Positions 1-64,000 of a stretch of 64,000 nucleotides of DNA are shown in pieces (position 1 is the stretch's first letter; every line of letters starts with the position of its first letter). The notes under the pieces were generated by a model. It was given only the letters and a program-made list of their open reading frames with translations, was not told the origin of the DNA and searched no databases. The stretch comes from an uncultured Acidobacteriaceae bacterium. Its GTDB lineage: Bacteria > Acidobacteriota > Terriglobia > Terriglobales > Acidobacteriaceae. The stretch is taken from the NCBI GenBank assembly GCA_963701935.1, contig CAVPBT010000005.1, positions 189,098 through 253,097 of the forward strand. The letters are read 5' to 3'. The translations under genes and the position numbers were made by a program.

Positions 1-217
1 GCCTGAGCACATCGTGCCTTTCCTCGACGTCGCCTTTGAATCGTTCGGCCCAGATCGTCTCATGATCGGTTCTGACTGGCCTGTGTGCCTCGTGGCTGCG
101 TCGTATGCTCGGACCGTCGAAGTCGTAAAGACATACTTGCTCGAGAAGAACTCGGATTGTCGCGAGGCCATACTCGGTCGCAACACCCAGAGGTTCTGGC
201 GTCTGCCAGGTCGTTGA
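1..217 (+). CDS. amidohydrolase-family protein, C-terminal fragment (gene starts left of window); candidate sugar lactonase of the adjacent cluster
   Basis: The frame is open from the window edge to the stop at 215-217. The tail ...PDRLMIGSDWPVC...REAILGRNTQRFW resembles the conserved C-terminus of amidohydrolase-2 TIM-barrel lactonases. It is co-directional with the sugar-acid genes that follow. Confidence 0.55.
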   Translation, partial: PEHIVPFLDVAFESFGPDRLMIGSDWPVCLVAASYARTVEVVKTYLLEKNSDCREAILGRNTQRFWRLPGR

Positions 218-275
218 GAATCCTCCGGAAGCTTCGCCGGACCGATGTTTTACAATAGGCGGACTCGAAGCTGCC

Positions 276-1922
276 ATGCATCCCAACGTGCTCCAACTCG
301 ACTCCCGCGACAACGTTTTGATCGCCCTCACCGACTTGAAGGCCGGCGAACGAATCGAATTCGGGGGCCAAGTACACATTCTTCCCAAGAACGTTCCCGC
401 CAAACACAAGTTCGCCAGGCGAAGCCTCGCCCCCGGCGACGATGTCGTGATGTACGGAGTTCTGGTTGGCCGAGCGGTCAAGCCCATAGCAGCAGGTGAA
501 CTCCTGACGGTTGGCAACATCCAACATCAGGCCTCACCCTTTCAAGAACAGACGGGTGAATTCGGGTGGACGCCGCCCAGCGTTTCGCATCGGCAGCAGC
601 AAACGTTCAAGGGATATCGCCGCTCCGATGGTCAGGTCGGCACACGCAACTATTGGCTCGTCGTCCCTCTCGTGTTTTGCGAGAACAAGAACATCCAAGT
701 TCTGAAGCAGGCTTTCGAAGAAGAACTCGGGTTCGCAGCACCTCAACTCTACCGCCGCCAGGTGGCCGAACTAGCAACGCTCTATCGACAAGGACATGCG
801 GGTGCGATCAAGGATCACTCCCTGCCAGATGCAGTTCCCACGCAGCGCAGCCGCCTGTTCGAAAATGTCGATGGCATCCGTTTTCTGCTCCACGAAGGCG
901 GCTGTGGCGGCACGCGGGAAGACTCCAACAACCTATGCGGCCTAATCGCCGGCTACATTCACCACCCGAACGTAGCGGGTGCCACAGTCCTTAGCCTCGG
1001 TTGCCAGCACGCGCAAATTCCGATCCTGCGCGACGAGATTCGCAAACGCAATCCCAAGTTCGATAAGCCGCTGGTCATCCTTGAACAGCAACGCAGCGGC
1101 TCCGAAGCGCAGATGATGTCGGACGCGATCCGGCAGACGTTTCTCGGTCTGGTCGAAGCCAACAAGGCGCGGCGCACTCCCGCTCCTCTCGCCGATTTGT
1201 GCGTCGGCCTGAAGTGCGGAGGCTCGGACGGCTTCTCCGGCATTTCCGCGAATCCCGCCATCGGGCACACCGCCGACTTGCTCGCCGCGCTGGGTGGACG
1301 CACGATCCTCTCGGAGTTCCCCGAACTCTGCGGCGTGGAACAGGAACTCATCAACCGCAGCAAGAACAAGCGAGTCGGCAACCGTTTCATTCAACTCATG
1401 CGCGACTACGCAGCCCGCGCCGCCGCCGTACGCTCCGGCTTCGACATGAATCCTTCTCCAGGAAATATGCGCGACGGACTGTTAACCGACGCTATGAAGT
1501 CGGCCGGCGCAGCCAAGAAGGGGGGCACGTCCCCGGTAACAGCCGTACTAGATTACCCCGAGTACTCAACTGAGCGAGGCCTGAATCTGCAGTGCACGCC
1601 CGGCAACGACGTCGAGTGCGTCACGGCGCAAGTGGGCGCGGGTGCAAGCGTGGTCTTGTTCACCACCGGTCTCGGCACGCCCACAGGAAATCCGATCACT
1701 CCGGTCGTGAAGCTTTCGACGAACTCGGATCTGGCGCAACGCATGCACGACATCATTGACATCGATACCGGAGCTGTCGTTTCAGGAGAGAAGACGATCG
1801 AGCAAATGGGAGAGGCGATTCTGGATCTCGTGATTCAAGTAGCGAGCGGCGACGTCCGAACCAAGGCGGAGCAGAAGGCACAGGAAGATTTCATTCCCTG
1901 GAAGAGAGGCGTGTCCCTGTGA
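276..1922 (+). CDS. UxaA (altronate dehydratase) family sugar-acid dehydratase
   Basis: 548-aa ORF. It has a SAF-type N-domain (NVLIALTDLKAGERIEF) followed by a UxaA-type core (HEGGCGGTREDSNNLCG, GLKCGGSDGFSGISANPAIGH). The stop overlaps the next start (GTGA at 1919-1922). Confidence 0.85.
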   Translation: MHPNVLQLDSRDNVLIALTDLKAGERIEFGGQVHILPKNVPAKHKFARRSLAPGDDVVMYGVLVGRAVKPIAAGELLTVGNIQHQASPFQEQTGEFGWTPPSVSHRQQQTFKGYRRSDGQVGTRNYWLVVPLVFCENKNIQVLKQAFEEELGFAAPQLYRRQVAELATLYRQGHAGAIKDHSLPDAVPTQRSRLFENVDGIRFLLHEGGCGGTREDSNNLCGLIAGYIHHPNVAGATVLSLGCQHAQIPILRDEIRKRNPKFDKPLVILEQQRSGSEAQMMSDAIRQTFLGLVEANKARRTPAPLADLCVGLKCGGSDGFSGISANPAIGHTADLLAALGGRTILSEFPELCGVEQELINRSKNKRVGNRFIQLMRDYAARAAAVRSGFDMNPSPGNMRDGLLTDAMKSAGAAKKGGTSPVTAVLDYPEYSTERGLNLQCTPGNDVECVTAQVGAGASVVLFTTGLGTPTGNPITPVVKLSTNSDLAQRMHDIIDIDTGAVVSGEKTIEQMGEAILDLVIQVASGDVRTKAEQKAQEDFIPWKRGVSL

Positions 1923-2713
1923 CCAATCAAGCCGCGCAGACCATACGCCTCGACGGCAAAGTCGCTGTCGTGACTGGCGGGGGCAGCGGGATTGGGGAAG
2001 CCATTGCTCTGACATTCGCAGCACACGGCGCGACGATTCGTATACTCGATGTGAATGAACTCGCCGCGACCGCAACGTGCGAGAAGATCGCTGCCGCCGG
2101 TGGCACCGCCTCGCCCCACCTCTGCGATGTGACCAGCCAGCCCGATGTGAAGGCCTCGTTCGACCAGCTTTTCCGCCACGACCGCATTCACATTCTGATT
2201 AATAACGCCGGAATCTCGCATGTCGGCACAGTCGAGAGCACTACCGAGGCCGACTTCGATCGCGTTGTTCGAGTGAACATCAAAGGGTTCTATAACTGCA
2301 TGCACGCAGCGGTCGGGCATATGAAAGACTCGGGCGGCGGAGCAATTCTGAACATGGCGTCGATCGCCGGATCATCTGGGCTCCCTGACCGCTTCGCCTA
2401 CTCGATGAGTAAAGGCGCGGTCATCGCCATGACTTATTCTGTGGCCCGGGATTATCTTCCTTACAACATCCGTTGCAACTGCATTTCCCCCGCCCGGGTT
2501 CACACGCCGTTTGTGGACGACTATCTGCAGAAGAACTATCCGGGGCGAGAGCAGGAAATGTTCGAGAAGCTCGCGAAATCGCAACCCATCGGTCGAATGG
2601 GCGAACCGGCCGAAGTCGCGTCTCTAGCATTGTTCTTGTGCTCGGACGAAGCTGCATTCATTACTGGGGTGGACTATCCGATCGATGGCGGCTTCTTCAA
2701 CCTGCGAGGCTAG
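1919..2713 (+). CDS. short-chain dehydrogenase/reductase (SDR)
   Basis: 264 aa. It has a Rossmann TGGGSGIGEA motif, an NNAG motif and a catalytic YSMSKGA (Tyr-x3-Lys). Confidence 0.85.
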   Translation: MTNQAAQTIRLDGKVAVVTGGGSGIGEAIALTFAAHGATIRILDVNELAATATCEKIAAAGGTASPHLCDVTSQPDVKASFDQLFRHDRIHILINNAGISHVGTVESTTEADFDRVVRVNIKGFYNCMHAAVGHMKDSGGGAILNMASIAGSSGLPDRFAYSMSKGAVIAMTYSVARDYLPYNIRCNCISPARVHTPFVDDYLQKNYPGREQEMFEKLAKSQPIGRMGEPAEVASLALFLCSDEAAFITGVDYPIDGGFFNLRG

Positions 2714-2728
2714 AATTTGCGAGGCTAG

Positions 2729-4832
<2,104 letters not shown>

Positions 4833-4836
<4 letters not shown>

Positions 4837-5171
4837 AACGACGCTTCTGCCTGACGCTCGATTTGAAAGACGATCCCACATTGATCGCCGAATACAAGCG
4901 CTATCACGAGAAGATCTGGCCGGACATTACCCGCAGCATCAAAGACTCCGGCATCGCCGACATGGAGATCTATCTGCTCGGCACACGCATGTTCATGATC
5001 ATGGACGTGAACGAGTCTTTCTCGTTCGAGGCCAAGAGCAAAGCAGATCGGCTCAACCCAAAGGTGCAAGAGTGGGAGACACTCATGAGCACGTTCCAAC
5101 AATTGTTGCCCCAGGCCAAGCCCGGCGAAAAATGGCTGCTGATGCAACGAGTATTCAAGTTGGAAGAGTAG
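4833..5171 (+). CDS. RhaM/DUF718-family sugar mutarotase
   Basis: 112 aa. The segments ...DDPTLIAEYKRYHEKIWPDI...EIYLLGTRMFMIM... fit the L-rhamnose mutarotase family. The start forms an ATGA overlap with the fucP stop. Confidence 0.8.
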
Positions 5172-5175
5172 GATG

Positions 5176-7503
5176 TTACGGCCGCTCCGGCCAAGCGTGC
5201 CGGGGATACCGTCGCATCAATTCCCGCCGCACTTCTGGATAGAGTGGTTCCCAGAACCCAGCTAGATCTGCCGTCGTCTGTACGGCCCGCTGATTCGGGG
5301 CCAGCAAGTGAACCACGACTGGTGTGCGCTCAGGGCCGATGCGGGGCGTATCGTGCATGCCAAAGAAATCCTGCAGCCGAGATGCGATCCAGGGCGGCTT
5401 CCCTCGCTCATAATGAACCTTGGTCTGGCGGCCCTTCTGCAGACGGATGGATTCCGGGGCGAGTTCGCGAAACCGCCGCGCACCGATCTTCTGTTCGAGT
5501 ATCGAGACGAAGTCAGCCGCTGCCTTCCTCAATTCGGCAAAGCTTCGCAGTCCGACGCACAATTCATGCAGTGCCTGCGAAGTATCCGGCGCCTCGAGGC
5601 CAGCAAACTCGACCCGCCCCAGGAAGTGATTCACATCCTCGAGGTCAACGAAACGCTCGATGCCTACTTCCATCGCCTTCTGGGCAAGTAGTTCGGCTGC
5701 GGATTGCGCGTCGGGTAACGCGCCTCGCGATTCCTGAATCACCAGTTCGTCATACAGCAGAGCACTCACCGCATCCACTCGCTCGGCCACCCGATTCCAC
5801 ACCACGCCGGATTGCTCCTTCACGCGATCCGAGAACAGATCGATCAGCCATTCCGGCTCAATGCGCGCAGTCATTCGAACCAGGGGCAGAGGCTTTTCCT
5901 TACGATCTTCGGCATCCACGGCAACCATGAACTCATACCGCGGAGGCTCACTAGCCAATTCCGCCGACCCGCCCGTCGAAAGCAGCATCTGCTTCCCTGC
6001 CCGCAGCCTCGCCACTCGATCCGGAAATCCCGCGAGGACCGACATCAGCAGATCATCATCTTTATGTTTTTTCTTTCCCGAGATTCGCGCAATTCTTCGC
6101 AACTGATCGACGTGCTGCAACACTCGGTGGTCAAGTTCCACATCCATGGCGGCGAGTAGATCACTTTTCTCTGCGCGAACCCCCGACCCAAGAAGAGCTG
6201 CGGCTACGCATCCGGCGTCTCCCACGCCGCGCTCCACGGCTTCTACCAGAATTCGCGACAACCGTGGAGGCAGCGGATACCGCGCCAGACGCTGTGCCAT
6301 CTCTCCCCGAGCGCCGAGGCGATCGAGCAGCAATTCAGCCTGTTCGACTGCCTCCTCGACCGGAGCATCTAACCACGAGATATCGCGGACGTGAGCGATC
6401 CCCATCGCTCGCAGGGAGAGGCAAAGCTGCGATAGATCGCTGCGCAGAATCTCGGGCGCATCCTGCTCCGCCCTGCGCGCGTAATCCTCTTGTGTGTAGA
6501 GTCGCAGCACGCGGCCTGGCGCAGTCCGCCCCGCCCGTCCCGCTCGCTGTTTCGCCGACGCCTTGCTCACTCGGCCAACGTGCAGTGTCGGCAATCCGCT
6601 CCAGGGCGAGTACGCCGCGAAGCGCGCCAGCCCACTATCGATGACGGCGGTCACACCCTCAACCGTGATTGAGCTTTCCGCAACATTGGTGGCCAGAATC
6701 AGTTTTCTTTGAGCCGAAGGCGAGAGTGCCAGATCTTGCTCTCGGGGCGGCAAGCTCCCGTGGAGAGGAAGTAGCAACAATCCAAATTGCCGCGCCAGCG
6801 CGTCGCACGCCCGAATTGCACGACGAATCTCCACCGCGCCCGGCAGAAAGACCAGTGTGTCGCCGGCATGCCCTGTGTCGTTCAGGAGTCCCACCGCACT
6901 CGCCACCTGTGTCTCGAGTGGGTCGGGCGAATACGGCAAATGTTTAATCTCGAGGTCAAACAGTTTCCCTTCCGACCGGATGATGGGACAGCGCTTGAGA
7001 TATTGCGCTACAGGCTCGGCATCGAGAGTTGCTGACATGATGACGATTCGCAAATCGGGCCGCGTCTGCTGCAGTCGTTTCAGCAATGCCAACGCGAGAT
7101 CGCTTTCCAGGTGGCGCTCGTGGAATTCATCGAGCACCACCGCATCCACGCCCTTCAGTTGAGGATCGGAAAGCAGGCGGCGAGTCAGCACGCCTTCGGT
7201 GACAAATCGTAGGCGCGTGCGCGGACCAACCGCTTCTTCGAACCGAATCTGGTATCCGACCGTCTCGCCTACAGGTTCGCCAAGTTCCAACGCAACTCGA
7301 CGCGCCGCCAGCCGCGCCGCAATCCTGCGCGGCTCCAGCACGACGACCTCACCGCTCACCAACCCGAGCAGTGCCGGCGGCACGCGAGTGGTCTTGCCCG
7401 CCCCCGGAGCGGCTACGATCACCAGGTTGGGCTGCAGTTTTAAGGAGTCAAGAATCTCCGGCAGAATGGCATCCACCGGAAGAGGGGTTTTGCGGATCAG
7501 CAC
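5176..7503 (-). CDS. hrpB: ATP-dependent RNA helicase HrpB
   Basis: 775 aa. It has a Walker A (AAPGAGKTT), a DEAH-type box (LDEFHER), MSATL, and the HrpB-type C-terminal tail ...DLAGFWEPLYPEVRRELMRRYPRHAWPE. Confidence 0.9.
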   Translation of the reverse strand: MLIRKTPLPVDAILPEILDSLKLQPNLVIVAAPGAGKTTRVPPALLGLVSGEVVVLEPRRIAARLAARRVALELGEPVGETVGYQIRFEEAVGPRTRLRFVTEGVLTRRLLSDPQLKGVDAVVLDEFHERHLESDLALALLKRLQQTRPDLRIVIMSATLDAEPVAQYLKRCPIIRSEGKLFDLEIKHLPYSPDPLETQVASAVGLLNDTGHAGDTLVFLPGAVEIRRAIRACDALARQFGLLLLPLHGSLPPREQDLALSPSAQRKLILATNVAESSITVEGVTAVIDSGLARFAAYSPWSGLPTLHVGRVSKASAKQRAGRAGRTAPGRVLRLYTQEDYARRAEQDAPEILRSDLSQLCLSLRAMGIAHVRDISWLDAPVEEAVEQAELLLDRLGARGEMAQRLARYPLPPRLSRILVEAVERGVGDAGCVAAALLGSGVRAEKSDLLAAMDVELDHRVLQHVDQLRRIARISGKKKHKDDDLLMSVLAGFPDRVARLRAGKQMLLSTGGSAELASEPPRYEFMVAVDAEDRKEKPLPLVRMTARIEPEWLIDLFSDRVKEQSGVVWNRVAERVDAVSALLYDELVIQESRGALPDAQSAAELLAQKAMEVGIERFVDLEDVNHFLGRVEFAGLEAPDTSQALHELCVGLRSFAELRKAAADFVSILEQKIGARRFRELAPESIRLQKGRQTKVHYERGKPPWIASRLQDFFGMHDTPRIGPERTPVVVHLLAPNQRAVQTTADLAGFWEPLYPEVRRELMRRYPRHAWPERP

Positions 7504-7601
7504 TTCTCATCGAAACATGGCGCTTCGACTGGCGTCAAATGATGTCTTCTTCAGACGCTCGGGCTTTGACTTTTTCTCATGCCCTTCTTAACGTAGTTCA
7601 A

Positions 7602-8267
7602 ATGCCTGCTTACTTTACTCCAGAGCTTTTCCAGTTTCTCACCCGCCTCAAGCGTAACAACAAGCGCGAATGGTTCCAGGCGCATCAGGAAGAATGGGAA
7701 GGTGATGTACGCCAACCGGTGCTGCGATTCATCACGGACTTCGCCGCACCCCTATATGAGATCTCGCCCTATCTGGTCGCTGACCCGCGCCCTTCTCGCG
7801 GCTCCATGTTCCGCATCTACCGCGACACGCGATTCTCCCATGACAAGCACCCCTACAAAACGCACGTCGCCATGCGTTTCTCCCATCGCGGCAAAGATGT
7901 TCATTCGCCCGGTTTCTATCTTCATTTTGAGCCTGGCGGATGCTTCGCCGCTTCCGGTCTCTGGCATCCGGAGCCACCCACTCTGCTGAAAGTACGCAAC
8001 GCGATAGTGTCAACACCAAAGGAATGGCGCGCCGTCCACAAGCTTCTCAACTGGGACGACGCCAGCAAACTCAGCCGGGCGCCGCGCGGCTTCCCCGCCG
8101 ATCACGAATTCGTAGAGGATCTTAAGCTGCGCGATCTCGGCACCGCCGTAAACTTCACGGACCGGGAAGTGTGCAGCCCGAAGTTCATGGCGATCTTCGT
8201 TCAGGCGTGCCGCAAAATGTCCCCGGTCGCCGCGTTCCTCAGCCGCGCAGTTGGACTCAAATTTTAG
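7602..8267 (+). CDS. DUF2461 (TIGR02453) family protein
   Basis: I chose the ATG at 7602; the longer ORF-track frame from 7371 overlaps hrpB. The segments ...FQFLTRLKRNNKREWFQAH...FRIYRDTRFS...PGFYLHF... form the family signature. Confidence 0.8.
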   Translation: MPAYFTPELFQFLTRLKRNNKREWFQAHQEEWEGDVRQPVLRFITDFAAPLYEISPYLVADPRPSRGSMFRIYRDTRFSHDKHPYKTHVAMRFSHRGKDVHSPGFYLHFEPGGCFAASGLWHPEPPTLLKVRNAIVSTPKEWRAVHKLLNWDDASKLSRAPRGFPADHEFVEDLKLRDLGTAVNFTDREVCSPKFMAIFVQACRKMSPVAAFLSRAVGLKF

Positions 8268-8304
8268 GCTACGCAACGTCAGGCGCTAAGAAACACGGGA
8301 CAGG

Positions 8305-10083
8305 TTATGCCACCACTGAAGTATCCGCCTCCCGATATAGCTCGTCGATCTGCTCGCGATAGCGCGCCTCGATCGCCTTGCGCCGAAGCTTCAACGTTGG
8401 GGTCAGAGTGCCGTCGCTGGCGGTAAATTCATCCGGCACTAGCAGGATCTTTTTCAGCGTCTCGTACCGGGCCAGGCCACGGTTCAGTTCGTCCACAATA
8501 CCTTCATAAAGTGCCTTGACCTTGGGGTGGGCCACCAGTTCTTCGCGGGATGAGAAAGATATTTGGTTGCCGCGCGCCCATTCCTCCAACAACACGAACT
8601 CCGGGGAGATAATCACCGACGCAAATTTTCTTCGGTCTCCCAGCACCACCGCAGTTCCAATCATCGCGTTGAGTTTCAGCGAATTCTCGACCGGCTGCGG
8701 CGCAATAAATTTCCCCCCCGACGTCTTCAGCAGATCTTTTTTGCGATCGGTCACCGACAGAAATCCGTCTTCGTCCAGATTGCCAATGTCTCCGGTCTTA
8801 AACCAGCCATCCACGAAGGCGTCCCGCGTCTCTTCGGGCCGGTTCCAATAGGCACGGAAAATCGAAGGACCGCGCACCAGAATCTCCAGATCGTGCGCAA
8901 TCTGCACTTCAACATTGGGCAGGGGACGGCCCACGGTGCCCATCTTGTGAGCGTGCGGCGTGTTGATTGCGATGACCGGTGAGGTCTCCGTCAGACCATA
9001 GCCTTCATGAATCCGAATGCCGATGTTCGCATACCATGCTGCCAGTTCTCTGCCCAGCGGCGCTCCTCCGGAGACGAATATTTCCACTTGTCCACCCATC
9101 CGCGCCCTGACCTGCGAATACACGAGTTTGCGCGCCAACTTCCACGCCACTGATGCCGGCTCCTTGCCCGCCAGAATCTTAGGCCGGTGGGCCCGTCCTA
9201 CGGAAAGAGCCCAACGGTAAATGGTCTGCTTCGCCAGTCCTTTGGCTTTCTGTTCCACCTGGCTGTAGATCTTTTCGTACACACGTGGCACGGCCACGAA
9301 AATCGTGGGCCGGACCTCCATTAACACTTGCGGCAACTCCTCGATGGAAGGGCAATATGCCAGCGTCACGCCGTTATGCAGCAACGCGATATCCGCATGA
9401 CGCGCCGTAACATGCGACAGAGGAAGAAACGACACACTGACGTGGCCAGGATGAATATCGAAACCGTGCAAAGAGTTCAGCACATTCGAAGTCAAATTCC
9501 CATGCGTCAGTTGTACGCCCTTTGAGGTTCCAGTCGTCCCTGACGTATAGATGATGGACGCGAGGTCGTCAGGAGCGACCGCGTGCGCGCGGGCATCGAG
9601 TTCTGGATCTCGTCCAGCCGGGCCCTTGTGCATCAGTCGCTGCATATGTACCGCATCAGGGGTCTCGGCAGGATCCATCAACACGATCTTCTCGATCGGA
9701 GTCTGGTCGCGGATGGACAGGACCTTTTCCAGTTGCTTCTCCGTGGACACCACCACCACTCTTGCTCCTGAATCGCAAAGAATGTAGGCGGTTTGCTGAG
9801 CCGTGAGGGTCGAGTAGATGGGCACAACCGCAAGCCCCAGCATCAGCGATGCAAAATCGGCGACAGCCCACTCCGGCCGATTCTCGCTTAAGATGGCAAG
9901 GCGGTCCCCCTTGTTCAACCCCCACTGGCTGAGCGCCCGCGCCACACCCGCCACATCGCGGTAAAACTGCTGCGAGCTGATGGGAACCCACGCGGAGCCC
10001 TCGCGAGCCAGCATCACGCGATCTTGCCGGCGCTCCACGATGGCGAAGAAGATGTCATTAAGAGTCTGAGGTTTCGTAGGCAT
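8305..10083 (-). CDS. long-chain fatty acid-CoA ligase (AMP-binding family)
   Basis: It carries AMP-binding motifs IYTSGTTGTSKGV, GYGLTETSP and DRKKDLLKTSGGKFIAPQ. I moved the start to the ATG at 10083, which is preceded by GAGGGGGA. Confidence 0.85.
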   Translation of the reverse strand: MPTKPQTLNDIFFAIVERRQDRVMLAREGSAWVPISSQQFYRDVAGVARALSQWGLNKGDRLAILSENRPEWAVADFASLMLGLAVVPIYSTLTAQQTAYILCDSGARVVVVSTEKQLEKVLSIRDQTPIEKIVLMDPAETPDAVHMQRLMHKGPAGRDPELDARAHAVAPDDLASIIYTSGTTGTSKGVQLTHGNLTSNVLNSLHGFDIHPGHVSVSFLPLSHVTARHADIALLHNGVTLAYCPSIEELPQVLMEVRPTIFVAVPRVYEKIYSQVEQKAKGLAKQTIYRWALSVGRAHRPKILAGKEPASVAWKLARKLVYSQVRARMGGQVEIFVSGGAPLGRELAAWYANIGIRIHEGYGLTETSPVIAINTPHAHKMGTVGRPLPNVEVQIAHDLEILVRGPSIFRAYWNRPEETRDAFVDGWFKTGDIGNLDEDGFLSVTDRKKDLLKTSGGKFIAPQPVENSLKLNAMIGTAVVLGDRRKFASVIISPEFVLLEEWARGNQISFSSREELVAHPKVKALYEGIVDELNRGLARYETLKKILLVPDEFTASDGTLTPTLKLRRKAIEARYREQIDELYREADTSVVA

Positions 10084-10167
10084 GGTTTCCCCCTCACGTC
10101 GCGAAAGGAAGATCATCCGCCGTCCTGAACCGGTGGTTGCGAAGAGCTCTTCTACGTTACTGCTCCG

Positions 10168-10863
10168 CTACTTGAGATGACCCCAGCGAAATGTCGGGCC
10201 AACAGAGAAGCGAATATAGTTCTGCCGGGGTACCAGCAAGTTTGAAAACAGGTGAGTGTTCACCCAATCAGTCGCGAACCGCACGCCAATCTTCCGCGAC
10301 ACGTTGAGGTCGAACCCCCCGCCTAAGCCAAAGAACAGTTCGGTATCGCTCTGATGCGAGTTGGGAATTGGAATCTGCAGGTACCCAAACAAGGGCACCA
10401 GAGGGCTGGGGAAAGCTATATTTGCATTCTCGTGGATTCCGCCAAAGCCGGGGCGTGCAAAGAATGTAACTTTCTGCCACTTGCGCAGGTAGAATTGCGG
10501 TCCTGCGGCAAACGTGTAAGTCCTCGACTTAAACGCCACGGAGATTGAGCTTGCTCCCCCAGGCACTAGTCCCGACTGGTTTATCGCGTTAGCGTAGACG
10601 GTCTCGCTGCCGTTAATGGTTCCGGCACCGCTGATGACGCCGTCGCCCATAATCCCGAAGTCACCGCCCAGACCCAGCCAAGGTCTCACCGTAACTCCGA
10701 AATCCGATTCAAATCCGCGCTCGGTCAGGTTGCGGGCCGGGCTGATCATGTAATCGAAGCCGGTAAACAGTGTGTAGCGGTTAATGTCGGTCTGCTGCGC
10801 CAAAGCGGGCAGACAAATAAGAACTATAAAGCCGCAAAACAGTAAACGTCTCATCGGTCTCAT
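10168..10863 (-). CDS. small outer-membrane beta-barrel protein (OmpW/OMP_b-brl-like)
   Basis: The ATG at 10863 follows AAAGGTGG. The signal peptide is MRPMRRLLFCGFIVLICLPALAQQ. The rest shows an alternating Gly/aromatic-rich beta-strand pattern. Confidence 0.65.
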   Translation of the reverse strand: MRPMRRLLFCGFIVLICLPALAQQTDINRYTLFTGFDYMISPARNLTERGFESDFGVTVRPWLGLGGDFGIMGDGVISGAGTINGSETVYANAINQSGLVPGGASSISVAFKSRTYTFAAGPQFYLRKWQKVTFFARPGFGGIHENANIAFPSPLVPLFGYLQIPIPNSHQSDTELFFGLGGGFDLNVSRKIGVRFATDWVNTHLFSNLLVPRQNYIRFSVGPTFRWGHLK

Positions 10864-11032
10864 GTTCCACCTTTCTGGGAATTCAGTCATAGAGAAGAGA
10901 CTTGCGCCGAAAAAAGAAAAAGACGACTCGAATGCGGTACAGACGACTCTCGTGGTTGGACCTTCCGATACCCTGGCAAACTTCCGAACTCTTCCCATAG
11001 GGGCTACTTCCCTAGCCCTAACTCTCAGCGCA

Positions 11033-12631
11033 CTACGCGACAATCAATTGGGTCAGAGGATTCTCCTGCATGGTCGCTGGACCGGGCTCGAGCACTCTTT
11101 TCGGTTCCAGCAGAGCAATATTGCTCGCCGCTGGAACCGGTGCGACCGCGGTCTTTGTTATTGCCGGCATAGCGATTGAATTCCCGCGCCGTCTCCGGCG
11201 TACTTTCTTCTTCTGCGGTGGCCCGATTCCAACCGAGTCGCGCAATTCCGTGAAGCTCGTCATCAGCAAGCTCTCCAGCCGTCGCAGATCCGGGGCCGCA
11301 TGCACATCTCCACTGAAACCGAAGTAAACCGCGCCGTTGTAGCTTAAGATTGCGCAGTTCACCGCCATCTCTCCGCCCACCGGAACATACGGATAGCAAT
11401 GCAACATCTTGTGTCCGAGCAGGTAGAGCGGAAACTGCGGCCCGGGCACATTCGTGCATACCAGGTTGAAGGGTGTGATGGGCAGTTGGCTCGCGATCGG
11501 ACCGGCCATGCCTTGCACGGAAGTCGGGAACATCCCAATCAGACCGCCCGCCAGGCTAACGAGTTCAGCGGCGTGCACGCGCTTCAGGAATTCGGTTCGA
11601 TGGTGTACGCCTGCCAGCAACTTTCGCGGGCTCCGAATATCTAGCGGAATGGTGACAGGAACCAGCGAAATGCGGTTCCCCAACTCCGTGGTGCTGACGT
11701 CGCCGCGCAAGTTGACAGGAACCATGATCCGAAGCAGTTTTCCCTTCACGCGGTCGCCATGCAGTTCACAGTAACGGCGGATGGTCGCAGTCACCAAAGC
11801 GAGAATCACATCATTGACACTGGTTCCGCTCTTATGACGGATGGCTTTGACGTCCGCCAGCGGAAGTTCGGCGGTGGCAAATTTCTGAGGCCCGGTATAG
11901 ATCACGTTGAACCGCAGTCGCTCGGTAAACGCCGTGATCTCGGGTAGCAGGCCCACAAACTCGTCGCTGGCCACGCTGTCGCCGTTCGCAGCGGCACGTT
12001 CCGTCATGCTCAACAGATCGGTGAGTGCGGAGAGAATCCGCTTCACGAAATCAGAATAGGATTCAACGAACCCTGCGGTCAGCGTCGTCAGCGGGTCGCG
12101 CGGCCGGGGAACCTGCAACTTAATCTTCTTCTTGGGCAAGCGCGGCGCGTCCGGGCTCGCATCCAGAAGCACATTCATGATGCCGACACCCGCAATGCCA
12201 TCCGCCAGGCAGTGGTGCAGTCGGATAATGAGCCCGGTGCGAGCCCCCTTGAGCCCGTGAATGAGTGTGAGATCCCACAATGGGTGTTGCCGGTCCATCA
12301 CGGTGCCAAAAAGCTTTCCGGCAATCCCCATCAACTCTATTTCGGTACCGTGTTTGAGCGTCACCTCGCGCACGTGACGGCGCACATCGAATTCCGGATC
12401 GTACTCCCAACTGGGAAGCCCGAGCCCGAACGGTGCTGGTACGACGCGCTTCAGATAGCGAGGAAGAAGCGGCAGCTTCGTCTCGATGAACTGGACGCAT
12501 TCTTCAAATCCAACTTCGCCCTCGAAGATGCATACGCTTGCTACATTGAGCGGCATGCCTTCCCGCTCAAGATGCAGGAAGACCGTATCACCCCAGGAAA
12601 GGCGGTCACTCTGTTGCTGGTTCTGCATCAC
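11033..12631 (-). CDS. wax ester synthase/diacylglycerol acyltransferase (WS/DGAT)
   Basis: 532 aa. It has the active-site HHCLADG (HHxxxDG) motif, N-terminal ...DTVFLHLE... and C-terminal ...NVPGPQFPLYLLG... typical of the family. Confidence 0.85.
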   Translation of the reverse strand: MMQNQQQSDRLSWGDTVFLHLEREGMPLNVASVCIFEGEVGFEECVQFIETKLPLLPRYLKRVVPAPFGLGLPSWEYDPEFDVRRHVREVTLKHGTEIELMGIAGKLFGTVMDRQHPLWDLTLIHGLKGARTGLIIRLHHCLADGIAGVGIMNVLLDASPDAPRLPKKKIKLQVPRPRDPLTTLTAGFVESYSDFVKRILSALTDLLSMTERAAANGDSVASDEFVGLLPEITAFTERLRFNVIYTGPQKFATAELPLADVKAIRHKSGTSVNDVILALVTATIRRYCELHGDRVKGKLLRIMVPVNLRGDVSTTELGNRISLVPVTIPLDIRSPRKLLAGVHHRTEFLKRVHAAELVSLAGGLIGMFPTSVQGMAGPIASQLPITPFNLVCTNVPGPQFPLYLLGHKMLHCYPYVPVGGEMAVNCAILSYNGAVYFGFSGDVHAAPDLRRLESLLMTSFTELRDSVGIGPPQKKKVRRRRRGNSIAMPAITKTAVAPVPAASNIALLEPKRVLEPGPATMQENPLTQLIVA

Positions 12632-12664
12632 TGCTCTCCCTCGATCATTCGCCCGGCGGGGCGT

Positions 12665-12952
12665 TCAGTTCACGAAAGAAAATCGCCCGGTCAGCTTCAT
12701 CAGCTTGAGGACTTTGTAGACGTCGACATTCACGTCGCGCAAAATAATCTTGACGCTCTTCTCATCGGCCACTCGGGCAAGCTCTTCCAAAGCCCGCACT
12801 GCACCCGAATCGATGCGTACTACGGAAGACAAATCCAGTACTGCCTCGCCTTCACTGCCGTCCAATTTCTCGCCCGCCTCGCGCAGGGCCGCAACCACGC
12901 GCGCTTCATCAATGTTCAGAAACACTGCATTCATTGCCATAGGCTCCGCCAT
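12665..12952 (-). CDS. STAS-domain protein (SpoIIAA/anti-sigma antagonist-like)
   Basis: 95 aa with the ...AVLDLSSVVRIDSGAVRALEELA... pattern. It lies 3 nt after the adhE stop and 33 nt before the WS/DGAT start. Confidence 0.75.
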   Translation of the reverse strand: MAEPMAMNAVFLNIDEARVVAALREAGEKLDGSEGEAVLDLSSVVRIDSGAVRALEELARVADEKSVKIILRDVNVDVYKVLKLMKLTGRFSFVN

Positions 12953-12955
12953 TCT

Positions 12956-15623
12956 TCAGACAGTAATGTGCTCGACGGTGCTGCTCACCGTCCCCGCACC
13001 TCGTCCTTCATAAGCCTTCCAGAACAACTCGACCAGTTCCGTCATCAGAGGCATCCGGGGGTTCGAACGCCACGACGGATCTTCAAACGCAATTCGGGCC
13101 AGTTCGGGGACGGCCCGTTCGAATTCCTCTTTGGAAATTCCCAGTTCAGCGATCGATCGCGGAAATCCCAACAAATCGAGCAACTGCTCTGTCGCCGCGA
13201 TCAGGTTGTTTACCTTTTCATCGACGGTATGTCCGCCCAGACTCAGCTGATCCGCGACCGTCGCGTACTTCTTGTGTGCCGTGTACCCTTTCGTGTAAGG
13301 CGACGGCATGAACTTGGTGGGGACCGCGGCGTTGTAAGCAATCACGTGCGGCAGCATGAGCGCGTTGGCGCGCCCGTGCGCGACGCCGAAGCGTGCTCCA
13401 AAAGCGTGAGCCAGGGCGTGGTTCACTCCTACCGAAGCATTCGAGAACGCCATCGCCGCAATGCAGGCGGCATTGTGCATCATAGATCGAGCTTCTTCAT
13501 CCCGGGGATGCTCATAGGCAATCGGCAGATACTTGAATACCAACCGAATCGCCTGCATGGCGCTGGAATCGGTGTAGGGCGAAGCATAGTTCGAAACTCC
13601 TGCCTCCAAGGCATGGGTCAGGCAATCAATCCCGGTATCCGCGGTTAAGCCCTTCGGCATGGTCATCACGAACTGCGGATCGACAATGGCGACATCCGGG
13701 GTCAGGGAGTAATCGGCCAGCGTGACTTTGCGCCCGCTTTCCTTGTCTGTCAGGACCGCGAACGGTGTGACTTCGCTTCCTGTGCCGCTGGTGGTTGAAA
13801 TCGCGATGAGTCTCGCCTGGTTCGCTTTCTCCGTTGGATAGCGCGCGACCCGCTTGCGCAAATCCAGGAAGGGCGCCGCCAGATATTCCAGATCGGCCTC
13901 CGGCGATTCGTACTTGAGCTTCATGATCTTCGCCGCGTCAATGACCGACCCGCCGCCCAGCGCGATGATCTGGTCCGCCTTATAGAAATTGAGCGCCTCC
14001 ACTCCCAACGCGATGACCTTCACTTCGGGCTCTGCATCCGGAATCACCTGCACATGGACGTGAGTCTTGGGACAGATGTGGCGCCGAACGATATCAACAT
14101 GTCCCATCTGCTCCAGGAGCGGGCTGGTCACGATGATGGTGGATAGCGACGGAAACTGCCGCAGGTTCTCCACCGCATTCATGTTGAAGTAGATCTGATT
14201 GGGAACCCGGAACCACATATGGTTTTGTGTCCTCCGAGCCACGCGCTTGATGTTGAGGTAATGAAAAACGTTGACATTATCGGTGGTGCTGTTGCCGCCG
14301 CCGGTTCCGCATCCGAAGGAAAACGTCGGCACCAGGTCGTTGTAAACCGCTCCCAGCGCTCCGATCGATCCCGGTGAATTGACGATGATGCGTCCCGCAT
14401 TGATCACTTGGCCAAATTTGCGAATGACCTCTTCGTTGCGCGAGAACACAACCGCCGTATGCCCAATTCCCCCGGCATGGTTCACGTCGACACATACTCG
14501 CAGTGCCTCAGCTACGGATTTCGCTCGATAGACCGCCAGTACCGGAAATAACTTCTCGACCGACAGCGGATGCTCGCGGCCCACACCCTGAATCGGCGCA
14601 ATCAGCAGCTTGGTATCAGGCTTCACCTTCAGGCCGACGAAGCGTGCGATATCAGCAAGCCTTCTGGCCAACCGCCATGGGCTGCATGAATCCGGTCTCC
14701 GGATCAATTACCGTGCGCTCGAGCAGCTTCGTTTCTTTGTCGTTGCAGATGTGTGCTCCCAGGTCCGCGAATTTCTTCAGCACGGCGTCATAAATCTCGT
14801 CGTCGATGACCACCGTCTGTTCAGACGCGCAAATCGTTCCGTTGTCGAACGTCTTGGAAACGATGATGTCCACCACGGCCGTGTTCACGTCGGCCGTCTT
14901 CTCCAAATAAACTGGCGTATTACCAGCCCCAACACCCAAGGCCGGTTTGCCGGAGCTGTAGGCGGCCTTGACCACGCCCGGTCCACCGGTGGCGTCGATC
15001 AGCCCGATATCCTTGTGCTTCATCAGGTAGGCGTTGTCGGGAAGCGTCGGCGATTCGAGGCAAGTAAACACGCCCTCCGGCGCACCGTGTTTCACGGCCG
15101 CCTCATACATGATCCTTACCGCTTCTGCACAGCAATGCCACGCCTTCGGGTGCGGACTGAAAATAACCGCGTTCCGCGTCTTGATGGCCATGATGCACTT
15201 GAACAAGACCGTGGATGTGGGATTCGTAATCGGAGTCAGCGAGAAGAGAACGCCGATCGGTTCCGCCATCTCGATCAAATTGCGCTCCGGAATCTCGCGG
15301 ATCACGCCGACCGTGCGCTTGTCCTTCACGTAGTTGTAGACAAACTCGCTGGCCACCATGTTCTTGATGACCTTGTCTTCCAGCACGCCGAGCCGGGTTT
15401 CCTCCACCGCCAGCCGCGCAAGATATTGAGCTTGTGCCAGCCCCGCCAGAACCATCGGTTTAACGATCCGATCGACATCCTCCTGAGTAAACTGGCTGAA
15501 CACCGCAGCAGCGGTTCTGGCCTGACTGACCAGTCCTTCGAGGTAGGCGATCCGTTCCGCGCTCAGACCTTCAACCGCCAGCGGAATTTGAACTCGTTCT
15601 TTTACGACGTCAGCTACGGTCAT
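12956..15623 (-). pseudogene. adhE: bifunctional acetaldehyde-CoA/alcohol dehydrogenase AdhE, interrupted by one frameshift (as sequenced)
   Basis: Two abutting ORFs (15623-14652, 323 aa; 14707-12956, 583 aa) overlap in different frames. The joined length is 2668 nt (3n+1). Motifs include GGIGHTAVVFS, GCGTGGGNSTTDNV and ISTTSGTGSEVTPFAV. The inferred junction is ...PMAVGQK/LADIARFVGLKVKPDTK. Confidence 0.85.
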
Positions 15624-15905
15624 CGCTTCCTCCGTTGGGCTTGTTCAGGAACGATCTGCCGCACGAGTGTGCATGGCTGGACATATCATCCGGATTAGCG
15701 TTCGGAGTCGGGACCTACCGCGTCTGTCGCGCGCACGAATCTCGCAATTCCATCGGAAATCGGATCATCGTGGGAGTTCGCGTCAGGTGTGAGAACAACT
15801 TCGGAGGTGTCGGCTGTCTGGGATCCGGGGAGCACGAGAGTTCAGCCTCGTCCCAAAGTAGAACTCCCAAACTTGGCTTGGTCAGCAACCACTGTCACGT
15901 GGCCC

Positions 15906-15921
15906 TGTGATGAACATCACA
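15906..15921. promoter_or_regulatory. CRP/FNR-family type palindrome TGTGATGAACATCACA
   Basis: A perfect TGTGA-N6-TCACA (also TGTGAT-N4-ATCACA) lies in the 356-nt gap upstream of adhE. Confidence 0.5.
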
Positions 15922-15979
15922 CGGTTTTCCTTGGGGCAGAAACACTACGGGTATCGGATTCGTGACACCTGCCGCGGCG

Positions 15980-17659
15980 TCAGCCCGCGAGGGAGCGTGT
16001 GGCAGTGGAACTCGCAGCCGTATCGGTCCACCGCGTCTCTCTCGCGGAAGGAATCAGACTCATCGCGCGCTCGGCCAACGCGGTGATCGTGAGACTGGGG
16101 TTGACCCCGAGATTGCTCGCCAGAACCGAGCCGTCGCAGATGTACATGTTGCGATAGCCAAAGACCCGATGATGATGATCGACGACACCGTGCTCCGGTG
16201 AATCGGCGATGACACAACCCCCAATGCAGTGCGCCGTGCCGGGAATATCAAATAGAATTTCGGGAAGCATGCTCATGGCTGTGCCCCCCGCGACGTCGGC
16301 AAATTTTCGGGCAAACTCGTTGGCCTTCGGAATGTAGGTTGGCACCTTATCGCCGCGACTCACCAGCGTCTTCGAGAACGGCCAGAACCACGACCGCTGC
16401 CACCGCATCTCAATATGCCCCTCGACCGCTTGCATGCAAAGGAGGATCGTAGCCTCCCGAGCCCAGCCCCATGGCCGAAACAAACGAAGAGCCTTGAGCG
16501 GGTGCAACAGCAGGTGACCCAGCATATTTTTCACCCACATCCCGATGCGCAAGAATCCGGGGCGGCCGTCGGTCAGCATCGTGGTGAGCAGACCCATAGT
16601 GTCGGAACCTTTTGGATACCGTACGGCCTCAATGTGCGTATGTTCGTCGATGTAGATGCCGGATCCGATCGCGATGCCCTGCGACAAATCGTCAACACAC
16701 CGCGGTACACGCGCACCGATGATCGATTCCGAGTTCGTGCGGACGTGTTTCCCTAGACGATCGCTGATGCGGGGCAGCGAGCCGTTATCCTTGAGCCGAA
16801 ACAGCAACTCCATCGTGCCGAGCGACGACGCGGAAAAAACAACCCCGCGGCTGGTCAGTCTCCGTGGTTGCCGTGACAGCCAAGACGTCGAACTCTCGGT
16901 TTGAACTGCGTACCCCGCGTTTCCGTCGCCCGCGCCAGGAAGGGGTCGCACGTTCACCACCTTCGTCTCCGGAAACACCACGGCCCCGTGTTTTTCCGCC
17001 AGATACAGGTAGTTGAGATCGAGGGTGTTCTTCGCGCCGTAGCGGCAACCCATCATGCAACCACCGCAGCCGGTGCAGGTAGTTCGCGGCGGACCCTCGC
17101 CGCCAAAATATGGATCAGGCGCCGTCTCGTTCTGTGCGCCTCCCTCCGCTGCCTGGAAGATGCCGACACGAGTGCGGTAAAACGTATGGTCGACACCAGC
17201 TATTTCTCCGGTCCTTTTCAGGAGTTCATCAGCAGAACCGAGAATGTTGTTTTGCGTTATGCCCAGCATGCGCGACGCCGTCTGATAATGGCGCGGCATC
17301 TCCGTTTTCCAGTCGGTCAAACCAGCCCATGATCCGGATTGCCAGACTTTGTCCGGCGGAGGCAGCAGAGTGGCGGCATACGTGATCGATCCTCCGCCAA
17401 CCGCACAGCCGTGGAAGATCGTGGCATGGCGGAAGAACCGCATATTGAAGAAGCCATGCAGCCCCATGCTCGGCCGCCAGAACCAGCGATGAATCGACCA
17501 ACTGGTGCGCGGAAATGAGAGGGGCGCCCAGCGGCGCCCCATCTCAATCACGGCAACCCGATATCCCTTCTCTACCAACCGAAGGGCGGAAACACTACCT
17601 CCAAAGCCGGACCCGATCACGATGAAGTCGAAATCAAATTTACGGCTACGAGCTGCCAT
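15980..17659 (-). CDS. GMC-family FAD-dependent oxidoreductase (cholesterol/alcohol oxidase-like)
   Basis: 559 aa. It has an N-terminal FAD fold FDFIVIGSGFGGSVSALRLVEKGYRVAVIEMG and a C-terminal ...HRVFGYRNMYICDGSV...NPSLTITALAERA. Confidence 0.85.
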   Translation of the reverse strand: MAARSRKFDFDFIVIGSGFGGSVSALRLVEKGYRVAVIEMGRRWAPLSFPRTSWSIHRWFWRPSMGLHGFFNMRFFRHATIFHGCAVGGGSITYAATLLPPPDKVWQSGSWAGLTDWKTEMPRHYQTASRMLGITQNNILGSADELLKRTGEIAGVDHTFYRTRVGIFQAAEGGAQNETAPDPYFGGEGPPRTTCTGCGGCMMGCRYGAKNTLDLNYLYLAEKHGAVVFPETKVVNVRPLPGAGDGNAGYAVQTESSTSWLSRQPRRLTSRGVVFSASSLGTMELLFRLKDNGSLPRISDRLGKHVRTNSESIIGARVPRCVDDLSQGIAIGSGIYIDEHTHIEAVRYPKGSDTMGLLTTMLTDGRPGFLRIGMWVKNMLGHLLLHPLKALRLFRPWGWAREATILLCMQAVEGHIEMRWQRSWFWPFSKTLVSRGDKVPTYIPKANEFARKFADVAGGTAMSMLPEILFDIPGTAHCIGGCVIADSPEHGVVDHHHRVFGYRNMYICDGSVLASNLGVNPSLTITALAERAMSLIPSARETRWTDTAASSTATRSLAG

Positions 17660-17698
17660 GCTGCACCATCCTCGCGGTCCGGTTAGACGACGCGAAGC

Positions 17699-19492
17699 TT
17701 AAGCGACCACATACTTCCCGGTCTCGATGACTTTCTGGGCAATGGCCTGCCGCAGCGATACTGTGTTGAACGGCTCGTACTTGCACAGCCGCCGCAAAAT
17801 CGCCAGCTGCGACCGCAGCATGTCGCCATCGGCGCACGCGGCAATGACCATCCTCGCCGCGCTTTCGATCTTCTCCATCGCACCCGACATGTAGACGCGG
17901 GTCATCGCCACAGCGTGCCCTGACCCCGCTTCGCCATGCTTCGCGGCCAGTTTCTGCGCGCGCAGCACGGCGGACTCCATGGCATAGGTTTCGATCGTCA
18001 TGTTCGCGATCGCACCCATAATCTCCTGCTGATCCTGAATCGCCTGCATGTATTTCTGAGTCGCAATGCCGGCGGCGAAGAGGCCGATCTTCTTTGCCGT
18101 CGCCACCAGTTTGCGTTCTTGAGCAAGAAGCCCTTCCTCGCCCTCGTCTGACGTCCCCGACAGGACCTCATCCATCAGCTTCTTGATCGCCGCCATCAAT
18201 GGAAGTTGCCCAGACATGGCACGCTTCAGCAAAAAACCGGTGATGAGCAGCCGGTTGATTTCGTTCGTGCCTTCGAAGATCCGGTTCACCCTTACGTCCC
18301 GGTAGTTGCGTTCGGCGGGATATTCCTCGACGAACCCATACCCGCCGTAGATCTGCACCGATTCATCGACGACGTAGTCGATGAACTCCGATCCCCATAC
18401 TTTGAGAATCGAGCATTCCACGGCATATTCATCGATCACCTTGCGAACCTGCGCCATGTCTTTGTGCTGCTCCCCGAGTTGCGCAATAGCGGCATCCATC
18501 ATGCCGACGGTGCGATACGCCATGGCCTCCCCGGTGAAGATGCCTGCCGCCATGTTCGCCAGCTTCTCGCGGATCAAGCCGAAATCCGCAATCACTTTCC
18601 CGAACGCCTTGCGCTGCTTGGCATACGCGATCGCACTCTCAATGCAGTTCCGCGCTGAGCCCACGCATCCTGCACCCAGTTTGAACCGTCCCACATTCAG
18701 AACGTTAAATGCAATGTGGTGCCCCTTGCCGATCTCGCCAAGCACATTCTCCACCGGGACCTGGCAATCGTTGAGAATCAGTGGACACGTCGACGATCCT
18801 CGGATCCCCATCTTGTGTTCTTCCGCGCCCACCGAAAATCCCGGGAACCCGCGCTCCACGATAAAAGCGGTGAACTTATCGCCGCTCACCTTGGCAAACA
18901 CGATGAACAGGTCGGCGAACCCGGCATTGGTGATCCACATTTTTTCGCCGTTCAATACATAGTGCTTGCCGTCGGCCGACAACTTCGCCTGCGTGCGGCA
19001 ATTCAGAGCATCCGATCCCGACGATGACTCCGACAACGCATAGGCGCCGACAGTCTCCCCGCTGGCCAGCCCTGGCAGATATTTCTTCTTCTGTTCTTCC
19101 GTACCGAAGTAAACGATGGGCAGAGTCCCAATGCAGGTGTGAGCGCCCCACGTCGTGCTGAAGCCGCCGTACTTTGCGATCCGGTCCGCGATGATGGCGG
19201 AAGTGACCTTATCCATCTCCATGCCGCCGTACTGCTCGGGCACATCCACACCGCTCAACCCGAGTTCTCCAGCCTTCTTCACCAGTTCTCGGACAATGGT
19301 GAAGTTCTTGTGCTCCATGTTTTCAATGTTGGGAACGATTTCCTTGATGGCAAATTCTTCCGCAGTTTGGGCGATGAGTCGATGCTGCTCGCTAAAATCT
19401 TCTGGAGTAAAAACATCTTCCGGCGCCCGCTCCTCGATCAGGAAACTGCCGCCGCGGATCTTGCTACCCGGTATTGCAGTGACCGTAGCCAT
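17699..19492 (-). CDS. acyl-CoA dehydrogenase (long FadE-like form)
   Basis: 597 aa. The ACAD core includes ...GAYALSESSSGSDA...KMWITNAGFADLFIVFAK...YRDVRVNRIFEGTNEI..., followed by an extra C-terminal helical domain. Confidence 0.9.
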   Translation of the reverse strand: MATVTAIPGSKIRGGSFLIEERAPEDVFTPEDFSEQHRLIAQTAEEFAIKEIVPNIENMEHKNFTIVRELVKKAGELGLSGVDVPEQYGGMEMDKVTSAIIADRIAKYGGFSTTWGAHTCIGTLPIVYFGTEEQKKKYLPGLASGETVGAYALSESSSGSDALNCRTQAKLSADGKHYVLNGEKMWITNAGFADLFIVFAKVSGDKFTAFIVERGFPGFSVGAEEHKMGIRGSSTCPLILNDCQVPVENVLGEIGKGHHIAFNVLNVGRFKLGAGCVGSARNCIESAIAYAKQRKAFGKVIADFGLIREKLANMAAGIFTGEAMAYRTVGMMDAAIAQLGEQHKDMAQVRKVIDEYAVECSILKVWGSEFIDYVVDESVQIYGGYGFVEEYPAERNYRDVRVNRIFEGTNEINRLLITGFLLKRAMSGQLPLMAAIKKLMDEVLSGTSDEGEEGLLAQERKLVATAKKIGLFAAGIATQKYMQAIQDQQEIMGAIANMTIETYAMESAVLRAQKLAAKHGEAGSGHAVAMTRVYMSGAMEKIESAARMVIAACADGDMLRSQLAILRRLCKYEPFNTVSLRQAIAQKVIETGKYVVA

Positions 19493-19703
19493 ATTCCTTC
19501 TCCCTCAGAACAATTGACTCGTGGGTTTCGGTTCAGCTCAGGACTCAAGCATCAGTCAGCGGCGACGGGGTTCATCTCTCCCTGCCGAGCCTCGCTCCCG
19601 AGATCGTGCGCAATGGCGCCCTCGGGCGAAAGTCTGTCTCTCGCCCGAAGACGCATAGGCCTTAATCAAGGCTCTGAACACTGTTAACAACAGATCCGGC
19701 CCC

Positions 19704-20618
19704 TCAGGCTACGGCCGCTGCCGCCTTCTTCACCGGCCGACGGGTATGGCGCTCCACCTTTGCCGCGGGCTTCGCTCCACCCGGTGTTTTCACCATGACG
19801 TCCATCAACTGCTTCTGGGCATCGACGTAGCTCTTTACTGCCTCCCGCGTGAGTTCGGTTACGGGAAGAAACGGAAACGGCTTCAGCAATTCCAGGGTCT
19901 TGCCTGCCGTTTTCACACCGGTGTTCATCTGCCGCCCCACAACGTCCATCAACCGCTTCTGCGCTTCCAGGAACGCATCCGTGGCTTTGCGCGCCAGTTC
20001 CGGCAACTCGGTCTTCTTCATTTTCTTTCCAGCGTTGCTGTGTTTGGTACCTGTCGCCCTCGCAGTCTCGTCGGCAAGGACGTCCATAAACTTCTTCTGC
20101 GCCTTGACGAAGTTCTCCATGCCCTCGCGGGCTAGATCGACCGCATGCTCCGGCTGGTAGGGCTTGCCGGCCTTGGCGGACTCTACCCAGGCATGCGTTT
20201 GCTTGCCGGCGATCTTCAGATACTCTTCCTGCATCTCGATGAACGTCTCCACGCTGCGCCGCAGCAGATCGGTCATCGCGTGCGCCGCGGGCCAGTCGCC
20301 CATCCGTTCCTTCACACCTGTGATCAGAAGTTCATTCTGCTGTTTGCCCAGTTCGAGCAGAACCTTCTGTCCTTCCAGGAAATTCGTCAGGCCATCTTCT
20401 GCGATCTCGCCGAGAATGGCGGTAGGAGAATGATGCGGGTCCGAGAGTTGCTGACGTACGGCGTGCATCACGCTGGCATTCTGCCGCATGGCCAGGTCGA
20501 TCAGGATCCGTTGCGTCGCGAATAATGTTTGCGCCCCTTGCTGCGCCCAACCCGAAAGCAGAGAGAGCGTCGACGACTCTTTCGGGTGAGTCGCTTCATG
20601 CCTTGTTGCCGCTGCCAT
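19704..20618 (-). CDS. phasin-like repeat protein (paralogue 1)
   Basis: The ATG at 20618 follows a GGAGG. The longer MLQCSN... start is the operator palindrome read as codons. Helical modules F-x-x-AQK-x-[LF]-MDV are repeated (NFVKAQKKFMDV, AFLEAQKRLMDV, SYVDAQKQLMDV). The protein has a basic tail and lies next to phaR. Confidence 0.6.
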   Translation of the reverse strand: MAAATRHEATHPKESSTLSLLSGWAQQGAQTLFATQRILIDLAMRQNASVMHAVRQQLSDPHHSPTAILGEIAEDGLTNFLEGQKVLLELGKQQNELLITGVKERMGDWPAAHAMTDLLRRSVETFIEMQEEYLKIAGKQTHAWVESAKAGKPYQPEHAVDLAREGMENFVKAQKKFMDVLADETARATGTKHSNAGKKMKKTELPELARKATDAFLEAQKRLMDVVGRQMNTGVKTAGKTLELLKPFPFLPVTELTREAVKSYVDAQKQLMDVMVKTPGGAKPAAKVERHTRRPVKKAAAAVA

Positions 20619-20632
20619 AAAATGCCTCCGAT

Positions 20633-20647
20633 TGCTGCATTGCAGCA
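20633..20647. promoter_or_regulatory. perfect palindrome TGCTGCATTGCAGCA, candidate PhaR operator (copy 1)
   Basis: This 7-1-7 palindrome has a CTGC-N3-GCAG core. It lies between the predicted -10 and the RBS of the phasin-like gene, about 70 nt from the divergent phaR start. Confidence 0.6.
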
Positions 20648-20655
20648 TCAGCTAA

Positions 20656-20684
20656 ACTATACGAAGAGAAGGGTCTTGTGTCAA
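20656..20684 (-). promoter_or_regulatory. sigma70-type promoter of phasin-like gene 1
   Basis: On the minus strand it reads TTGACA (20684-20679), a 17-nt spacer, then TATAGT (20661-20656). The operator begins 8 nt further downstream. Confidence 0.5.
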
Positions 20685-20718
20685 GATATTCCTGCATCCT
20701 TGTGCAAGGCAGCATGCA

Positions 20719-21255
20719 ATGGCGTCCATGAAACCCTCAACCATCCTCGTCAAGAAGTACGGCAATCGACGGTTGTACGACACAACCAGCAGCCGTTACG
20801 TGAACCTTGACGATCTTGCGGCTCACATCCGCGCGGGCCGCGAGGTCAAAGTCGTCGACGCCAAGACCGGGCAAGACCTGACCCGCGTCCTGTTGACGCA
20901 GATCATCACCGAAGACGCCAGGGACAAGCCGACGGGCTTACCCCTGGAACTGCTGCGGCAACTCATCATCGCGTCCGATGAGGTGCGGCAGGAATTTCTC
21001 ATGTGGTATCTGAAGTCCGCGTTTGACACGTATGAGAAGGTGCAGGATGCCGTGCAGAACCGCCTGAGCGAGGTCCAGTCCGCCATCCTCTCCCCCGTCG
21101 ATATGATGAAACGCTTTCTGGGAACGGGCGCCTCTCCGCCTTCGCGCGCGGACTCGGAGCCGGAGGTTGAGGCCCTGCGCAAGCGCGTCGCGGAACTCGA
21201 GGCCCGTCTGAAAAAGCCCGCGCCCGCGAAGCGCCGCGCCCGCAAGAAGCATTGA
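20719..21255 (+). CDS. phaR: polyhydroxyalkanoate synthesis repressor PhaR
   Basis: 178 aa. The N-terminus ...ILVKKYGNRRLYDTTSSRYVNLDDLAAHIRAGREVKVVDAKTGQDLTRVLLTQII... is the PHB_acc_N/PhaR DNA-binding signature. Confidence 0.85.
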   Translation: MASMKPSTILVKKYGNRRLYDTTSSRYVNLDDLAAHIRAGREVKVVDAKTGQDLTRVLLTQIITEDARDKPTGLPLELLRQLIIASDEVRQEFLMWYLKSAFDTYEKVQDAVQNRLSEVQSAILSPVDMMKRFLGTGASPPSRADSEPEVEALRKRVAELEARLKKPAPAKRRARKKH

Positions 21256-21291
21256 ATTTTGGTTCAGCGTGGAACACAACCATCTTGGGGC

Positions 21292-21340
21292 GTCATCCTG
21301 AGCGGAGCCGTTTTTCAGGCGAAGCGAAGGATCTCTCGCG
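21292..21340 (+). repeat. REP-like element GTCATCCTGAGCGG...CGAAGGATC (copy A)
   Basis: It is intergenic, after the phaR stop. It shares its termini with inverted copies at 55084-55150 and 59804-59849. Confidence 0.5.
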
Positions 21341-21383
21341 CTCCGAGCACAAACTAGGCCAAACACTACCCGGAAAATCTCTC

Positions 21384-21426
21384 TTGGACAGGCAAGGCAC
21401 TCGGGGTATAATTTTGCAGTGCAGCA
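21384..21426 (+). promoter_or_regulatory. sigma70-type promoter with overlapping degenerate PhaR-type site
   Basis: TTGGAC (21384-21389), a 17-nt spacer, then TATAAT (21407-21412). TTTTGCAGTGCAGCA (21412-21426) matches the palindrome at 12 of 14 arm positions. Confidence 0.5.
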
Positions 21427-21435
21427 ACCGCCCTT

Positions 21436-22284
21436 TTGGCGCCTCGACGCGCCGATCGGGCTGACCCAGGGACGAACTTGCGGCGTAAATTGAAAAAAGC
21501 AGCAGCGCGTCCTTCTCCGGCCAAGCGGCGCAAGCCTGCTCCCTACCCCAAAGTCAACACTTCCAGTGCTTGGACTGAGGCGCTCTTCGGCGCTGAGATT
21601 CTTCTGCTGCACGCCACGCCGGTGTACTACGGCCTGGGAGTGCCGCGCGGCGATGGCTCCGCTGTCGTCATCATTCCCGGTTTTCTTGGTACTGATCTTT
21701 ACCTTACCGAGTTGCATGCATGGCTGCGGCGGATCGGATATCGCCCTTACTTTTCCGGTATCGGCATCAATGCTGAGTGTCCCAACCTGCTCATCCAGCG
21801 CCGGCTGAATCAGACGATCGAAAAAGCGCTGTCGGAAACAGGACGCAAGATTCACCTGATCGGTCACAGCCTCGGCGGCGTAATCGCGCGATCCGTGGCG
21901 GGCGATCGGCCGAAAGACGTGGCCTCGGTCATCACTCTGGCCGCCCCGATCCGTGGCACAGTTGCGAATCGAGCCGTGCTTCGCGCCGCCGAAGCTGTTC
22001 GCCTCCGCATTCTCGAGGAACACGGCAAGGGAGTTCTTCCGGACTGTTATACCGGACGCTGCACCTGCAATTTTCTCGATTCTCTTCACCGCCGGGTTGC
22101 CAGCAAGATGCTCGAGACGGCTATCTACACGCGCCAGGACGGCATCGTCGACTGGCGCTATTGCATGACCATGGATCCTGAGAAGGACGTGGAAGTTCCG
22201 GGAACCCACATCGGAATGGCATTCAACCCGGCAGCCTATGCCGTGGTTGCGGAGCGCCTCGCCAAAGCGCAATCGACCGAATAG
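21436..22284 (+). CDS. alpha/beta hydrolase (lipase/esterase-like)
   Basis: It has the nucleophile elbow GHSLGG inside ...KIHLIGHSLGGVIARSVAG.... The basic N-terminal region has a TTG start, so the start is uncertain. Confidence 0.75.
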   Translation: MAPRRADRADPGTNLRRKLKKAAARPSPAKRRKPAPYPKVNTSSAWTEALFGAEILLLHATPVYYGLGVPRGDGSAVVIIPGFLGTDLYLTELHAWLRRIGYRPYFSGIGINAECPNLLIQRRLNQTIEKALSETGRKIHLIGHSLGGVIARSVAGDRPKDVASVITLAAPIRGTVANRAVLRAAEAVRLRILEEHGKGVLPDCYTGRCTCNFLDSLHRRVASKMLETAIYTRQDGIVDWRYCMTMDPEKDVEVPGTHIGMAFNPAAYAVVAERLAKAQSTE

Positions 22285-22313
22285 ATCCGCCAATTCTCTT
22301 CGGCCACGCCAGT

Positions 22314-23274
22314 TCAGCCCACCATCTCTAGAACCGCGCCGGTAGCGGTTTCCAATCTCTCGGTCTGTCCGCTCGCTGTCTGCAACAGAACGGACGCGGA
22401 TGCCAGGCTGTTGTTCACCACTTCGAAGCTGCCCGTGCAATCGGTCTTCATATAAGGAAGCCGATGCAGGCTTGAGCCATGCCTGTCGAGCGCCGCCTCC
22501 AGCCGGAGCCCCTCGCGTGCCACGCAAGAAAAATTCCACCGGAAAGGGCTCCTTACTGACGCTGGATTCCTTCAACTTGCGAAACAAATATTTCTGCCTG
22601 TCGTGCCACAGCACCGCTTTGCGAAAAACCAGCCCAAACGGCATCTCGTAGACCAGAGCCTCTAATGTGCTTGCCGGTTGGTCGGGGCGGAGGAAATATG
22701 CGTGCGTCCATCTCCAGAAATTGCGATGCCGGTATCCACAGTTGTGCCCCTGCACTCCGAAACCCACAGGCTCACCCGCGAAGGGTTTCCCATCAAGCGT
22801 GATCTGCCCGGAGAAAAGCGCGTCCGAGTGCGGCGTGCGTGAAAAGCCGATCCAGCCTTTATCGCTGAGTGTCACCGCAAATGTGGACCGATAGCGCAGA
22901 TTCCATGAGATTGTGTGGCCGTCAACTTCCATCGATCCCCTGCAGGAATCGTCTCCGATGAAGTTGTCGCCGGCGCAAAAGTGAAATGGACTCAGGCCTC
23001 TCCGGCTGATGTCTAACCCCGCCAGCGGAAATCCCTGAATAAAGCTCTGCGGTTTTCCACCCGCCGGGAACCATGTCGCCCACACTTGCACGGGCATCCC
23101 TCGAGGGTTTCCGGCGCAACCGCCTCGTCCCGGATTCATCAACAAATAGCGAAACCACCAAGCTCCGCTTGCGTCCGCCAATCCCACGCGAAGAAACCAG
23201 ACCTCATAGCGGCGCTTTACCGACGGTCCCGAAAATACTTCGTTCAGAGAGGCCACGACTTTCTCCAAAGACAC
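22314..23274 (-). pseudogene. hypothetical beta-rich protein (tentatively tocopherol-cyclase/AttH-like), one frameshift as sequenced
   Basis: The first ~250 codons of the 778-aa ORF (from 23274) look protein-like: YEVWFLRV, WWFRYLLMNP, GVQGHNCGYRHRNFWRWTHAYF. The plausible C-terminus continues in the 22523-22314 frame (WNFSCVAREGLRLEAAL...). The total length is 961 nt (3n+1). Confidence 0.5.
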
Positions 23275-23369
23275 CCTAGACTATCTCACAGGGCTTCGAC
23301 CGGTCCGGTGATGCCGGTCACTGCGGATCCTGCAACTGCAGCCCATAGTGTGATCGGTATCTCACCTCT

Positions 23370-25056
23370 ATGCTGGATGCGTCCGCCATCGCAGCGGGCC
23401 TCCTCTTGCTCGCGCCCAACCAGTTGCGCACCGCTCTGGAGAATTTTCTGCCTCAAAGCGCGACTCCGGCCGAAAAGATCCGACTCATTGAAGACGCCCT
23501 CCAAAGCCCCGCCGCTCAATCGGTTCGCGACACGATGGCGCGCTGGATCGTCGACGAGATCGTTCCGGTCGATGCCCTGGTTCCGGAAGCCTACAAGAAT
23601 TGGCGTCCGCCGGTCCGCGACGCCATGATGTTCGTAGTCACGCACCTCTCGCCCGCTCGCCTCGCCCCAAAACTCTTGGAGCAAATCGAACTCCCAACCA
23701 ACACGTCGCCCGAAGTGCGTCTGTTGCGCCTCATTGCAAAGGTCCCAGGCCTGCAGAAACTCGGGCAGGTCATCGCCCGGAACCAGCATCTCCACCCTGC
23801 GCTCCGCCGGGCCCTCTCCAAACTGGAAAACGGGATTCGTGACGTACAACCCGAAGACATTCGCGTCATTGTTGAAAAGATGCTGGGGCCAAAGTTCAAA
23901 ACCTACGCCGTAGAAATCTCACCCACAATAATGAAGGAAGCGAGCGTCAGCGCAGTCATTCGCTTCACTTGGCAGAATCCCAAGTCCGGGAAACGCGAGC
24001 GCGGCGTCTTTAAAGTCCTCAAGCCTCACATCCCCGAATACTTCGCCGAAGATATGGATTACCTCCAACGACTGGCTGAATACTTCGGCGATCACCACCA
24101 CACCTACGGAATTGCGCCCCACCTCATTGCCGACACGTTTCGCAAAGTCCGTCGCTTGCTGCGGCACGAGGTCAATTTCTCTCGTGAACAGAAGACCTTG
24201 GTTGAAGCCGGGGTTCTCTATCGTGGGTTCCCCCGTGTGCGCATTCCAAAATTGATTCAGCCCTTGTGCACGCCCACGATCACCGCGCTCACGGAAGAGC
24301 CAGGGATTAAGGTAACCAGCGCCGCGGCCCGCCTGCCTGACTCACGTCGCCGGGAGGTAGCCGAGCAACTCGTGGAGTCCTTGGTCGCCGTGCCCCTTTT
24401 CTCCTCGACCCAGGATGCCATCTTTCACGGCGATCCCCACGCCGGCAACCTGCTTTACCATAACAAGACGCGTGAACTCGTTATCCTCGATTGGGCGCTG
24501 CGCGAACGTCTGAGCCGCGAACAGCGCCGTCATCTCGCCCTCTTGTTCCTCATGGTCAGCCTGCGCGACCCAGTCGGCACGGCCAACGAAATCGTGGCGC
24601 TCAGTCAACCGCGCATCAGAATGCTCCTCACCTCGGGGCCGCAAAGTACGCGACACCGTCTCCAAGTTCCTCGACGAGTTGCCGCCTTCCCGCATGCCCA
24701 GCGGAGCCGACGCCATGCGACTTCTGGAGCGCGTCGCCATCACCGGCGTTAAGTTCCCCAGTTCGCTGATCATGTTGTCGAAAGTGATGTTTACGCTGGA
24801 AGGGATACTGGGCGACATCGTCGGCGCGGACACCGGAATGGGCTTCACGCTCGCGCGCCATGTCGCCCAGCATTGGATTGCCAACCGCTCTGCGTTCCGT
24901 TCGCCACTCATGACCCGCGACTGGTTTGCGCTTCAGTGCAGCGCGCTGCTCTATACCAGCCGTGTGTGGCTGCAGTGGGAGCAGGCGCTCCTGAACCGCT
25001 TGCCTCAATCGAAACAATTGCTCAAGGCCACGGGGACGGAAGGGCGGCCGTCGTAA
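23370..25056 (+). pseudogene. ABC1/UbiB (AarF) atypical kinase family protein, one frameshift as sequenced
   Basis: Motifs are VFKVLKPHIPEYF..., FHGDPHAGNLL and ILDWAL. The frame breaks near the GGGG run at 24635-24638. The real C-terminus continues in the 24679-25056 frame (...RKVRDTVSKFLDELPPSRMPSGADAMRLLERV...). The total length is 1687 nt (3n+1). Confidence 0.8.
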
Positions 25057-25088
25057 ACCGACGGCCGCCCATCACAGATCCACAGCGC

Positions 25089-25844
25089 TTAAACCGCCAC
25101 AGTCTTCGGCCGATGCGCTGTGCGAGCCCGGGCATGTTTGGGAGCCCGTCCGTTGTGCTTTTTCGGCGGCTTGATGATCGACCCAAAGATCGACGTCTCC
25201 GAGTCAAAGAAGTTCTTCACGCCTTGGCCGGTTCGAGTCGCAATTGGTAAGAGCTGAGAAGGCGACACCAGCCCCATCGTTCGAGTCGCCGCGTCCAGGT
25301 TCACGTTCATCTGCTGGCCCATGACGTCGAGCAAACGCTTCTGCGCCTCGACAAAAGCATTTCCCGCCTCGCGCGCCAGTTGCGCCAGTTCAGTCTTCTT
25401 CGCCGCCTTATCTTCGTGAGGCTTCTTGCCGCCGGTTGCCCTCGCGGCCTCCTGCGTCACCGCTTCGAGGAATTTCTTCTGAGCGCGAGTAAAGGTCTCC
25501 ATTCCCTCGCGGGCAAATTCGACGACCTGAGCCGCGCGGTCATCCTTCCCCGCTTTCTCTGACTCCAGCCAATGCAGCGTCTGTTTGCTGGTGGTGGTCA
25601 GCAGCTCCTGCTGCATGCCGAAGAGCGTATCCAGGCTGCGCTGTACGAGGCCTGTCACTGCAACTGCCGGCATGAAGCCGCCAATCCGCTCTTTGACTCC
25701 ATTGCAGATAATGTCGTTCTCCTGTTGTGCCAGGTTGAGAAAAGCTCGCTGTGCTTCCACGAGACTCGACGTTCCCTCAACTGCCAACTCGGTGAGAATC
25801 GCCAGGGGGGATTCATTTTCGTGGTTCTTGGTGTGGGTTGGCAT
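25089..25844 (-). CDS. phasin-like repeat protein (paralogue 2)
   Basis: The ATG at 25844 follows a GGAGG. It has the same repeat modules as paralogue 1 (TFTRAQKKFLEAV, AFVEAQKRLLDVM) and a basic tail. The upstream operator copy explains the ORF-track extension. Confidence 0.6.
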   Translation of the reverse strand: MPTHTKNHENESPLAILTELAVEGTSSLVEAQRAFLNLAQQENDIICNGVKERIGGFMPAVAVTGLVQRSLDTLFGMQQELLTTTSKQTLHWLESEKAGKDDRAAQVVEFAREGMETFTRAQKKFLEAVTQEAARATGGKKPHEDKAAKKTELAQLAREAGNAFVEAQKRLLDVMGQQMNVNLDAATRTMGLVSPSQLLPIATRTGQGVKNFFDSETSIFGSIIKPPKKHNGRAPKHARARTAHRPKTVAV

Positions 25845-25855
25845 AATGCCTCCAT

Positions 25856-25870
25856 TGCTGCATTGCAGCA
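25856..25870. promoter_or_regulatory. perfect palindrome TGCTGCATTGCAGCA, candidate PhaR operator (copy 2)
   Basis: It is identical to copy 1, and the shared identity extends over the 18-mer ATTGCTGCATTGCAGCAT (25854-25871). Confidence 0.6.
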
Positions 25871-25878
25871 TTAATTGA

Positions 25879-25907
25879 AATGTAGTATCCACGCGCCTTC
25901 CAGTCAA
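25879..25907 (-). promoter_or_regulatory. sigma70-type promoter of phasin-like gene 2
   Basis: On the minus strand it reads TTGACT (25907-25902), a 17-nt spacer, then TACATT (25884-25879). The operator follows after 8 nt. Confidence 0.5.
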
Positions 25908-26030
25908 TAGTCGTTGTACCTGATTTGCGTCACATCACTGCAAAGTGTGACCACCATCACCTCAATTAGTTGAACGAAAAAGGAATCTATTCTCGGAGAA
26001 AAGTGGGTAGTGCGACCCTGAACCGAAGCA

Positions 26031-26492
26031 ATGGACAAACTTCCCGAAGTCGAAACCGCGAAAGCATTGATGACCGAGGCCACGGCGTGGTCGGTAATGA
26101 AATGGCTACGCGAAAAGAAGTTCGTGCGCAAAACGGCGGACCAGGCAAACGCCGCCCTCGACCAAGCGAGCCAGGCTGTCCGGGAACGTTGGCCGGAGCC
26201 GGTCAGATCGGCCTACGAGACGCTGGCTACTCAGACCGCCGGAACCGTCGCCGCGAGCCGCCCGAAAACCTCGTCCGCGATTGACCCAGAGGCACTGACC
26301 GTCGCCGCCAGGAGCCACGAGGCGGATGACGAAGCCTACCGCGCCCGAATGGATGCAGAAAAATCGTTCGACGACGCCGAGCGCCAACTCAGTACCAGCC
26401 TTGCTCGCGAAGGATGTCGAAAAGCAATCTACTCCTGGGAGCTACACGAGAAAGCCATTCGCAAAGCGGAAGCACTCATTCATTCGAAGTGA
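26031..26492 (+). CDS. hypothetical helical protein
   Basis: 153-aa ORF with coding-like composition. It is divergent from phasin-like gene 2. I recognise no motif. Confidence 0.55.
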   Translation: MDKLPEVETAKALMTEATAWSVMKWLREKKFVRKTADQANAALDQASQAVRERWPEPVRSAYETLATQTAGTVAASRPKTSSAIDPEALTVAARSHEADDEAYRARMDAEKSFDDAERQLSTSLAREGCRKAIYSWELHEKAIRKAEALIHSK

Positions 26493-27174
26493 CGAACCCC
26501 GGCAGGAGCCCCCGATAGATCGCCATTCCTACTACGGCGTCCACACCCATCGCATGTAATTCGTCGATCTCTTCCTGGGTCCGGATCCCCCCCGCCGCAA
26601 TGAGTTGCCGCGCCGTGGCCTTCCGCAGCGGACGAATCACCTCTTGGGGAAATCCCCCCAGCAGTCCTTCCGTTTCCACATGCGTATACAGAAACGCACT
26701 GCACCACGGTTCCAGAGCCAGGACCATTTCGAGTGGCGCCACCGCCGTCATCTTCCGCCATCCATGAATCGCCACACGCCCCCCCATCGCGTCGAGCGCG
26801 AAAACTAATCGGCCAGCACCGACCGCGTTCGACAGCCTATTCGCAAACTTCGAATCCAGATTGTCCCCGGCGAACAATGACGATCCAAGAATGACTCTGT
26901 GCGCTCCCGCCTCCAGTGCCGCCTGCGCGGCTTCCACCGACCGGATGCCCCCACCCACCTGGCACGGCAGCTGCCGAGCCAACTCCCGCACCAGTTCAAC
27001 ATTGCTCCCCGTCCCGATGGCGGCATCGAGATCAATGACTTGTACCAGCGGAAACTTCGAGAAGCGATCTACCCACGCGGCAAAGTCATCGAACTCCAGC
27101 GCCTTCTTCCGGCCCTGCACCAACTGGACGATCTTGCCGCCCATCAAATCGATCGACGGAATCAGCATGGCCAC
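26476..27174 (-). CDS. hisA: ProFAR isomerase HisA
   Basis: [19 protein letters not shown]..., ...GGGIRS... and ...[11 protein letters not shown]... fit HisA. It is the last gene of the his operon. The start may be 27174 or 27168. Confidence 0.85.
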
Positions 27175-27929
27175 CTCACCGGAATGCCCTGCGAGCCGAT
27201 TTCCTGCTTGAGGTCGGAGAGCCGGCTGAACCCATAATGAAACATCGAGGCCGCCAGCGCGGCGTCAGCATGCCCTTCACGAAAGACTTCGACAAAATGC
27301 CGCGCTCCCCCCGCGCCGCCAGAAGCGATCACAGGAATTCGAACCGAATCGGCCACGGCCCGGGTTAACTCGCATTCAAAACCAATGCCGGTGCCGTCGC
27401 GATCCATCGAGGTCAGCAGAATCTCTCCCGCCCCGCGGTCTTCCGCCTCCCGCGCCCAGCCAACCGCATCCCGTCCGCTTGGCTTGCGTCCTCCGTGGAT
27501 GTACGCTTCCCAGCCTGACGACTCGTCGCAGCGCCTGGCGTCTATTGCTACGACCACCGCCTGCGAGCCGAATCGCAGTGCAATTCGCGTAATCAGATCT
27601 GGATCAGCAAGCGCCGCGGAATTGATGCTGATCTTGTCCGCACCCGCCGAAAACACGGCCGCCGCATCTTCCAGCGTGCGAATCCCTCCGCCCACGGTGA
27701 ATGGAATAAACAGCTGACGCGCCGTCCGGCTCACCGTGTCGAGCAGCGTCGCCCGTTTCTCATGCGTCGCAGAAATATCCAGCAGCACCATTTCGTCCGC
27801 ACCCGACGCACCGTGTGCCATGGCCAGCTCAGCCGGATCCCCTGCATCGCGCAGATTCTCGAACTGCACGCCCTTCACCACGCGGCCGCCGTCCACATCC
27901 AGGCAAGCGATAATGCGTTTCGTCAGCAT
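27162..27929 (-). CDS. hisF: imidazole glycerol phosphate synthase cyclase subunit HisF
   Basis: I chose the ATG at 27929 ([23 protein letters not shown]...). The ORF-track extension overlaps hisH. A further motif is ...ASGGAG... Confidence 0.9.
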
Positions 27930-27931
27930 GC

Positions 27932-28525
27932 TCAGAGCTCGCAGAAGTTGTTCAGCATCTGCAATCCAATCCCCCCGGATTTTTCGGGATGAAACTGCAC
28001 CCCAAACAGACGATCTCTTTCCACCGCCGCGGAAAACCGCCCCCCATATTCGCAACACGCCACCGTCGCATCGGTAATCGGTGCCCGGAAAGAGTGCGTG
28101 AAATACACGAATGCTCCCGACGGCACACCTCGCAGCAGCCGTGAAGACGGATCAACCTCGAGCTGATTCCATCCCACATGCGGCGATTTCACGTTCGCCG
28201 AGAAGCGCTGGCATTCCCCGTCGAACACGCCCAGGCCGCGCGCCGACGGCGATTCCTCGCTGCCGGCAAACATCCACTGCATCCCAACACAAATGCCCAG
28301 GAACGGGATCCGCCGGGCAATCGCATCAGCAATGGCCTGCTTCAAACCCGTTCGCTCCAGAGACTCGGTCGAAGTAAAGTGACCGACGCCGGGAAGCACC
28401 ACTTTCGTAGCCGTGGCAACTTGCCCTGGATCACAAATAATGGCGCACTCCTGTCCCAACCAGTCGAACGCCTTCTTCACCGAAACCAAGTTCCCCGCGC
28501 CATAGTCGACAATCGCGATCATCAC
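27932..28525 (-). CDS. hisH: imidazole glycerol phosphate synthase glutamine amidotransferase subunit HisH
   Basis: [15 protein letters not shown]..., ...[10 protein letters not shown]... (catalytic Cys) and ...GVQFHPEKS. Confidence 0.9.
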
Positions 28526-29109
28526 AGCACTCCCTTGGTACTGGGAAGCAGCCGCGCCATGCGCCGGTCGCGCCAGCAGGCCGCGCGCAACGCCCGCGCA
28601 AACGCCTTGAATAGCGCCTCAATCTTGTGATGGCTCGATCTCCCGTACAGCGTTCGCACGTGAACATTGGCCCGCGCCCCTCGCGCGAAGCCCTCGAAGA
28701 AGTCGAACACAAGTTCGGCCTGCAGATCACCGACCAGCCGCGACCGCACCTTGGTATCCACGACCGCTGCCGTGCGTCCGCAGAAATCCACCGCGGCCAT
28801 GCCCATCGTCTCGTCCATCGGCATCAGGAAATAACCGGCCCGCAGAATGCCGCGTTTGCTGCCCAGTGCCTTGTCAAATGCCTGTCCGAGGACGATCCCC
28901 ACATCCTCCACCGTGTGGTGCTGATCCACGTCGAGATCGCCACGAGCCTTGAGCTTCAGATCAAAGCCCCCGTGATGCGCGAACAGTTCCAGCATGTGAT
29001 CGAAGAATCGAATGCCCGTCGACACTTGGTAATGCCCGCGCCCCTCAATCGTGAGCGAGATCTGAATCTGCGTCTCCTTGCTGACGCGCTTGATGTTCCC
29101 TTTTCTCAT
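28522..29109 (-). CDS. hisB: imidazoleglycerol-phosphate dehydratase HisB (monofunctional)
   Basis: The ATG at 29109 gives [19 protein letters not shown].... It has HH motifs ([27 protein letters not shown]). Its start and stop each overlap the neighbouring gene by 4 nt. Confidence 0.9.
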
Positions 29110-30182
29110 CGTCGCGATGCTCCTTGCGCAATCCCAAGTTCGTCGCACGTCTCCTGAAGGGCGGTGAGCAACCGATCAGCATGCGCACGTGGCCCCAGCG
29201 TGATGCGCACGCATCCCTCGCACCCGTGGTCTCCCGACCGATCGCGAACCAGAATGCCGCGACGCCTCATATGCTCCACAAACGAAGTCGCCGCATCCAC
29301 GCGCGCCAGAACGAAGTTCGCCTGACTGGGCCAGAACTGAATTCCCATGCCACCGAGAACCTGCTCTAGCCGCGCCCGCGACTCCCAAACCTTACTCACA
29401 TATTCATGGATAAAGTCCTGATCGCCGAGCGCCTCCGGCAGACAAGCCAGCGCGACCGCGTTCACGTTGTAAGGTGAACTGACCCGCCGTACCGCCCGCA
29501 TCTGTTCCGCGTCGCCCATCAACGCGCCAACGCGCAGCCCCGCCATCCCGTATGCCTTGGAGAACGTCCTCGCCACAAAGAGATTCGGGAACTCGTTGCG
29601 CATCGGCAGCATGCTGTGACCGTAGAACTCGAAGTATGCTTCATCCACAAGTACCGCTGCACCTGTGGCGGCCTGAGCGATTCTCCGCAAATCTTCCGGC
29701 GGCGCAACCGTTCCCGTCGGATTATTCGGATTCGCCATGGCGACCAGCCGCGTGCGCGGCGTAATGCGCTTGCACACTTCGTCGCCAGGAAAAATGAAGT
29801 CCTCGCCAGCTGGAATGCTGATGACCTTCGCTCCCGCCGCCATCCCATAAATCCGGTACATCGAATATGTGGGCACCACGATCAGCGCCTCGTCGCCGGG
29901 CTCAAGGTAGGTTTCACACAGCAAATGAATCGCTTCATCCACACCGTTGGTCAGCAGCAACTCGCCCGCTGCAACGCCCAGCACGTCTGCCACGGCCGCC
30001 TCTACCGGCTCGCGCTCGGGATAGCGGGCAAGTTCTTCCGTGCCCAAGCGCCGCAAACGCTCCAGCACTCGCGGGGAGCAACCCACGGTGTTTTCGTTGA
30101 AATCCAATCGCAGCCCATCCCGCCCCGCAAGCGGCGGGTGATACAAAGGCAGCGTGCGCACCGCTTCTCGCGGACTAAGCAT
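29106..30182 (-). CDS. hisC: histidinol-phosphate aminotransferase HisC
   Basis: 358 aa, class-II aminotransferase. ...[15 protein letters not shown]... carries the PLP lysine. Confidence 0.9.
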
Positions 30183-31420
30183 GCTCGCACCTCACCCGGA
30201 CCGATTGCGCGTGCGCCGGAAGCCCCTCAGCGGTCGCGAGGCATTCGATAGCAGGAGCAATCCCGCGCAGCCCCTCGCCGGAAAGTCGCTGCACCGTAAT
30301 CACCTTCACAAAATCGGTCACGCTGAGACCTCCGCGAAATCGAGCCTGCCCCGAAGTCGGCAACACGTGATTGGGCCCGGACGCATAGTCGCCCGCCGCC
30401 TGCGCCGAATAGTCCCCCACAAACACGGAGCCCGCATTCTGAATGAACGGTAAGTCGTCCTCCGCAACGGTGATATGTTCAGGTGCAAGCCGATTCGCCC
30501 AATCCCGAGCCTGCTCTCGTGACTGCGCGACCAGTATTGCGCCCCGCGCTCGCAGCGACGCCTGAGCCGTTGAATTCCCTTTCGCAAGTTCCACCGCGCT
30601 GGCCTTCACCGACCTCGCCAGCCTGGGAGAAGTCGTGATCAAGACCGACAGCGTCTCCGGATCATGCTCAGCCTGCGCCACCAGATCCGCCGCGATGAAC
30701 TCCGGCACACCCGAGTGGCTCAGAACCACGGCTTCCGTAGGCCCTGCCAGAAAATCAATCGCGCAATCGAACGCGACCAGCTTCTTCGCCACCGTAACGT
30801 AGGAGTTTCCCGGCCCCACAATCTTGTCCACCCGCGGAATGCTGCTGGTTCCATACGCCAACGCGGCGACGGCCTGCGCACCCCCCACACGGTAGAACTC
30901 GCGCACACCCAGCATCGCGGCCGCAGCCAGGACTTCCGTCGATGGCTTGGGTGATACCACGCGGATGTTTTTCACCGCCGCAACCTGCGCGGGAATCACC
31001 GTCATCAGCAGAGTCGAAACCAGCGGATAGCGCCCGCCCGGCACGTAGCATCCCACCGACTCCAGAGGCCGCACGATTTGCCCAAGAGAAATCCCGTCGC
31101 GAGTCCGCATCCAGTCTCCGGGCTTTTGCCATTCACAAAAACGGCGGATATTCTGAGCAGCCTGCCGCAGCGATTTGCGCAACTTCGGAGAAATCGTCCG
31201 CAGCGCCGCCGCCATTTCTTCCTCCGACACTCGCAGAGGCTGTTTCTTTCTCAAGCCTATCCCATCGCTCCGCATACCGTCGAAGCGCTCGGTCCCCGCC
31301 CCGTCGCATGCTTTCCACGATGCGCCGCACTCGCGGTTCCAGTCGTTCAAGGTCCGCGCCTCGTGCGGCAAGACGATCCACCAGCGCAGCAGCCTTGCGA
31401 CCCGAAACGATCCGCATCAC
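30175..31420 (-). pseudogene. hisD: histidinol dehydrogenase HisD, one frameshift as sequenced
   Basis: The N-terminus MMRIVSGRK...RRYAERWD lies in the 31420 frame. The remainder, ...GLRKKQPLRVSEEEM... to the stop at 30175, lies in another frame. Removing base ~31258 restores RWDGLRKKQ. The total length is 1246 nt (3n+1). Confidence 0.85.
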
Positions 31421-32286
31421 AGCACCACCTTGTTCAGCGGATACTCAACGATGCCCTGCGCCCTCGCCTCTTTCAGCCGCGGAATCACATCCCACGCTGC
31501 TCCCTCATCGATCACCGTATTGACCGCAAGCCACTGCTCATCACTCAAATGAGATATCGTCGGCTTCTGTAGGGCCGGCAGCACAGCCAGCACCGCCGCC
31601 AAGTCCTCCTTCTTCACATTCAGCATCAACCCCACGCGGTCCTGGGCTTCCATCGCCCCCTGCAGCATCAGAGCCAGGTTGTCGATCTTCCGTCGTTTTT
31701 CTCGATCACCATACGACGCCTTATTCGCGATCAACTGCGTGTTCGACTCCAGAACCGTCTCCAGAATGCGCAGGCGGTTGGCCTTGAGCGAACTTCCCGT
31801 CTCGGTCACTTCGACAATCGCATCGGCCAGCATGGGAGGCTTCACCTCCGTCGCGCCCCAGGAAAACTCTACCCGCACCTCGACGCCTTTCCTGCAGAAG
31901 TAGTCGCGCGTCACCTTCACCAGTTCGGTCGCGATGATTCTTCCGGTCAGTTCTTCCGCCCGCTGCACCCGAGAATCGTCCGGCACGGCCAGCACCCATC
32001 GCACCTTTCCGCGGCTGCGCTTGGCATAAATCAAATCGCTCACCGTGGCAACTTCCAGTCCGCTCTCAATCACCCAGTCGAGCCCGGTCAGCCCCGCGTC
32101 GATGGCCCCGTGCTCCACATAGCGGGCCATCTCCTGGGCTCGGATTAACATGCAATCGATCTCCGGATCGGCCGTGCTCGCGAAGTAGGACCGCCCGTTC
32201 GTATATGCAGGGAGCCCGGCTCGCGCAAATAGCTGCAACGTTGCCTCCTGCAAACTTCCTTTGGGGATTCCGATGCGGAGTTTCAT
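31417..32286 (-). CDS. hisG: ATP phosphoribosyltransferase HisG (long form)
   Basis: The ATG at 32286 ([20 protein letters not shown]...) forms an ATGA overlap with the hisI stop. The hisG stop overlaps the hisD ATG. Confidence 0.9.
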
Positions 32287-32648
32287 CGTGCCTCCTCCGG
32301 CAGGCTCGCAGTTTCCATGGCCCGTGCAGGAATCGACTCCGTGAAGCACGAGCGTGTCCCCCGATGACAGACGACTCCCGCTCCCTCCACCTCAACCTGC
32401 AACAACAGGGTGTCGCGGTCACAGTCCGTGCAAACCGAGATGACTCGCAGCCGGTTTCCCGAACTCTCACCCTTCATCCAGAGCTGCTGCCGCGTCCGGC
32501 TGAAGAAAGTCACATACCCACCCTCCAGCGTCCGCTCCAGCGCCTGACGATTCATAAAGCCCACCATCAGCACCTCGCCGTCCGTTGAGTCCTGAACCAC
32601 GGCCGGAAGCAGCCCGCCCAACTTCTCGAAATCAAATTCCGCATTCAT
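32283..32648 (-). CDS. hisI: phosphoribosyl-AMP cyclohydrolase HisI (monofunctional)
   Basis: 121 aa. Motifs are ...LPAVVQD...[10 protein letters not shown]..., ...[18 protein letters not shown]... and ...[13 protein letters not shown].... Confidence 0.85.
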
Positions 32649-32670
32649 ATCCGTACTTCCTCTCTCGGAG

Positions 32671-32707
32671 AAACAAAAAGCCCGCTGAGCGTTTCGCGTC
32701 AGCGGGC
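32671..32707 (-). terminator. intrinsic terminator of the his attenuator
   Basis: On the minus strand it reads GCCCGCTGA-C-GCG AAA CGC-TCAGCGGGC followed by TTTTTGTTT. It lies 38 nt after the leader stop and 22 nt before the hisI ATG. Confidence 0.7.
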
Positions 32708-32745
32708 CGGAACTCCTGATAAGTGCTGTTATCTACTCTGCAATC

Positions 32746-32814
32746 TCAGGTGCACATCGCCGCCGCCGCGCTATGCGCGTGGTGGTGATGGCGGTGATGA
32801 AAATGAGACTGCAT
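32746..32814 (-). CDS. his operon leader peptide (hisL-like), MQSHFHHRHHHHAHSAAAAMCT
   Basis: This 22-codon minus-strand ORF is too short for the ORF track. Eight of codons 4-14 are His (CAT/CAC). It sits directly upstream of the terminator hairpin and hisI. Confidence 0.65.
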   Translation of the reverse strand: MQSHFHHRHHHHAHSAAAAMCT

Positions 32815-32823
32815 CTGCGAACT

Positions 32824-32852
32824 AGACTACGAGGGCGATCCCTTCCGGTCAA
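32824..32852 (-). promoter_or_regulatory. candidate sigma70-type promoter of the his leader
   Basis: On the minus strand it reads TTGACC (32852-32847), a 17-nt spacer, then TAGTCT (32829-32824). Only 9 nt separate the -10 from the leader ATG. Confidence 0.4.
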
Positions 32853-32991
32853 TGCATTTAATCCCTTCGTCTGAGCAATTTTTCAAATGCCATCAATCCA
32901 TATTTTGGATGCTTGCCTAGAATGCCCCGACCACTCCTGATACGATTCCCCTTCACCGTTGGCCTTGATCTCCAGTGTTCCAGGAGTCTTC

Positions 32992-35900
32992 ATGAATACA
33001 TCATCTCGCGCGACTCGATTTGTGATCTTGTCTGTGATGATCGCGATTGTTCTCGTCGCTACTGCAGTTCCCGCTTACTCCCAGACAATCGTCACCAACG
33101 ATCCTCCTTTCTACGGCCCGTTCAATGCAATCTTCATTCCCGACGGCGATGGCCTGAGGAAGCCTCTTGCAAAGACTGACTCGGTCCTGCGCGCGGAGTC
33201 CCCATGGTCGCTCTACGCCTGGGTGAAGCCGTCCGAGACGACGCACGCGCTCACTCTGATAGCAGGTTTCGGAGACCCCGCGGACGAGTTCTCCAGGTAT
33301 CTCGCGCTCGATGGTGACCACCTGAGTCTCTGGATGGGCAAAGACAACAGCCTCTCCGGCCCCGCCACGCTAGCCCCCGGAAAATGGCACTTCCTCGCCG
33401 TGACGTTTAACGGCGAAGAATTCCATCTCTACAGCGACGGCGCGCAGATCGCCAGTGGCCAAACGGACTTGGGAAGCGTCGGCCCGATCCTCGAGATGGC
33501 CCCTCCTTCGCCTCCCTCCCAAACCTGGCGTCACTTTGGCGGAACCATCGCTTCTTTGACGCTGGTGAGAAGCGCTCTGAGCAGCGACGAACTCAAGCAG
33601 CTCTTCCAAACGCCAGCCGACTTCGCAAACATCGAATTCGAAGAAGGCTCGAAGCCGTGGCCCGTCCAAACGCGAGGCCAGGCCGGATACCGTGCCCCTC
33701 AGGATCCCGCGACCATGCCACGCAGCAAAGCCCCATTCTCGAGTCCAGTTGCTAAGACTCCACCGACCCAGGAGATTCTTCAGGCGAATGGCGAGGGCCA
33801 CTGGACTCTGGCGGCAGGCTGGCACATGACTCCCTCGCCAAAAGTAACTGCCGACGGCGCAGCTATCTCGCAAGTCAGATTCAACGCCAAAGACTGGATG
33901 TACGCGACCGTTCCTGGAACCGTGCTCACCACGATGGTCGATCGCGGAATCTATCCCGACCCCGACTACGGTCTCAACAACCTCGCCATCCCCGAAAGCC
34001 TGAACAAACAGGACTACTGGTACCGCATAGAATTCCACGCGCCCAAAGCCGCACGCGGACGCCGCCTCACTCTGACCTTCGAAGGCATCAACTACCACGC
34101 AACCGTGTGGCTCAACGGTCAGCAGCTTGGCATGCTCACCGGAGCCTTCATCCGCGGCGTCTTTGACGTAACCGGCGCCGTCAAGACCGACGGAGTGAAT
34201 GTTCTCGCCGTACGCGTCTCTCCTCCTCCGCATCCTGGCATTCCACAGGAACAATCCGTCAAAGGTGGGCCCGGCGAAAACGGCGGCATGATGTGTCTCG
34301 ATGGTCCCACGTTCGTCGCCACCGAAGGCTGGGATTGGATTCCTGCCGTCCGCGACCGCGACACCGGCATCTGGCAGCCGGTCACGCTGACCGCAACCAG
34401 CACGGTGAAAATCGGCGACGCGCAAGTCGTAACTTCTCTCCCCTTGCCCGACACCTCTCGCGCCGACGTCGAAATCACAGTACCGCTCGAGAATATTTCG
34501 ACTTCACCCGTGACCGGCAGCCTGAAGGCCTCCTTCGGCGACGTCGTCGTGACTAAACAACTCACGCTTCCTCCGGGCAAGAGTTCGGTGAAATTAGCGC
34601 CCGCGGAGTTCGCTCAGTTAACGGTCAAGCACCCGCGCCTCTGGTGGCCGAACGGCTATGGCAAGCCCGATCTGTATACCCTTCACCTCGCCTTCTCCGA
34701 GGGAACCACCGAGTCCGACGCCCAAGACGTGCGCTTTGGAATTCGCGAGATAACCTACGAGTTAAGCCTCCTCGACAGCACCGGCCACCTCCGCCGTTTG
34801 GAGTACTCACCAACCACAGCGAGGCTCAAGGCAGAGCCAGTCGTCGACGTCCGCCACCAAGGCATGCGCGAAATTCCCGCGGCGGATCCCTTCCCGGCAA
34901 GCTTCCCTCCAGAATGGAGAGAAGGATGGAAGTCATGGGTCGCTTCACTCGCGCCTGGCGGCGAATCCTCGCCATCGGTCAAGATGCTCGACGACACGAA
35001 AACTTCCCCCTACCTCGTCATCAAGGTCAACGGAGTACGCATCGCAGCCCGCGGCGGCAACTGGGGCATGGATGACTCCCGCAAACGTGTCTCCCGCGAG
35101 CATCTCGAACCTTATTTCCGCCTACACCGCGACGCCAACCTCAACATCATCCGCAACTGGGTCGGCCAAAACACGGAGCAGACTTTCTACGATTTAGCCG
35201 ACGAGTACGGACTCATGGTTTGGAACGATTTCTGGGAGTCCACGCAGAACTACAACGTCGAAGCCCAGAACCCAGCGCTATTCCTCGACAACGCCCGCGA
35301 CACTATCCTGCGCTTTCGCAATCATCCTTCGATCGTGGTATGGTGCGGCCGCAACGAAGGCGTGCCTCAGCCCGTCATCAATGAGGGTCTCATCGACTTG
35401 ATCACCTCTCTGGACGGCACGCGCTACTACTTTCCGAGTTCCAACCAAGTCAACCTGCAAAACAGCGGCCCGTATAAATACATGGACCCAACTCTCTACT
35501 ACACCACGCTGAACCACGGCTTCTCCGTGGAAACCGGAACTCCGTCATTCTCGACGCTGGAGTCTTTCCGCGCCTGGATTCCGAAAGAAGATCAATGGCC
35601 CATCGGCGACGACTGGGCCTACCACGACTGGCATCAAAGCGGAAACGGCGACATGGCTCCCTTCATGGCGCAAATGCAAGCCGAGTTTGGCGCACCCGTG
35701 AGCCTCGAGGATTTCGAGCGCAAGGCGCAGATGCTCAACTATGTTGATCATCGCGCGATCTTCGAAGGCATGAACGCCCACCTCTGGTCACCCAACAGCG
35801 GACGTCTTCTGTGGATGACCCAGCCCGCATGGCCGAGCAACACCTGGCAAATCCTGAACGCCGATTACGACACACAGTCTTCTTTCTACGCTGTCAAGAA

Positions 35901-36525
35901 GGCCTGCGAGCCCCTGCACATACAACTCGATCTATCGAACTACAACGTTGCGGTGGTCAATACGACGAATGATTCTCACGCAGCTCTATTGCTCGAAGCA
36001 AACGTCTATTCGCTCGACAACAAGCTGTTGCTCCACAAAGAAGAGAAACGAGAAGCAGCCGCCGACAATCTCACCGACGGATTCCAGTTGGAACTTGCCC
36101 CGTTACTCGCGTCAGAGAAACTCGTGCTGGTGAGCCTGGAACTGCACAACTCGTCCGGAGATGTCGTTTCCAGAAATTTCTACTGGCTGGGAGCGGACAG
36201 CGCGTCATACCGCCGGTTGAATCGCCTTCCGGCCGCGTCTTTGTCGGTAACCGCGAAGCCCACCCGCGTGGGGGACACAGTCCGTGTGCGAGTAGAACTC
36301 CGCAATACCGGAGCCTCGGTCGCGCTCGCCAACAAGCTGACCCTGCTGAAGGGCGCCGACGGTTCGCGCATCCTTCCCGCATACTACACGGACAACTATG
36401 TGTCGTTGCTCCCCGGAGAAAGCCGGGAGATTGAAATTGAATATCCCGCGAAATCGGCCAACGGACCAGCACAACTAGCGCTCCGCGGATGGAATCTCGC
36501 GCCCCAAGTCGTTCCCGTCCCTTAG
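32992..36525 (+). CDS. secreted glycoside hydrolase family 2 protein with N-terminal LamG/ConA-like domain
   Basis: The ATG at 32992 follows GGAG. The signal/anchor is MNTSSRATRFVILSVMIAIVLVATAVPAYSQ. The LamG-like block is ...GKWHFLAVTFNGEEFHLYSDG.... GH2 blocks are FEGINYHATVWLNGQQLG and NIIRNWVGQNTEQTFYDLADEYGLMVWNDFWES. Confidence 0.8.
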   Translation: MNTSSRATRFVILSVMIAIVLVATAVPAYSQTIVTNDPPFYGPFNAIFIPDGDGLRKPLAKTDSVLRAESPWSLYAWVKPSETTHALTLIAGFGDPADEFSRYLALDGDHLSLWMGKDNSLSGPATLAPGKWHFLAVTFNGEEFHLYSDGAQIASGQTDLGSVGPILEMAPPSPPSQTWRHFGGTIASLTLVRSALSSDELKQLFQTPADFANIEFEEGSKPWPVQTRGQAGYRAPQDPATMPRSKAPFSSPVAKTPPTQEILQANGEGHWTLAAGWHMTPSPKVTADGAAISQVRFNAKDWMYATVPGTVLTTMVDRGIYPDPDYGLNNLAIPESLNKQDYWYRIEFHAPKAARGRRLTLTFEGINYHATVWLNGQQLGMLTGAFIRGVFDVTGAVKTDGVNVLAVRVSPPPHPGIPQEQSVKGGPGENGGMMCLDGPTFVATEGWDWIPAVRDRDTGIWQPVTLTATSTVKIGDAQVVTSLPLPDTSRADVEITVPLENISTSPVTGSLKASFGDVVVTKQLTLPPGKSSVKLAPAEFAQLTVKHPRLWWPNGYGKPDLYTLHLAFSEGTTESDAQDVRFGIREITYELSLLDSTGHLRRLEYSPTTARLKAEPVVDVRHQGMREIPAADPFPASFPPEWREGWKSWVASLAPGGESSPSVKMLDDTKTSPYLVIKVNGVRIAARGGNWGMDDSRKRVSREHLEPYFRLHRDANLNIIRNWVGQNTEQTFYDLADEYGLMVWNDFWESTQNYNVEAQNPALFLDNARDTILRFRNHPSIVVWCGRNEGVPQPVINEGLIDLITSLDGTRYYFPSSNQVNLQNSGPYKYMDPTLYYTTLNHGFSVETGTPSFSTLESFRAWIPKEDQWPIGDDWAYHDWHQSGNGDMAPFMAQMQAEFGAPVSLEDFERKAQMLNYVDHRAIFEGMNAHLWSPNSGRLLWMTQPAWPSNTWQILNADYDTQSSFYAVKKACEPLHIQLDLSNYNVAVVNTTNDSHAALLLEANVYSLDNKLLLHKEEKREAAADNLTDGFQLELAPLLASEKLVLVSLELHNSSGDVVSRNFYWLGADSASYRRLNRLPAASLSVTAKPTRVGDTVRVRVELRNTGASVALANKLTLLKGADGSRILPAYYTDNYVSLLPGESREIEIEYPAKSANGPAQLALRGWNLAPQVVPVP

Positions 36526-36535
36526 CGCGGAAGGG

Positions 36536-37261
36536 TCAGGCCCCCGGCTTGATCTCGGTCGCCTTACCGTCTTCGTACACAATCACAAGCGGCTTGCCCC
36601 CGTTCGGATAATGCACCGTCTTTTCCGAACCGCCTCCCGCATCCGGCACTCCCATGCCAATGGCGAAATCGGCCTGCATTTCATTCATTCCCGGCTTCAC
36701 TTCGTGTTTCTCCACCGCCTGCCACACATCGGGTGGCCAGTGCTTGTACAAGTCATGCGGATCCTCGACGAAAAACATCTCGTCCGAATAAATCGTGTAT
36801 TGCTCCTCCGCCGCAAACCCAATCGGTACCGCGTATGTCTTTCCTTCTTTCTCAAACACGGCCATCACCTGCAGACGCTGGCCTTTCCCCGGGGGCATCG
36901 CCGTGATCACATCCTTGATCTCCAGTTTTTCGATCGGCAACAGCAGTCCTGCATCATGCGCAAAGTCGACCTTCTTCCTCACCGTGTCATAAGAGTAGTA
37001 CGTATAGCGATAACCCTCCTTCACCCATGCCGGCTGCTGGGTCAGTTGCTTCGCGCTCTTCACATCGTAGGGATGCAGCTTCTTCGGGTTGACGTAGTAA
37101 TCCGCATTGGAGTATCCAACGTTCTGCGCCTGCTTCTGCTTTTCGGCCGCGATTTTGTCCTCATGCCGCTGGTACAGAATGTAGCCCGCGCGCAAAGTCG
37201 CGACCACCAGCGCCAGCAACAGCGCCAGCTGTATCCTGTGCTTCGCTTCAGGGCTCATCAT
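36536..37261 (-). CDS. hypothetical membrane-anchored protein
   Basis: I chose the start at MMSPEAKHRIQLALLLALVVATLRAGYIL (N-terminal TM). The longer ORF-track start would overlap the divergent SufT-like gene. Confidence 0.55.
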   Translation of the reverse strand: MMSPEAKHRIQLALLLALVVATLRAGYILYQRHEDKIAAEKQKQAQNVGYSNADYYVNPKKLHPYDVKSAKQLTQQPAWVKEGYRYTYYSYDTVRKKVDFAHDAGLLLPIEKLEIKDVITAMPPGKGQRLQVMAVFEKEGKTYAVPIGFAAEEQYTIYSDEMFFVEDPHDLYKHWPPDVWQAVEKHEVKPGMNEMQADFAIGMGVPDAGGGSEKTVHYPNGGKPLVIVYEDGKATEIKPGA

Positions 37262-37394
37262 GCGCAAAACTCTACCAGATATGCCGCTCAGCGCACATCC
37301 AGCCCGTACCCTACAATGCATCTCCCGCGAAACATGGCCATCCCGCGACGCCATTCGCGTACGAGTCGTTGTAAACTGAAACGGGGGTTCTGCT

Positions 37395-37730
37395 ATGCCG
37401 ACGATCACCGAACAAGACGTAATGAGCGCTTTGAAGAGTTGCTACGATCCTGAGATCCCGGTCAACATCGTCGATCTCGGCCTGATCTACAAGGTGGATT
37501 TTGCCCCCGTGCCCGCCGAGAATCCCGAGGAACCGAAGCAGGACGTCACCGTCGAGATGACGCTGACCGCGCAAGGTTGCCCCGAGCACGTCAACATCAG
37601 CGCGCAGGTAAAATCCCGCGTCGAGCAGTTGCCCGGCGTCAGTAACTGCACTGTGAATGTAGTGTGGACCCCGCCCTGGACACCCGAGCGCCTCAGCCCC
37701 GACGCCAGAAAGCAACTCGGCATCGAATAA
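37395..37730 (+). CDS. DUF59/SufT-like metal-sulfur cluster assembly factor
   Basis: 111 aa. ...VMSALKSCYDPEIPVNIVDLGLIY...VEMTLTAQGCPE... is the family pattern. Confidence 0.8.
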   Translation: MPTITEQDVMSALKSCYDPEIPVNIVDLGLIYKVDFAPVPAENPEEPKQDVTVEMTLTAQGCPEHVNISAQVKSRVEQLPGVSNCTVNVVWTPPWTPERLSPDARKQLGIE

Positions 37731-37797
37731 GGAACCAGGCTTCCTGCTCCTGCTTGATCCATCCGGAAGCCTGAAGCCGAACGCCGGAAGCCGCTTC

Positions 37798-38076
37798 CTA
37801 TCCCCCAATTTCCTCCCAAGCCTCCACCGCGCCGCGCCCTGCCGCCTCGGTGATCCGCTTGCCCGCCTGCCCCGCCATCTCCATCACTCGCATGCCGCGC
37901 TCGAAATACTGCGGCAGCGACTGCCGCACCTTCTCGAACTTCTCCGGATATTCCGCCGCCAGCACCGCCAGCCCAACCCCAGTGGCCAGCACTCCGGCTG
38001 GATACTTCTTCTTCATAAACAGAATCCCCGCCGCACCGATCGACCCGAGAACCACCGCTTTCCGCCAGCCATCCAT
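37798..38076 (-). CDS. small membrane protein (92 aa)
   Basis: The ATG at 38076 follows GGGGGA. The sequence is MDGWRKAVVLGSIGAAGILF...GVLATGVGLAVLAA... (two TM segments). The upstream 319 codons of the ORF-track entry are antisense to the peptidase gene. Confidence 0.5.
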   Translation of the reverse strand: MDGWRKAVVLGSIGAAGILFMKKKYPAGVLATGVGLAVLAAEYPEKFEKVRQSLPQYFERGMRVMEMAGQAGKRITEAAGRGAVEAWEEIGG

Positions 38077-38199
38077 AAATCTTCCCCCTAAAGAACCGTA
38101 CTTGTTTGCGATTGTACCCCAGCGTCCGCCGACCGCACCAAAGGGCGCACTCCTGGCCTGCTTCGCATCCTTTATACTTCCAAGTTCGTTGGAGGCCCC

Positions 38200-39356
38200 A
38201 TGTCTCTTCTGCATCTCCGCCACACTGCATTCATCCTGATCGCTGCTCTGGCCACCACAGTGTCGGCACAGACCAAGCCGCGCGCCCGCGATCTCGGCGT
38301 GCCCTTCGACGGCACCCCCGGCCCGAACAACGCCATCACTGATGTTAAGGGCGTCGAAGTCGGCCACACCACGCTCATCTCCGGCGAAGGCAAACTCGAA
38401 GTCGGCAAGGGTCCAGTGCGTACCGGCGTCACCGCCATTCATCCTCGCGGCAAGGCCAGCAACGACGCCGTCTTCGCCGCCTGGTTTACGCTCAACGGCA
38501 ACGGCGAAATGACCGGTACCACCTGGGTCGACGATTCCGGATTCCTCAACGGCCCCGTCATGATCACCAACACCCACAGCGTCGGCGTCGTTCGCGATGC
38601 CGTCATCGCCTGGAAGGTCAAGCACGGCTCGCCCGACATGGAAGGCTACTGGTGGTCGCTCCCCGTCGTCGCCGAAACCTGGGATGGCTACCTCAACGAC
38701 ATCAACGGATTCCACGTCAAGCCAGAAGACGCGTGGCACGCCCTCGACGTCGCCCACACCGGCCCGGTGGAAGAAGGCAATGTCGGCGGCGGCACCGGCA
38801 TGATCTGCAACGAATTCAAAGGCGGGATCGGCACCAGCTCGCGCGTGCTCGACGCGAAGGCAGGAGGCTACACCGTCGGCGTCCTCGTGCAATGCAACTA
38901 CGGATCGCGCGAGCAGCTCCGCATCGCCGGCATCAACGTGGGCCGCGAGATTCCCGAGCACACCGTCTGGCAGAAGGACGTCGGCTCCATCATCGTCGTG
39001 GTCGCCACCAACGCTCCCCTCATTCCCACGCAACTCAAGCGCATCGCCAAGAAGATCTCTCTCGGTTTAGGACGCGACGGAAGCTACTCGGGCGACGGCT
39101 CGGGTGACATCTTCATCGCCTTCTCCACCGCGAATCCCGGCGCCGTCGGCACAAGGGACTCCACCAGCTCACCATGCTCCCCAACGATTCCCTCGATCCA
39201 ATTTTCCTGGCGACCGTCCAGGCCACCGAAGAAGCCGTCGTCAACGCCATGGTCGCCGCAGACACTATGACCGGCATCAACAATCACACGGTGATTGCCT
39301 TGCCCCACGACCGCCTCCGCGAGGCCTTGAAGAAGTACAACCGCCTCACGAAATAG
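38200..39356 (+). pseudogene. DmpA/P1 (S58) family aminopeptidase, one frameshift as sequenced
   Basis: It has a signal peptide, then ...VRTGVTAIHP..., NVGGGTGMICNEFKGGIGTSS and GDIFIAFSTAN. The C-terminus ...LTMLPNDSLDPIFLATVQATEEAVVNAM... lies in the 39174-39356 frame. The total length is 1157 nt (3n+2), so one base is missing between ~39131 and 39170. Confidence 0.8.
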
Positions 39357-39364
39357 TCAGGGTG

Positions 39365-39411
39365 CCCCACCCTTCTCGCGCTTTTCGCGAGAGGGTGGGG
39401 GTTTTGATTTT
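39365..39411 (+). terminator. intrinsic terminator after the peptidase gene
   Basis: CCCCACCCTTCTCGCG-CTTTT-CGCGAGAGGGTGGGG (one bulge) is followed by GTTTTGATTTT, starting 9 nt after the stop. Confidence 0.75.
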
Positions 39412-39446
39412 CTGGGAAGCGAGACGAGAATTCGGCAGGATCTGAT

Positions 39447-43901
<4,455 letters not shown>

Positions 43902-44099
43902 TTCATCGGGATTTCCCTGGGTCGAACCCGTGCGCCTTCGCCAGTCGAACTCGCTCTGCGTGGCGCATCAGCCTGAGGCTACGTCTCCTCCAGAGGAGAA
44001 AACGTCCCCTCAAGTCTTTGCTTTTACACTGGCCCCGCGATCTGGGGGAAGGCGGCAAACCAGCGCTTCGGATCATGACCGGAAGGTATGTTTCCAGTC

Positions 44100-44115
44100 T
44101 GTGATTCGAATCACA
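44100..44115. promoter_or_regulatory. CRP/FNR-family type palindrome TGTGATTCGAATCACA
   Basis: A fully palindromic 16-mer (TGTGA-N6-TCACA) lies about 200 nt upstream of the sigma54 activator start. Confidence 0.5.
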
Positions 44116-44270
44116 ATCGTTACGTTATGTTCGGAAATGGTACTCTGCGACGGTTGACTCTTCCGCGCACGAAAGCGGTCTTATGAGTGTACGCTTCCGC
44201 GCTTCCGGTGCAAGCAGATAATGGGAAGCACGAGGACAGCATGGATGGATTCACCGGAATGGAACTGACT

Positions 44271-44678
44271 CTAGAACGACTCCAGGTAGAACGAGCGCCG
44301 TCGGAGTCCCGCTTGCCCAGTGGATCGCGTCACCGACCGCCCCAGCAATTCGGCGATTTCTTCCTCTAGAATCTGCCGCTCTTGCACCCAGAGACGCGTA
44401 AAGCGGAACGGCTGCAAAAAGCCGTTCGTGCTCCACATCGGAAACAGCATTTCGGCGTCGGGACGCACCATGCTGCCGCCAAAGGGTATCGCCAGCCCGA
44501 CTTTCGTCCGTTCCTCAAGGTACATCGGGAGTTCCAAGAGCCCTCCCGTCACGGAAAGTTGATGCAACTTGCCGGAAAGTTGCCGCCCATTTTCCAGCTG
44601 AAGAATAGCCGAGATTCGCCCTTGCAGACTGACGCGCGTGGCGCGTGTTCCCGGCCGCATTCGAGGGGAGTAAGCCAT
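44271..44678 (-). CDS. PilZ-like domain protein
   Basis: 135 aa. RPGTR (RxxxR) is followed ~27 residues later by QLSVTGG, a variant of [D/N]xSxxG with Q in the first position. Confidence 0.55.
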   Translation of the reverse strand: MAYSPRMRPGTRATRVSLQGRISAILQLENGRQLSGKLHQLSVTGGLLELPMYLEERTKVGLAIPFGGSMVRPDAEMLFPMWSTNGFLQPFRFTRLWVQERQILEEEIAELLGRSVTRSTGQAGLRRRSFYLESF

Positions 44679-44690
44679 TGGCCAGATCTA

Positions 44691-44900
44691 CTATTTCACG
44701 GGGGACAACGCCGCCAGCAGACGATTCGTCCGCCGCATCAGGTCCCAGTCGTACTCGTACGCCGCCCCGCAACCCAGGCACCTCTGATAGTAGCGGCCGT
44801 TTTCGTCAATCCGCGGCCACGAGAACCGGTGCGTACAGCCTTGCCCAAAAAGCCGTTTCAGGAATCTCAATGGGGCGCCCCCTGGTTGCGGTGTTTCCAA
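44691..44900 (-). CDS. small Cys-containing protein (zinc-ribbon-like)
   Basis: 69 aa. ...CTHRFSWPRIDENGRYYQRCLGCGAAYEYDW... It lies between the receiver and PilZ genes and overlaps the receiver gene's 3' end by 34 nt. Confidence 0.5.
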   Translation of the reverse strand: METPQPGGAPLRFLKRLFGQGCTHRFSWPRIDENGRYYQRCLGCGAAYEYDWDLMRRTNRLLAALSPVK

Positions 44901-45307
44901 TGATCAAGCCACCGCGAAAAAAACGGCTTGCGACCGTCCTTCAACAGATCGTGCAGCGAGGACAACAGAATATTCGGCGGTTGCGACTTCGATACGAACG
45001 AATCCACCGAAGTCAACTTGTTCTTCGGCAGCGGTCCGTAGGCGGACAAGAGCATGATCGGGACGCGCGCGTTGATCCTCTTCATCCTCGCCGCCACCAC
45101 GTCGCCGTTCATCCCGGGCATCTGGTAGTCGACGACTACCGCATCCACCGCATGGGAGCGGAACAGCTTCAAGCCCTCGTCCCCACCAACCGCTTCCAAC
45201 ACTTCATAGCCGCTCTGCTCCAGCAGCATCTTCCGGCCCATGAGGCCGTTCCAGTGGTCGTCTATGCAGAGAATTCTTGCCTTTGCGCGAGACATAACTC
45301 GTTCCAT
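44867..45307 (-). CDS. stand-alone response regulator receiver protein
   Basis: I chose the start at MERVMSRAKARILCIDD (45307; 45295 is also possible). Receiver motifs are ILCIDD, VVVDYQMPGMNG and MLLSAY. Confidence 0.8.
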   Translation of the reverse strand: MERVMSRAKARILCIDDHWNGLMGRKMLLEQSGYEVLEAVGGDEGLKLFRSHAVDAVVVDYQMPGMNGDVVAARMKRINARVPIMLLSAYGPLPKNKLTSVDSFVSKSQPPNILLSSLHDLLKDGRKPFFSRWLDHWKHRNQGAPH

Positions 45308-45500
45308 CTGGCCAGAATGAAAGTCGTTCAGCGCGTAACTCCCAGACAGGAAGCTGCGTTTGCTGGACTGCGAAGTGGTGGGCACCTTGATTCTGCTTGT
45401 GCAGCCGCGCCCTTTCAAATTACGAATGTGCACTTCAGAGTCAGTTACCCACCCGCGCGAGATCGCCGGCTGTGTCCTCGACTCAACTCGAATGTCGGCA

Positions 45501-45532
45501 AACAAAAAGGGCGAGCCGTCACCGGCTCGCCC
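45501..45532 (-). terminator. intrinsic terminator after the OmpA-like gene
   Basis: On the minus strand it reads GGGCGAGCCG-GTGA-CGGCTCGCCC followed by TTTTTGTT, starting 17 nt after the stop at 45550. Confidence 0.7.
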
Positions 45533-45549
45533 TCTCGAAACCGAACGCT

Positions 45550-46386
45550 CTAGTGCTGGACCATCGCCAGATCGTTCTTCATCAGATTCACTTCTACGCG
45601 TCCCCCGCTCGTGGGCTTCGCCGTGGTTCCCTCTGCCGCTGCGTTCCCCAGACTCATGGTGTAAATGCGGTACACCGGAATCTGATGGTTAAGCACCAGA
45701 TAACGCACCACGGAGTCCGCTATCTTCTGCGAACTGGCCATCGCCGCCTGACCGTGGCCGGCCGAGTATCCGCGCACTTCAATGATGTAGCTTCGCTGGC
45801 CCTTCAGCGGAGCCGCCATCTCGTCGAGTGCATCCTTCGCCGCCTTGCTCAGGACCGTCTGCCCCGCGCGGAAGCGAATCTCAGTCTGCCCGGTTCCCTT
45901 GTATTGATCAATGCTCCCGACCATCTGCTCGGCCGTCGAAACTCGCGTGGAGGCCTGCGTGGCTGCCGTCTGCGCCAGTTGCGCCTTGTTGGCGGCATCG
46001 CTGGCATGCTGATCCGCCAGGCTGCTCTTTTCCGACGCCATCTGAATGCCTTGGGTCGCACGCGCATCCACGTCCTTGATCGCCTTGCTGTTTTCGGAGG
46101 TCAACTGATCCAGTTCGTTAATGCGGTCCCGGATCGGCGTCACCCGCCTCTGCACCCACTTCTTATTGGCAAACGGGTGCGTAATCAGATTCACGAAATT
46201 CGGATCGTCGCCGTCCCAGAAGTTCACTGGCTTGTCCTCCGGAATCGGTTGCAGGTCGCTGTCGCTCGCGCTCTGCGAACTGGAAGCCGTTGCCGGCTGC
46301 GCGTTCGAGTTCGACGGCTGCTGCGCGAAACCGGGCAGGGCAAGCACCATACATAGGATCATGAGTAGGAATATTCGATTTTTCAT
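45550..46386 (-). CDS. OmpA-like domain protein with coiled-coil spacer
   Basis: The ATG at 46386 gives the signal peptide MKNRIFLLMILCMVLALPGFAQQ. The middle is Ala/Gln-rich and helical. The C-terminal ...IIEVRGYSAGHG...SQKIADSVVRYLV...IPVYRI... is loosely OmpA_C-like. Confidence 0.6.
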   Translation of the reverse strand: MKNRIFLLMILCMVLALPGFAQQPSNSNAQPATASSSQSASDSDLQPIPEDKPVNFWDGDDPNFVNLITHPFANKKWVQRRVTPIRDRINELDQLTSENSKAIKDVDARATQGIQMASEKSSLADQHASDAANKAQLAQTAATQASTRVSTAEQMVGSIDQYKGTGQTEIRFRAGQTVLSKAAKDALDEMAAPLKGQRSYIIEVRGYSAGHGQAAMASSQKIADSVVRYLVLNHQIPVYRIYTMSLGNAAAEGTTAKPTSGGRVEVNLMKNDLAMVQH

Positions 46387-46645
46387 TTTCGACTTTCTTG
46401 TTCCGAGTGGCACGGGGGCTCCACTCCAGCCAGATGGGAGTCTTGCTAGAACGTATAGATTGTGCTCCGGGCGGGCCAAAGGTGCAAGCCGATTCTTCAC
46501 GCCAAAACGTGCCCCGAAAGTCCCAAAAACCGCGCCCATCAGCGCTTCTGGCCGGAAGGCCAGCTGGAGTATAATAGGGGGGTTGTTATCATACTTCATC
46601 CGTCAACGATCCACCTATTACCCAACCGGAATCCAGGTATCCTAA

Positions 46646-46876
46646 ATGTCAGCTCGAAATGCCATCCTCCGCGCCAAATTGATGCAATTAGGCTTCACCC
46701 AGGAAAACCAGATGCGGCTCTACGGCGAGGAATTTCGATTCCTCAGTGATCCCATTGTCATGCCTGACGGTGCGGTCTTTGTGGACGCCATCGAGAAGCG
46801 CTCGCACCAGACAAGGCGAGTTCGTGTTCCCTTGCCCATCGTGAACATAGCGAGCGCGGAGCGGAAAGCCGCCTGA
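46646..46876 (+). CDS. hypothetical small protein
   Basis: 76-aa ORF in an otherwise empty gap. I recognise no motif. Confidence 0.4.
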   Translation: MSARNAILRAKLMQLGFTQENQMRLYGEEFRFLSDPIVMPDGAVFVDAIEKRSHQTRRVRVPLPIVNIASAERKAA

Positions 46877-47003
46877 AGCCCTTGTTGCCCTGAATTGCTC
46901 TGGTCTCCCTGTTCGCCTGCTCCGTGATCATCGTCACTGCGAGCCCGCGGTTCCTCGTCTAGCATAAAGCTGCGGCGACGAAGGTTTCTCCGCGGAGGCC
47001 CCC

Positions 47004-47504
47004 ATGTCACCTCAGAATCCCTCTCTTGAAACGATCGAAGGCTTCCTGGCTCAGAAGCGAATCGCAATGGTCGGGATCTCCCGGGAACCCCGCAGCTTCA
47101 GCGTCATGCTCTTTGACGAACTCTGCCGCCGCGGCTACGATGTCGTTCCCGTAAACCCCCATATCCCCAACGTACTGGGCCGCCGCTGTTTCGCCCGTTT
47201 GCAGGACATCCAACCGCCCGTCGATGCTGCCCTGCTGATGACCTCTCCGGCCGTAACCGACACCGTCGTCTCGGACTGCGCCGACGCCGGAATCCACCGG
47301 GTTTGGATGTACCGTGCCGCCGGAAGCGGTGCCGTCAGCCCAAAAGCGGTCGCGTTCTGCCAGGAGCGAGGAATCCAAGTGGTGCCGGGGCAATGCCCCT
47401 TCATGTTCTTGCCCAGCGCCGGAACGATCCATCGACTCCACGGTATGTTTCGCAGAATCACAGGCCGCTATCCATACCACGCCGCCCAACCGATCGCACA
47501 TTAA
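47004..47504 (+). CDS. CoA-binding domain protein (YccU-like)
   Basis: ...KRIAMVGISREPRSFS...GYDVVPVNPH...VDAALLMTSPA... fits the CoA_binding_2 pattern. Confidence 0.75.
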   Translation: MSPQNPSLETIEGFLAQKRIAMVGISREPRSFSVMLFDELCRRGYDVVPVNPHIPNVLGRRCFARLQDIQPPVDAALLMTSPAVTDTVVSDCADAGIHRVWMYRAAGSGAVSPKAVAFCQERGIQVVPGQCPFMFLPSAGTIHRLHGMFRRITGRYPYHAAQPIAH

Positions 47505-47796
47505 CCGCGCGGGTACGAATGCCGCGCGTACGCAGAGGCCGCTGATATTTAAGCGGGGCGTAGCATAAGCCACGGATGTGCTTAGGTCACACGTGCGACA
47601 TTTGCCGCGGATATTCCTCGGCCGTTCGTACTGGAGAGAAGTGTGCAGAAGCCACCCATTTGCATAAGACCGCGCGCACAATGCAGACGCGTCCGCAGAA
47701 CCGTGGAAGAGCGGCCCTTCAGGGCTGCGTAAGACGCGCGATATGGGCCTGGGCTTTAGCCCCTGTGCGTCCTCCTACGAACCAAAGTAATGCTCA

Positions 47797-47812
47797 TGTG
47801 AGCGAAATCACA
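47797..47812. promoter_or_regulatory. CRP/FNR-family type site TGTGAGCGAAATCACA
   Basis: TGTGA-N6-TCACA. Its centre lies about 43 nt upstream of the ATG at 47848. Confidence 0.45.
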
Positions 47813-47847
47813 CCGAAACGACCAACCCATCAGATGAAATAAGCCTA

Positions 47848-48435
47848 ATGCGCCCTTGCCGCTCCATGCTCCGCATCCTTGCGCTCGTCGCCACCTTGAC
47901 CGTGGGCCCCGTCGCAACCCATGCCTCCCCGTTCGTCGTTTTCCCCAAAGCCAGCGAACTCATCTCCCCCGACGGTCGATTTGCGGTGCGCAACATCGAC
48001 GCAACCAACTCCACCTCCGATTTCGTCGGCACCTTCCACGCGCTCTGGCTCTACGAACTCGCCACCGGCCGTTCCCGCAAACTCTGCGACTATATGGGCG
48101 TCGCGGCCGCGGCCTGGTCGGAAAATAACTTCCTCGTGGTCACCCAATACGTCAGCAAACGGACCTCCCGGACACTCGTTTTCTCAGCCGTCAACCAACA
48201 GGATCCGGTCATGCTCGACAGCGCCACTCTGATCCGCCTGCTTCCCCCAGACCTCCGCGCCGCCCTGCGCGAAAATGATCACGTCTTCGTCGAAGGCTCC
48301 CGCGTCGCACAAGACACTCTCCACCTCTCCGTCTGGGGATACGGCCAGCACGACCGCAACGGCTTCCGCTACCGCTGCCAATACAGCCTGCACGAAGGCG
48401 CCATCACCTGCGTCGCAGAACGCGGCTCGCACTAG
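47848..48435 (+). CDS. hypothetical secreted protein
   Basis: 195 aa. The signal peptide is MRPCRSMLRILALVATLTVGPVATHA. I recognise no family. Confidence 0.55.
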   Translation: MRPCRSMLRILALVATLTVGPVATHASPFVVFPKASELISPDGRFAVRNIDATNSTSDFVGTFHALWLYELATGRSRKLCDYMGVAAAAWSENNFLVVTQYVSKRTSRTLVFSAVNQQDPVMLDSATLIRLLPPDLRAALRENDHVFVEGSRVAQDTLHLSVWGYGQHDRNGFRYRCQYSLHEGAITCVAERGSH

Positions 48436-48753
48436 AAAGCCCCGCACGAACGTATAAAGATTGATTCGTACGCAAGGTTCCCGGCTGGGGCATGGCTTTA
48501 CAGGCTGCGGAAAAACCCAATTTGGAGCGGATTTGGGAAGGGCACGAGTTCCACTCGTGCCGCTAAGTCGTTCAAATATGTCCGCGCTTCAGCGCCTGAG
48601 GGACCTTCAGGGCGCGCACGGCCAGTTTCTCCACAGCCTGTTCATTCATGCCTCCACCGATCACTGCACTGCGGTCTTTATCGTGCGAGGACCCCGCAGG
48701 CAATTTTTGTTCTTCAACCTCGTCTGGCGCGCTTCGGCGAGTTACACTTCGAC

Positions 48754-51275
48754 ATGGTCCGCATCGGGCCCATAACGGGTTGGATCGAAGCTCTGGGGCA
48801 GGACTTACGCTACGCGGCTCGGGGACTGTGCAAAGCGCCCGGCTTTACTCTGGTAGCCGTGCTGACGCTGGCCCTCGGAATCGGCGGCACCACAACGATT
48901 TTCAGCGCCATCGATGCACTGCTGCTGCGTCCACTTCCTTATCCAGAGCAAGACCGGCTGGTTGCCCTATCGAATCACTACGGGAAATTCCCGCAAGATC
49001 GTGGGCCGGTTTCGAGCACCGACGTCGCTCATTGGAGAGCCGATAACCAGGTGTTCGAGCAAATCGAATTCGTATCGGGTCCGGACATGGTGGCAATGTC
49101 GAGCGCGGGCTCCGCGGAACGAGTTGGCGTGCAACATATCAGTCCGCGCCTGCTGGCACTGCTGGGGATCGGATCTTTTCTGGGTAGCATTCCCACTGAC
49201 GAAAAGACCGTGCGGCTGGGTTCGACCGGTGTCGCTCTTAGCTATGAATTCTGGCAGCGCCATTTCGCAGGCGATCCGAAGATTCTTGGGCGAAGCGTTT
49301 TCGTTGACACGTTCTCCGGACCCGTCATTGCGGTTTTGAATCCGGGATTTGATCTTTTCGGATCAGGGCCTCCGGAGCTTTTCATCATCGAAGGTACGGG
49401 AAATGCCGCTGATTCCGGCACAAGTGATCCGAGATGGCTGACGGCGATTGGGAAACTGAAGCCGGGCGTGTCTGCCGAGCAAGCCCAATCGGCGATGAAC
49501 CTGACGGCGCTGCGCTTGGCGCAGGCTTTTCCCGAGGCCTATAAAGACGTGGGAGTGAAGGTTGAGCCTTTGCAGAAGGGCCTGTTCGGCTGGTCGACCG
49601 AGATCTTTTACCTGCTCTTCGCGGCGGTGGGATTCGTTCTGCTGATTGCGTGTACGAATGTCGCCAACTTGCTGCTGGTTCGTGGGGACGGACGGCGAAG
49701 GGAAATTGGGGTGCGCGTCGCGCTGGGCGCGAGCCGGAGAAGTCTAATCCAGCAGCTATTGACCGAAAGCGTCCTGCTCGCCTTGGCGGGTGGACTCGCT
49801 GGTCTCGTCCTGTCTTTCGTCGGCGTCCGGATTCTCATTGTTCTGTCGACGCACCTGCTTCCAACCGCAGGAGTTGGTGTGAATGGCCGGGTATTGCTCT
49901 TTACGTTCGGCATCTGCGTCCTGACCGGGCTGGTGTTCGGACTGATCCCGGCTTATCGGGCCTCGAAAAACGACCCGAATGAATGTTTGCGAGAGGGTGG
50001 CCGGAGCACGGCCACCAAGTCGCGCCATCGCACGCGCAACATCCTTGTGGTGGCTGAGATCGCGGTGGCGCTGGTGTCGTTGATTTGCGCGGGTCTGATG
50101 ATCAACACGGTGGCTCGCATCCTGCGCACGAGCCCGGGGTTTGATCCCGACCATCTGCTAACGGCAGAAGTGCGGCTGACGGGTGACAAGTACATGAATG
50201 CGATGGATCAGGATAAAACTGGATTGAACCTGATCAAGCCACCGGTGGAGATTTTCTGCCGGCAGGTGCTGGAGCGCCTCAGAACATTCCCGGCGTCGAA
50301 AATGTGGCGTTAGTCGACTGGCTTCCGCTCGCGGAGAACGCCCAACATGCCTTTCCGGGCTTCACGATTGCAGGCAAAAGCGTGGACGCTTCGGCGGAAA
50401 AACCGAGCGCCATTCGCGATTCTGTCAGTGCGGATTATTTTCACTTGATGGGCATTCCGATCCTGCGAGGCCGCGGCATCACGGAGCAGGATACGGAGAC
50501 ATCTGCTCCCGTGGTTGTGATTAGCGAAGAGATGGCGCGGCAGTTCTGGCCCAAAGAAGATCCTATCGGCCGCGAGATTACGTTTGATTCTTCGCCGGAG
50601 GAAAAGCCCCGGCAAATTGTGGGCATTGCGGGCAACGTAAAACAGTATGCGTTGACGCGGGATTCGCAAGTTCAGGCGTATGTTTCTTATCTGCAACTGC
50701 CGGTGCGCACGGTACCCAGTTGGACGGAGAGCCGGGTTCATAAGAGCTTGGTCATTCGCACACGGTCGACTTCTGCGGCGCTGATCGAGAGCGTGCGGAG
50801 AACGATTTCGGGCCTGGCGCCAGATTCACCGGTCTTCGGGGTTCGGATGGTGGAGAAAACGGTCTCGAACTCGGCGCGGCCCTGGACTGTTCTCTCGCAA
50901 ATGCTGGGACTGTTTGCCGTGATGGCCTTGATTCTCGCCGCGATCGGAATCTACGGGGTGATTTCCTATTCCGTCAGCGAACGCAGCCATGAGCTTGGCC
51001 TGCGCATGGCGCTGGGAGCGCAGCCGAGGCATGTAGTCCGGCTCGTTCTGGGGCAGGCCATGACCCTCTCCGTCCTTGGCGTGATCATAGGCGTGGCCGC
51101 ATCTTTTGCCGCTGCGCCCCTGCTGGCAGAATTCCTCTACGGAGTGAAACCTCACGATGTGACGACGCTGACTCTGGTCTCATGCCTTTTGATTGTTGTA
51201 ACGTTTTTCGCCAGCTATATTCCGGCTCGGCACGCCACTCAGATTGATCCCATGGAGACGCTTCGACACGATTAG
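48754..51275 (+). pseudogene. ADOP-family duplicated FtsX/MacB-type permease, one frameshift as sequenced
   Basis: The hallmark N-terminus is ...QDLRYAARGLCKAPGFTLVAVLTLALGIGGTTTIFS. Two FtsX halves are split between ORFs 48754-50313 and 50304-51275. The total length is 2522 nt (3n+2). Restoring one A near 50283 gives ...ERLRNIPGVENVALVDWLPL.... Confidence 0.85.
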
Positions 51276-51655
51276 TCTTCGAATGCTGACCCCGGGCCGA
51301 AATTTTCCACAGCCCTGTTGTGACATCTGACCTTGACCCTGAAATTCAAAGAGCAGATCATCGTTAAGGCGGAGGCGGTGTACGCGAGGCTCGCGAAAAA
51401 CGAGCTAACTCCTTTGCCCTCAAGATCTTGACCCCTAAACCCTTGGGGCTCAAGATTTTGCAGACCATTTTTGCTGCACCCGCGCCAGTCAAGGCTTTCA
51501 GAGGGGGTGGGGGGAGGGGGGTACCCGCAAACCCAGCGCGTTCCCAGAACGAAACAGCACAAAACGCTCTCTCGGCGCTTGTCGTCCAAGATTTTTTTCG
51601 TCAGATTTTCACTGCTTGAAGAACTGAGGAGTTGAGGATTACGGCTTCGGTGAGA

Positions 51656-51880
51656 TCAGAACTGCTGTGGCGGATAGTGCGTGTTCTTCCGTTCGGTCTT
51701 CAGCATTTTCTTCTCGGCTTTCTTCTGTGACTTCGCATACTTCTTCTGCGCCTTCTGCTGCTTCTTCTCCGCCTTCCGAACATCACGGGCTTGCGATGAG
51801 GAACTCGCCTCGGCCAACTCTACCGACCCGCACCCAACCGTCAAGATGCCCAGAAGCATCCAAGCGCCGAATTTCTTCAT
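51656..51880 (-). CDS. small Lys-rich lipoprotein
   Basis: 74 aa. [17 protein letters not shown] carries a lipobox-like motif, followed by KKxQK repeats. Confidence 0.55.
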
Positions 51881-52009
51881 GATCTCTCCCGCGACTTGCG
51901 CTCTTGCATTGATTTTACATCAGACTCGCAGGCAGTCCTCCAGCACCGCGTCTCCAGCGAGATGCCGCGAACGTTGAAGCTCCGGATCTTTCAGCGCCCG
52001 AAAGAAGTC

Positions 52010-53348
52010 CTAGTCCTTAACAGCTTTGTCCGTAATCTCGAGCCCCTTGTCGATAATGGCAAACGCCTCGCGCAGTTGCTGCTCGTTAATGCACAGCGGA
52101 GGATTCGTGTAGAACGAATTCCAGCGCACGATGGTGTAAAGCCCCTGCTCGCGGAAGAAACGCCCGAGCGCTCCCATCTCTTCGGACGTCCCATTGAACG
52201 GAGCCATCGGCTGCCGCGTCTTCCGGCTGCGCACTAACTCCACAATGCCGAATAGCCCGATCGACCGCACCGCTCCGACCGACGGATGTTTCGCCTGCAA
52301 ATCCGCGCCCAGTTGCTTCATGATCGCGCCCATCTTCCGTGCGTTCTCGATGAGATGATCTTCTTCATAGACGCGAATTGTGGCCAGCGCTGCCGCGCAT
52401 CCCATGGGATGCGAGTTGTAAGTCAGCCCTCCGTAAAACACCTTGTCCTGGAAGTGCTGCGCAATGTGATGCCGCATTCCCACCGCACCCAAAGGAAGAT
52501 AGCTCGCCGTCAGTCCCTTTGGCCATGCAGATCAGGTCAGGTACAACTTTCCAGTGATCGATGGCAAACCACTCGCCCGTGCGTCCAAATCCCGCCATGA
52601 CTTCATCGGCGATCATCAGAATGCCATACTTGTCGCACAGCTTGCGCACACCCTCGAGATATCCATCCGGAGGAATGAGAATGCCGTTGGTCCCAACGAC
52701 GGTCTCCAAGATGAAGGCAGCGATCGTATGCGGTCCCTCGAGCTGAATCGTCTCCTCGATCATGGCGAGCGAAGTCTCGGCCGACTCCCAACCGCGCTCG
52801 ATGCCGTGATAAGGATCCAGCACACGCACTACGCCAGGAATGCCCGGTTCTGCGGCCCAGCGCCGCGGATCGCCCGTCAGTGAGATCGCGCCCGCAGTCG
52901 CGCCGTGATACGAACGGTAGCGAGCCATGATCTTGTGCCGTCCGGTGAAGAAGCGCGCGATCTTGATCGCGTTCTCATTGGCCTCAGCTCCGCCATTCGT
53001 GAAGAAGAACGTATCGATATCGCCCGGCGTAATCTCGGCGAGTTTCGCGCCCAGCCGCGCCCGCGGCTCGGTCGCCATGAACGGATTCGCATAGGCCAGC
53101 GTCTGTGCCTGCTCGTGAATCGCAGCGATCACACGCTCGTCCCCATGTCCAATGTTTACCGACATCAACTGGCTGTTGAAGTCGATGAAGCGCTTGCCCT
53201 CAGGCGTCCAAAAGTAGATGCCCTTAGCTTTGGCAACCGGAATGGGATCGACCTTCGACTGCGCCGACCACTCAAACAGCGTGTGTTTCTTGGTGAGATC
53301 AACGATTTCCTGACCGGTCATCGAGGGAGTTGCAAGAGTAGTAGTCAT
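52010..53348 (-). pseudogene. class-III (omega-amino acid:pyruvate-type) aminotransferase, one frameshift as sequenced
   Basis: The ATG at 53348 gives [16 protein letters not shown].... Motifs are ...[10 protein letters not shown]... and ...[15 protein letters not shown].... The frame breaks right after the PLP-lysine motif. Removing one base at 52514-52517 gives [19 protein letters not shown]. The total length is 1339 nt (3n+1). Confidence 0.85.
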
Positions 53349-53494
53349 AGATTCCTCAGATATGAAGTCGATTTGCCACAGAGTCATTGAGTGACACGGA
53401 TCGAATGCTAGGGCGTGATTCTTACGGCACCTAACTCGTATGAGCCATCTTGTCCTTGCATTTCTCCGTGACTCTGTGTCTCCGTGGCTCGATT

Positions 53495-54986
53495 CTAAAA
53501 CTTGCGGCTGTGCTCTTTCGCCCAGCGTTCGACCACAACTTTCTTGTCGGTGTAGAACTCGATGGCAGTCGCGGCCCTGGCCGTGCAGATCGCCGAAGAA
53601 GCTGTTCTTCCATCCGCTAAACGGAAAGTAAGCCATGGGCGCGGCGACTCCGATGTTGATGCCGATATTGCCCGCAGGCGCTTCGTAGCGGAAGCGGCGC
53701 GCGGCCGAGCCGCTCGACGTAAACAGCGACGCCTGGTTGCCATACGCGCTGCGTTCGAGGAATGCCAGAGCTTCGTCCATGTTGTCGGCATGAACGAGGC
53801 TGAGCACCGGACCAAAGATCTCGGTATCGGCAATGTCGCTCGTCGGCGGAACCGCGTCGAGAATCGTGGGCTTCACGAAGTTGCCGGATTCGTATTTCGG
53901 AATCTTCGAGTTGCGCCCGTCGAGCAGGACTTTGGCGCCTTGCTTCTCTCCCAGCCCGATCAGCGATTCCACGCGTTCCTTGCTCTGCGGCGTGATCACC
54001 GGTCCCATCTGCACACCGTCCTCAAGACCGTTGCCGACTTTCAGTTTCGAAGCCGCCTCGGCAATCGAGTCGCGGAACGTCCTCTGCGCCTCGCCGATCG
54101 TGATCGCAGTTGAGACAGCGAGACAACGCTGTCCCGCGCAGCCGAAGGCGCTGTCGCTGATGATCTGCGTCGCCATCGGCATGTCCGCATCCGGCAGAAC
54201 GACAACGTGATTCTTCGCGCCGCCCTGACACTGGCAGCGCTTCCCTTGCTCGCCCGAGCGCGCGTAGATGTAGCGCGCCACTGGAGTCGATCCGACGAAG
54301 CTGATCGCGCGCACCTTCGGATGGTCGATGAGCGCATCAACAACGGCCTTGCCGCCGTTCACCAGATTCACGACGCCCTTCGGCAATCCAGTCTTCGCCA
54401 GCAGTTCATACACGTAGCGCATGGTCAGCGGCACGCGCTCGCTCGGCTTCAGGATGAACGTGTTCCCCGTGGCGATGGCGTAAGGCAGATACCAGAACGC
54501 GATCATGCCGGGAAAGTTGAAGGGCACGATCGCGGCGGTAACGCCGAGCGGTTGCCGGATCATCATCTCGTCGATGCCGCGGGCAACATCTTCGAGGTTG
54601 TAGCCCTGCATCATCATCGGAATGCCGCAGGCTACTTCCACATTCTCGATGGCGCGGCGCATCTCGGCCTTGGCTTCGGTGAAGGTCTTGCCGTTCTCGG
54701 TGGTGATGATGCGGGCGATGTCGTCGATGTGCTCTTCGAGCAGCATCTTCAGCTTGAACAGCGGCTGGATGCGGTCTTCAGGCGGAGTGCGCCGCCATTC
54801 CGGAAACGCTGCGGCCGCGGCTTCTACAGCTGTGGCCACTTCGGCCGCGTCGGCGAGCGGAACGCTGGCCAGGACTTCGCCCGTAGCTGGATTGACGACG
54901 TCGCGCCATTCGGAGGAGCGCGAGTCGGTCCATTGGCCGTTGATGTAGTTCGTGAGCTTGGTGACGGGAGGTGCGGCTACGCTCAT
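53495..54986 (-). pseudogene. mmsA: CoA-acylating methylmalonate/malonate-semialdehyde dehydrogenase, one frameshift as sequenced
   Basis: The ATG at 54986 gives [19 protein letters not shown].... A further motif is ...[12 protein letters not shown].... Removing base 53567 restores ...[24 protein letters not shown]... to the stop at 53495. The total length is 1492 nt (3n+1). Confidence 0.85.
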
Positions 54987-55083
54987 GATAATGCCTCTGC
55001 TATCGCGAAGAGTTTCGTGCGCGGGAAGTCGCACATGTCACGCGTGCGAATTCCCTCTGACTCCAACTAATGATACCGCTATA

Positions 55084-55150
55084 GGGATCCTTCGACTGCG
55101 GTTGGCCTTCGCGCTCATGGCGCGAAAGCCAATCCTCGCTCAGGATGACA
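55084..55150 (-). repeat. REP-like element GTCATCCTGAGCGAGG...GTCGAAGGATCCC (copy B, inverted)
   Basis: It lies in the intergenic gap between gabT and mmsA and has an internal hairpin GGCTTTCGCGC/GCGCGAAGGCC. Confidence 0.5.
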
Positions 55151-55159
55151 ACCTTAATT

Positions 55160-56522
55160 CTATACCAACTGCGCGACCGCGCCTTTCTGGTCGCACACCG
55201 CGGCGATCGCGGACTCCAGCACAGCCAGCGCTTCGTCCATCTGCTCGTTGGTGATGACCAGCGGGACCAGAACGCGAATGACGTTCGAGTATGTGCCTGC
55301 CGTGATGGTGATCAGGCCATGCTCGTAGCAGTACTGCGTGATCTTCTTGGTTTCGTCGCTAGCTGGAGCCTTGGATTCCTGCGATTGCACCAGTTCGATG
55401 GCCTGCATGCCGCCAAGACCGCGGATTTCACCGATGATGGTCCAGCGGCGTTGCCACTCACGCGCGCGACGCTGGAAGCGCTCCCCAAGTTCATTCGCGC
55501 GGTCGAGCAGGTTCTCGCGCTCGAAGAGGTCCAGCACCGCCAGCGCTGCGGCGCAGGAGAGCGGGTTCCCGGCGAAGGTTCCGCCAAGGCCGCCAGGTCC
55601 AGGTGCGTCCATGATCTCGGCGCGCCCGGTGACAGCCGCGAGCGGTAATCCACCGCCCATGGATTTCGCCGTGACAATAAGGTCGGGCTCGATGCCGTAA
55701 CGCTCACTGGCGAAGAGCGCGCCGGTGCGTCCGAAGCCAGATTGAACTTCGTCGGCAATGAACAGGATGCCGTGCTTCTGGCATAGCTCAGTCAGCACCT
55801 TGAAATAACCAGGAGGTGGCGCAATGAATCCGCCTTCTCCAAGAACCGGCTCGGCGATCACGGCCGCGACTTCTTCATTCGCCACCACGCGCTTGAAAGT
55901 GTCTTCGAGATGACGCGCGCAGTAGAGATCGCACGACGGATACTTCATGTTGTAAGAGCAGCGATAGCAGTAGGCAAACGGAACGCGATAGACCTCACTG
56001 GGGAACGGCGCGAATCCTGCCTTATATGGATGCGTCTTGCTGGTGAGCGCCAGCGTCATCATGGTGCGGCCGTGGAAGGCGTCCTCGAAAGCGATGATTC
56101 CCGGACGCTTCGTATAAGCGCGCGCAATCTTGACCGCGTTCTCGACAGCCTCGGCGCCGCTGTTGACGAAGATGGTCTTCTTCGCGAACTTGCCCGGCGT
56201 GACTTCGTTCATGCGCTCGGCGAGGCGAACATAGCTCTCGTAGGGCGTGACCTGCACGCAAGTGTGCAGGAAACGGTCAAGTTGGTCTTTCATAGCGTCG
56301 ACGACGGCTTCCTGGCGATGGCCGACGTTGAGGCACCCGATGCCTCCGGCGAAGTCGAGGTAGCGGTTGCCGTCGACGTCTTCGAGCCAGGCGTCTTCCG
56401 CTTTGGCAACGTAGATGGGCGTGCCGTGAGAAAGGCCGCGGGGCACGGCTTTGGCGCGGCGTTCGGAGAGCGCCTTGGATTTCGGGCCCGGAATGGAGTG
56501 TGCGAAGTTGAATAGTAGACAT
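55160..56522 (-). pseudogene. gabT: 4-aminobutyrate aminotransferase GabT-like, one frameshift near the 5' end as sequenced
   Basis: The ATG at 56522 (MSTIQLRTL) is in one frame. The rest, IPGPKSKALSERRAKAVPRGLSHG...LDFAGGIGCLNVGH..., is in another frame that has an upstream TAA and no canonical start before the GTG at 56446. An extra base lies near 56495. The total length is 1363 nt (3n+1). Confidence 0.85.
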
Positions 56523-56631
56523 CTTTAAGTTCTCAGTTCCCGGTTCTCAGTTAACGGCTTCCGGCGTCTCGGCTTCCGGCTGAATCTCAGTTCTCGAGTG
56601 CCAGTTCCCGAGTCGTACTGGCAACTGCTCT

Positions 56632-58113
56632 TCAGTACCAGCCGATCGGCGATTCGTTCAGGTTGATGTGGACCTGCTTGGTCTCGAGATATTCTTCGAT
56701 ACCCCAGGGACCGAGTTCGCGGCCGAAGCCGGATTGCTTGTAGCCTCCCCACGGCGCTTCGACGTAGGTGGGCTGCATGTGGTTGACCCAGACGATTCCG
56801 GCGCGCAGAGCTTTCACGGCGCGCATGGCCTTGAAAATGTCGCGCGTCCAGACCGCAGCCGCAAGGCCATACGGAGAATCGTTGGCGATCTTGAGCGCGT
56901 CCTTTTCGTCTTCGAACGGAATCACGGCAGCGACTGGGCCGAAGATTTCCTCGCGGGCGATGCGGTCGCTATTCTTCACATCGTAGAAGATCGTCGGCTG
57001 GACGTAGTAGCCCTTGGCGAACTTCTCGGGACGTCCGCCGCCCGAAGCGAGCTTGGCTTCTTTCTTGCCGATCTCGACATACGAGTTCACGCGGTCGTAT
57101 TGTTCTTTGCTGACCAGCGCACCCATCTTGGTCTCGCGATCGAGCGGAGGACCGATCTTGATCTTCTTGGCCTTCTCCGCCATCGCGTCGACAAAGTTCT
57201 TATAGATCGACTTCTGCACGAGAATACGGCTTCCCGCCGAGCAAACTTCGCCCTGATTGATGAAGACGCCGAACAGCGCGCCGTCGATGGCTGCCTCGAA
57301 ATCGGCGTCGGCGAAGAAGATATTGGGAGACTTGCCGCCGAGTTCTAGCGTGACACGCTTCACCGTATCGGCGGCCTGTTTCACAATGATCTTGCCGACG
57401 GCGGCGCTGCCGGTGAATGCAATCTTGTTGACGTCGGGATGCTGGACGAGCGGAGCACCGCAGGACTCGCCGAAGCCGGTCACGATGTTGACCACGCCTG
57501 GAGGTAGTCCGCAGTCGGCAAAATGTTTGGCGAATTCGAGAGCGGTGAGAGGCGTCTGCTCGGCGGGCTTGAGCACGCAGGTACAGCCGGCAGCGATCGC
57601 CGGCGCGAGTTTCCACGCGGCCATGAGCAACGGATAGTTCCACGGGATGATCTGTCCGGCGACGCCGACCGGCTCTTTGAGCGTGAGGGACATCGCGTTG
57701 TCAGGAACCGGGTTGACGTAGCCGACGACTTTGGTGGCGAGTCCGCCGTAGTATTCGAAACAGGTTGCGGCGTCGGTAATGTCGTACTCGGCTTCGACGA
57801 TGGGCTTGCCGGTGTTGCGGCATTCCAGTTCGGAGAGCGCGGGCAGGTTCTGACGGATTTTGTCGGCAAGCCGAAAGAGTACGCGTCCGCGCTCCTGCGC
57901 AGTGGTGGTCGCCCAAGGGCCGTCTTCGAACGCAGCCTTGGCGGCGGCGACGGCGCGGTTGACGTCGTCGGCTGATGCGTCGGGGACCTGCGCGATTACT
58001 TCTTCCGTCGAGGGATCGTAGACGGGGAAGGTTTTCGCGGACTTGCTGGTGACCCATTCGCCATTGATGAACATCTGGTAGGTTTTGACGTCGGCTTGGA
58101 CTCCGCTAGGCAT
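56632..58113 (-). CDS. NAD(P)-dependent aldehyde dehydrogenase (aminoaldehyde/betaine-aldehyde DH-like)
   Basis: 493 aa. Motifs are ...MFINGEWV..., ...FTGSAAVGK..., ...LELGGKSP... and ...NQGEVCSAGSR.... A GGAGG RBS precedes the start. Confidence 0.9.
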   Translation of the reverse strand: MPSGVQADVKTYQMFINGEWVTSKSAKTFPVYDPSTEEVIAQVPDASADDVNRAVAAAKAAFEDGPWATTTAQERGRVLFRLADKIRQNLPALSELECRNTGKPIVEAEYDITDAATCFEYYGGLATKVVGYVNPVPDNAMSLTLKEPVGVAGQIIPWNYPLLMAAWKLAPAIAAGCTCVLKPAEQTPLTALEFAKHFADCGLPPGVVNIVTGFGESCGAPLVQHPDVNKIAFTGSAAVGKIIVKQAADTVKRVTLELGGKSPNIFFADADFEAAIDGALFGVFINQGEVCSAGSRILVQKSIYKNFVDAMAEKAKKIKIGPPLDRETKMGALVSKEQYDRVNSYVEIGKKEAKLASGGGRPEKFAKGYYVQPTIFYDVKNSDRIAREEIFGPVAAVIPFEDEKDALKIANDSPYGLAAAVWTRDIFKAMRAVKALRAGIVWVNHMQPTYVEAPWGGYKQSGFGRELGPWGIEEYLETKQVHINLNESPIGWY

Positions 58114-58280
58114 CGTGGCCTCCTGGAAAAATTGTGACGTCCCTACGGGACTCGGTTCTTCTCTTCACCGCTCATCCCAGGACTTCCGTCCTGGGCTATC
58201 ACATGCCGCCCCTTCGGGGCTGGAACTTGTTCGATCGTGACATTACCGTTTGCCCAAGCTGCTGCAAGTGCTCTGTAAAA

Positions 58281-59732
58281 TCAGCGCCTAGCTTCGCTCG
58301 CCGGAACCGGCGTGGCGATCACAGGGAGTTGAATCTTCTGTGACGCTTTGCGGCGGCCGTATACAAAAAAGAAGAATGCGGCCAGTCCGACGAAGAATGC
58401 TGTCCCGCCGAACATCCACAACTCGTAGGACCAGAGCGACGTGATCTGCTGAGCCGGGAAAAACACCAGCGCGATACCGAGAATCGTAGTCAGAAATCCA
58501 CTCGCACCGGCGAGGAACAGCGTCGTTCTGCCGTACTGACCCTTTGGAGACGACTCCGTCACCGCGAACTTCACGAGTGCTCCGAACATGTAGACGAACG
58601 GAACCAACTGCAGAACGACGGCAAGCGACAATAGCTTTTGAAAGGTCTCCTGCACGCCGGCGCCGGCGAAGTTCAGAATCACCAGCATCGCAGAGACAAT
58701 GCCTTGCACGATGAGTGCGGCGTACGGCGTGGCGTATTTCGGATGGACCTTGCCGAGCCAGGACGGCATGTAGGAATCGAGTCCTGCTACGAACGGGATA
58801 CGGGAGCACCCGCCGATCCATGCGGAACCAATGCCGGCGATGGCGAGGCTGAGCATGAGCGCAAAAGGAACGCTGATCCAACTCACTCCGACGCGTGCCG
58901 CCATTCCAGTCACCGCCTGCACCACACCTTGCAGCACGTTCACGTTCTTTCCGACCGCAATGAGTAATGTCAACGTAGCCGCGATGTACAGGGTTCCAGA
59001 GAGCAACCCGCCCCATGCGACCGCTCCGGGCAGAGTGCGGCGTGGGTCCTGGATTTCATCGCCCATGACGGAAGCGAGTTCAAGTCCGACCAAACCGAAG
59101 CAGATCACACCGAAGGAGTTGAGCACGAAGCGCGGATTGGCCGGAATCTTGAAGTCTGCTGCGGTGATCCCACTACCAAAGCGCGACCAGATGACGACGC
59201 CGAGGCCGACGAGAACCGCAGCGGCAATGAAGGTTCCAATCGCACCAAGATTGTTGATCCACTTGCCGACGCCAAGACCGAGGATGTTCAGCAGCGTGAG
59301 CAAGGCTAGGAGTGCCAGGGAGACGCTTGCAGCGAAGAGCTTGTTGTCGGGAAGAGCCTGATGGCCGGGACCGAGTGCGTACACCGATACGCCGACGAAA
59401 TAGAGCATCACTGTCGGCACGTAGAGCATGTTGTTGGTCCAATAGCACCAGCCGGAGAGGAATCCGTGGAAGTCGCCGAAGACTTCCTTCGCCCAGAGAT
59501 AGACCCCGCCTTCGCCCGGATAACGGTGGGCGAGTTCTATAACGGCGATGCCTTGAGGCCAGAAGAACAGAAGTAACGAGATGATCCAAAGCCAGATGGT
59601 GACCCCGCCATTTGCGGCGATTGAGGGGACTACATTGAGATTGAAAACGGCGACGACGAAGAGCAGCACCAGATCGCGGCGGCCTAGGGCTCGGATCAGG
59701 TGAGGCTGTTCGGGTTGGGCGCCGGTGGACAA
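58281..59732 (-). CDS. APC-superfamily amino acid/polyamine permease
   Basis: 483 aa with ~12 TM segments. The APC-type N-terminus is ...LIRALGRRDLVLLFVVAVFNLNVV...AHRYPGEGGVYLWAKEVFG.... Confidence 0.85.
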   Translation of the reverse strand: MSTGAQPEQPHLIRALGRRDLVLLFVVAVFNLNVVPSIAANGGVTIWLWIISLLLFFWPQGIAVIELAHRYPGEGGVYLWAKEVFGDFHGFLSGWCYWTNNMLYVPTVMLYFVGVSVYALGPGHQALPDNKLFAASVSLALLALLTLLNILGLGVGKWINNLGAIGTFIAAAVLVGLGVVIWSRFGSGITAADFKIPANPRFVLNSFGVICFGLVGLELASVMGDEIQDPRRTLPGAVAWGGLLSGTLYIAATLTLLIAVGKNVNVLQGVVQAVTGMAARVGVSWISVPFALMLSLAIAGIGSAWIGGCSRIPFVAGLDSYMPSWLGKVHPKYATPYAALIVQGIVSAMLVILNFAGAGVQETFQKLLSLAVVLQLVPFVYMFGALVKFAVTESSPKGQYGRTTLFLAGASGFLTTILGIALVFFPAQQITSLWSYELWMFGGTAFFVGLAAFFFFVYGRRKASQKIQLPVIATPVPASEARR

Positions 59733-59803
59733 AATTCTCGATAAGGATCCGAACCAAACGCGCGATTATTGCGTCGCAAAAACCGCGACGCTTCGCGCGG
59801 TTC

Positions 59804-59849
59804 GCTCAGGTCCTTCGGCGCCAAAAGCAGGCGCCTCAGGATGACAACC
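59804..59849 (-). repeat. REP-like element GTCATCCTGAGGCG...CCGAAGGACCTGAGC (copy C, inverted)
   Basis: It lies in the intergenic gap between the aminotransferase and the APC permease. It has an internal hairpin GGCGCC-N7-GGCGCC. A separate hairpin GGGGCGGAC-N6-GTCCGCCCC lies at 59866-59889. Confidence 0.5.
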
Positions 59850-59898
59850 ATCAATTGTGCATACAGGGGCGGACGAATGCGTCCGCCCCTACGCGAAT

Positions 59899-61275
59899 CT
59901 AGTGCGCTACTGGGACCGGTGCAGCGCGCTCCTGCTGCGCTTTGGCCAGCGACGCGGCGATGTCGTTGAACGCCGCGAGATGCTGGTCGATGTCGGCCTC
60001 GGTGTGCTGCACCGAAATCGTCCACTGCTCGTCCCACCAGTAGGGCTGAGCCATCACGCCGCGGTTGACCATCCCGAACCAGTAGTGGCGCCACAGGTCG
60101 ACGTCGATTGCTTCCCAGTCGCGGTAGTTGCGAATCTCCTTTGGGTACAGCATCAACGCGCCGTTGGCTCCCGCTTGTGCGATGTAGCCCTGCAGCCCGA
60201 CTTTCGCAATGGTTGCGCGGTAGCCGTCCGTCAGCTTCTTGCTGAGTTTGTCGACCTTCGCGTAGTTCTCGCGGGTGAGGACTTCGCGGAAGGTTGCGAG
60301 GCCCGCAGCCATCGAGACCGGGTTCGTGTTGTAGGTACCGCCGTGGAAGACCTTGTGCTGCGAGATCAGGTCCATGACTGACTTGCTGGTGCCGAATGCA
60401 GCGAGCGGCAATCCTCCCCCGATCGACTTGGCCAGGCAGATCATGTCGGGATGAACGCCGAAATATTCACTGGCGCCGCCCCATCCAAGCTTGGCGCCGG
60501 TCTTCACTTCGTCGAAGATCAGCAGCGCGCCGTTCCTGTCGCAGATTTCGCGCAGGCCCTTCAGGAAGCCGGGCTGCGGAATACAGAGGCCGACGTTCAT
60601 GAGAATCGGTTCGAGAATGATCGCGGCGATTTCGCCAGGATTTTCTTTGAACCGTCGCTCGACAGTAGCGAGATCGTTGAATGTGGCGATGAGCACGTTG
60701 GCGATGGCGGATTTCGGCACACCGAGACCACCAGTAACCGAGGTCGGCGCGTGAATGTCGCCGTAGTCCGGCGCGTGCGGCTTGACGCTAACCAAGGCGC
60801 TGTCGTGCAGGCCGTGATAGGCGCCTTCGAACTTTACGATCTTGTCGCGTCCGGTGGCGGCGCGGGCGAGACGAATCGCGTGCATGGTGACTTCGGTGCC
60901 GCTATTGCCGAAGCGGCACATCTCGACCGGGAAGCGGGTACAGATTTCTTCGGCGAGTTCCCATTCCATATCGTGGGGCATGCCGAACATGGTGCCAGTG
61001 GAGAGACGCTTCTCAACGGCCTTCATGACGGCGGGATGGCAGTGTCCGGCCATGAGCGCGCCGAAGGTCAGGTTATGGTCGATGTATTCGTTGCCATCGA
61101 GGTCGCGGAACTTGCTGCCGCTGGCATCTTTCACAAAGATCGGCCAGGGATCGTAGGCGCGATAGTTGCTGGCGACACCGAGAGGAATACGCTTGAGATT
61201 CTTCTTGTGGGCTTCGGCGGATTTGGGCGTGCGCCGCTCGAACGTGGCGAGTTCTTTCTGTAGATCGGGATACAT
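59899..61275 (-). CDS. class-III aminotransferase (glutamate-1-semialdehyde aminomutase-like)
   Basis: 458 aa. Motifs are ...FGNSGTEVTMHAIRLARA..., ...IFDEVKTGAKLGWGG... and ...LAKSIGGGLPLAAFG.... Confidence 0.85.
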   Translation of the reverse strand: MYPDLQKELATFERRTPKSAEAHKKNLKRIPLGVASNYRAYDPWPIFVKDASGSKFRDLDGNEYIDHNLTFGALMAGHCHPAVMKAVEKRLSTGTMFGMPHDMEWELAEEICTRFPVEMCRFGNSGTEVTMHAIRLARAATGRDKIVKFEGAYHGLHDSALVSVKPHAPDYGDIHAPTSVTGGLGVPKSAIANVLIATFNDLATVERRFKENPGEIAAIILEPILMNVGLCIPQPGFLKGLREICDRNGALLIFDEVKTGAKLGWGGASEYFGVHPDMICLAKSIGGGLPLAAFGTSKSVMDLISQHKVFHGGTYNTNPVSMAAGLATFREVLTRENYAKVDKLSKKLTDGYRATIAKVGLQGYIAQAGANGALMLYPKEIRNYRDWEAIDVDLWRHYWFGMVNRGVMAQPYWWDEQWTISVQHTEADIDQHLAAFNDIAASLAKAQQERAAPVPVAH

Positions 61276-61335
61276 CGAATTGCTCCGAGAAAACTCAGGC
61301 CTGCGGCTTCTTTGGGCAAGCGGGCCATTAGATTG

Positions 61336-61359
61336 CCCGGGCGGTTGGAGCCGCCCGGG
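61336..61359 (-). terminator. terminator-like hairpin after the TonB-dependent receptor gene
   Basis: CCCGGGCGG-N6-CCGCCCGGG lies 10 nt after the stop. The U-tract on the minus strand is weak. Confidence 0.4.
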
Positions 61360-61368
61360 TTTGTAGGA

Positions 61369-64000
61369 CTAGAAGTAGAACTTCAAAGCAAACTGCACCA
61401 GACGCGGATCGCGAGCCTGCAGCACCTGGCCGAATGTCGAGTTCGAGAAGTTGCCGTCCGGGTTGACGAATTCCGTCTTGTTGAACAAGTTGAAGACGTC
61501 GGCACGGAACTGGAAGTATTTCGACTCTGACAGTGTAATCCTCTTGGACACGGTGATGTCCCACTGGTTCTCGCCGGGGCCGCAGCAGACGGAGCGGGGA
61601 GTTGTGGAGAACGTACCCAGAGTGGGGTCGGTGAACTTCGACTGGTCAGCGTTCAGGTAGTAGTGCCCACTTTGCGGCCCGTAATTGAAGGTGTTGAACG
61701 TCTGAATTTGCTTGGGATCGACGATCTGGAGCGGGCCGTTCAATTGCGGAGTCCCGGCGCCCAGGAAGAACAGGCTGCTGATCAGCTCGTAATCGTCCTC
61801 GGTCTGAAGGCGGATCGGGAATCCACTCTGGAACTGAATGATCCCCGAGAGTTGCCAGTCGTCGAGAACTTTACCTGCGAAACCGCTGTACTTGCGGGTC
61901 GGAATATCCCACACATAATTAATCACGAAACGCTGCGCGGAATTGAAGAGCGAGAGAGCGCGGCTGGCTTTGTAGTCGAAGGGATTGACTGTCTCTTCGA
62001 AGCTGGAGGCCCAGTCGAGCGACTTGCTGAAGGTGTAGGCAGCCTGGAATTGCAAACCACGCGAGAACCGCTTCTCCAGGCTGGCCTGGAACGAGTTGTA
62101 GGCAGACGCAGCGATCGTGTCCTCGGCAAAGATATTGCTAAAGACTGGAATTCCGTCGGCTGGGCAGCCTTGCCCTACGTTCGCTCCGGATTGTACGCAA
62201 TTCGGGGAGGAGTAGGGCCGGAGGCCGACCATCTGTACGGGAGTGCCGGCGGCAGTACCGGGGACCACGCTTCCATTCGGAAGGTGGAAATTGAACCCAT
62301 TGGGGACCGTAACAGTGAACTGATTGTCTTCGGCGAAAGGACCACAAGTCCCAGCCACGCCGTAGGAGGAAACGCTGGTGGGATCGTTTGAAGCCAGCGT
62401 GGCAATGTCGAGGCAGGTCTGCGGATTGGCGGCGTTGACGTCATGTGATGCCAGCAAACGATGACCCTGCGATCCGACGTATCCGAGTTGCAGCACGAGG
62501 TCTTTCGCCAGTTCTCGCTGAATCGTGAAGTTGTACTGAGCGGTGTACTGGGTCCGCATCTTCGGCTGAAAATCACCGTAGAGCAGCATGGGGCGGAAGC
62601 TCGCCCAGTCGATTGGGGTACCCGGAGCTGGGCTCAGAATTCCGTTGAAGGGATTGTTGTTGGTGTAACCGCCTTGAGCAACGAATGGAGTATTGAAGAA
62701 AGTGGAGGGCAAATAGGTGCTGCCACCAAACGGCGGCTCCGCCCCGAACTGTTCGAGCACGAGTTGCTCCATCGGGTTGTAGAACAGACCCCAACCGGCG
62801 CGAATGCTGGTCTTGTTGTCCCGCCCCGGACTCCACGCAATACCGACGCGGGGTGCAAAAGCCTTGTAATAGGTCTGAGTCATTCCGGCAGGAACGCCCG
62901 GATCGCCTGGCACCACGAGGCCGGTGGGCAGCACCCCTGCTGTAGCGCAGTCGCTCGATCCCAGGACCGACGCCTCGGTGGAGGTCATAACGCACGGGTA
63001 CTTGGTGGTGTTCTGGCCCGGACGGAAGGTCTGTACATGGTGAAGGACATCGGTGAGTGGCGTGTCCAACTCCCAGCGAAGTCCATAGTTCAGAGTGATG
63101 GAAGGCCTGAGTTTCCAGCTATCTTGCGCGAACAGATACACACCGGTGCTGCGCACGTTCTCGCGCTGCGCTGAACCCTGAGAGTAGCTGTCAGCGGTGC
63201 CGAGAAGATATCCAGGATAGTTGTCGGCGGAACTGACGGCATTTAGGGTCGAACTATCGAAGGTGAATTGACCACTCACGTTGTAATACAGAGTCTGATC
63301 AAAGCGGGAGCGCCGGATGTCAGCTCCGTATTTGAACTGATGATTCCCCTTAACCCAGGTCAAATTGTCCGCCCACATGAAGGAGTTGCCTACCTGAGGC
63401 AGTTCGCCTTCCCAGCCATTGCCGAAAGCAACCCCTCCGGAAACGTTGACAAACGGCACACCGGTATGGCTCGAAGGCAACCCGGTGGTGATTCCGGCCT
63501 GGGCCGGATTGGTGAAATTCGCCTGGATCAGACTGTTGATCGCGGACGAATCAGAGGTTCCATTGAAGCAAACCGCCTGCGCCGCCGCAGACGAGCACGA
63601 AGATTGCACCGAGCCGGTGGATTGCGGATGCTGGAAAGTCAATTGACCTTCCCGCATGTACGTGAAGCGGAACTCATTCACTAGAGAATTGGTGATGGTC
63701 CAGGTGTGGCTGGGATTGAATTGCTGGTAGCGGGAACCGACGTTGGCTCCGAACCCGGGAACGTTGGCCCCTGACGCCTGAAAGTTGTAATAGGGCTGGA
63801 AGTTTGAGTCGTTGGTGAAGTAGTAGTAGAAGCTGAAATTCTGGCGTGAGTTGATGTGATGGTCGAACCGGAATGTGAACTGATTCTGAGTGTCAGCGCT
63901 GGCCGGAACCGCCTGGTAGGTTCCGTCGGCACGATTCGCCGCAGGAACAAATCGCAGGAGGTCAGACGCAACCGGATCCTGACATGGACCAGGAATCACA
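61369..64000 (-). CDS. TonB-dependent receptor-type outer-membrane beta-barrel protein (N-terminus lies right of window)
   Basis: An open frame of more than 876 aa runs to the window edge. It is rich in Asn/Gly/aromatic beta-strand repeats. The C-terminal ...DPRLVQFALKFYF has the terminal Phe typical of OM barrels. Confidence 0.8.
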   Translation of the reverse strand, partial: VIPGPCQDPVASDLLRFVPAANRADGTYQAVPASADTQNQFTFRFDHHINSRQNFSFYYYFTNDSNFQPYYNFQASGANVPGFGANVGSRYQQFNPSHTWTITNSLVNEFRFTYMREGQLTFQHPQSTGSVQSSCSSAAAQAVCFNGTSDSSAINSLIQANFTNPAQAGITTGLPSSHTGVPFVNVSGGVAFGNGWEGELPQVGNSFMWADNLTWVKGNHQFKYGADIRRSRFDQTLYYNVSGQFTFDSSTLNAVSSADNYPGYLLGTADSYSQGSAQRENVRSTGVYLFAQDSWKLRPSITLNYGLRWELDTPLTDVLHHVQTFRPGQNTTKYPCVMTSTEASVLGSSDCATAGVLPTGLVVPGDPGVPAGMTQTYYKAFAPRVGIAWSPGRDNKTSIRAGWGLFYNPMEQLVLEQFGAEPPFGGSTYLPSTFFNTPFVAQGGYTNNNPFNGILSPAPGTPIDWASFRPMLLYGDFQPKMRTQYTAQYNFTIQRELAKDLVLQLGYVGSQGHRLLASHDVNAANPQTCLDIATLASNDPTSVSSYGVAGTCGPFAEDNQFTVTVPNGFNFHLPNGSVVPGTAAGTPVQMVGLRPYSSPNCVQSGANVGQGCPADGIPVFSNIFAEDTIAASAYNSFQASLEKRFSRGLQFQAAYTFSKSLDWASSFEETVNPFDYKASRALSLFNSAQRFVINYVWDIPTRKYSGFAGKVLDDWQLSGIIQFQSGFPIRLQTEDDYELISSLFFLGAGTPQLNGPLQIVDPKQIQTFNTFNYGPQSGHYYLNADQSKFTDPTLGTFSTTPRSVCCGPGENQWDITVSKRITLSESKYFQFRADVFNLFNKTEFVNPDGNFSNSTFGQVLQARDPRLVQFALKFYF

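Follow-up and report, generated by a model that had tools for sequence, protein, structure and literature searches.

A PhaR/phasin-type regulatory circuit, possibly attached to neutral-lipid metabolism, in a gene cluster of uncultured Acidobacteria

Sequence comparison identifies a conserved gene cluster, carried by uncultured peat and soil Acidobacteria (Terriglobales and related Acidobacteriota), in which a PhaR-family repressor and phasin-like proteins are accompanied by enzymes of fatty-ester metabolism. We put the chances at about even that the cluster encodes an autoregulatory circuit of the PhaR/phasin type that is coupled to the metabolism of neutral lipids (fatty esters) and not of polyhydroxyalkanoates (PHA). 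It was analyzed in a 64-kb stretch of DNA (hereafter, the window) from an uncultured Terriglobales acidobacterium, a Ca. Sulfotelmatobacter-like MAG, and in 89 related loci, all of them from MAGs: 81 close loci and 8 distant ones, whose phasin-like protein is ~30% identical to that of the window. The features of the window are listed in Table 1. An earlier note on this DNA gave the order, strands and coordinates of these genes correctly, both for the run from 20618 down to 8305 and for the genes adjacent to it. Its description of the eight-gene run as being without a break does not hold, since gaps of 211, 356 and 178 nt are present; no operator was found at the 211-nt and 356-nt gaps.

Table 1. 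Genes and putative regulatory sites of the cluster (positions in the window).
Feature	Position	Strand	Evidence or remark
Long-chain acyl-CoA ligase (FadD11-like)	8305-10116	-	AMP-binding 264 bits, AMP-binding_C_3
Small outer-membrane beta-barrel with signal peptide	10168-10854	-	OMP_b-brl 27.5 bits
WS/DGAT acyltransferase	11033-12628	-	TIGR02946, WS_DGAT_cat, WS_DGAT_C
STAS-domain protein, between AdhE and WS/DGAT	12665-12952	-	STAS_2 32.1 bits, STAS 30.9 bits
AdhE, bifunctional acyl-/acetaldehyde-CoA and alcohol dehydrogenase	12956-15623	-	split ORFs 14652-15623 and 12956-14707
GMC flavoprotein oxidoreductase	15980-17659	-	GMC_oxred_C, GMC_oxred_N, NF058674
Long acyl-CoA dehydrogenase (ACAD), FadE type, VLCAD-type C-terminal domain	17699-19492	-	NF058590
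Phasin-like amphipathic repeat protein 1	19704-20618	-	six repeats of ~45 aa
PhaR-type operator 1 (putative)	20633-20647		perfect palindrome TGCTGCAtTGCAGCA
Sigma-70-like promoter, phasin-like 1	20656-20684	-	TTGACA-17-TATAGT, 11/12 consensus matches
PhaR-family repressor gene phaR	20719-21255	+	PHB_acc_N; divergent from phasin-like 1
Promoter-like site of hydrolase gene	21385-21426	+	TGGACA-16-TATAAT, then imperfect operator TTTTGCAGTGCAGCA
Lipase-like alpha/beta hydrolase	21478-22284	+	GHSLG motif
All-beta AttH-like-fold protein	~22317-23274	-	tblastn, structure model
ABC1/UbiB-family atypical kinase	23370 to ~25050	+	ABC1 91.3 bits
Phasin-like amphipathic repeat protein 2 (paralogue)	25089-25844	-	42% identity to phasin-like 1
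PhaR-type operator 2 (putative)	25856-25870		palindrome identical to operator 1, TGCTGCAtTGCAGCA
Promoter-like site, phasin-like 2	25879-25907	-	TTGACT-17-TACATT, 9/12 consensus matches

At both phasin-like genes, a 15-bp perfect palindrome, TGCTGCAnTGCAGCA, separates a sigma-70-like promoter from the ribosome-binding site; operator 1 follows closely on the -10 element of the phasin-like 1 promoter. The palindrome includes the published PhaR operator CTGC-N3-GCAG and matches the PhaR sites CTGCNNNGCAG and YGCRNYGCR, which have been defined by experiment (PMC12542648). With zero mismatches, it occurs only twice in the 64 kb, at the two phasin-like promoters. The same layout recurs in all 89 related loci, including relatives that are only ~30% identical. 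The phasin-like gene is preceded by the palindrome in 81/81 close and 8/8 distant loci, as is the second paralogue in 43/43; in every case a -10-like element comes before the palindrome and the ribosome-binding site after it. The -10-like element of the phasin-like 1 promoter, CGTATAGT, is kept in relatives, and a TTGACA-17 spacing was seen for the window and for the eight distant loci. The promoter of the hydrolase gene is trailed by a similar but imperfect operator, TTTTGCAGTGCAGCA, and 25 of 79 loci, mostly closer relatives of the window, have a TGCANTGCA core between phaR and the hydrolase gene. PhaR control of both phasin-like genes, as the earlier note had proposed, is backed by this perfectly conserved predicted operator.

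The repressor itself contains a PHB_acc_N domain (PF07879; residues 10–68, 91.4 bits, cutoff 25), but falls short of the NCBIfam equivalog TIGR01848 (96.4 bits; cutoff 109.45). No match to the C-terminal granule-binding repeats of PHB_acc (PF05233) was detected in the window protein at E≤0.01, and precomputed Pfam matches for the adjacent PhaR homologues of nine loci (L001, L082, L083, L085, L086, L089 and L091–L093) consist of PF07879 only. The phaR gene adjoins a phasin-like gene in 81/81 loci.

The two phasin-like proteins are indeed paralogues, as previously suggested, with 42% identity between them, and both appear to consist of strongly amphipathic helical repeats (hydrophobic-moment z of 6.0 and 3.4 for proteins 1 and 2, respectively). 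Six long helices are predicted for protein 1, whose structure model does not show a stable fold. Both window proteins miss the Phasin_2 threshold. Protein 1 reaches 16.5 bits against Phasin_2 (PF09361; cutoff 24.9) and 18.8 bits, also below cutoff, against PHA_synth_III_E, and protein 2 has no Pfam match at E≤0.01. Among 38 diverse sequences of the family, comprising both window proteins plus 36 relatives, 11 show below-threshold matches to Phasin_2 (best E of 3.8e-5) and seven show weak matches to ApoB100_C. A precomputed PF09361 match exists for some distant relatives and is graded 'faint' in both that were looked up. All 1824 homologues of protein 1 are annotated as 'hypothetical' or bear evidently spurious automatic names.

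The hydrolase, present in 79/81 close and 7/8 distant loci, matches PGAP1, Abhydrolase_1, Palm_thioest and LCAT near cutoff, with Lipase_2 and Lipase_3 also among the matches at E≤1. The closest sequences of solved structures in the PDB are triacylglycerol lipases (E∼1e-6). None of the PHB depolymerase families in Pfam was matched at E≤1; the enzyme is thus triacylglycerol-lipase-like and not PHB-depolymerase-like. The adjacent all-beta protein had been regarded as possibly tocopherol-cyclase-like. This assignment is not borne out: an unbroken relative has no Pfam match at E≤1, PF14249 included, and no Pfam or NCBIfam model matched either this relative or the frameshifted window copy. An AF2 model of medium confidence (pLDDT 65.8, pTM 0.69) gave AttH (2ich; E of 2.7e-7), kievitone hydratase and a 25-phosphosteroid lyase as the top Foldseek matches, with a probability of 1.0 but TM-scores of 0.35–0.46 only, so that the model suggests an AttH-like fold and nothing more specific. 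The kinase next to it, called ABC1/UbiB before, belongs to the ABC1 family (PF03109, 91–92 bits); with the UbiB models it stays far under cutoff (104.9; cutoff 487.55), and it is no UbiB equivalog. It is found in 46/81 close and 5/8 distant loci.

Three genes of the window, those of AdhE, the AttH-like protein and the ABC1 kinase, each contain one single-base insertion, near 14655, 22548 and 24624, respectively. A public assembly with 99.8% identity has all three genes unbroken, as do relatives. The full-length AdhE has 888 aa in L001, L002 and L089, the AttH-like protein, whose frame change was located by tblastn, has 315 aa in its unbroken copy in L002, and the unbroken kinase has 561–566 aa.

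WS/DGAT was recognized correctly in the earlier note: it passes the TIGR02946 cutoff (336.6 against 309.95), scores 158.9 bits with WS_DGAT_cat and 92.7 bits with WS_DGAT_C, and has the catalytic HHxxxDG motif as HHCLADG at residue 139. The best NCBIfam match of the acyl-CoA ligase is FadD11 (359 bits, under the cutoff of that model). The small barrel, just short of the OMP_b-brl cutoff (27.5 against 28.7 bits), has a signal-peptide-like N-terminus, MRRLLFCGFIVLICLPALAQQ, and is possibly an uptake channel for hydrophobic substrates; it adjoins the ligase in L085, L091, L092 and L093. The ACAD contains Acyl-CoA_dh_N, _M and _1 domains as well as Acyl-CoA-dh_C, and matches NF058590 with 868 bits (cutoff 600). 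The GMC oxidoreductase passes NF058674 (883.9; cutoff 850), a 'cholesterol oxidase ChoxAB' model whose seed is an Acinetobacter 'cholesterol oxidase' (PMC8409315). By HMM, AdhE looks like the canonical acetaldehyde/ethanol type (NF010378, 1151 against a cutoff of 951 for the L002 copy). It is the only reductase in the locus, where no fatty acyl-CoA reductase of the FAR/Acr1 type was seen.

Synteny in relatives had been named as a point to check; this neighborhood is conserved there and re-assorted in distant lineages. Among the 81 close loci, phaR occurs in 81, the hydrolase in 79, AdhE in 69, ACAD in 67, WS/DGAT in 65, STAS in 64 and the ligase in 61; AdhE, STAS and WS/DGAT occur as a trio in 64, and a comparable arrangement is seen in L091. 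The GMC oxidoreductase is found in 36, and it, the ABC1 kinase and the barrel are each absent from about half. The core of PhaR, phasin-like protein and lipase-like hydrolase is nearly invariant among related loci. In distant lineages, the same lipid-gene families surround this core in different orders and orientations, and WS/DGAT is linked to it in two distant loci. L085 contains ABC1, PhaR, phasin-like protein, hydrolase, HMG-CoA reductase, WS/DGAT, ligase and OMP; L091 contains hydrolase, AdhE, a 91-aa protein without Pfam match, WS/DGAT and then ETF genes. Hydrolase, ligase and OMP are found in L092 and L093, with glyoxylate-shunt genes nearby in L092. No WS/DGAT lies within 10 kb of the PhaR-phasin core in L082, L086, L092 and L093. 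The downstream flank of L083 ends inside a large PKS gene.

The absence of phaC from the 64 kb, noted earlier, holds by both Pfam and phmmer. No PhaC_N or PhaC-type match was obtained among 34 ORFs of the window scanned with Pfam, which include nearly all those of at least 400 aa, and a Pfam-verified PhaC query gave zero phmmer matches at E≤10 in the 1.84 Mb of window and loci. A synthase just outside the window had been named as a point to check, and no PhaC is present in the 10 kb past either end. PhaA/B-type and PHB-depolymerase family proteins were likewise not found in the 89 related loci or in 84 kb of this genome (the window plus 10 kb past either end). A phaC may lie unlinked elsewhere in these genomes; phasin genes of known PHA producers are frequently not linked to it. 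Since a PHA regulator stands beside WS/DGAT with no PHA synthase nearby, the circuit may govern fat droplets.

We propose, with less assurance than for the attachment to neutral lipids as such and at somewhat below even chances, that Terriglobales and related Acidobacteriota do not make PHA and have re-used the PhaR switch and phasin-like coats for droplets of wax esters, TAG or fatty-acid ethyl esters, with the lipase, ABC1 kinase and AttH-fold enzyme as droplet-associated partners. In the neutral-lipid reading as such, the ligase would activate fatty acids, part of them perhaps imported via the barrel, and WS/DGAT would join these to diacylglycerol or to an alcohol, which could be a fatty alcohol or AdhE-derived ethanol, giving a hydrophobic droplet; we infer that the inclusion is lipid. 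As in PHA systems, the hydrophobic surface so formed might titrate PhaR away from its operators, which would relieve repression of the coat proteins and, at a later stage, of the lipase; with the surface covered, PhaR would return to DNA. The store could be mobilised by the lipase, ACAD/ETF and the GMC oxidase. If the proposed re-use is true, PhaR would govern a lipid-droplet system here for the first time, and peat and soil bacteria would have a widespread carbon-storage route, possibly also a redox sink via AdhE.

The cluster could instead be an ordinary PHA-granule regulon with the synthase elsewhere, where PhaR senses PHB, PHB granules carry the repeat proteins as divergent phasins, and the lipid genes are further PhaR targets (carbon-flux control) or mere neighbors. 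The PHB_acc_N domain, the canonical operator, the sub-threshold similarity to Phasin_2 and PhaE together with the precomputed PF09361 matches in some relatives, and the four distant loci that have the core without WS/DGAT within 10 kb all fit such a regulon. The PhaR regulon of S. meliloti extends far past PHA (PMC12542648), and thus a PhaR site beside lipid genes is no proof of lipid-droplet sensing. Nevertheless, this reading appears rather unlikely, given that PhaC, PhaA/B-type and PHB-depolymerase proteins are missing throughout the loci and flanks searched, the near-invariant hydrolase is lipase-like, and all recurrent partners are fatty-acid or ester enzymes. In other Acidobacteriota, though of different classes, part of the PHA pathway was missing and Raman did not detect PHA (PMC8100337).

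We consider it improbable that the repeat proteins are soluble or membrane-associated apolipoprotein-like carriers, or stress proteins, that help to take up and catabolize hydrophobic substrates from outside the cell (by the barrel, ligase, lipase, ACAD/ETF and GMC alcohol/sterol oxidase), with the PhaR homologue answering a lipid or acyl-CoA signal and not a granule surface. The ApoB100_C matches, the modeled repeat protein that lacks a stable fold, the fit of the GMC protein to a cholesterol-oxidase model and the glyoxylate-shunt genes near one core point in this direction, as does the pair of ligase and barrel, the commonest partners in distant loci. However, WS/DGAT, linked to the core in most close and two distant loci, is a synthetic, storage-forming enzyme; the trio of repressor, coat and hydrolase parallels the logic of PhaR, PhaP and PhaZ; and we know of no precedent for ligand-type sensing by PhaR. 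Finally, the cluster may be phylogenetically inherited without functional coupling past the PhaR-phasin pair. Since a single order accounts for most of the 81 loci, their shared synteny can reflect descent, and the GMC, ABC1 and barrel genes are each missing from about half of them. The re-association of the same families around the core, where the phasin-like protein is only ~30% identical to that of the window, makes this very improbable.

The fatty-ester circuit favored here has its nearest counterpart in the PhaR-PhaP(-PhaZ) circuit of Cupriavidus necator, Paracoccus denitrificans, Rhodobacter sphaeroides and Sinorhizobium meliloti (AniA). Common to both are the PHB_acc_N repressor, whose gene adjoins its target, an operator with CTGC-N3-GCAG / YGCRNYGCR overlapping the promoters of genes for amphipathic proteins that form, or here would form, an abundant coat, and a site at a hydrolase gene. 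In contrast to PHA-granule circuits, no PHA synthase or PHA-specific enzyme is nearby, the coat-like proteins (250–300 aa, six repeats) stay below the Phasin_2 threshold, PhaR is under the TIGR01848 cutoff and without detectable PHB_acc, the hydrolase is lipase-like, and the partners are WS/DGAT, acyl-CoA ligase and ACAD. The wax-ester/TAG pathways of Acinetobacter, Marinobacter and Alcanivorax share WS/DGAT with HHxxxDG and an acyl-CoA ligase. However, their alcohol is supplied by fatty acyl-CoA reductase and PhaR/phasin-type control is undescribed there, whereas in this cluster WS/DGAT has a canonical AdhE and a STAS protein as fixed neighbors.

In Rhodococcus (MLDS/MLDSR, TadA), a small regulator is encoded beside the gene of the major lipid-droplet protein, and TAG bodies are formed via WS/DGAT. 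We take that system, from a different phylum, to be like this locus in concept; to our knowledge, the protein families are unrelated. Plant plastoglobules also combine an ABC1-family kinase with lipid-ester enzymes, coat-like proteins and a beta-barrel enzyme-like protein. Of the plastoglobule-like composition suggested by the earlier note, ABC1 stands as the sole demonstrably shared family, and Tocopherol_cycl is not matched here; no Pfam family was returned for the coat-like proteins, and hence no fibrillin family either. The likeness is thus a loose analogy of composition and not a homology of systems. The PhaR-PhaP logic of PHA granules is known already; what is new here is a PhaR/phasin-type circuit that seems to be tied to neutral-lipid metabolism.

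A candidate PhaR operator is shared by the two genes for coat-like repeat proteins, phasin-like 1 and its paralogue phasin-like 2. A perfect 15-bp palindrome, TGCTGCAtTGCAGCA, lies upstream of both, and these are its only two zero-mismatch occurrences in the 64 kb. Each copy is located a few bases 3' of a sigma-70-like promoter and just 5' of a GGAGG ribosome-binding site. Within the palindrome lie CTGC-N3-GCAG, the experimentally determined target of Rhodobacter sphaeroides PhaR, and the YGCRNYGCR core, which was defined for Sinorhizobium meliloti PhaR and confirmed by EMSA (PMC12542648). At the first paralogue, it is found between a -10-like CGTATAGT element and the ribosome-binding site in all 81 close loci from related genomes, with variable flanks. 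At the second, the motif occurs at most 60 nt upstream in 43/43 loci having a true second paralogue. All eight distant loci, an orphan copy included, show the arrangement TTGACA-17-TAnAnT, T[G/A]CTGCAnTGCAG[C/T]A and ribosome-binding site, in front of repeat proteins that are only about 30% identical. This conservation amounts to a strong phylogenetic footprint of a putative operator, from which we infer binding by PhaR.

Features of the locus. Gene counts are from tblastn of window proteins against the 81 close loci, where some absences reflect truncated contigs or insertions that move genes beyond the 10-kb flank.
Feature	Position	Strand	Basis or remark	Close loci
Acyl-CoA ligase	8305-10116	-	HMM	61/81
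Small barrel with signal peptide (OM barrel)	10168-10854	-	HMM	34/81
WS/DGAT	11033-12628	-	TIGR02946 above cutoff; HHCLADG present	65/81
STAS	12665-12952	-	HMM	64/81
AdhE	12956-15623	-	HMM; frameshifted in window	69/81
GMC oxidoreductase	15980-17659	-	NCBIfam 'cholesterol oxidase ChoxAB', 884 vs cutoff 850	36/81
Long ACAD	17699-19492	-	HMM	67/81
Phasin-like 1	19704-20618	-	304-aa repeat protein	
CTGC-N3-GCAG in phasin-like 1	20254-20264		...DLLRRS... stretch	67/81
Palindrome, phasin-like 1	20633-20647		TGCTGCAtTGCAGCA	81/81
Promoter, phasin-like 1	20684-20656		TTGACA-17-TATAGT, 11/12 consensus positions	
phaR	20719-21255	+	HMM	81/81
Third site	21412-21426		TTTTGCAGTGCAGCA, imperfect	
Alpha/beta hydrolase	21478-22284	+	GHSLG	79/81
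All-beta protein	about 22317-23274	-	frameshifted in window	77/81
ABC1 kinase	23370 to about 25050	+	frameshifted in window	46/81
Phasin-like 2	25089-25844	-	paralogue of repeat protein	43 (true second paralogue)
Palindrome, phasin-like 2	25856-25870		TGCTGCAtTGCAGCA	
Promoter, phasin-like 2	25907-25879		TTGACT-17-TACATT	
153-aa hypothetical protein	26031-26492	+	no Pfam match	42/81, same position
Histidine biosynthesis operon	26476-32349		complete-looking	

The third site lies directly 3' of the hydrolase promoter (TGGACA-16-TATAAT), and the TGCANTGCA core at this promoter is kept in 25 of 79 loci, mostly closer relatives of the window. The additional CTGC-N3-GCAG within phasin-like 1, and another within ABC1 in 24 loci, lie in coding sequence and are probably coding coincidences rather than operators. 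One distant locus (L083) carries two phasin-like genes (5486-6394 and 10001-10909) with an identical stretch of ~100 nt upstream, comprising promoter and operator, which indicates that gene and control region were recently duplicated as a unit.

The gene order, strands and coordinates proposed in the earlier note were borne out by an ORF listing and HMM scans of the window. The eight genes from phasin-like 1 to the ligase, described there as an unbroken co-directional run, are indeed co-directional, but are interrupted by gaps of 211, 356 and 178 nt. A terminator scan identified no convincing terminators between them, the count being that of shuffles. One-base insertions disrupt AdhE (~14655), the all-beta protein (~22548) and ABC1 (~24624). 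These genes are intact (888, 260 and 561 aa, respectively) in a separate assembly, ENA ERZ25039512 contig_15623 (1.78 Mb), which is 99.8% identical to the window. Further single-base indels distinguish the two assemblies at 26593 and 50284, an indel in the window splits a MacB/FtsX permease (840 aa in the ERZ25039512 record), and the error in hisA is seemingly on the contig_15623 side. Since indels are present in both assemblies, the frameshifts look like mistakes in a long-read MAG consensus rather than pseudogenes, and a decaying locus could be dismissed given the intact genes. The segment at 53.5-57.4 kb is more divergent (98.8% identity), with many substitutions at multiples-of-three spacing, which suggests strain-level variation or recombination. 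It falls within a run (51667-61275) of three class-III aminotransferase genes alternating with aldehyde dehydrogenases, plus an amino-acid permease, that looks like polyamine or GABA-type catabolism.

The 153-aa protein is encoded divergently from phasin-like 2 and may be part of the module, because its position is conserved. The histidine operon, called from Pfam matches on the gene calls of one related record (L089) and from ORF order, directly adjoins the locus and forms its right-hand boundary in this genome.

The proposed gene neighbourhood is conserved in relatives, as seen both in the tblastn counts and in partners that recur in the distant loci. The latter weigh more, because synteny within one order may be inherited.

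Gene content of the eight distant loci
Locus	Genes
L082 and L086	PhaR, phasin-like, hydrolase only
L083	second paralogue, ABC1, unannotated 319-aa protein, PhaR, phasin-like, hydrolase, Fe-S/CCG, ETF, ACAD, giant PKS
L084	orphan copy
L085	ABC1, PhaR, phasin-like, hydrolase, HMG-CoA reductase, WS/DGAT, ligase, OM barrel
L091	ABC1, ligase, OM barrel, LeuA/HMGL-like gene, 79-aa ORF, unannotated 252-aa protein; PhaR, phasin-like, hydrolase, AdhE, 91-aa protein, WS/DGAT, Fe-S/CCG protein, ETF
L092 and L093	ABC1, PhaR, phasin-like, hydrolase, ligase, OM barrel

These gene orders therefore define an invariant core of PhaR, phasin-like protein and hydrolase, and the recurrent partners are all fatty-acid or ester enzymes. 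The 91-aa protein of L091, which has no Pfam match, occupies the position of STAS in the window. An HMG-CoA reductase (L085, 11914-13464) lies beside the core and adjoins WS/DGAT, a giant multi-domain PKS (L083, 17933-20909) follows ETF/ACAD beside the core, and isocitrate lyase and malate synthase of the glyoxylate shunt (L092, 16489-20649) are found near it. With such neighbours, the lipid products may be isoprenoids or polyketides, and fatty acids may flow to glyoxylate.

In the repeat proteins, a unit of about 45 residues with the motif ..F..AQK..h.D. occurs six times; structure prediction gives six long helices but no confident tertiary fold (AlphaFold pLDDT 39). Their amphipathicity is far above that of shuffled controls (z = 6.0 and 3.4). 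Both window proteins, called phasin-like earlier, fall below the Phasin_2 threshold in Pfam scans. Among 38 diverse members, sub-threshold matches were obtained to Phasin_2 (11), ApoB100_C (7) and PHA_synth_III_E (6). Some distant members have precomputed Phasin_2 matches, 'faint' in the two looked up, and a profile search of PDB sequences with the family gave no meaningful match. The proteins are best described as a putative divergent, phasin-related amphipathic repeat family that is not Phasin_2 by the Pfam criterion. The homologues (1824 at 90% clustering; 383 representatives at 50%) have no Pfam domain, and their names are either 'hypothetical' or plainly spurious automatic ones; those with a named source come from Ca. 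Sulfotelmatobacter, Terriglobales, Ca. Acidoferrum and Bryobacteraceae. When one genome per GTDB species was scanned, relatives were detected in 344 stretches, using an alignment of 11 closer sequences as query, as the 38-sequence alignment has no sufficiently conserved stretch. The best 80 of these 344 loci all belong to peat and soil MAGs classed as Acidobacteriaceae or Terriglobales.

In an intact relative, AdhE scores as a canonical bifunctional acetaldehyde-CoA/alcohol dehydrogenase (1151 vs cutoff 951), and the locus encodes no dedicated fatty acyl-CoA reductase. Because the AdhE-STAS-WS/DGAT trio is fixed, a role for AdhE as alcohol supplier is suggested: it would provide ethanol, and hence fatty-acid ethyl esters, or alcohols of greater length should it accept long acyl-CoAs. 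For the GMC oxidoreductase, a long-chain or isoprenoid alcohol is a possible substrate. The genus Acinetobacter is well known for making wax esters. The one paper found under 'cholesterol oxidase ChoxAB' deals with such an enzyme from a strain of Acinetobacter (PMC8409315). In HMM comparison, ABC1 falls far short of the UbiB equivalogs. The all-beta protein has 2598 homologues, all hypothetical, and its suggested likeness to tocopherol cyclase is unsupported as a family assignment; it matches no sequence family, even at E <= 1 for an intact relative. Its medium-confidence model (pLDDT 65.8, pTM 0.69) is closest by Foldseek to AttH NE1406, kievitone hydratase, fungal pericyclases and 25-phosphosteroid lyase (E 2.7e-7 to 1e-4, TM only 0.35-0.46). 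The predicted fold is of the double-barrel type serving hydrophobic substrates, and the protein may thus be a lipid-handling barrel enzyme, a level at which the original suggestion is possibly right. A literature search on a link between tocopherol cyclase and AttH yielded nothing useful.

The 64 kb contain no phaC, as previously noted: Pfam detected no PhaC among 34 scanned window ORFs, which covered nearly all those of at least 400 aa. A phmmer search with C. necator PhaC (PhaC_N and Abhydrolase_1 by Pfam) found none at E <= 10 in 5200 stop-to-stop segments from 91 sources (1.84 Mb), and tblastn against the 81 loci was negative too. No PhaC family member was found in the 10 kb beyond each window end, where a phaC cluster just outside the window would lie. 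The possible alternative is a PHA system whose phaC is unlinked, elsewhere in the genome; its lipid genes would fit the many non-PHA genes under PhaR control in S. meliloti (PMC12542648). The closest solved sequences to the hydrolase are true triacylglycerol lipases, namely one from Burkholderia and the LipA enzymes of P. aeruginosa and B. subtilis (E ~1e-6), with no match to a PHB-depolymerase family at E <= 1. In PhaR, the DNA-binding domain alone is recognisable; HMM scans placed the protein below the TIGR01848 cutoff and did not detect a PHB_acc domain. In 50 Acidobacteriota MAGs of other classes, the PHA pathway is incomplete, and PHA was unseen by Raman (PMC8100337). Because of the lack of PhaC in the sequences searched, the lipase-like hydrolase, these PhaR features and the Acidobacteriota data, the evidence leans towards neutral lipid as the stored inclusion.

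For such a neutral-lipid store, a mechanism may be proposed by analogy with PhaR-PhaP-PhaZ. PhaR on its operators at the transcription start region would repress the coat genes and the lipase gene. Formation of a hydrophobic body by WS/DGAT would draw PhaR to the body surface, allowing expression of the coat genes, and PhaR would return to DNA once the surface is fully coated. The store would be fed by the ligase and OM barrel, and mobilised by the lipase, ACAD/ETF and GMC oxidase. This switch is plausible for lipid droplets because PhaR binding to hydrophobic polymers is non-specific, and the C. necator phasin PhaP1 has reportedly been shown on TAG bodies in Rhodococcus.

Acidic soils and peat are dominated by Acidobacteriota, whose carbon-storage physiology is, to our knowledge, almost unknown. 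Surveys infer PHA producers from the PhaR domain (bioRxiv 10.1101/2024.12.02.626346); one preprint tallies WS/DGAT and PhaR separately in Acidobacteria, with PhaR as PHA proxy. Literature searches on PhaR or phasins in connection with Acidobacteria, wax esters or lipid droplets turned up no earlier description and no paper on PhaR or phasin-type control of WS/DGAT loci. If PhaR governs neutral-lipid bodies in Acidobacteriota, the PHA proxy misassigns them, the bodies would be a candidate source for bacterial neutral-lipid fatty acids in soil, and the PhaR surface-titration switch would extend beyond polyesters. The phasin-like family, found without annotation in 344 species-level genomes, is widespread in an important phylum. 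A set of operator, promoter and coat protein is now defined for testing, with lipid-droplet engineering as a possible use.

In its presumed working, the locus resembles the PhaR-phasin circuit. Unlike the PHA system, it falls short of the Phasin_2 threshold and the TIGR01848 cutoff, and has no detectable PHB_acc domain and no phaC in view. Although the MLDS/MLDSR families are, as far as we know, unrelated to the proteins of this locus, the Rhodococcus MLDS/MLDSR system is close to it in concept.

Follow-up and report, generated by a model that had tools for sequence, protein, structure and literature searches.

An adhE-STAS-WS/DGAT operon in an uncultured Acidobacteriaceae bacterium and its possible role in coupling fermentation to neutral-lipid storage

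In the window (the whole stretch of 64,000 nucleotides analysed here), genes for a bifunctional aldehyde/alcohol dehydrogenase (AdhE), a small stand-alone STAS protein and a WS/DGAT acyltransferase are closely packed. The locus raises the question of why a fermentation enzyme and a storage-lipid enzyme are encoded together, and what the small protein between them serves.

Gene order and conservation

The genes adhE (12956-15623), STAS (12665-12952) and WS/DGAT (11033-12631) are read from the minus strand in this order (Table 1). The adhE/STAS junction is TGA-AGA-ATG, with a gap of 3 nt, and the STAS stop is followed after 33 nt, which include a GGGAG-type ribosome-binding site, by the GTG start of the WS/DGAT gene. 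No terminator-like sites were found in either gap. These gaps confirm the tight three-gene unit of an earlier, sequence-only reading and give it the appearance of a genuine operon, co-transcription being predicted from the spacing. A search of RNA runs turned up none with this operon. An operon joining AdhE, a small STAS protein and a storage-lipid acyltransferase has not been described before. The adhE leader contains a TGTGA-N6-TCACA palindrome (15906-15921), a candidate CRP-type site, which 16 of 32 loci retain at -289 to -313; a weak terminator-like hairpin (15950-15969) lies 3' of the upstream GMC gene.

Table 1. Features of the locus (positions in the window).
Feature	Position	Strand	Basis
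Long-chain fatty-acid-CoA ligase, FadD11-like	8305..10116	-	Family profile matches
Small outer-membrane beta-barrel protein	10168..10863	-	PF13505, 27.5 bits, just below cut-off
WS/DGAT acyltransferase, 532 aa, HHCLADG active-site motif	11033..12631	-	PF03007, PF06974 and TIGR02946 above cut-off
Stand-alone minimal STAS protein, 95 aa	12665..12952	-	PF13466 and PF01740 above cut-off
adhE 3' part: ALDH end, linker, Fe-ADH domain	12956..14653	-	NF010378 positions 311-867, PF00465, PF25137
adhE 5' part: N-terminal two thirds of CoA-acylating ALDH domain, 323-aa ORF	14652..15623	-	NF010378 positions 11-310
Frameshift site, GCT(T)GCTGAT, extra T (A on the plus strand) at 14657/14658	14655..14662	-	Alignment to relatives
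adhE leader/promoter region, 356 nt	15624..15979	-	Palindrome and weak hairpin
GMC flavoenzyme, cholesterol-oxidase-type	15980..17659	-	NF058674, 884 bits (cut-off 850)
FadE-type acyl-CoA dehydrogenase	17699..19492	-	NF058590, 868 bits; syntenic in relatives
PhaR-type regulator	20719..21255	+	PF07879, E 3.9e-26

The phylogenetic survey of this adjacency, proposed in the earlier reading, showed it to be strongly conserved. Of 80 loci from species-level genomes of Ca. Sulfotelmatobacter-like Terriglobales, 78 have the order adhE>STAS>WS/DGAT, an arrangement far beyond chance; the medians of the gaps are 3 nt (adhE/STAS) and 37 nt (STAS-WS/DGAT). It is kept in 13 of 15 examined among the most divergent family members, in all 10 loci from nine genus relatives and likewise in other genera, at least 41 genera being covered. 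The STAS family itself was found in 89 of 401 family genomes (41 of 142 genera). Among the 24 genus relatives, STAS, AdhE, WS/DGAT and PhaR each occur in exactly the same nine, and the STAS gene is absent from the 15 without the triad; triad and PhaR therefore form a co-inherited accessory island. The triad is the core of this lipid-storage island of peat and wetland Terriglobales, which also holds fadE, GMC oxidoreductase, outer-membrane protein, fadD, PhaR and phasin-like genes. PhaR orthologues mostly lie 5-15 kb from the triad in the nine triad-bearing relatives, and PhaR is adjacent to a lipase-like hydrolase. The GMC gene is a frequent neighbour, upstream or downstream. The beta-barrel gene is syntenic in a subset of loci, and its probable start is the Met ahead of the signal peptide MRPMRRLLF...

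The interrupted adhE gene and its product

In the assembly the extra T creates a TGA at 14652-14654 and splits adhE, the 3' ORF spanning 12956-14707 (583 aa). The base is missing from all 10 aligned relatives, adhE frames of relatives are intact (890-950 aa), and wetland contigs built from short reads, about 95% identical, omit one base at 14657. Because every relative lacks the extra base, the frameshift is most likely an indel error of long-read assembly and not gene decay. True inactivation of adhE, with the operon decaying in this strain, appears unlikely. The extra base does stand in the assembly, and the contigs and reads identical to the strain do not span the site; however, adhE is otherwise unbroken, at 85-95% identity to relatives, the STAS and WS/DGAT genes are intact, and conserved genes of this assembly carry further single-base breaks. 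The genome contains a second split gene and a hisD without its N-terminus, and many sister long-read MAGs have fragmented genes, the same type of damage.

Against NCBIfam NF010378, an equivalog model for acetaldehyde-CoA/alcohol dehydrogenase, the two halves score 426 and 700 bits, and the cut-off of 951 bits is passed only by their sum. The 5' part carries the catalytic Cys in FDNGTICASEQ and matches E. coli AdhE (6ahc) at E 2e-86; the 3' part has the conserved Asp/His metal site and matches AdhE structures at E about 1e-129. Judged by its family assignment and the solved structures, AdhE is a canonical acetyl-CoA/ethanol enzyme with catalytic Cys and Fe site intact and ethanol-type AdhE structures as best matches, and the suggestion that it might be non-canonical was not borne out. 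It shares the two-domain architecture, catalytic Cys and Fe-site residues of the spirosome-forming E. coli-type enzymes (PDB 6ahc, 6tqh), but its gene has a STAS gene and, in most cases, a WS/DGAT gene behind it, and is interrupted by one base in the present assembly. The triad enzymes form a distinct subclade that shares about 45-48% identity with the other acidobacterial AdhEs and has clade-specific substitutions as well as short N- and C-terminal extensions.

The STAS protein and its partner

The STAS protein is the founding member of a narrow, AdhE-linked family whose proteins are about 90 aa long (281 clusters at E<=1e-10). MlaB is the best solved relative of the family profile (E 1.5e-7). 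In the AF2 model (pLDDT 86.9) the STAS fold is truncated and the terminal helix is missing, and Foldseek retrieved STAS folds, anti-sigma antagonists matching as well as MlaB. Orthologues hardly vary in the loop DFSSVRRID and the helix VYKVLKL; from established STAS structures we take these two to be the partner-binding face. At the position equivalent to SpoIIAA Ser58 and MlaB Thr52, the residues among 82 sequences are mostly Pro (31), Ser (29), Ala (14) and Thr (6), the present copy having Ser. No RsbW-type kinase or SpoIIE phosphatase lies within the 64-kb window, in line with the earlier reading, which saw none nearby; both kinds are encoded elsewhere in the genome (2 RsbW-like kinases, about 12 SpoIIE phosphatases).

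That reading described the STAS gene as wedged between two enzymes. The position is correct, but a mere wedge it is not, since the gene adjoins adhE even where the genome has no WS/DGAT. No family member was found apart from adhE. One genome (G085) has adhE-STAS and no WS/DGAT at all; at G631, G680 and L139 adhE-STAS is kept and the WS/DGAT gene has moved, and in G013 a full STAS remained with adhE after the same move. Against this pattern, the G279 lineage keeps adhE-WS/DGAT without STAS, and there PhaR abuts WS/DGAT. Since STAS stays with AdhE in genomes lacking WS/DGAT, AdhE is the likeliest partner, binding being predicted from gene neighbourhood. The protein is a minimal, MlaB-like STAS with a non-conserved phospho-site, primarily a companion of AdhE. 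In G401 and G069, neither of which has WS/DGAT, other STAS genes sit immediately upstream of an AdhE of 47% identity, which also favours the tie. Yet these genes come from another STAS subfamily, matching the profile at E about 1e-5, and in G069 a SpoIIE phosphatase lies 1 kb from the pair, so both may be ordinary partner-switch genes that stand there by coincidence.

It is very improbable that the protein is an ordinary anti-sigma-factor antagonist, reporting the fermentative state to a sigma factor through a remote RsbW-type kinase and SpoIIE. The kinases and phosphatases of the genome, the Ser of the present copy, the equally good structural match to anti-sigma antagonists and the SpoIIE sensor near the G069 pair would suit that role. 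However, 45 of 82 orthologues have Pro or Ala at the phospho-site, the protein ends without the terminal helix that SpoIIAA-type proteins have, MlaB is the best sequence relative, and the gene is tied to adhE, being absent from the 15 triad-less genus relatives. SpoIIAA, RsbV and RsbS share with it the fold (Foldseek TM 0.6-0.75) and the D-x-S-x-V-x-x-I-D loop, whereas the present family is shorter, lacks the last helix and a conserved phosphorylatable residue, and sits in a metabolic operon without neighbouring kinase or phosphatase. MlaB of the E. coli MlaFEDB phospholipid ABC transporter (PDB 6xbd, 6zy2, 6xgy) is of similar size (97 versus 95 aa), likewise has a truncated STAS fold that lacks the terminal helix (PMC7367683), and is a stand-alone accessory, its gene lying next to that of the enzyme served, with no dedicated kinase or phosphatase. 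In contrast, the present STAS adjoins AdhE, a candidate partner, and not an ABC ATPase, is patchily distributed and tracks AdhE and WS/DGAT rather than envelope machinery, and has mostly Pro, Ser or Ala at the Thr52 position. The second-best Foldseek match was the STAS domain of YchM (DauA) bound to acyl carrier protein (PDB 3ny7), an earlier case in which such a domain contacts fatty-acid machinery; that domain is, however, the C-terminal part of a SulP transporter (14% identity), and the present locus has no ACP gene.

Alcohol supply and storage

No fatty acyl-CoA reductase (FAR) gene lies within the 64-kb window, and the earlier reading, which saw none, suggested that AdhE could supply the fatty alcohol. 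That AdhE must do so for want of a reductase is not supported, as a classical FAR (HAD, NAD_binding_4 and Sterile domains, 779 aa) is encoded on another contig. FAR occurs in 21 of 24 genus relatives regardless of the triad and in nearly all triad genomes. It is accordingly highly doubtful that AdhE replaces FAR in feeding long-chain alcohols to the wax synthase. Its co-inheritance and adjacency with the WS/DGAT unit and its distinct, specifically substituted subfamily would agree with such a role, but the summed equivalog score, the ethanol-type nearest structures with intact catalytic and metal sites, the HAD-FAR-Sterile reductases and the existence of adhE-STAS without any WS/DGAT speak against it. 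The link of fermentation to storage, the alternative named in the earlier reading, fits the evidence better.

AdhE reactions are reversible, and the cluster could also be catabolic: the GMC oxidase and ADH domain would convert alcohols, or those derived from wax esters, to aldehydes, the AdhE ALDH domain would yield acyl-CoA, FadE and FadD would lead to beta-oxidation, and WS/DGAT would only buffer surplus acyl-CoA. In this locus, as in many relatives, the triad has fadE, GMC, fadD and outer-membrane barrel genes on its flanks, yet the flanks vary and the full set is present in only about a quarter of loci. The constant part (triad, PhaR and phasin-like genes) points to storage. AdhE of a related peat MAG was reported to be up-regulated in anoxic microcosms (PMC6018796). 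Beta-oxidation is unfavourable under anoxia, and the catabolic scheme is judged distinctly unlikely.

The WS/DGATs known so far favour long-chain alcohols or diacylglycerol. Fatty-acid ethyl esters are nevertheless possibly a product, and an operon dedicated to these or other short-chain alkyl esters, a natural "microdiesel" unit, seems rather unlikely. AdhE would form ethanol from acetyl-CoA, the co-translated WS/DGAT would esterify it at once, and STAS would hold both enzymes. An ethanol pathway with WS/DGAT is exactly the engineered ethyl ester route (AtfA-type WS/DGAT), and ethanol is accepted by several bacterial wax synthases (PMC3309958, PMC3100327). As in those pathways, ethanol formation is paired with a potentially promiscuous wax synthase; here, however, the pairing is natural and conserved, AdhE stands in place of Pdc/AdhB, a STAS protein is included, and the ethyl esters are putative. 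In favour, adhE and WS/DGAT are co-inherited with only the small STAS gene between them in 78 of 80 loci, and FAR lies outside the island. The substrate preference, the availability of FAR in nearly all triad genomes and the persistence of adhE-STAS in WS/DGAT-less genomes weigh against it; from the last, ester synthesis is not the sole reason for the adhE-STAS pair.

The best explanation of the whole, held tentatively and at somewhat less than even confidence, is a module for oxygen limitation that couples fermentation to the storage of neutral lipid. Under limiting oxygen a promoter within the long adhE leader would turn the operon on, as suggested by the peat MAG report and the candidate CRP-type palindrome. 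AdhE would convert acetyl-CoA to ethanol and re-oxidise NADH, and WS/DGAT would esterify acyl-CoA to diacylglycerol or an alcohol, the neutral lipid serving as a second sink for carbon and electrons, laid down in bodies controlled by PhaR and phasin. STAS would act as a stoichiometric protein-binding accessory, as MlaB does to MlaF, and not as a phosphorylation switch, with AdhE as primary partner, and might in addition link AdhE to the acyltransferase. The genome, which is 100% complete, yielded no PhaC_N-type PHA synthase. Tgs1 of Mycobacterium tuberculosis, a hypoxia-induced triacylglycerol synthase of the WS/DGAT type under the regulator DosR, similarly ties WS/DGAT to oxygen limitation with neutral lipid as carbon and electron sink, a tie that is putative for the present operon; Tgs1, in contrast, has no AdhE or STAS partner and a different regulator. 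The present WS/DGAT scores 336.6 bits against TIGR02946 (cut-off 309.95), and its C-terminal tail of about 70 aa is basic, then Ala/Pro-rich, with a conserved LTQLI(V)A end in the alignment of 74 orthologues.

The adhE-STAS-WS/DGAT unit and its reading frames

The minus strand carries four head-to-tail open reading frames between positions 11033 and 15623, and their families were identified with Pfam and NCBIfam (see table). The adhE/STAS junction reads TGA-AGA-ATG, which leaves a gap of 3 nt, and the 33 nt between STAS and WS/DGAT contain a GGGAG ribosome-binding site. No terminator-like hairpin was found in either gap; a weak one follows the GMC gene upstream of adhE. A search of sequencing runs yielded no RNA run, and none of the runs contained more than 15% of the sequence words. 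The tight unit described in the sequence-only reading was correct in every detail.

Features of the window, with positions on the 64,000-nt stretch
Feature	Position	Strand	Description
WS/DGAT	11033-12631	-	532 aa; TIGR02946, PF03007 and PF06974
WS/DGAT tail	11033-11245		C-terminal ~70 codons
STAS, single-domain	12665-12952	-	95 aa; PF13466 and PF01740
adhE 3' half	12956-14707	-	583 aa; NF010378 positions 311-867, 700 bits
adhE 5' half	14652-15623	-	323 aa; NF010378 positions 11-310, 426 bits
Stretch left uncovered by strain-identical contigs	14576-14679		
Extra T in adhE	14657/14658		GCT(T)GCTGAT
CRP-type palindrome	15906-15921		TGTGA-N6-TCACA
GMC flavoenzyme gene	15980-17659		
PhaR gene	20719-21255		
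hisD reading frame	30175-31371		

The two adhE pieces encode an N-terminal CoA-acylating ALDH and a C-terminal Fe-ADH that are collinear with NF010378, without gap or overlap. With the frame broken in the assembly, each piece singly falls below the NF010378 cut-off of 951 bits, and their sum (1126 bits) exceeds it. The break is an extra T, located by aligning the junction with ten relatives, all of which have a single open frame there; the AdhE of relatives is encoded in one frame of 890-950 aa. Short-read contigs from wetlands with approximately 95% identity also have one base fewer at 14657, and strain-identical contigs do not cover the site. The source genome contains a second split gene, an NAD_binding_4 paralogue. 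The hisD frame matches Histidinol_dh from model position 34 onward only and its initial 26 residues do not fit the family, a further sign of indel errors in the assembly. Sister genomes are mostly long-read MAGs, several with genes in many pieces. The second split gene, the hisD frame lacking approximately 33 initial model positions and the broken genes of the sister MAGs favor assembly error over decay, and the adhE frameshift is probably an assembly indel; a true pseudogene is improbable.

The order adhE-STAS-WS/DGAT was found in all ten loci from nine genus relatives and recurs in other genera of the family. In a scan of species-representative genomes adhE lies directly upstream of STAS in 80 of 80 loci, and the complete order is present in 78. 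It is also kept in 13 of the 15 family members that diverge most, in which the identity of STAS is down to 40-57%. Between the adhE stop and the STAS start the median gap is 3 nt, and 37/80 loci have exactly this spacing; gaps of 2, 4, 5, 13, 14 and 16 nt also occur, and this variation rules out a conserved in-frame read-through from the adhE stop into STAS. The median gap between STAS and WS/DGAT is 37 nt. Conservation of the triad is far from chance, and the adjacency survey proposed in the sequence-only reading found it strongly kept. STAS, AdhE and this type of WS/DGAT each occur in the identical 9 of 24 genus relatives, and orthologues of PhaR are present in exactly the same nine, mostly on the same contig. 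The STAS family as a whole was detected in 89/401 genomes and 41/142 genera of the family. From the co-occurrence of the four proteins and the family-wide distribution, the triad forms the core of an accessory island, acquired and lost as one block, and it provides a clean genomic marker across the 41 of 142 sampled genera. Two triad contigs (L103 and L106) come from MAGs that carry the labels Ca. Binatia and Ca. Dormiibacterota; their genes share 65-90% identity with acidobacterial counterparts, suggestive of mis-binning, wrong labels or a recent transfer.

AdhE, WS/DGAT and the source of the alcohol

The AdhE of the triad is canonical. The catalytic Cys of the ALDH domain is kept (FDNGTICASEQ, aligned to FDNGVICASEQ of E. 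coli AdhE), as are the Asp and His residues of the Fe site, where GIDCLTHALEA and VGVNHALAH align to the metal-site motifs. The closest solved structures are AdhEs of the E. coli type (E-values of 2e-86 and approximately 1e-129), and the predicted substrate range is that of acetyl-CoA and ethanol. The triad AdhEs form a subclade of their own, with short terminal extensions and approximately 45-48% identity to other acidobacterial AdhEs, and evolve much more slowly than STAS and WS/DGAT.

The WS/DGAT scores 336.6 bits against TIGR02946 (cut-off 309.95), with domain scores of 158.9 bits for PF03007 and 92.7 bits for PF06974, and its translation contains the active-site motif HHxxxDG as HHCLADG. 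The C-terminal tail is basic (KKKxRRKR) and then Ala/Pro-rich. In triad-type WS/DGATs its end is usually, not universally, the conserved (Q/E)E(N/K)xLTQLI(V)A, a motif whose occurrence does not strictly follow that of STAS. LTQLI(V)A was considered as a STAS docking peptide and rejected, since genome G187 has STAS without the motif and genome G279 has neither.

The sequence-only reading saw no fatty acyl-CoA reductase (FAR), which holds for the window, and proposed AdhE as supplier of fatty alcohol to WS/DGAT. A classical FAR of 779 aa with HAD, NAD_binding_4 and Sterile domains is encoded on another contig of the source genome, followed in tandem by the second NAD_binding_4 gene, which lies in two frames with a single-base break; the tandem spans G000:C8:473238-476444 (L146:781-3987). 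FAR occurs in 21 of 24 genus relatives, with or without the triad; it is core to the genus and independent of WS/DGAT, and may serve ether-lipid or other alcohol needs. With a FAR in the genome and an AdhE of canonical sequence, a role of AdhE as fatty-alcohol supplier is very unlikely.

The STAS protein and its predicted partner

The STAS protein scores 32.1 bits against PF13466 (cut-off 29.2) and 30.9 bits against PF01740 (cut-off 22.6). Its AF2 model (pLDDT 86.9) has the order b-a-b-a-b-a-b and is without a terminal helix; the top Foldseek matches are all STAS proteins, of every kind. The best solved relative of the sequence profile is MlaB (E-value 1.5e-7). The family is narrow, with 281 clusters at E ≤ 1e-10 among 1.84 billion representatives, nearly all of approximately 90 aa, and source annotations call its members 'anti-anti-sigma factor' or 'MlaB component'. 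Position 49, equivalent to Ser58 of SpoIIAA and Thr52 of MlaB, is occupied in 82 orthologues by Pro (31), Ser (29), Ala (14), Thr (6) or other residues (2), so that the phosphorylation switch is not conserved in this family. Two segments are near-invariant, the loop DFSSVRRID and the helix VYKVLKL, and their counterparts form the partner-binding face of known STAS complexes (PMC7367683); by analogy, a conserved protein partner can be inferred.

The stand-alone STAS gene was earlier noted to have no partner-switch kinase or phosphatase nearby, and this was borne out for the window, which contains no GHKL kinase or PP2C phosphatase gene; RsbW-like and SpoIIE genes are on other contigs or distant. 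None was among the genes identified at the 80+ related loci, which were scanned with the window's eight cluster proteins only. Proteins of the SpoIIAA/RsbV type carry a conserved phosphorylatable Ser/Thr after the loop Asp and are encoded alongside a cognate kinase and/or phosphatase; neither feature was found for the triad STAS family. MlaB is encoded with MlaF, the ATPase of MlaFEDB, whereas the triad STAS gene lies beside adhE and WS/DGAT in the loci examined. It resembles MlaB in its truncated form of approximately 95 aa without a terminal helix (PMC7367683; from the AF2 model). By gene neighborhood, sequence and modelled fold, the protein is a putative AdhE-linked, MlaB-like accessory and not a partner-switch element.

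Natural rearrangements separate the three genes. An adhE-STAS pair without a WS/DGAT neighbor is present in G085, a genome of a different family that has no WS/DGAT, and at one further locus (L139). In G631 the pair is intact and WS/DGAT is on a separate contig; in G680 WS/DGAT is divergent, at a distance of approximately 7 kb. In G013 the full-length STAS gene accompanies adhE, and WS/DGAT lies 12 kb away on the same contig with a 30-codon STAS remnant, the trace of a rearrangement whose breakpoint fell within STAS. This remnant is a 3' piece of STAS, with a TGA inside, upstream of the relocated WS/DGAT (the two in L173:6-1674, G013:C74). G279 represents the only lineage with adhE and WS/DGAT minus STAS, and no STAS-WS/DGAT pair without adhE was seen in the loci examined. 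Because the rearrangements keep STAS with adhE and not with WS/DGAT, gene neighborhood identifies the protein as primarily a companion of AdhE, to which it is predicted to bind.

In genomes of two further families (G401 and G069), in which no WS/DGAT was found, a different, canonical STAS gene immediately precedes, on its upstream side, the gene of an AdhE with 47% identity. In G069 (contig C87; L172:2939-7919) this STAS gene encodes 121 aa and overlaps the adhE start by 4 nt, and the opposite strand encodes, 1 kb from the pair, a sensor of 1174 aa that has a SpoIIE phosphatase domain. The pair in G069 may represent a form of the STAS-AdhE link under phospho-regulation. A search for relatives of G069 that might share the pair yielded no close ones. 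Two called proteins that join AdhE and STAS were rejected as fusions: P0157 is garbled by frameshifts and an artefact, and P0159 is a single, N-terminally truncated call. In P0159, from a 111-kb ENA contig, the AdhE C-terminus runs cleanly into STAS with no intervening stop; either a true fusion or a misread stop codon could explain this.

Storage, anoxia and possible roles of the module

The island genes allow several readings. AdhE and WS/DGAT may be co-regulated sinks, the former producing ethanol with regeneration of NAD+, the latter storing acyl-CoA as triacylglycerol or wax ester. Ethanol itself may be the acyl acceptor, yielding ethyl esters as engineered 'microdiesel' strains do; ethanol is a substrate of several wax synthases (PMC3309958, PMC3100327). 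Catabolism, with breakdown of alcohols or wax esters, is suggested by the neighboring genes for fadE, the GMC oxidase, fadD and the outer-membrane barrel. Storage is favored by the co-inheritance of PhaR, encoded approximately 8 kb from the triad, by a lipase-like hydrolase gene near it, by the lack of a PhaC_N-type PHA synthase in the 100%-complete source genome, and by G279, where PhaR abuts WS/DGAT. Since no PhaC_N-type synthase was found in the genome, PhaR probably governs neutral-lipid bodies. The earlier interpretation is upheld in part: the unit is real and is placed to link fermentation to lipid storage, and AdhE as a stand-in for FAR is not retained. The mechanism is inferred from gene neighborhood, sequence and a structure model. 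In one further reading, a dedicated MlaB-like STAS protein would dock on AdhE filaments and couple them to WS/DGAT, and fermentation ethanol would be trapped as a neutral ester within lipid bodies coated with PhaR/phasin, giving anoxic peat bacteria a natural route to fatty-acid ethyl esters ('biodiesel'); this proposal is tentative and on balance unlikely.

A link to anoxia is suggested by two lines of evidence. For a related peat MAG, up-regulation of AdhE was reported from microcosms under anoxia (PMC6018796); the supplements to that paper do not mention adhE, STAS or wax esters. The conserved CRP-type palindrome lies approximately 295 nt upstream of the adhE start and is kept at -289 to -313 in 16/32 loci, those with the GMC gene upstream; it implies a long 5' leader and a candidate regulator of the CRP/FNR family.

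The three families are well known; their fixed combination appears to be undescribed. The full-text literature searched contains no account of the triad operon or of an AdhE-associated STAS family, no paper that links wax ester synthases to STAS domains or wax esters to Sulfotelmatobacter, and, among the matches listed, none on AdhE with STAS. The clients of STAS domains to date are anti-sigma kinases, the MlaF ATPase and SLC26 transporters. Should the proposed function hold, AdhE would join this short list, and the genes would reveal how abundant Acidobacteriota of peat and wetlands handle fluctuating oxygen, through a coupling of ethanol fermentation to neutral-lipid storage, and could offer a natural, ready-made gene set with which to make fatty-acid ethyl esters or wax esters. 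Docking of STAS with ethyl ester formation, if true, would be a previously unknown combination of redox balancing with carbon storage and would make a metabolic enzyme a new class of STAS client.

The GMC flavoenzyme scores 884 bits against the NCBIfam family 'cholesterol oxidase ChoxAB' (cut-off 850), and its host is a sterol-free bacterium. The GMC gene travels with the triad: some lineages have it upstream, others immediately behind WS/DGAT or STAS.

Follow-up and report, generated by a model that had tools for sequence, protein, structure and literature searches.

The two identical palindromes that precede a pair of paralogous phasin-like genes in the acidobacterial window (the whole 64-kb stretch of DNA analysed here) are very probably operators for the product of the neighbouring phaR homologue (20719-21255), a repressor of the PhaR family. 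The original prediction had put them forward as candidate PhaR operators, and this is supported by their conservation, by agreement with three published PhaR boxes, by the placement of matches at promoters and by a predicted repressor geometry. The PhaR switch itself is known. What is new, as read from the sequence, is the presence of PhaR-type boxes in an uncultured acidobacterium of peat or soil, beside genes for wax-ester and fat storage and not beside PHA genes.

The 18-mer ATTGCTGCATTGCAGCAT occurs exactly twice in the window, at 20631-20648 and 25854-25871, and within both copies lies the perfect 7-1-7 palindrome TGCTGCA-T-TGCAGCA (20633-20647 and 25856-25870; hereafter O1 and O2), just as had been described. 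For a search with this 18-mer at up to 3 mismatches, 0.04 matches were expected, and the observed count was reached in none of 100 dinucleotide shuffles. Perfect 7-1-7 palindromes are not rare per se (three observed in the window versus 3.9 expected); the departure from chance is that two of them share one sequence and occupy the same place before paralogous genes, between a sigma-70-type -10 element and the ribosome-binding site.

The promoter of phasin-like gene 1 (20656..20684, minus strand; 11/12 consensus positions) is composed of a -35 element TTGACA (20684-20679), a spacer of 17 nt and a -10 element TATAGT (20661-20656). It is followed by 8 nt, the palindrome, 3 nt (ATC), the Shine-Dalgarno sequence GGAGG (20625..20629, minus strand) and 6 nt preceding the ATG at 20618. 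Cassette 2 has the same order, with the promoter TTGACT-17-TACATT (25879..25907, minus strand; 9/12 consensus positions), 8 nt, the palindrome, 2 nt (AT), GGAGG (25853-25849) and 4 nt before the ATG at 25844. The twin architecture originally proposed, with its spacings, can be read directly from these elements, and both promoters were recovered by a promoter scan in which 0.2-0.4 hits were expected. Numbered from the predicted promoter only, the palindrome would extend from about +2 to about +16, in keeping with the earlier suggestion of a repressor site over the +1 region. The MLQCSN extensions of the open reading frames, already suspected to be spurious, are explained by ATG-CTG-CAA-TGC-AGC-AAT being read through the palindrome; gene calls made independently for a nearly identical ENA contig, which is offset from the window by 2 nt between phaR and the downstream hydrolase gene, give a 304-aa product that corresponds to the ATG at 20618.

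Conservation of the cassettes was assessed in 80 related acidobacterial loci in which PhaR is 74–96% identical, amounting to 1.49 Mb of related DNA. The palindrome is found 85-100 bp upstream of phaR in all 80 loci, and at the second phasin-like gene in 51 relatives. Across the 80 loci the 12 arm positions (TGCTGC/GCAGCA) are 99.9% conserved, compared with 77% for other intergenic columns and 65% for third-codon positions of phaR in the same loci; the arms are in effect invariant, and only the three central positions of the palindrome vary. The cassette 1 promoter is likewise preserved in the 80 loci (-35 element 99.6%, -10 element 95%), and the alignment shows conservation of its Shine-Dalgarno sequence (as CCTCC) and of the -35 element of cassette 2. 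More distant members of the coat-protein family carry the same cassette with a different palindrome in which the TGCR-N-YGCA core is kept. The original prediction had allowed that the motif might be a generic repeat, and the search beyond the window speaks against this: matches with at most 1 mismatch in the 1.49 Mb are almost confined to these promoter positions. Two such matches lie outside the three promoter positions (the twin cassettes and the third one described below), one a coding coincidence (LQCS) in the ABC1 gene of locus L014 and the other an intergenic pair in locus L026.

Each of the twin cassettes contains a second, degenerate box that had been missed in the original prediction, 67 bp upstream of the proximal box and just past the -35 element. 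In cassette 1 this distal box (O4, 20700..20715; TTGTGCAAGGCAGCAT, core TGCA-A-GGCA, centre 20707) is 23 nt from the edge of the -35 element, 67 bp from the centre of O1, and precedes the phaR start by 4-13 nt. With at most 2 mismatches it is present at the fixed position in 77 of the 80 sequences scored (79 loci and the window), and its offset from O1 is 69-71 in 77/80. The corresponding box in cassette 2 (O5, core TGCG-T-CACA at 25926..25934, within a 17-mer at 25922-25938 centred on 25930) has the same geometry of 23 nt and 67 bp; its offset from O2 is 68-71 in 40 of 53 sequences, with the consensus TTGTGCG-Y-CGCRTCAA.

A third promoter-operator cassette, also overlooked before, was located at 21385-21426 in front of a gene for a lipase-like alpha/beta hydrolase (21436..22284, plus strand; the independent gene call places the start at the equivalent of 21490). 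The promoter (21385..21412, plus strand) reads TGGACA-16-TATAAT and matches 11/12 consensus positions, and TTGGAC...TATAAT is conserved in relatives. It is abutted at the -10 element by a single operator (O3, 21412..21426; TTTTGCAGTGCAGCA), which has a perfect core (TGCA-G-TGCA), a perfect right arm and a degenerate left outer arm. O3 is recognizable with at most 3 mismatches in 43 of the 79 sequences scored (78 loci and the window), and in the alignment rows shown it directly follows a TATAAT-type -10 element.

The regulator itself is the 178-aa product of a phaR homologue (20719..21255, plus strand; the conserved start may correspond to the ATG at 20728). Its gene is divergent from phasin-like gene 1 and starts 71 nt from the palindrome, which agrees with the separation of about 70 nt first noted. 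The protein matches PF07879 with 91.4 bits (E = 3.9e-26, cut-off 25). Against TIGR01848 it covers profile positions 2-105 of 107 with 96.4 bits, below the equivalog cut-off of 109.45, and is therefore classed from its sequence as a divergent member of the PhaR family. It is 30–45% identical to annotated PhaR proteins of Azospirillum, Sinorhizobium and others. A helix followed by a basic tail is predicted for the C-terminal 65 aa, and a search of the regulator for the C-terminal PHB accumulation regulatory domain PF05233 gave no hit at E <= 0.01. A promoter for phaR could not be placed with confidence.

Three PhaR recognition sequences were available for comparison: the R. sphaeroides box CTGC-N3-GCAG, in the form in which PMC12542648 cites it; the R. 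eutropha footprint consensus YTKN-TGCR-N-YGCA-NMAR (PMC12849132); and the S. meliloti consensus WNWD2N-YGCR-N-YGCR-NH2WNW, supported by EMSA with mutated sites (PMC12542648). The resemblance of the core to alphaproteobacterial PhaR operators, as previously proposed, extends to 8/8 of the positions specified in the R. sphaeroides box as cited. O1, O2 and O3 each score 13/14 on the R. eutropha and 15/16 on the S. meliloti consensus, both of which are proteobacterial and applied here to an acidobacterial host, and all three are conserved, promoter-proximal sites of the TGCR-N-YGCA or CTGC-N3-GCAG type at putative target genes. Five positions in the window reach 13/14 on the R. eutropha consensus, three of them being these promoter sites. 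In the 1.49 Mb from relatives the same consensus returned 145 hits, 128 of which are located at most 200 nt upstream of phasin-like genes, the hydrolase, phaR or hyp153. O4 scores 12/14 on this betaproteobacterial consensus; O4 and O5 are less secure as PhaR sites because one position of the core consensus deviates. Plasmid-borne phaR loci of Azospirillum and Chlorohelix contain many chance matches to YGCR-N-YGCR, given their high G+C content, and the comparison across phyla therefore draws on the published boxes that have been tested by experiment.

Phasin-like genes 1 (19704..20618, minus strand) and 2 (25089..25844, minus strand) encode proteins of 304 and 251 aa, respectively, the former with six long predicted helices and a repeat motif F..AQK.LLDL. 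Their paralogy, as originally proposed, is clear (43% identity over 237 aa, E = 4e-67); the phasin label is weaker, resting on sub-threshold Pfam and TIGRFAM matches. The gene 1 product has such matches to PHA_synth_III_E and to Phasin_2 (PF09361; 16.5 bits versus a cut-off of 24.9), and that of gene 2 to TIGR01841 (16.4 bits versus 30.2). Among 34 homologues, weak matches were found to PhaE (PHA_synth_III_E) in 31 and to Phasin_2 in 19, the best of the latter with E = 2e-4. On sequence grounds the two proteins belong to a small six-repeat helical family outside every curated phasin family, and one currently annotated as hypothetical only. An AlphaFold model of the coat protein is all-helical but of low confidence (pLDDT 38), too low to support a fold search; the PDB, searched by profile and by sequence, yielded no usable match, and tblastn of the coat protein against plasmids gave none. 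At 251-304 aa, and with a PhaR-type box at their promoters, the proteins are larger than S. meliloti PhaP1 (148 aa) and PhaP2 (114 aa; PMC12542648).

By analogy with the Proteobacteria, we infer the binding of PhaR, the transcription starts and the titration described here. Each phasin-like gene would be served by a sigma-70-type promoter flanked by two PhaR boxes, the perfect proximal one (O1 or O2) beginning 8 nt past the -10 element and the degenerate distal one (O4 or O5) centred about 58 bp upstream of the predicted start, whereas the lipase-like hydrolase promoter would have the single box O3 fused to its -10 element. When storage inclusions are lacking, PhaR dimers would occupy the boxes and block either binding of RNA polymerase or promoter escape, probably with cooperation between distal and proximal sites. 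Once hydrophobic inclusions form, PhaR would be titrated to their surface and the coat proteins and hydrolase expressed; as the surface becomes covered, free PhaR could return to the DNA. O4 may also autoregulate phaR, if weakly, in addition to acting as a distal box, since it is placed just before the phaR start.

This arrangement closely resembles that of PhaR and phaP1 in C. necator (R. eutropha) H16, where the repressor likewise has a PHB_acc_N DNA-binding domain, each operator is a degenerate palindrome around one central base, with the core TGCR-N-YGCA, and site BS2 around the transcription start is accompanied by an auxiliary site BS1 directly upstream of the -35 element (PMC12849132), matching the proximal and distal layout. 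In contrast to the betaproteobacterial system, the host here belongs to the Acidobacteriota, the 15-bp proximal site is perfectly palindromic, the putative target proteins have six repeats and fall outside Pfam Phasin_2, phaCAB genes are missing from the neighbourhood, and the PHB-binding C-terminal domain is not detectable. The AniA/PhaR regulon of S. meliloti (phaP1, phaP2, SMa1961 and phaZ) shares the motif YGCR-N-YGCR and two boxes at phasin promoters, together with a single box between the -10 element and start site of the hydrolase gene SMa1961, as for O3 (PMC12542648). The EMSA-tested SMa1961 box, ATATTGTGCAGTGCAGCAACA, has the 17-mer ATTGTGCAGTGCAGCAA in common with O3 of relatives and agrees with O3 of the window at 17/21 positions. 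Weak binding of PhaR at the phaR promoter has also been reported in S. meliloti (PMC12542648). There, however, the phasin boxes flank the -35 element, whereas here the whole promoter is bracketed (at about -58 and +9); only part of the extended AT-rich arms is found here, and the hydrolase resembles a triacylglycerol lipase and not a PHB depolymerase. For R. sphaeroides FJ1 and Paracoccus denitrificans, PMC12542648 cites the PhaR binding sequence 5'-CTGCNNNGCAG-3', which is contained exactly within O1 and O2 as CTGCATTGCAG, and PhaR is cited there as repressing the phasin gene and its own phaR; these alphaproteobacterial pha clusters, as cited, differ from the present locus in having phaC and phaZ adjacent.

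The same logic operates in the MLDSR-MLDS pair of Rhodococcus, in which the gene of the coat protein is under the control of a DNA-binding protein that attaches to the inclusion surface as well. A further non-homologous regulator and coat-protein pair is PhaQ-PhaP of Bacillus (PMC12542648). Both belong to families unrelated to PhaR, whereas the regulator here is a true PHB_acc_N protein. With respect to the known PhaR systems, the difference may lie in the inclusion on which PhaR reports.

An operator for some other, unlinked transcription factor, with phaR adjacent by coincidence, could conceivably account for the palindromes, as TGCA-rich palindromes are simple and might be recognized by other dimeric regulators. 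This is very unlikely: phaR adjoins in 80/80 loci, the site fits three independently derived PhaR consensus sequences, and known PhaR promoter architectures are reproduced. A function mainly in RNA, as a 5'-terminal hairpin with a 6-bp stem and 3-nt loop that makes the mRNA more stable or the Shine-Dalgarno sequence more or less accessible, appears slightly less probable still. The element lies within the predicted transcript, where it folds as UGCUGC-AAU-GCAGCA, variation in relatives is limited to the three loop positions, and distant family members change the outer arm symmetrically (C to T with G to A) such that pairing is kept. However, the folding energy is no better than that of shuffled sequences (z = -0.67 and -1.31), and the stem sequence is fixed, with no compensatory change across 80 species. 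O3 has the same core without a usable left arm and straddles the -10 element and start site, O4 and O5 share the core upstream of the -35 element and outside the phasin transcripts, and the sequence equals experimentally proven protein-binding sites. A hairpin as the main role was rejected given the insignificant z-scores and the inability of O3, O4 and O5 to form leader hairpins; an additional role at the RNA level is possible, the proximal box being part of the predicted transcript. The downstream genes being paralogous, gene and promoter were probably duplicated together, but there is next to no likelihood that the two copies are a passive relic of that duplication or a generic repeat without regulatory role. 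At only 43% protein identity and with diverged flanks, the two copies still share an identical 18-mer; the arms are invariant in 80 species, and the two stray matches in 1.49 Mb do not suggest a generic repeat. Both versions are already contradicted by the conservation data.

The genes surrounding the PhaR-type cassettes bear on the kind of inclusion. A WS/DGAT gene (11033-12631, minus strand) encodes a protein with PF03007 (E = 2.8e-46) and PF06974 (E = 3e-26) domains and the HHxxxDG motif, as HHCLADG, at residue 139. It is accompanied by a gene for an AdhE-like aldehyde/alcohol dehydrogenase (12956-15623, minus strand), which is frameshifted in the window and a single 888-aa ORF in relatives. 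Synteny of this block (11033..15623) is observed in 59-62 of the 80 loci. The hydrolase, found in 78/80 loci, has a GHSLGG serine motif and matches the Pfam PGAP1, LCAT, DUF676 and lipase families, and its nearest solved structures are triacylglycerol lipases. The conserved neighbours are the WS/DGAT, the AdhE-like reductase, the lipase-like hydrolase and an ABC1 kinase or patatin. In none of the 81 sequences (the window plus 80 relatives) was a phaC, phaA or phaB found within 10 kb of phaR, nor any PHA synthesis gene in the 64-kb window. Azospirillum phbA and a PhaC-like protein, used as tblastn queries on these 81 sequences, revealed no thiolase and no PhaC.

With no pha genes near and lipid genes conserved, the circuit may serve wax-ester/triacylglycerol bodies and not PHA; the gene context points to such bodies at least as strongly as to PHA. 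We suggest, tentatively and with confidence that approaches an even chance without reaching it, that in Sulfotelmatobacter-like Acidobacteriota a PhaR switch and coat proteins have been recruited to wax-ester/triacylglycerol bodies. PhaR would sense a neutral-lipid surface and jointly control a triacylglycerol-lipase-like enzyme and two amphipathic coat proteins of six repeats each, as a module within a conserved cluster of WS/DGAT, AdhE-like acyl-CoA reductase, acyl-CoA synthetase and ABC1 kinase genes. The WS/DGAT and AdhE-like genes showed no PhaR box upstream, so these biosynthetic genes are not obviously direct targets. It is also quite possible, if a little on the doubtful side of evenly balanced, that the operators are as described and yet belong to an ordinary PHA-granule circuit, with phaC and phaE elsewhere in the genome and the lipid neighbours incidental. 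PHB is sensed by PhaR in every organism studied (PMC12542648), most members of the coat-protein family match PhaE weakly and over half Phasin_2, and Class III PhaC has been reported in a few Acidobacteria (PMC8312272). The absence of phaC, phaA and phaB within 10 kb argues against a PHA-granule circuit, as do the conserved linkage to lipid genes and a regulated hydrolase that is like triacylglycerol lipases and unlike PHB depolymerases. For Sulfotelmatobacter, a literature search on PHA and wax esters found nothing relevant, nor did one on PhaR and phasins of Acidobacteria.

If the wax-ester/triacylglycerol reading is true, a PhaR circuit may govern neutral-lipid storage in the Acidobacteriota, a phylum in which such storage has been described as unexplored (PMC10351704). 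The PhaR Pfam domain would then be an unreliable marker of PHA producers in soil surveys. A preprint (10.1101/2024.12.02.626346) treated the PhaR domain as an indicator of PHA producers and found PhaR in 16% of soil Acidobacteria, and counts of this kind would need qualification. The PhaR recognition sequence of Alpha- and Betaproteobacteria is kept almost base for base in the Acidobacteriota, together with the promoter layouts, and the preserved box supports PhaR as an ancient sensor-regulator, a view discussed in PMC12542648. It offers a ready motif with which to predict the PhaR regulons of uncultured bacteria from soil and peat, and the five specific candidate sites O1 to O5 give the family annotated as hypothetical a testable role.

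The 18-mer ATTGCTGCATTGCAGCAT is present in exact copies at 20631–20648 and 25854–25871, each enclosing, as originally predicted, the perfect 7-1-7 palindrome TGCTGCA-T-TGCAGCA (O1, 20633–20647; O2, 25856–25870). Allowing up to three mismatches, the expected number of matches to the 18-mer is 0.04, and the observed count was reached by no shuffle. Perfect 7-1-7 palindromes are not generally over-represented in the window (3 versus 3.9 expected), and two of the three are these identical copies. Direct reading and a promoter scan revealed the common minus-strand layout that had been proposed: TTGACA-17-TATAGT, 8 nt, palindrome, ATC, GGAGG, 6 nt and ATG (20618) for phasin-like gene 1, and TTGACT-17-TACATT, 8 nt, palindrome, AT, GGAGG, 4 nt and ATG (25844) for gene 2. 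The 304-residue product in the gene calls of a near-identical ENA contig, which shows a 2-nt offset from the window between phaR and the hydrolase gene, starts at ATG 20618. As had been suggested, the MLQCSN N-terminal extensions in the ORF list are translations of the palindrome.

The window comes from an uncultured acidobacterium of the Candidatus Sulfotelmatobacter/Terriglobales group. Scanning a genome collection with PhaR yielded 80 loci belonging to different species-level genomes (PhaR 74–96% identical; 1.49 Mb). The palindrome (at most one mismatch) lies 85–100 bp upstream of phaR in all 80, and a second copy is found approximately 5 kb downstream in 51. The outer six positions of each arm (TGCTGC/GCAGCA) are invariant, with variation limited to three central positions (A/G, any base, T/C). 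Majority-base conservation is 99.9% for the palindrome arms, 99.6% for the -35 hexamer, 95% for the -10 hexamer, 77% for other intergenic columns and 65% for phaR third-codon positions. Only two matches (at most one mismatch) in the 1.49 Mb fall away from the expected promoter positions; the palindrome is therefore under strong sequence-specific selection. That the motif is a generic repeat, found mostly within genes, is ruled out by the same confinement to promoters.

The divergent gene beside O1 (20719–21255, + strand) encodes the predicted PhaR homologue, with a PF07879 DNA-binding domain (91 bits) and 30–45% identity to annotated PhaR of Azospirillum, Sinorhizobium, Rhizobium and others. 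It scores 96 bits against the TIGR01848 equivalog model, below the cut-off of 109, and no PF05233 domain was detectable by domain search. Three proteobacterial PhaR boxes served for comparison: 5'-CTGCNNNGCAG-3' of R. sphaeroides (as cited in PMC12542648), YTKN-TGCR-N-YGCA-NMAR of R. eutropha, from DNase footprints (PMC12849132), and WNWD2N-YGCR-N-YGCR-NH2WNW of S. meliloti, backed by EMSA on mutant sites (PMC12542648). Of the positions that these specify, O1 and O2 match 8/8, 13/14 and 15/16, respectively, the complete R. sphaeroides match upholding the proposed resemblance of the CTGC-N3-GCAG core to alphaproteobacterial operators. A score of 13/14 on the R. eutropha consensus is attained at just five places in the window, three being promoter sites around phaR; the 80 loci contain 145 matches to this consensus, and 128 of them fall in the 200 nt preceding phasin-like genes, the hydrolase gene, phaR or the 153-residue gene hyp153. 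Judged from sequence, both conservation and the match to experimentally characterised sites lend good support to the assignment of the twin cassettes as candidate PhaR operators. One intergenic window site at 13/14, TTATTGCGTCGCAAAAA (59766–59782; palindrome TTGCG-T-CGCAA), precedes by about 40 nt an amino-acid permease gene in an aminotransferase/aldehyde-dehydrogenase cluster, and might serve either PhaR, as an additional target, or another regulator.

The twin cassettes are real, but the original prediction of two operators and promoters was incomplete, as the system comprises five boxes and three promoters. A third operator, O3 (21412–21426, TTTTGCAGTGCAGCA), previously overlooked, is fused to the promoter of an alpha/beta hydrolase gene (21385–21412, TGGACA-16-TATAAT, 11/12 consensus positions). 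It is found with at most three mismatches in 43 of the 79 sequences scored (78 loci and the window), and in the alignment rows shown a TATAAT-type -10 immediately precedes it, the usual form being TATAAT-TGTGCAGTGCAGCA. In S. meliloti, the one box of the PHB depolymerase gene SMa1961, ATATTGTGCAGTGCAGCAACA, is bound efficiently and sits between the -10 and the start site (PMC12542648). The 17-mer ATTGTGCAGTGCAGCAA is common to that box and to O3 of the acidobacterial relatives, and 17/21 positions are alike in the window O3. The closest solved relatives of the hydrolase are true triacylglycerol lipases.

Two distal, degenerate boxes, also absent from the original prediction, lie 23 nt upstream of the -35 (box centre to hexamer edge) in cassettes 1 and 2: O4 (20700–20715, TTGTGCAAGGCAGCAT) and O5 (25926–25934, core TGCGTCACA). 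Their centres lie 67 bp from those of the corresponding proximal boxes, a spacing kept in 77/80 (O4) and 40/53 (O5) sequences. Footprints at R. eutropha phaP1 show the same layout, a site around the transcription start plus another immediately 5' of the -35 (PMC12849132). O4 also lies 4–13 nt before the phaR start codon, so it may confer weak autoregulation, as reported elsewhere. O5 occupies the intergenic region common to phasin-like gene 2 and the divergent hyp153 (26031–26492, + strand), whose product has no Pfam match; the gene is kept in 47/80 loci and may be another regulon member.

We infer a classical PhaR titration switch. With transcription predicted to start about 7 nt past the -10, the proximal box would span approximately +2 to +16, and PhaR dimers bound there would block open-complex formation or promoter escape, probably stabilised by the distal box. 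As hydrophobic inclusions form, PhaR would be sequestered and the promoters released. The palindrome might instead act as an RNA hairpin in the leader. This alternative is weak, as the leader folds no better than shuffles, the stem sequence is fixed without covariation inside the clade, and such a role is impossible for O3, O4 and O5. Distant coat-protein family members (L083–L085) have the same cassette, with TACAGT, TGTTGCR-A-CGCAACA, TGGAGG and ATG (TACAGT-TG-TTGCR-A-CGCAA-CA-TGGAGG-ATG at L083 728–760 and L085 3436–3468). The outer arm differs from that of O1/O2 and the TGCR-N-YGCA core is the same, which fits an operator co-evolving with a dimeric reader and, taken alone, is compatible with an RNA role too. 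The short contigs of L083 and L085 carry no phaR. In L085 the start codon was called upstream of the box, an artefact of the kind that produced the MLQCSN extensions.

The two phasin-like proteins (304 and 251 residues) are indeed paralogues (43% identity, E = 4e-67), but the phasin label amounts to a remote resemblance, both falling below curated phasin thresholds; their homologues give weak matches to PHA_synth_III_E (31/34) and Phasin_2 (19/34). Few proteins belong to this coat-protein family (512 of 1.84 billion representatives), which is named hypothetical in the sources and is built from six repeats of about 45 residues with the motif F..AQK.LLDL, modelled as all-helical at low confidence. 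ApoB100_C (Pfam, apolipoprotein B100 C-terminal) is matched by 5/26 divergent homologues (alignment A2, members P0170–P0266; best E = 1.7e-7), which may reflect common amphipathic lipid-binding helices or else a compositional artefact. All four module proteins carry a basic K/R/P/A-rich tail at one end (e.g. KKPAPAKRRARKKH, RRPVKKAAAAVA): the C-termini of PhaR (approximately 21200–21255) and the coat proteins (19704–19760, 25089–25160) and the hydrolase N-terminus (21436–21540). These resemble the histone-like tails by which PHA granules or lipid droplets are anchored to the nucleoid.

The regulator family, motif and promoter logic are those of known PhaR systems; the phylum, the unclassified coat-protein family, the lipase-like third target and a lipid-storage rather than PHA gene context differ. 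In the literature searched, no paper describes PhaR or phasin regulation in Acidobacteria. Neither the 64-kb window nor the DNA up to 10 kb from phaR in each of the 80 relatives yielded a phaC, phaA or phaB. Conserved neighbours are an AdhE-like aldehyde/alcohol dehydrogenase (62/80 loci), a WS/DGAT with HHCLADG (59/80), and acyl-CoA dehydrogenase, acyl-CoA synthetase and ABC1 kinase (51/80); in loci inspected where this lipid block is not adjacent, a patatin-like lipase is near phaR. PMC10351704 describes the storage of neutral lipids in Acidobacteriota as unexplored. Taken together, these neighbours, the lack of nearby pha genes and that unexplored storage lead us to propose, tentatively and at slightly less than an even chance, that the circuit serves wax-ester/triacylglycerol bodies. 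An ordinary PHA circuit, its synthase elsewhere in the genome, is about equally probable.

An intergenic region of L026 (5926–6050) contains a pair of PhaR-type boxes, TGCTGCGGTGCAGCA and AGCTGCAATGCAGCG, separated by about 100 bp and with no clear adjoining ORF, approximately 1.4 kb upstream of a patatin-like lipase gene (7399–8724). The stretch separating phasin-like gene 1 from the acyl-CoA dehydrogenase gene (19540–19700, minus strand) contains a long hairpin, CTTCGGGCGA...TCGCCCGAGG, rich in G+C but lacking a U-tract. A simple terminator scan returned no terminator there, and transcription from the PhaR-controlled promoter may read through into the lipid genes. The AdhE-like gene (12956–15623, minus strand), which adjoins WS/DGAT and could supply fatty alcohols, is split into overlapping aldehyde-dehydrogenase (14652–15623) and Fe-alcohol-dehydrogenase (12956–14707) ORFs. 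The enzyme is one 888-residue ORF in relatives, indicating a frameshift near 14652–14707, probably a long-read assembly error. A second frameshift is likely near 24680–24750 in the ABC1/UbiB-like kinase gene (23370–25056, + strand), whose C-terminus continues in ORF 24679–25056 and which is one ORF of approximately 561 residues in relatives. Between hydrolase and kinase, 64 loci keep a hypothetical gene (22333–23274, minus strand; about 313 residues, no Pfam match), whose frame in the window stays open, antisense to the hydrolase gene and phaR, as far as 20938, giving a spurious 778-residue ORF.

Follow-up and report, generated by a model that had tools for sequence, protein, structure and literature searches.

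The question raised by this locus is how an uncultured Acidobacteriaceae bacterium controls its histidine operon, as a short open reading frame (ORF) crowded with histidine codons and a strong hairpin lie directly upstream of the first gene, hisI. An earlier note on this DNA had proposed a classical His leader-peptide attenuator upstream of hisI. We examined the whole 64,000-nucleotide stretch of DNA containing the locus (the window) together with related loci from genomes and metagenomes. The ORF and three mutually exclusive RNA pairings are conserved in the relatives, and we consider it very likely that a ribosome-mediated transcription attenuator ties expression of the hisIGDCBH(A/F) operon to charged tRNA-His. 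The element has the following parts, given in the order of transcription.

32847-32852, minus strand: predicted -35 hexamer TTGACC of the his-operon promoter, TTGACn being conserved at this position
32824-32829, minus strand: predicted -10 hexamer TAGTCT (TAnnnT), separated by 17 nt from the -35 and by 9 nt from the leader ATG, in a conserved geometry
32746-32814, minus strand: leader-peptide ORF from the ATG at 32814 to the TGA at 32748-32746, 22 codons plus TGA, MQSHFHHRHHHHAHSAAAAMCT, conserved in relatives
32739-32813, minus strand: P1, a hairpin of the whole ORF (leader nt 2-76), predicted fold of -37.0 kcal/mol in the window
32773-32805, minus strand: regulatory His-codon tract, codons 4-14 (leader nt 10-42), or region 1, the 5' strand of the anti-antiterminator
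32758-32771, minus strand: region 2, the box GCGCGGCGGCGGCG (also given as GCGCGnCGGCGG), leader nt 44-57, near-invariant including third codon positions
32696-32709, minus strand: region 3, the 5' arm of the terminator plus CGC (leader nt 106-119), the partner of region 2 in the antiterminator
32671-32707, minus strand: intrinsic terminator with a conserved stem GCCCGCUGA(C)GCG-AAA-CGCUCAGCGGGC at 32707-32680 and the U-tract UUUUUGUUU at 32679-32671
32656-32664, minus strand: Shine-Dalgarno-like GAGAGGAAG of hisI
26476-32648, minus strand: predicted regulated operon hisI, hisG, hisD, hisC, hisB, hisH and two His_biosynth genes (hisA/hisF), from Pfam matches
32283-32648, minus strand: hisI, from its Pfam match
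31417-32286, minus strand: hisG, long form, from its Pfam match

The leader ORF carries His at codons 4, 6, 7, 9, 10, 11, 12 and 14, which is 8 His per 11 codons. This density occurs once in the 64-kb window, and 50 shuffles reached a maximum of 5-6. The stop codon and the hairpin are 38 nt apart, and another 22 nt separate the end of the U-tract from the hisI ATG at 32648. The earlier note had placed the ORF between ATG 32814 and TGA 32746 with 8 His among codons 4-14, the hairpin 38 nt past it with its tract running to 32671, the hisI ribosome-binding site and ATG 22 nt further on, and a TTGACC-17-TAGTCT promoter candidate 9 nt before the leader ATG; every one of these elements was found where it had been described. 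As a whole, the 186-nt leader has a predicted fold of -70.8 kcal/mol (z = -4.2). A second His-dense stretch near 54729 was dismissed, being a non-coding frame of a large gene.

Downstream, the 121-aa hisI product is phosphoribosyl-AMP cyclohydrolase (PRA-CH, HisI; Pfam E=1.7e-30), and hisI and hisG overlap by 4 nt. Upstream, the neighbouring gene encodes a GH2-family glycosidase and is in divergent orientation. As no co-directional gene precedes the hairpin, it cannot serve to terminate an upstream gene. We also observed that the hisI of this operon (26476-32648, minus strand) is monofunctional, containing PRA-CH only, and that the operon has no recognisable hisE (PRA-PH), which must therefore be located elsewhere.

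The terminator is a 12-bp G+C-rich bulged hairpin with a predicted energy of -22.7 kcal/mol (leader nt 108-135), followed by the U-tract. Its outer arms are GCCCGCUGA at 32707-32699 and UCAGCGGGC at 32688-32680; between them are a bulged C, an inner GCG/CGC stem and the AAA loop. The hairpin pattern has 1 match in the window for 0.00 expected. A generic promoter/terminator scanner run over the window did not call the terminator at 32671-32707, because the bulge in its stem is disallowed by the scanner. The 9-bp stem is identical in 59 of the 80 genome loci described below, while the remainder of a 71-row alignment differs by one substitution, and there is one occurrence per locus. The identical 9-bp stem is also found as an ordinary terminator in unrelated metagenome contigs, for example of gut and marine origin, so that the sequence of the stem alone is not diagnostic of a his attenuator. 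As an example, GCCCGCUGA...UCAGCGGGC plus a U-tract follows a gene ending in ...LHLLMVDPHIP in many gut contigs (L088, L091, L093, L095, L097, L100 and others).

We then looked at how the leader ORF behaves among relatives. A HisI scan of species-representative genomes resulted in 80 loci whose HisI is 63-89% identical, nearly all of which carry titles of Acidobacteriota MAGs from the Terriglobales order, in many cases Candidatus Sulfotelmatobacter. Looking for His-rich mini-ORFs upstream of hisI in related genomes had been put forward in the earlier note as a check, and one is present in 79 of the 79 Terriglobales loci with sufficient upstream DNA, at a density of 5-9 His in 11 codons. Peptide length is 19-28 aa (mode 22), each peptide contains 5-10 His, and the consensus is xxxHxHHRHHHHAHSATAAMCT. 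His codons vary synonymously across the loci (CAT 302, CAC 235), indels within the His-codon stretch are multiples of 3, and in 54 of 71 loci the frame closes with the UGA inside a conserved CUGAG. The synonymous changes, the 3-nt indels and the fixed position of the stop are signatures of a translated frame, and we take them as signs of translation at the level of sequence evolution. Typical Terriglobales his leaders were also seen in three loci (L012, L052 and L056) from MAGs titled Candidatus Binatus, Candidatus Aquilonibacter and Rhodanobacteraceae, where binning contamination or mislabelling is likely. A HisI search of a protein collection returned close relatives only (81-98% identity) and did not widen the taxonomic reach, and an exact look-up of the window HisI gave no matching record.

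A metagenome scan queried with the terminator stem, and aimed at finding other regulated genes, added 42 His-positive matches, including lineages whose HisI is only 44-51% identical (L085, L144, L163). Nearly all of the His-positive matches with enough downstream DNA continue into hisI-hisG. The only exceptions are one hisG-first locus (L186) and one truncated or chimeric hisI (L185), and there is thus no evidence for a wider regulon.

Each of the two exceptions deserves a description. L186 (contig Ga0209201_1008329, minus strand) belongs to a lower-G+C lineage and has the His leader MTTINQKHHHHVHHHAEALLS directly before hisG instead of hisI. It shares the 9-bp terminator stem with the other loci, and its promoter reads TTGCAT-17-TACATT-5-ATG. 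No antiterminator emerged when it was folded simply with a stalled ribosome (-7.6 kcal/mol), and this leader may be a convergent or rearranged variant. In L185 (3330-3760, plus strand) the leader and the terminator are normal, and the ORF after them starts like HisI (MNAEFDFDKMLGLIPAV) and diverges to unrelated sequence; the probable cause is a chimeric contig or disruption of hisI.

An attenuator of this type requires alternative RNA structures that exclude each other, and the earlier note had suggested folding the region for mutually exclusive antiterminator and terminator structures. Such an antiterminator exists and is conserved in place, and an anti-antiterminator pairs the His codons with the same box. 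Region 2 is therefore common to both P1 and the antiterminator, and in almost every locus the best duplex of the terminator arm is with the homologous box. Within P1, the outer stem joins the start-proximal codons to the stop-codon region CUGAGAUUGCA, the inner pairing joins the last His codons (yCAyC) to the GGCGG core of the box, and a tip hairpin CGCGC-AUA-GCGCG is stacked on top. The CAU/CAC wobble of the His codons is absorbed as G-U or G-C pairs. Across 71 sequences the inner helices (yCAyC/GGCGG) have 98.8% of alignment cells paired compared to 29-66% in slid controls, and 64 of the 71 single-sequence folds have the box paired with the His region. The outer stem occurs as GUCUCA/UGAGAU, GGCUCA/UGAGCU and CUGGCUCA/UGAGCUAG; in a per-locus test it is individually significant in only 13/71 loci, which makes it weak and supportive only.

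When a ribosome is placed on His codons 4-10, a 12-bp helix between regions 2 and 3 is predicted in the window, with a total for the stalled-ribosome fold of -28.9 to -32.3 kcal/mol compared to -22.7 for the terminator. For this antiterminator, 85% of the cells are paired across the 71 sequences against 23-49% in slid controls, and stalled-ribosome folds capture at least 6 of 10 terminator-arm nucleotides in 59 of 71 loci. Taking the window alone and a stall at the last codon of the run (codon 12), the antiterminator is no better than in shuffles, 58% of which capture the arm equally. The z-scores of the antiterminator duplex are modest in the subfamily of the window because the region is G+C-rich. 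Given these two results, the case rests on comparative evidence and not on thermodynamics.

The alignment also contains compensatory changes. Column 62 changes from G to A in 4 sequences (L038, L051, L069, L073) and both of its partners change along, column 47 from C to U in P1 and column 141 from C to U in the antiterminator. The distant lineage represented by L085 and L144 has a re-coded, perfect 13-bp antiterminator GUGUCAGUGGGCG/CGGCCCGCUGACAC. Judged from these substitutions, covariation in the leader pairings is modest but real, and invariance at most paired positions limits it. Near-invariance of both terminator arms and of region 2, down to the third codon positions, is expected under a three-way pairing constraint. 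The position of the stop codon fits the same scheme: the GGCGG core begins 16 nt before it in 43 of 71 loci, and standard footprint sizes suggest that a ribosome at the stop would mask the core.

The locus can be compared with the features by which the attenuator class is recognised. The ORF is short and rich in codons for the end product, with 8 His in 22 codons before hisIGDCBHAF; an intrinsic terminator lies between this ORF and the first structural gene; a mutually exclusive antiterminator and an anti-antiterminator overlapping the regulatory codons are both found; and the stop codon is placed such that a terminating ribosome would mask region 2, the footprint part of this last statement being inferred.

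From this anatomy we infer the start site, translation, stalling and histidine-dependent read-through as follows. From TTGACC-17-TAGTCT, transcription would start on the leader AUG itself or no more than about 3 nt from it. With such a start, the 22-codon ORF would be translated without a Shine-Dalgarno sequence. When histidine is scarce, a ribosome would stall on the His codons (leader nt 10-42) and cover region 1, leaving the box at nt 44-57 free to pair with nt 106-119; this antiterminator would permit read-through into hisI. When histidine is plentiful, the ribosome would reach the UGA, 16 nt past the GGCGG core, and mask the box while the CGCGC/GCGCG tip hairpin re-forms behind it, so that the terminator could fold and transcription would end. 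If no ribosome loads, the ORF is predicted to fold on itself as P1, burying both the 5' AUG and the box, and the terminator would form. As P1 and the terminator both form without a ribosome, the default state of the switch would be OFF. Burial of the 5' AUG by P1 would leave a ribosome only a brief co-transcriptional chance to load on the leaderless message.

One can ask whether the ORF and the hairpin are together by accident, since the same 9-bp stem serves as an ordinary terminator in the unrelated gut and marine contigs. A chance His-rich ORF beside an ordinary terminator is hardly credible and is refuted by the comparative data: the mini-ORF is conserved throughout the Terriglobales loci, the divergent upstream neighbour leaves nothing there to terminate, and shuffles never reach 8 His in 11 codons. 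Another reading is that the ORF encodes a functional His-rich micropeptide that is co-transcribed with the his genes and senses no tRNA charging. His-rich peptides are able to bind metals, so that a metal-binding role is possible in general, and the peptide consensus is fairly conserved. We nevertheless regard this as improbable: the C-terminal half is conserved at the nucleotide level including third positions, in coincidence with the strand shared by P1 and the antiterminator, distant lineages retain the His run and the RNA logic and not the peptide sequence, and the ORF is always coupled to a terminator directly before his genes. Still less probable is a switch acting on the terminator without a ribosome, for example a T-box responding to tRNA-His, a riboswitch or antitermination by a protein, even though his genes in other phyla are described as being under T-boxes and the HisR repressor (PMC9413887). 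No Rfam family, T-box included, matches at the locus at E<=10, nor does any other than Acido-Lenti-1 at gathering score across the window, and a conserved frame, synonymous His-codon variation and a fixed stop position are not expected of such RNAs. The ribosome-mediated attenuator remains the reading that we favour.

How the ribosome enters the leader is a separate question. We surveyed the promoter region by anchoring 77 genome and 41 metagenome loci on the start codon of the leader. TTGACn-17/18-TAnnnT precedes this codon in 76 of the 77 genome loci, with a spacer of 17 nt (55 loci) or 18 nt (21 loci) and a gap between the -10 and the start codon of 6-13 nt (modes 6 and 9). The same geometry is found in 39 of the 41 independent metagenome loci, one of which has TTGCAT as its -35, and is kept in the distant lineages L085/L144, L123 and L146 as well as in the hisG-first locus. 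An SD-like tetramer is found before the leader ORF in 7/77 loci compared to 68/77 for hisI; in the window no Shine-Dalgarno sequence lies upstream of the leader start codon, where the space is occupied by the -10 hexamer. The earlier note had remarked on this absence and considered that the leader peptide may be translated from a leaderless or near-leaderless mRNA. The conserved sigma-70-type promoter just upstream of the start, the lack of SD sequences and the gaps at GTG starts, all of them evidence from conservation, speak for that view, and the mRNA that carries the leader ORF is probably leaderless or nearly so. The 9-nt gap of the window predicts a 5' UTR of about 0-3 nt, not one of strictly zero length.

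It is conceivable that the attenuator is the same and its message is not leaderless. The transcript would then be longer and come from another upstream promoter, initiation would be SD-independent by other means (S1-dependent, for example), and TTGACn/TAnnnT would have another role, for example as the binding site of a regulator. The -10 of the window fits the consensus TATAAT at only 3/6 positions, which is why the scanner did not call the window promoter, and the gaps of 9-13 nt at many loci would leave a few untranslated nucleotides. Against this, a spacing of 17/18 nt and a -10 ending 5-13 nt before the start codon are retained in 115 of the 118 genome and metagenome loci combined while the flanks have diverged. 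The scanner does call the orthologous promoter (10/12) in L048 and L059, as the sole promoter-like site within 500 nt; there, the -10 ends 6 nt before the GTG/ATG. GTG starts lie 6 nt past the -10 in nearly every case, with the G at the canonical +1. Finally, the composite of this promoter and a start codon 5-10 nt on has 4 matches in the window compared to 0.17 expected, so that the geometry recurs before three other genes, where a TTGAC-N18/19-TAnnnT promoter found by pattern match lies 7 nt before the ATG of a long ORF:

7566-7604, plus strand: further promoter of this type
20646-20684, minus strand: further promoter of this type
25869-25907, minus strand: further promoter of this type

The ORFs starting at these three ATGs are 221-314 aa long. 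Read from its ATG, the one of 221 aa is a full-length DUF2461 protein, and the other two, of 260 and 314 aa, are paralogous and both start with MLQCSN. Start codons close behind a promoter thus look habitual in the genome to which the window belongs, which suggests that leaderless mRNAs are common there. On balance we consider a longer transcript unlikely and prefer initiation at or near the leader AUG.

A stronger version of the leaderless reading can be formulated. The sensing ORF would be truly leaderless, with its AUG or GUG at most 3 nt from the 5' end, and this arrangement would have been kept across Terriglobales and beyond, in lineages with HisI of about 50% identity and in one hisG-first operon. 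As the self-folded ORF would bury its AUG, only co-transcriptional ribosome loading would report the charging of tRNA-His, and the element would have originated independently of the proteobacterial hisL. We offer this version tentatively, as a possibility that falls somewhat short of being the expected outcome.

How does the element relate to known systems? With permissive filters, a cmscan of 32300-33200 gave no match to Rfam His_leader (RF00514) even at E<=10, and an hmmscan of the 22-aa peptide at E<=10 returned 0 families, Pfam His_leader (PF08047) included. The T-box leader RF00230 had no match at the locus (E<=10) or window-wide at gathering score. A whole-window Rfam scan at gathering score found Acido-Lenti-1 only; this RNA (RF01687, 58176-58221, plus strand, 59 bits, E=1e-10) fits the acidobacterial origin of the DNA. 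In another part of the window, a single frame of 889 aa (52365-55034, minus strand) has an aldehyde-dehydrogenase-like N-terminal part and an aminotransferase-like C-terminal part joined by a low-complexity linker; possible explanations are a fusion, the lack of a stop codon and a sequencing artefact.

The closest functional counterpart is hisL of Escherichia coli, Salmonella and other gamma-proteobacteria, where the position of the ribosome sets the pairings, as set out in PMC9413887 and PMC3896937. Both have a short ORF with a run of His codons, a terminator before the first his gene and alternative pairings, and the present element would thus work like the enterobacterial hisL attenuator outside that family; the attenuation switch itself is known. 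In contrast to hisL, the acidobacterial element has no sequence or structure homology to RF00514 or PF08047, its first gene is hisI and not hisG, its His run is interrupted (HxHHRHHHHAH, compared to 7 consecutive His in hisL), and its promoter abuts the start codon with no SD.

Candidate His leader peptides have been proposed in Firmicutes for hisZ/hisS paralogues of the Bacillus cereus group and in Peptostreptococcaceae and Erysipelotrichales (in the sections of PMC2965389 and PMC9413887 dealing with them). As described there, these candidates are, like ours, lineage-specific finds of comparative genomics with the same logic and no RF00514 match, and unlike ours they belong to another phylum, have other sequences and regulated genes and contain 3-5 consecutive His codons. 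A leaderless arrangement was not found reported for them in those sections.

The leaderless feature, conserved here, has precedent elsewhere. The ilvB leader peptide of Corynebacterium glutamicum is made without a ribosome-binding site (Morbach et al., as cited in PMC4046766), and ilvBNC, trp and leuA of this species are classical amino-acid attenuators with a leader peptide lacking a ribosome-binding site, as here. They differ in being actinobacterial and in responding to other amino acids, the his genes of C. glutamicum reportedly having T-box-type control or none. The mycobacterial polycysteine leaderless sORFs (bioRxiv 10.1101/834739) are sensory ORFs with a 5' AUG/GUG that control the downstream operon by ribosome occupancy. 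They share with the present element a leaderless ORF rich in the codon of the end product. The mycobacterial case studied senses Cys and controls translation through sequestration of the SD of the following gene, whereas the present element would sense His and has a canonical intrinsic terminator.

For Acidobacteria or Terriglobia, full-text literature searches turned up neither His attenuators nor leader peptides of this type. The earlier note had placed most of the described leader-peptide his attenuators in Enterobacteria and in a small number of other groups, and the literature searched agrees, with cases in gamma-proteobacteria, some Firmicutes and Actinobacteria and none for Acidobacteria.

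The understanding of attenuation itself is unchanged by these results, and a specialist would not be surprised by them. They are of use for annotation and for the physiology of acidobacteria, as the his operon of Terriglobales, soil and peat Acidobacteriota that are abundant and little studied, is given a concrete mode of regulation. The unannotated small ORF and its RNA form a family of about 120 sequences with a conserved promoter, three alternative helices and a terminator, which could seed a covariance model and help to annotate MAGs better. Confirmation of the leaderless start would provide further evidence, from outside Actinobacteria, that classical terminator-type attenuators can function with SD-less 5'-terminal starts. 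Should the truly leaderless reading hold, expression of the his operon would be coupled to the capacity of the cell for leaderless (70S-type) initiation as well as to histidine.
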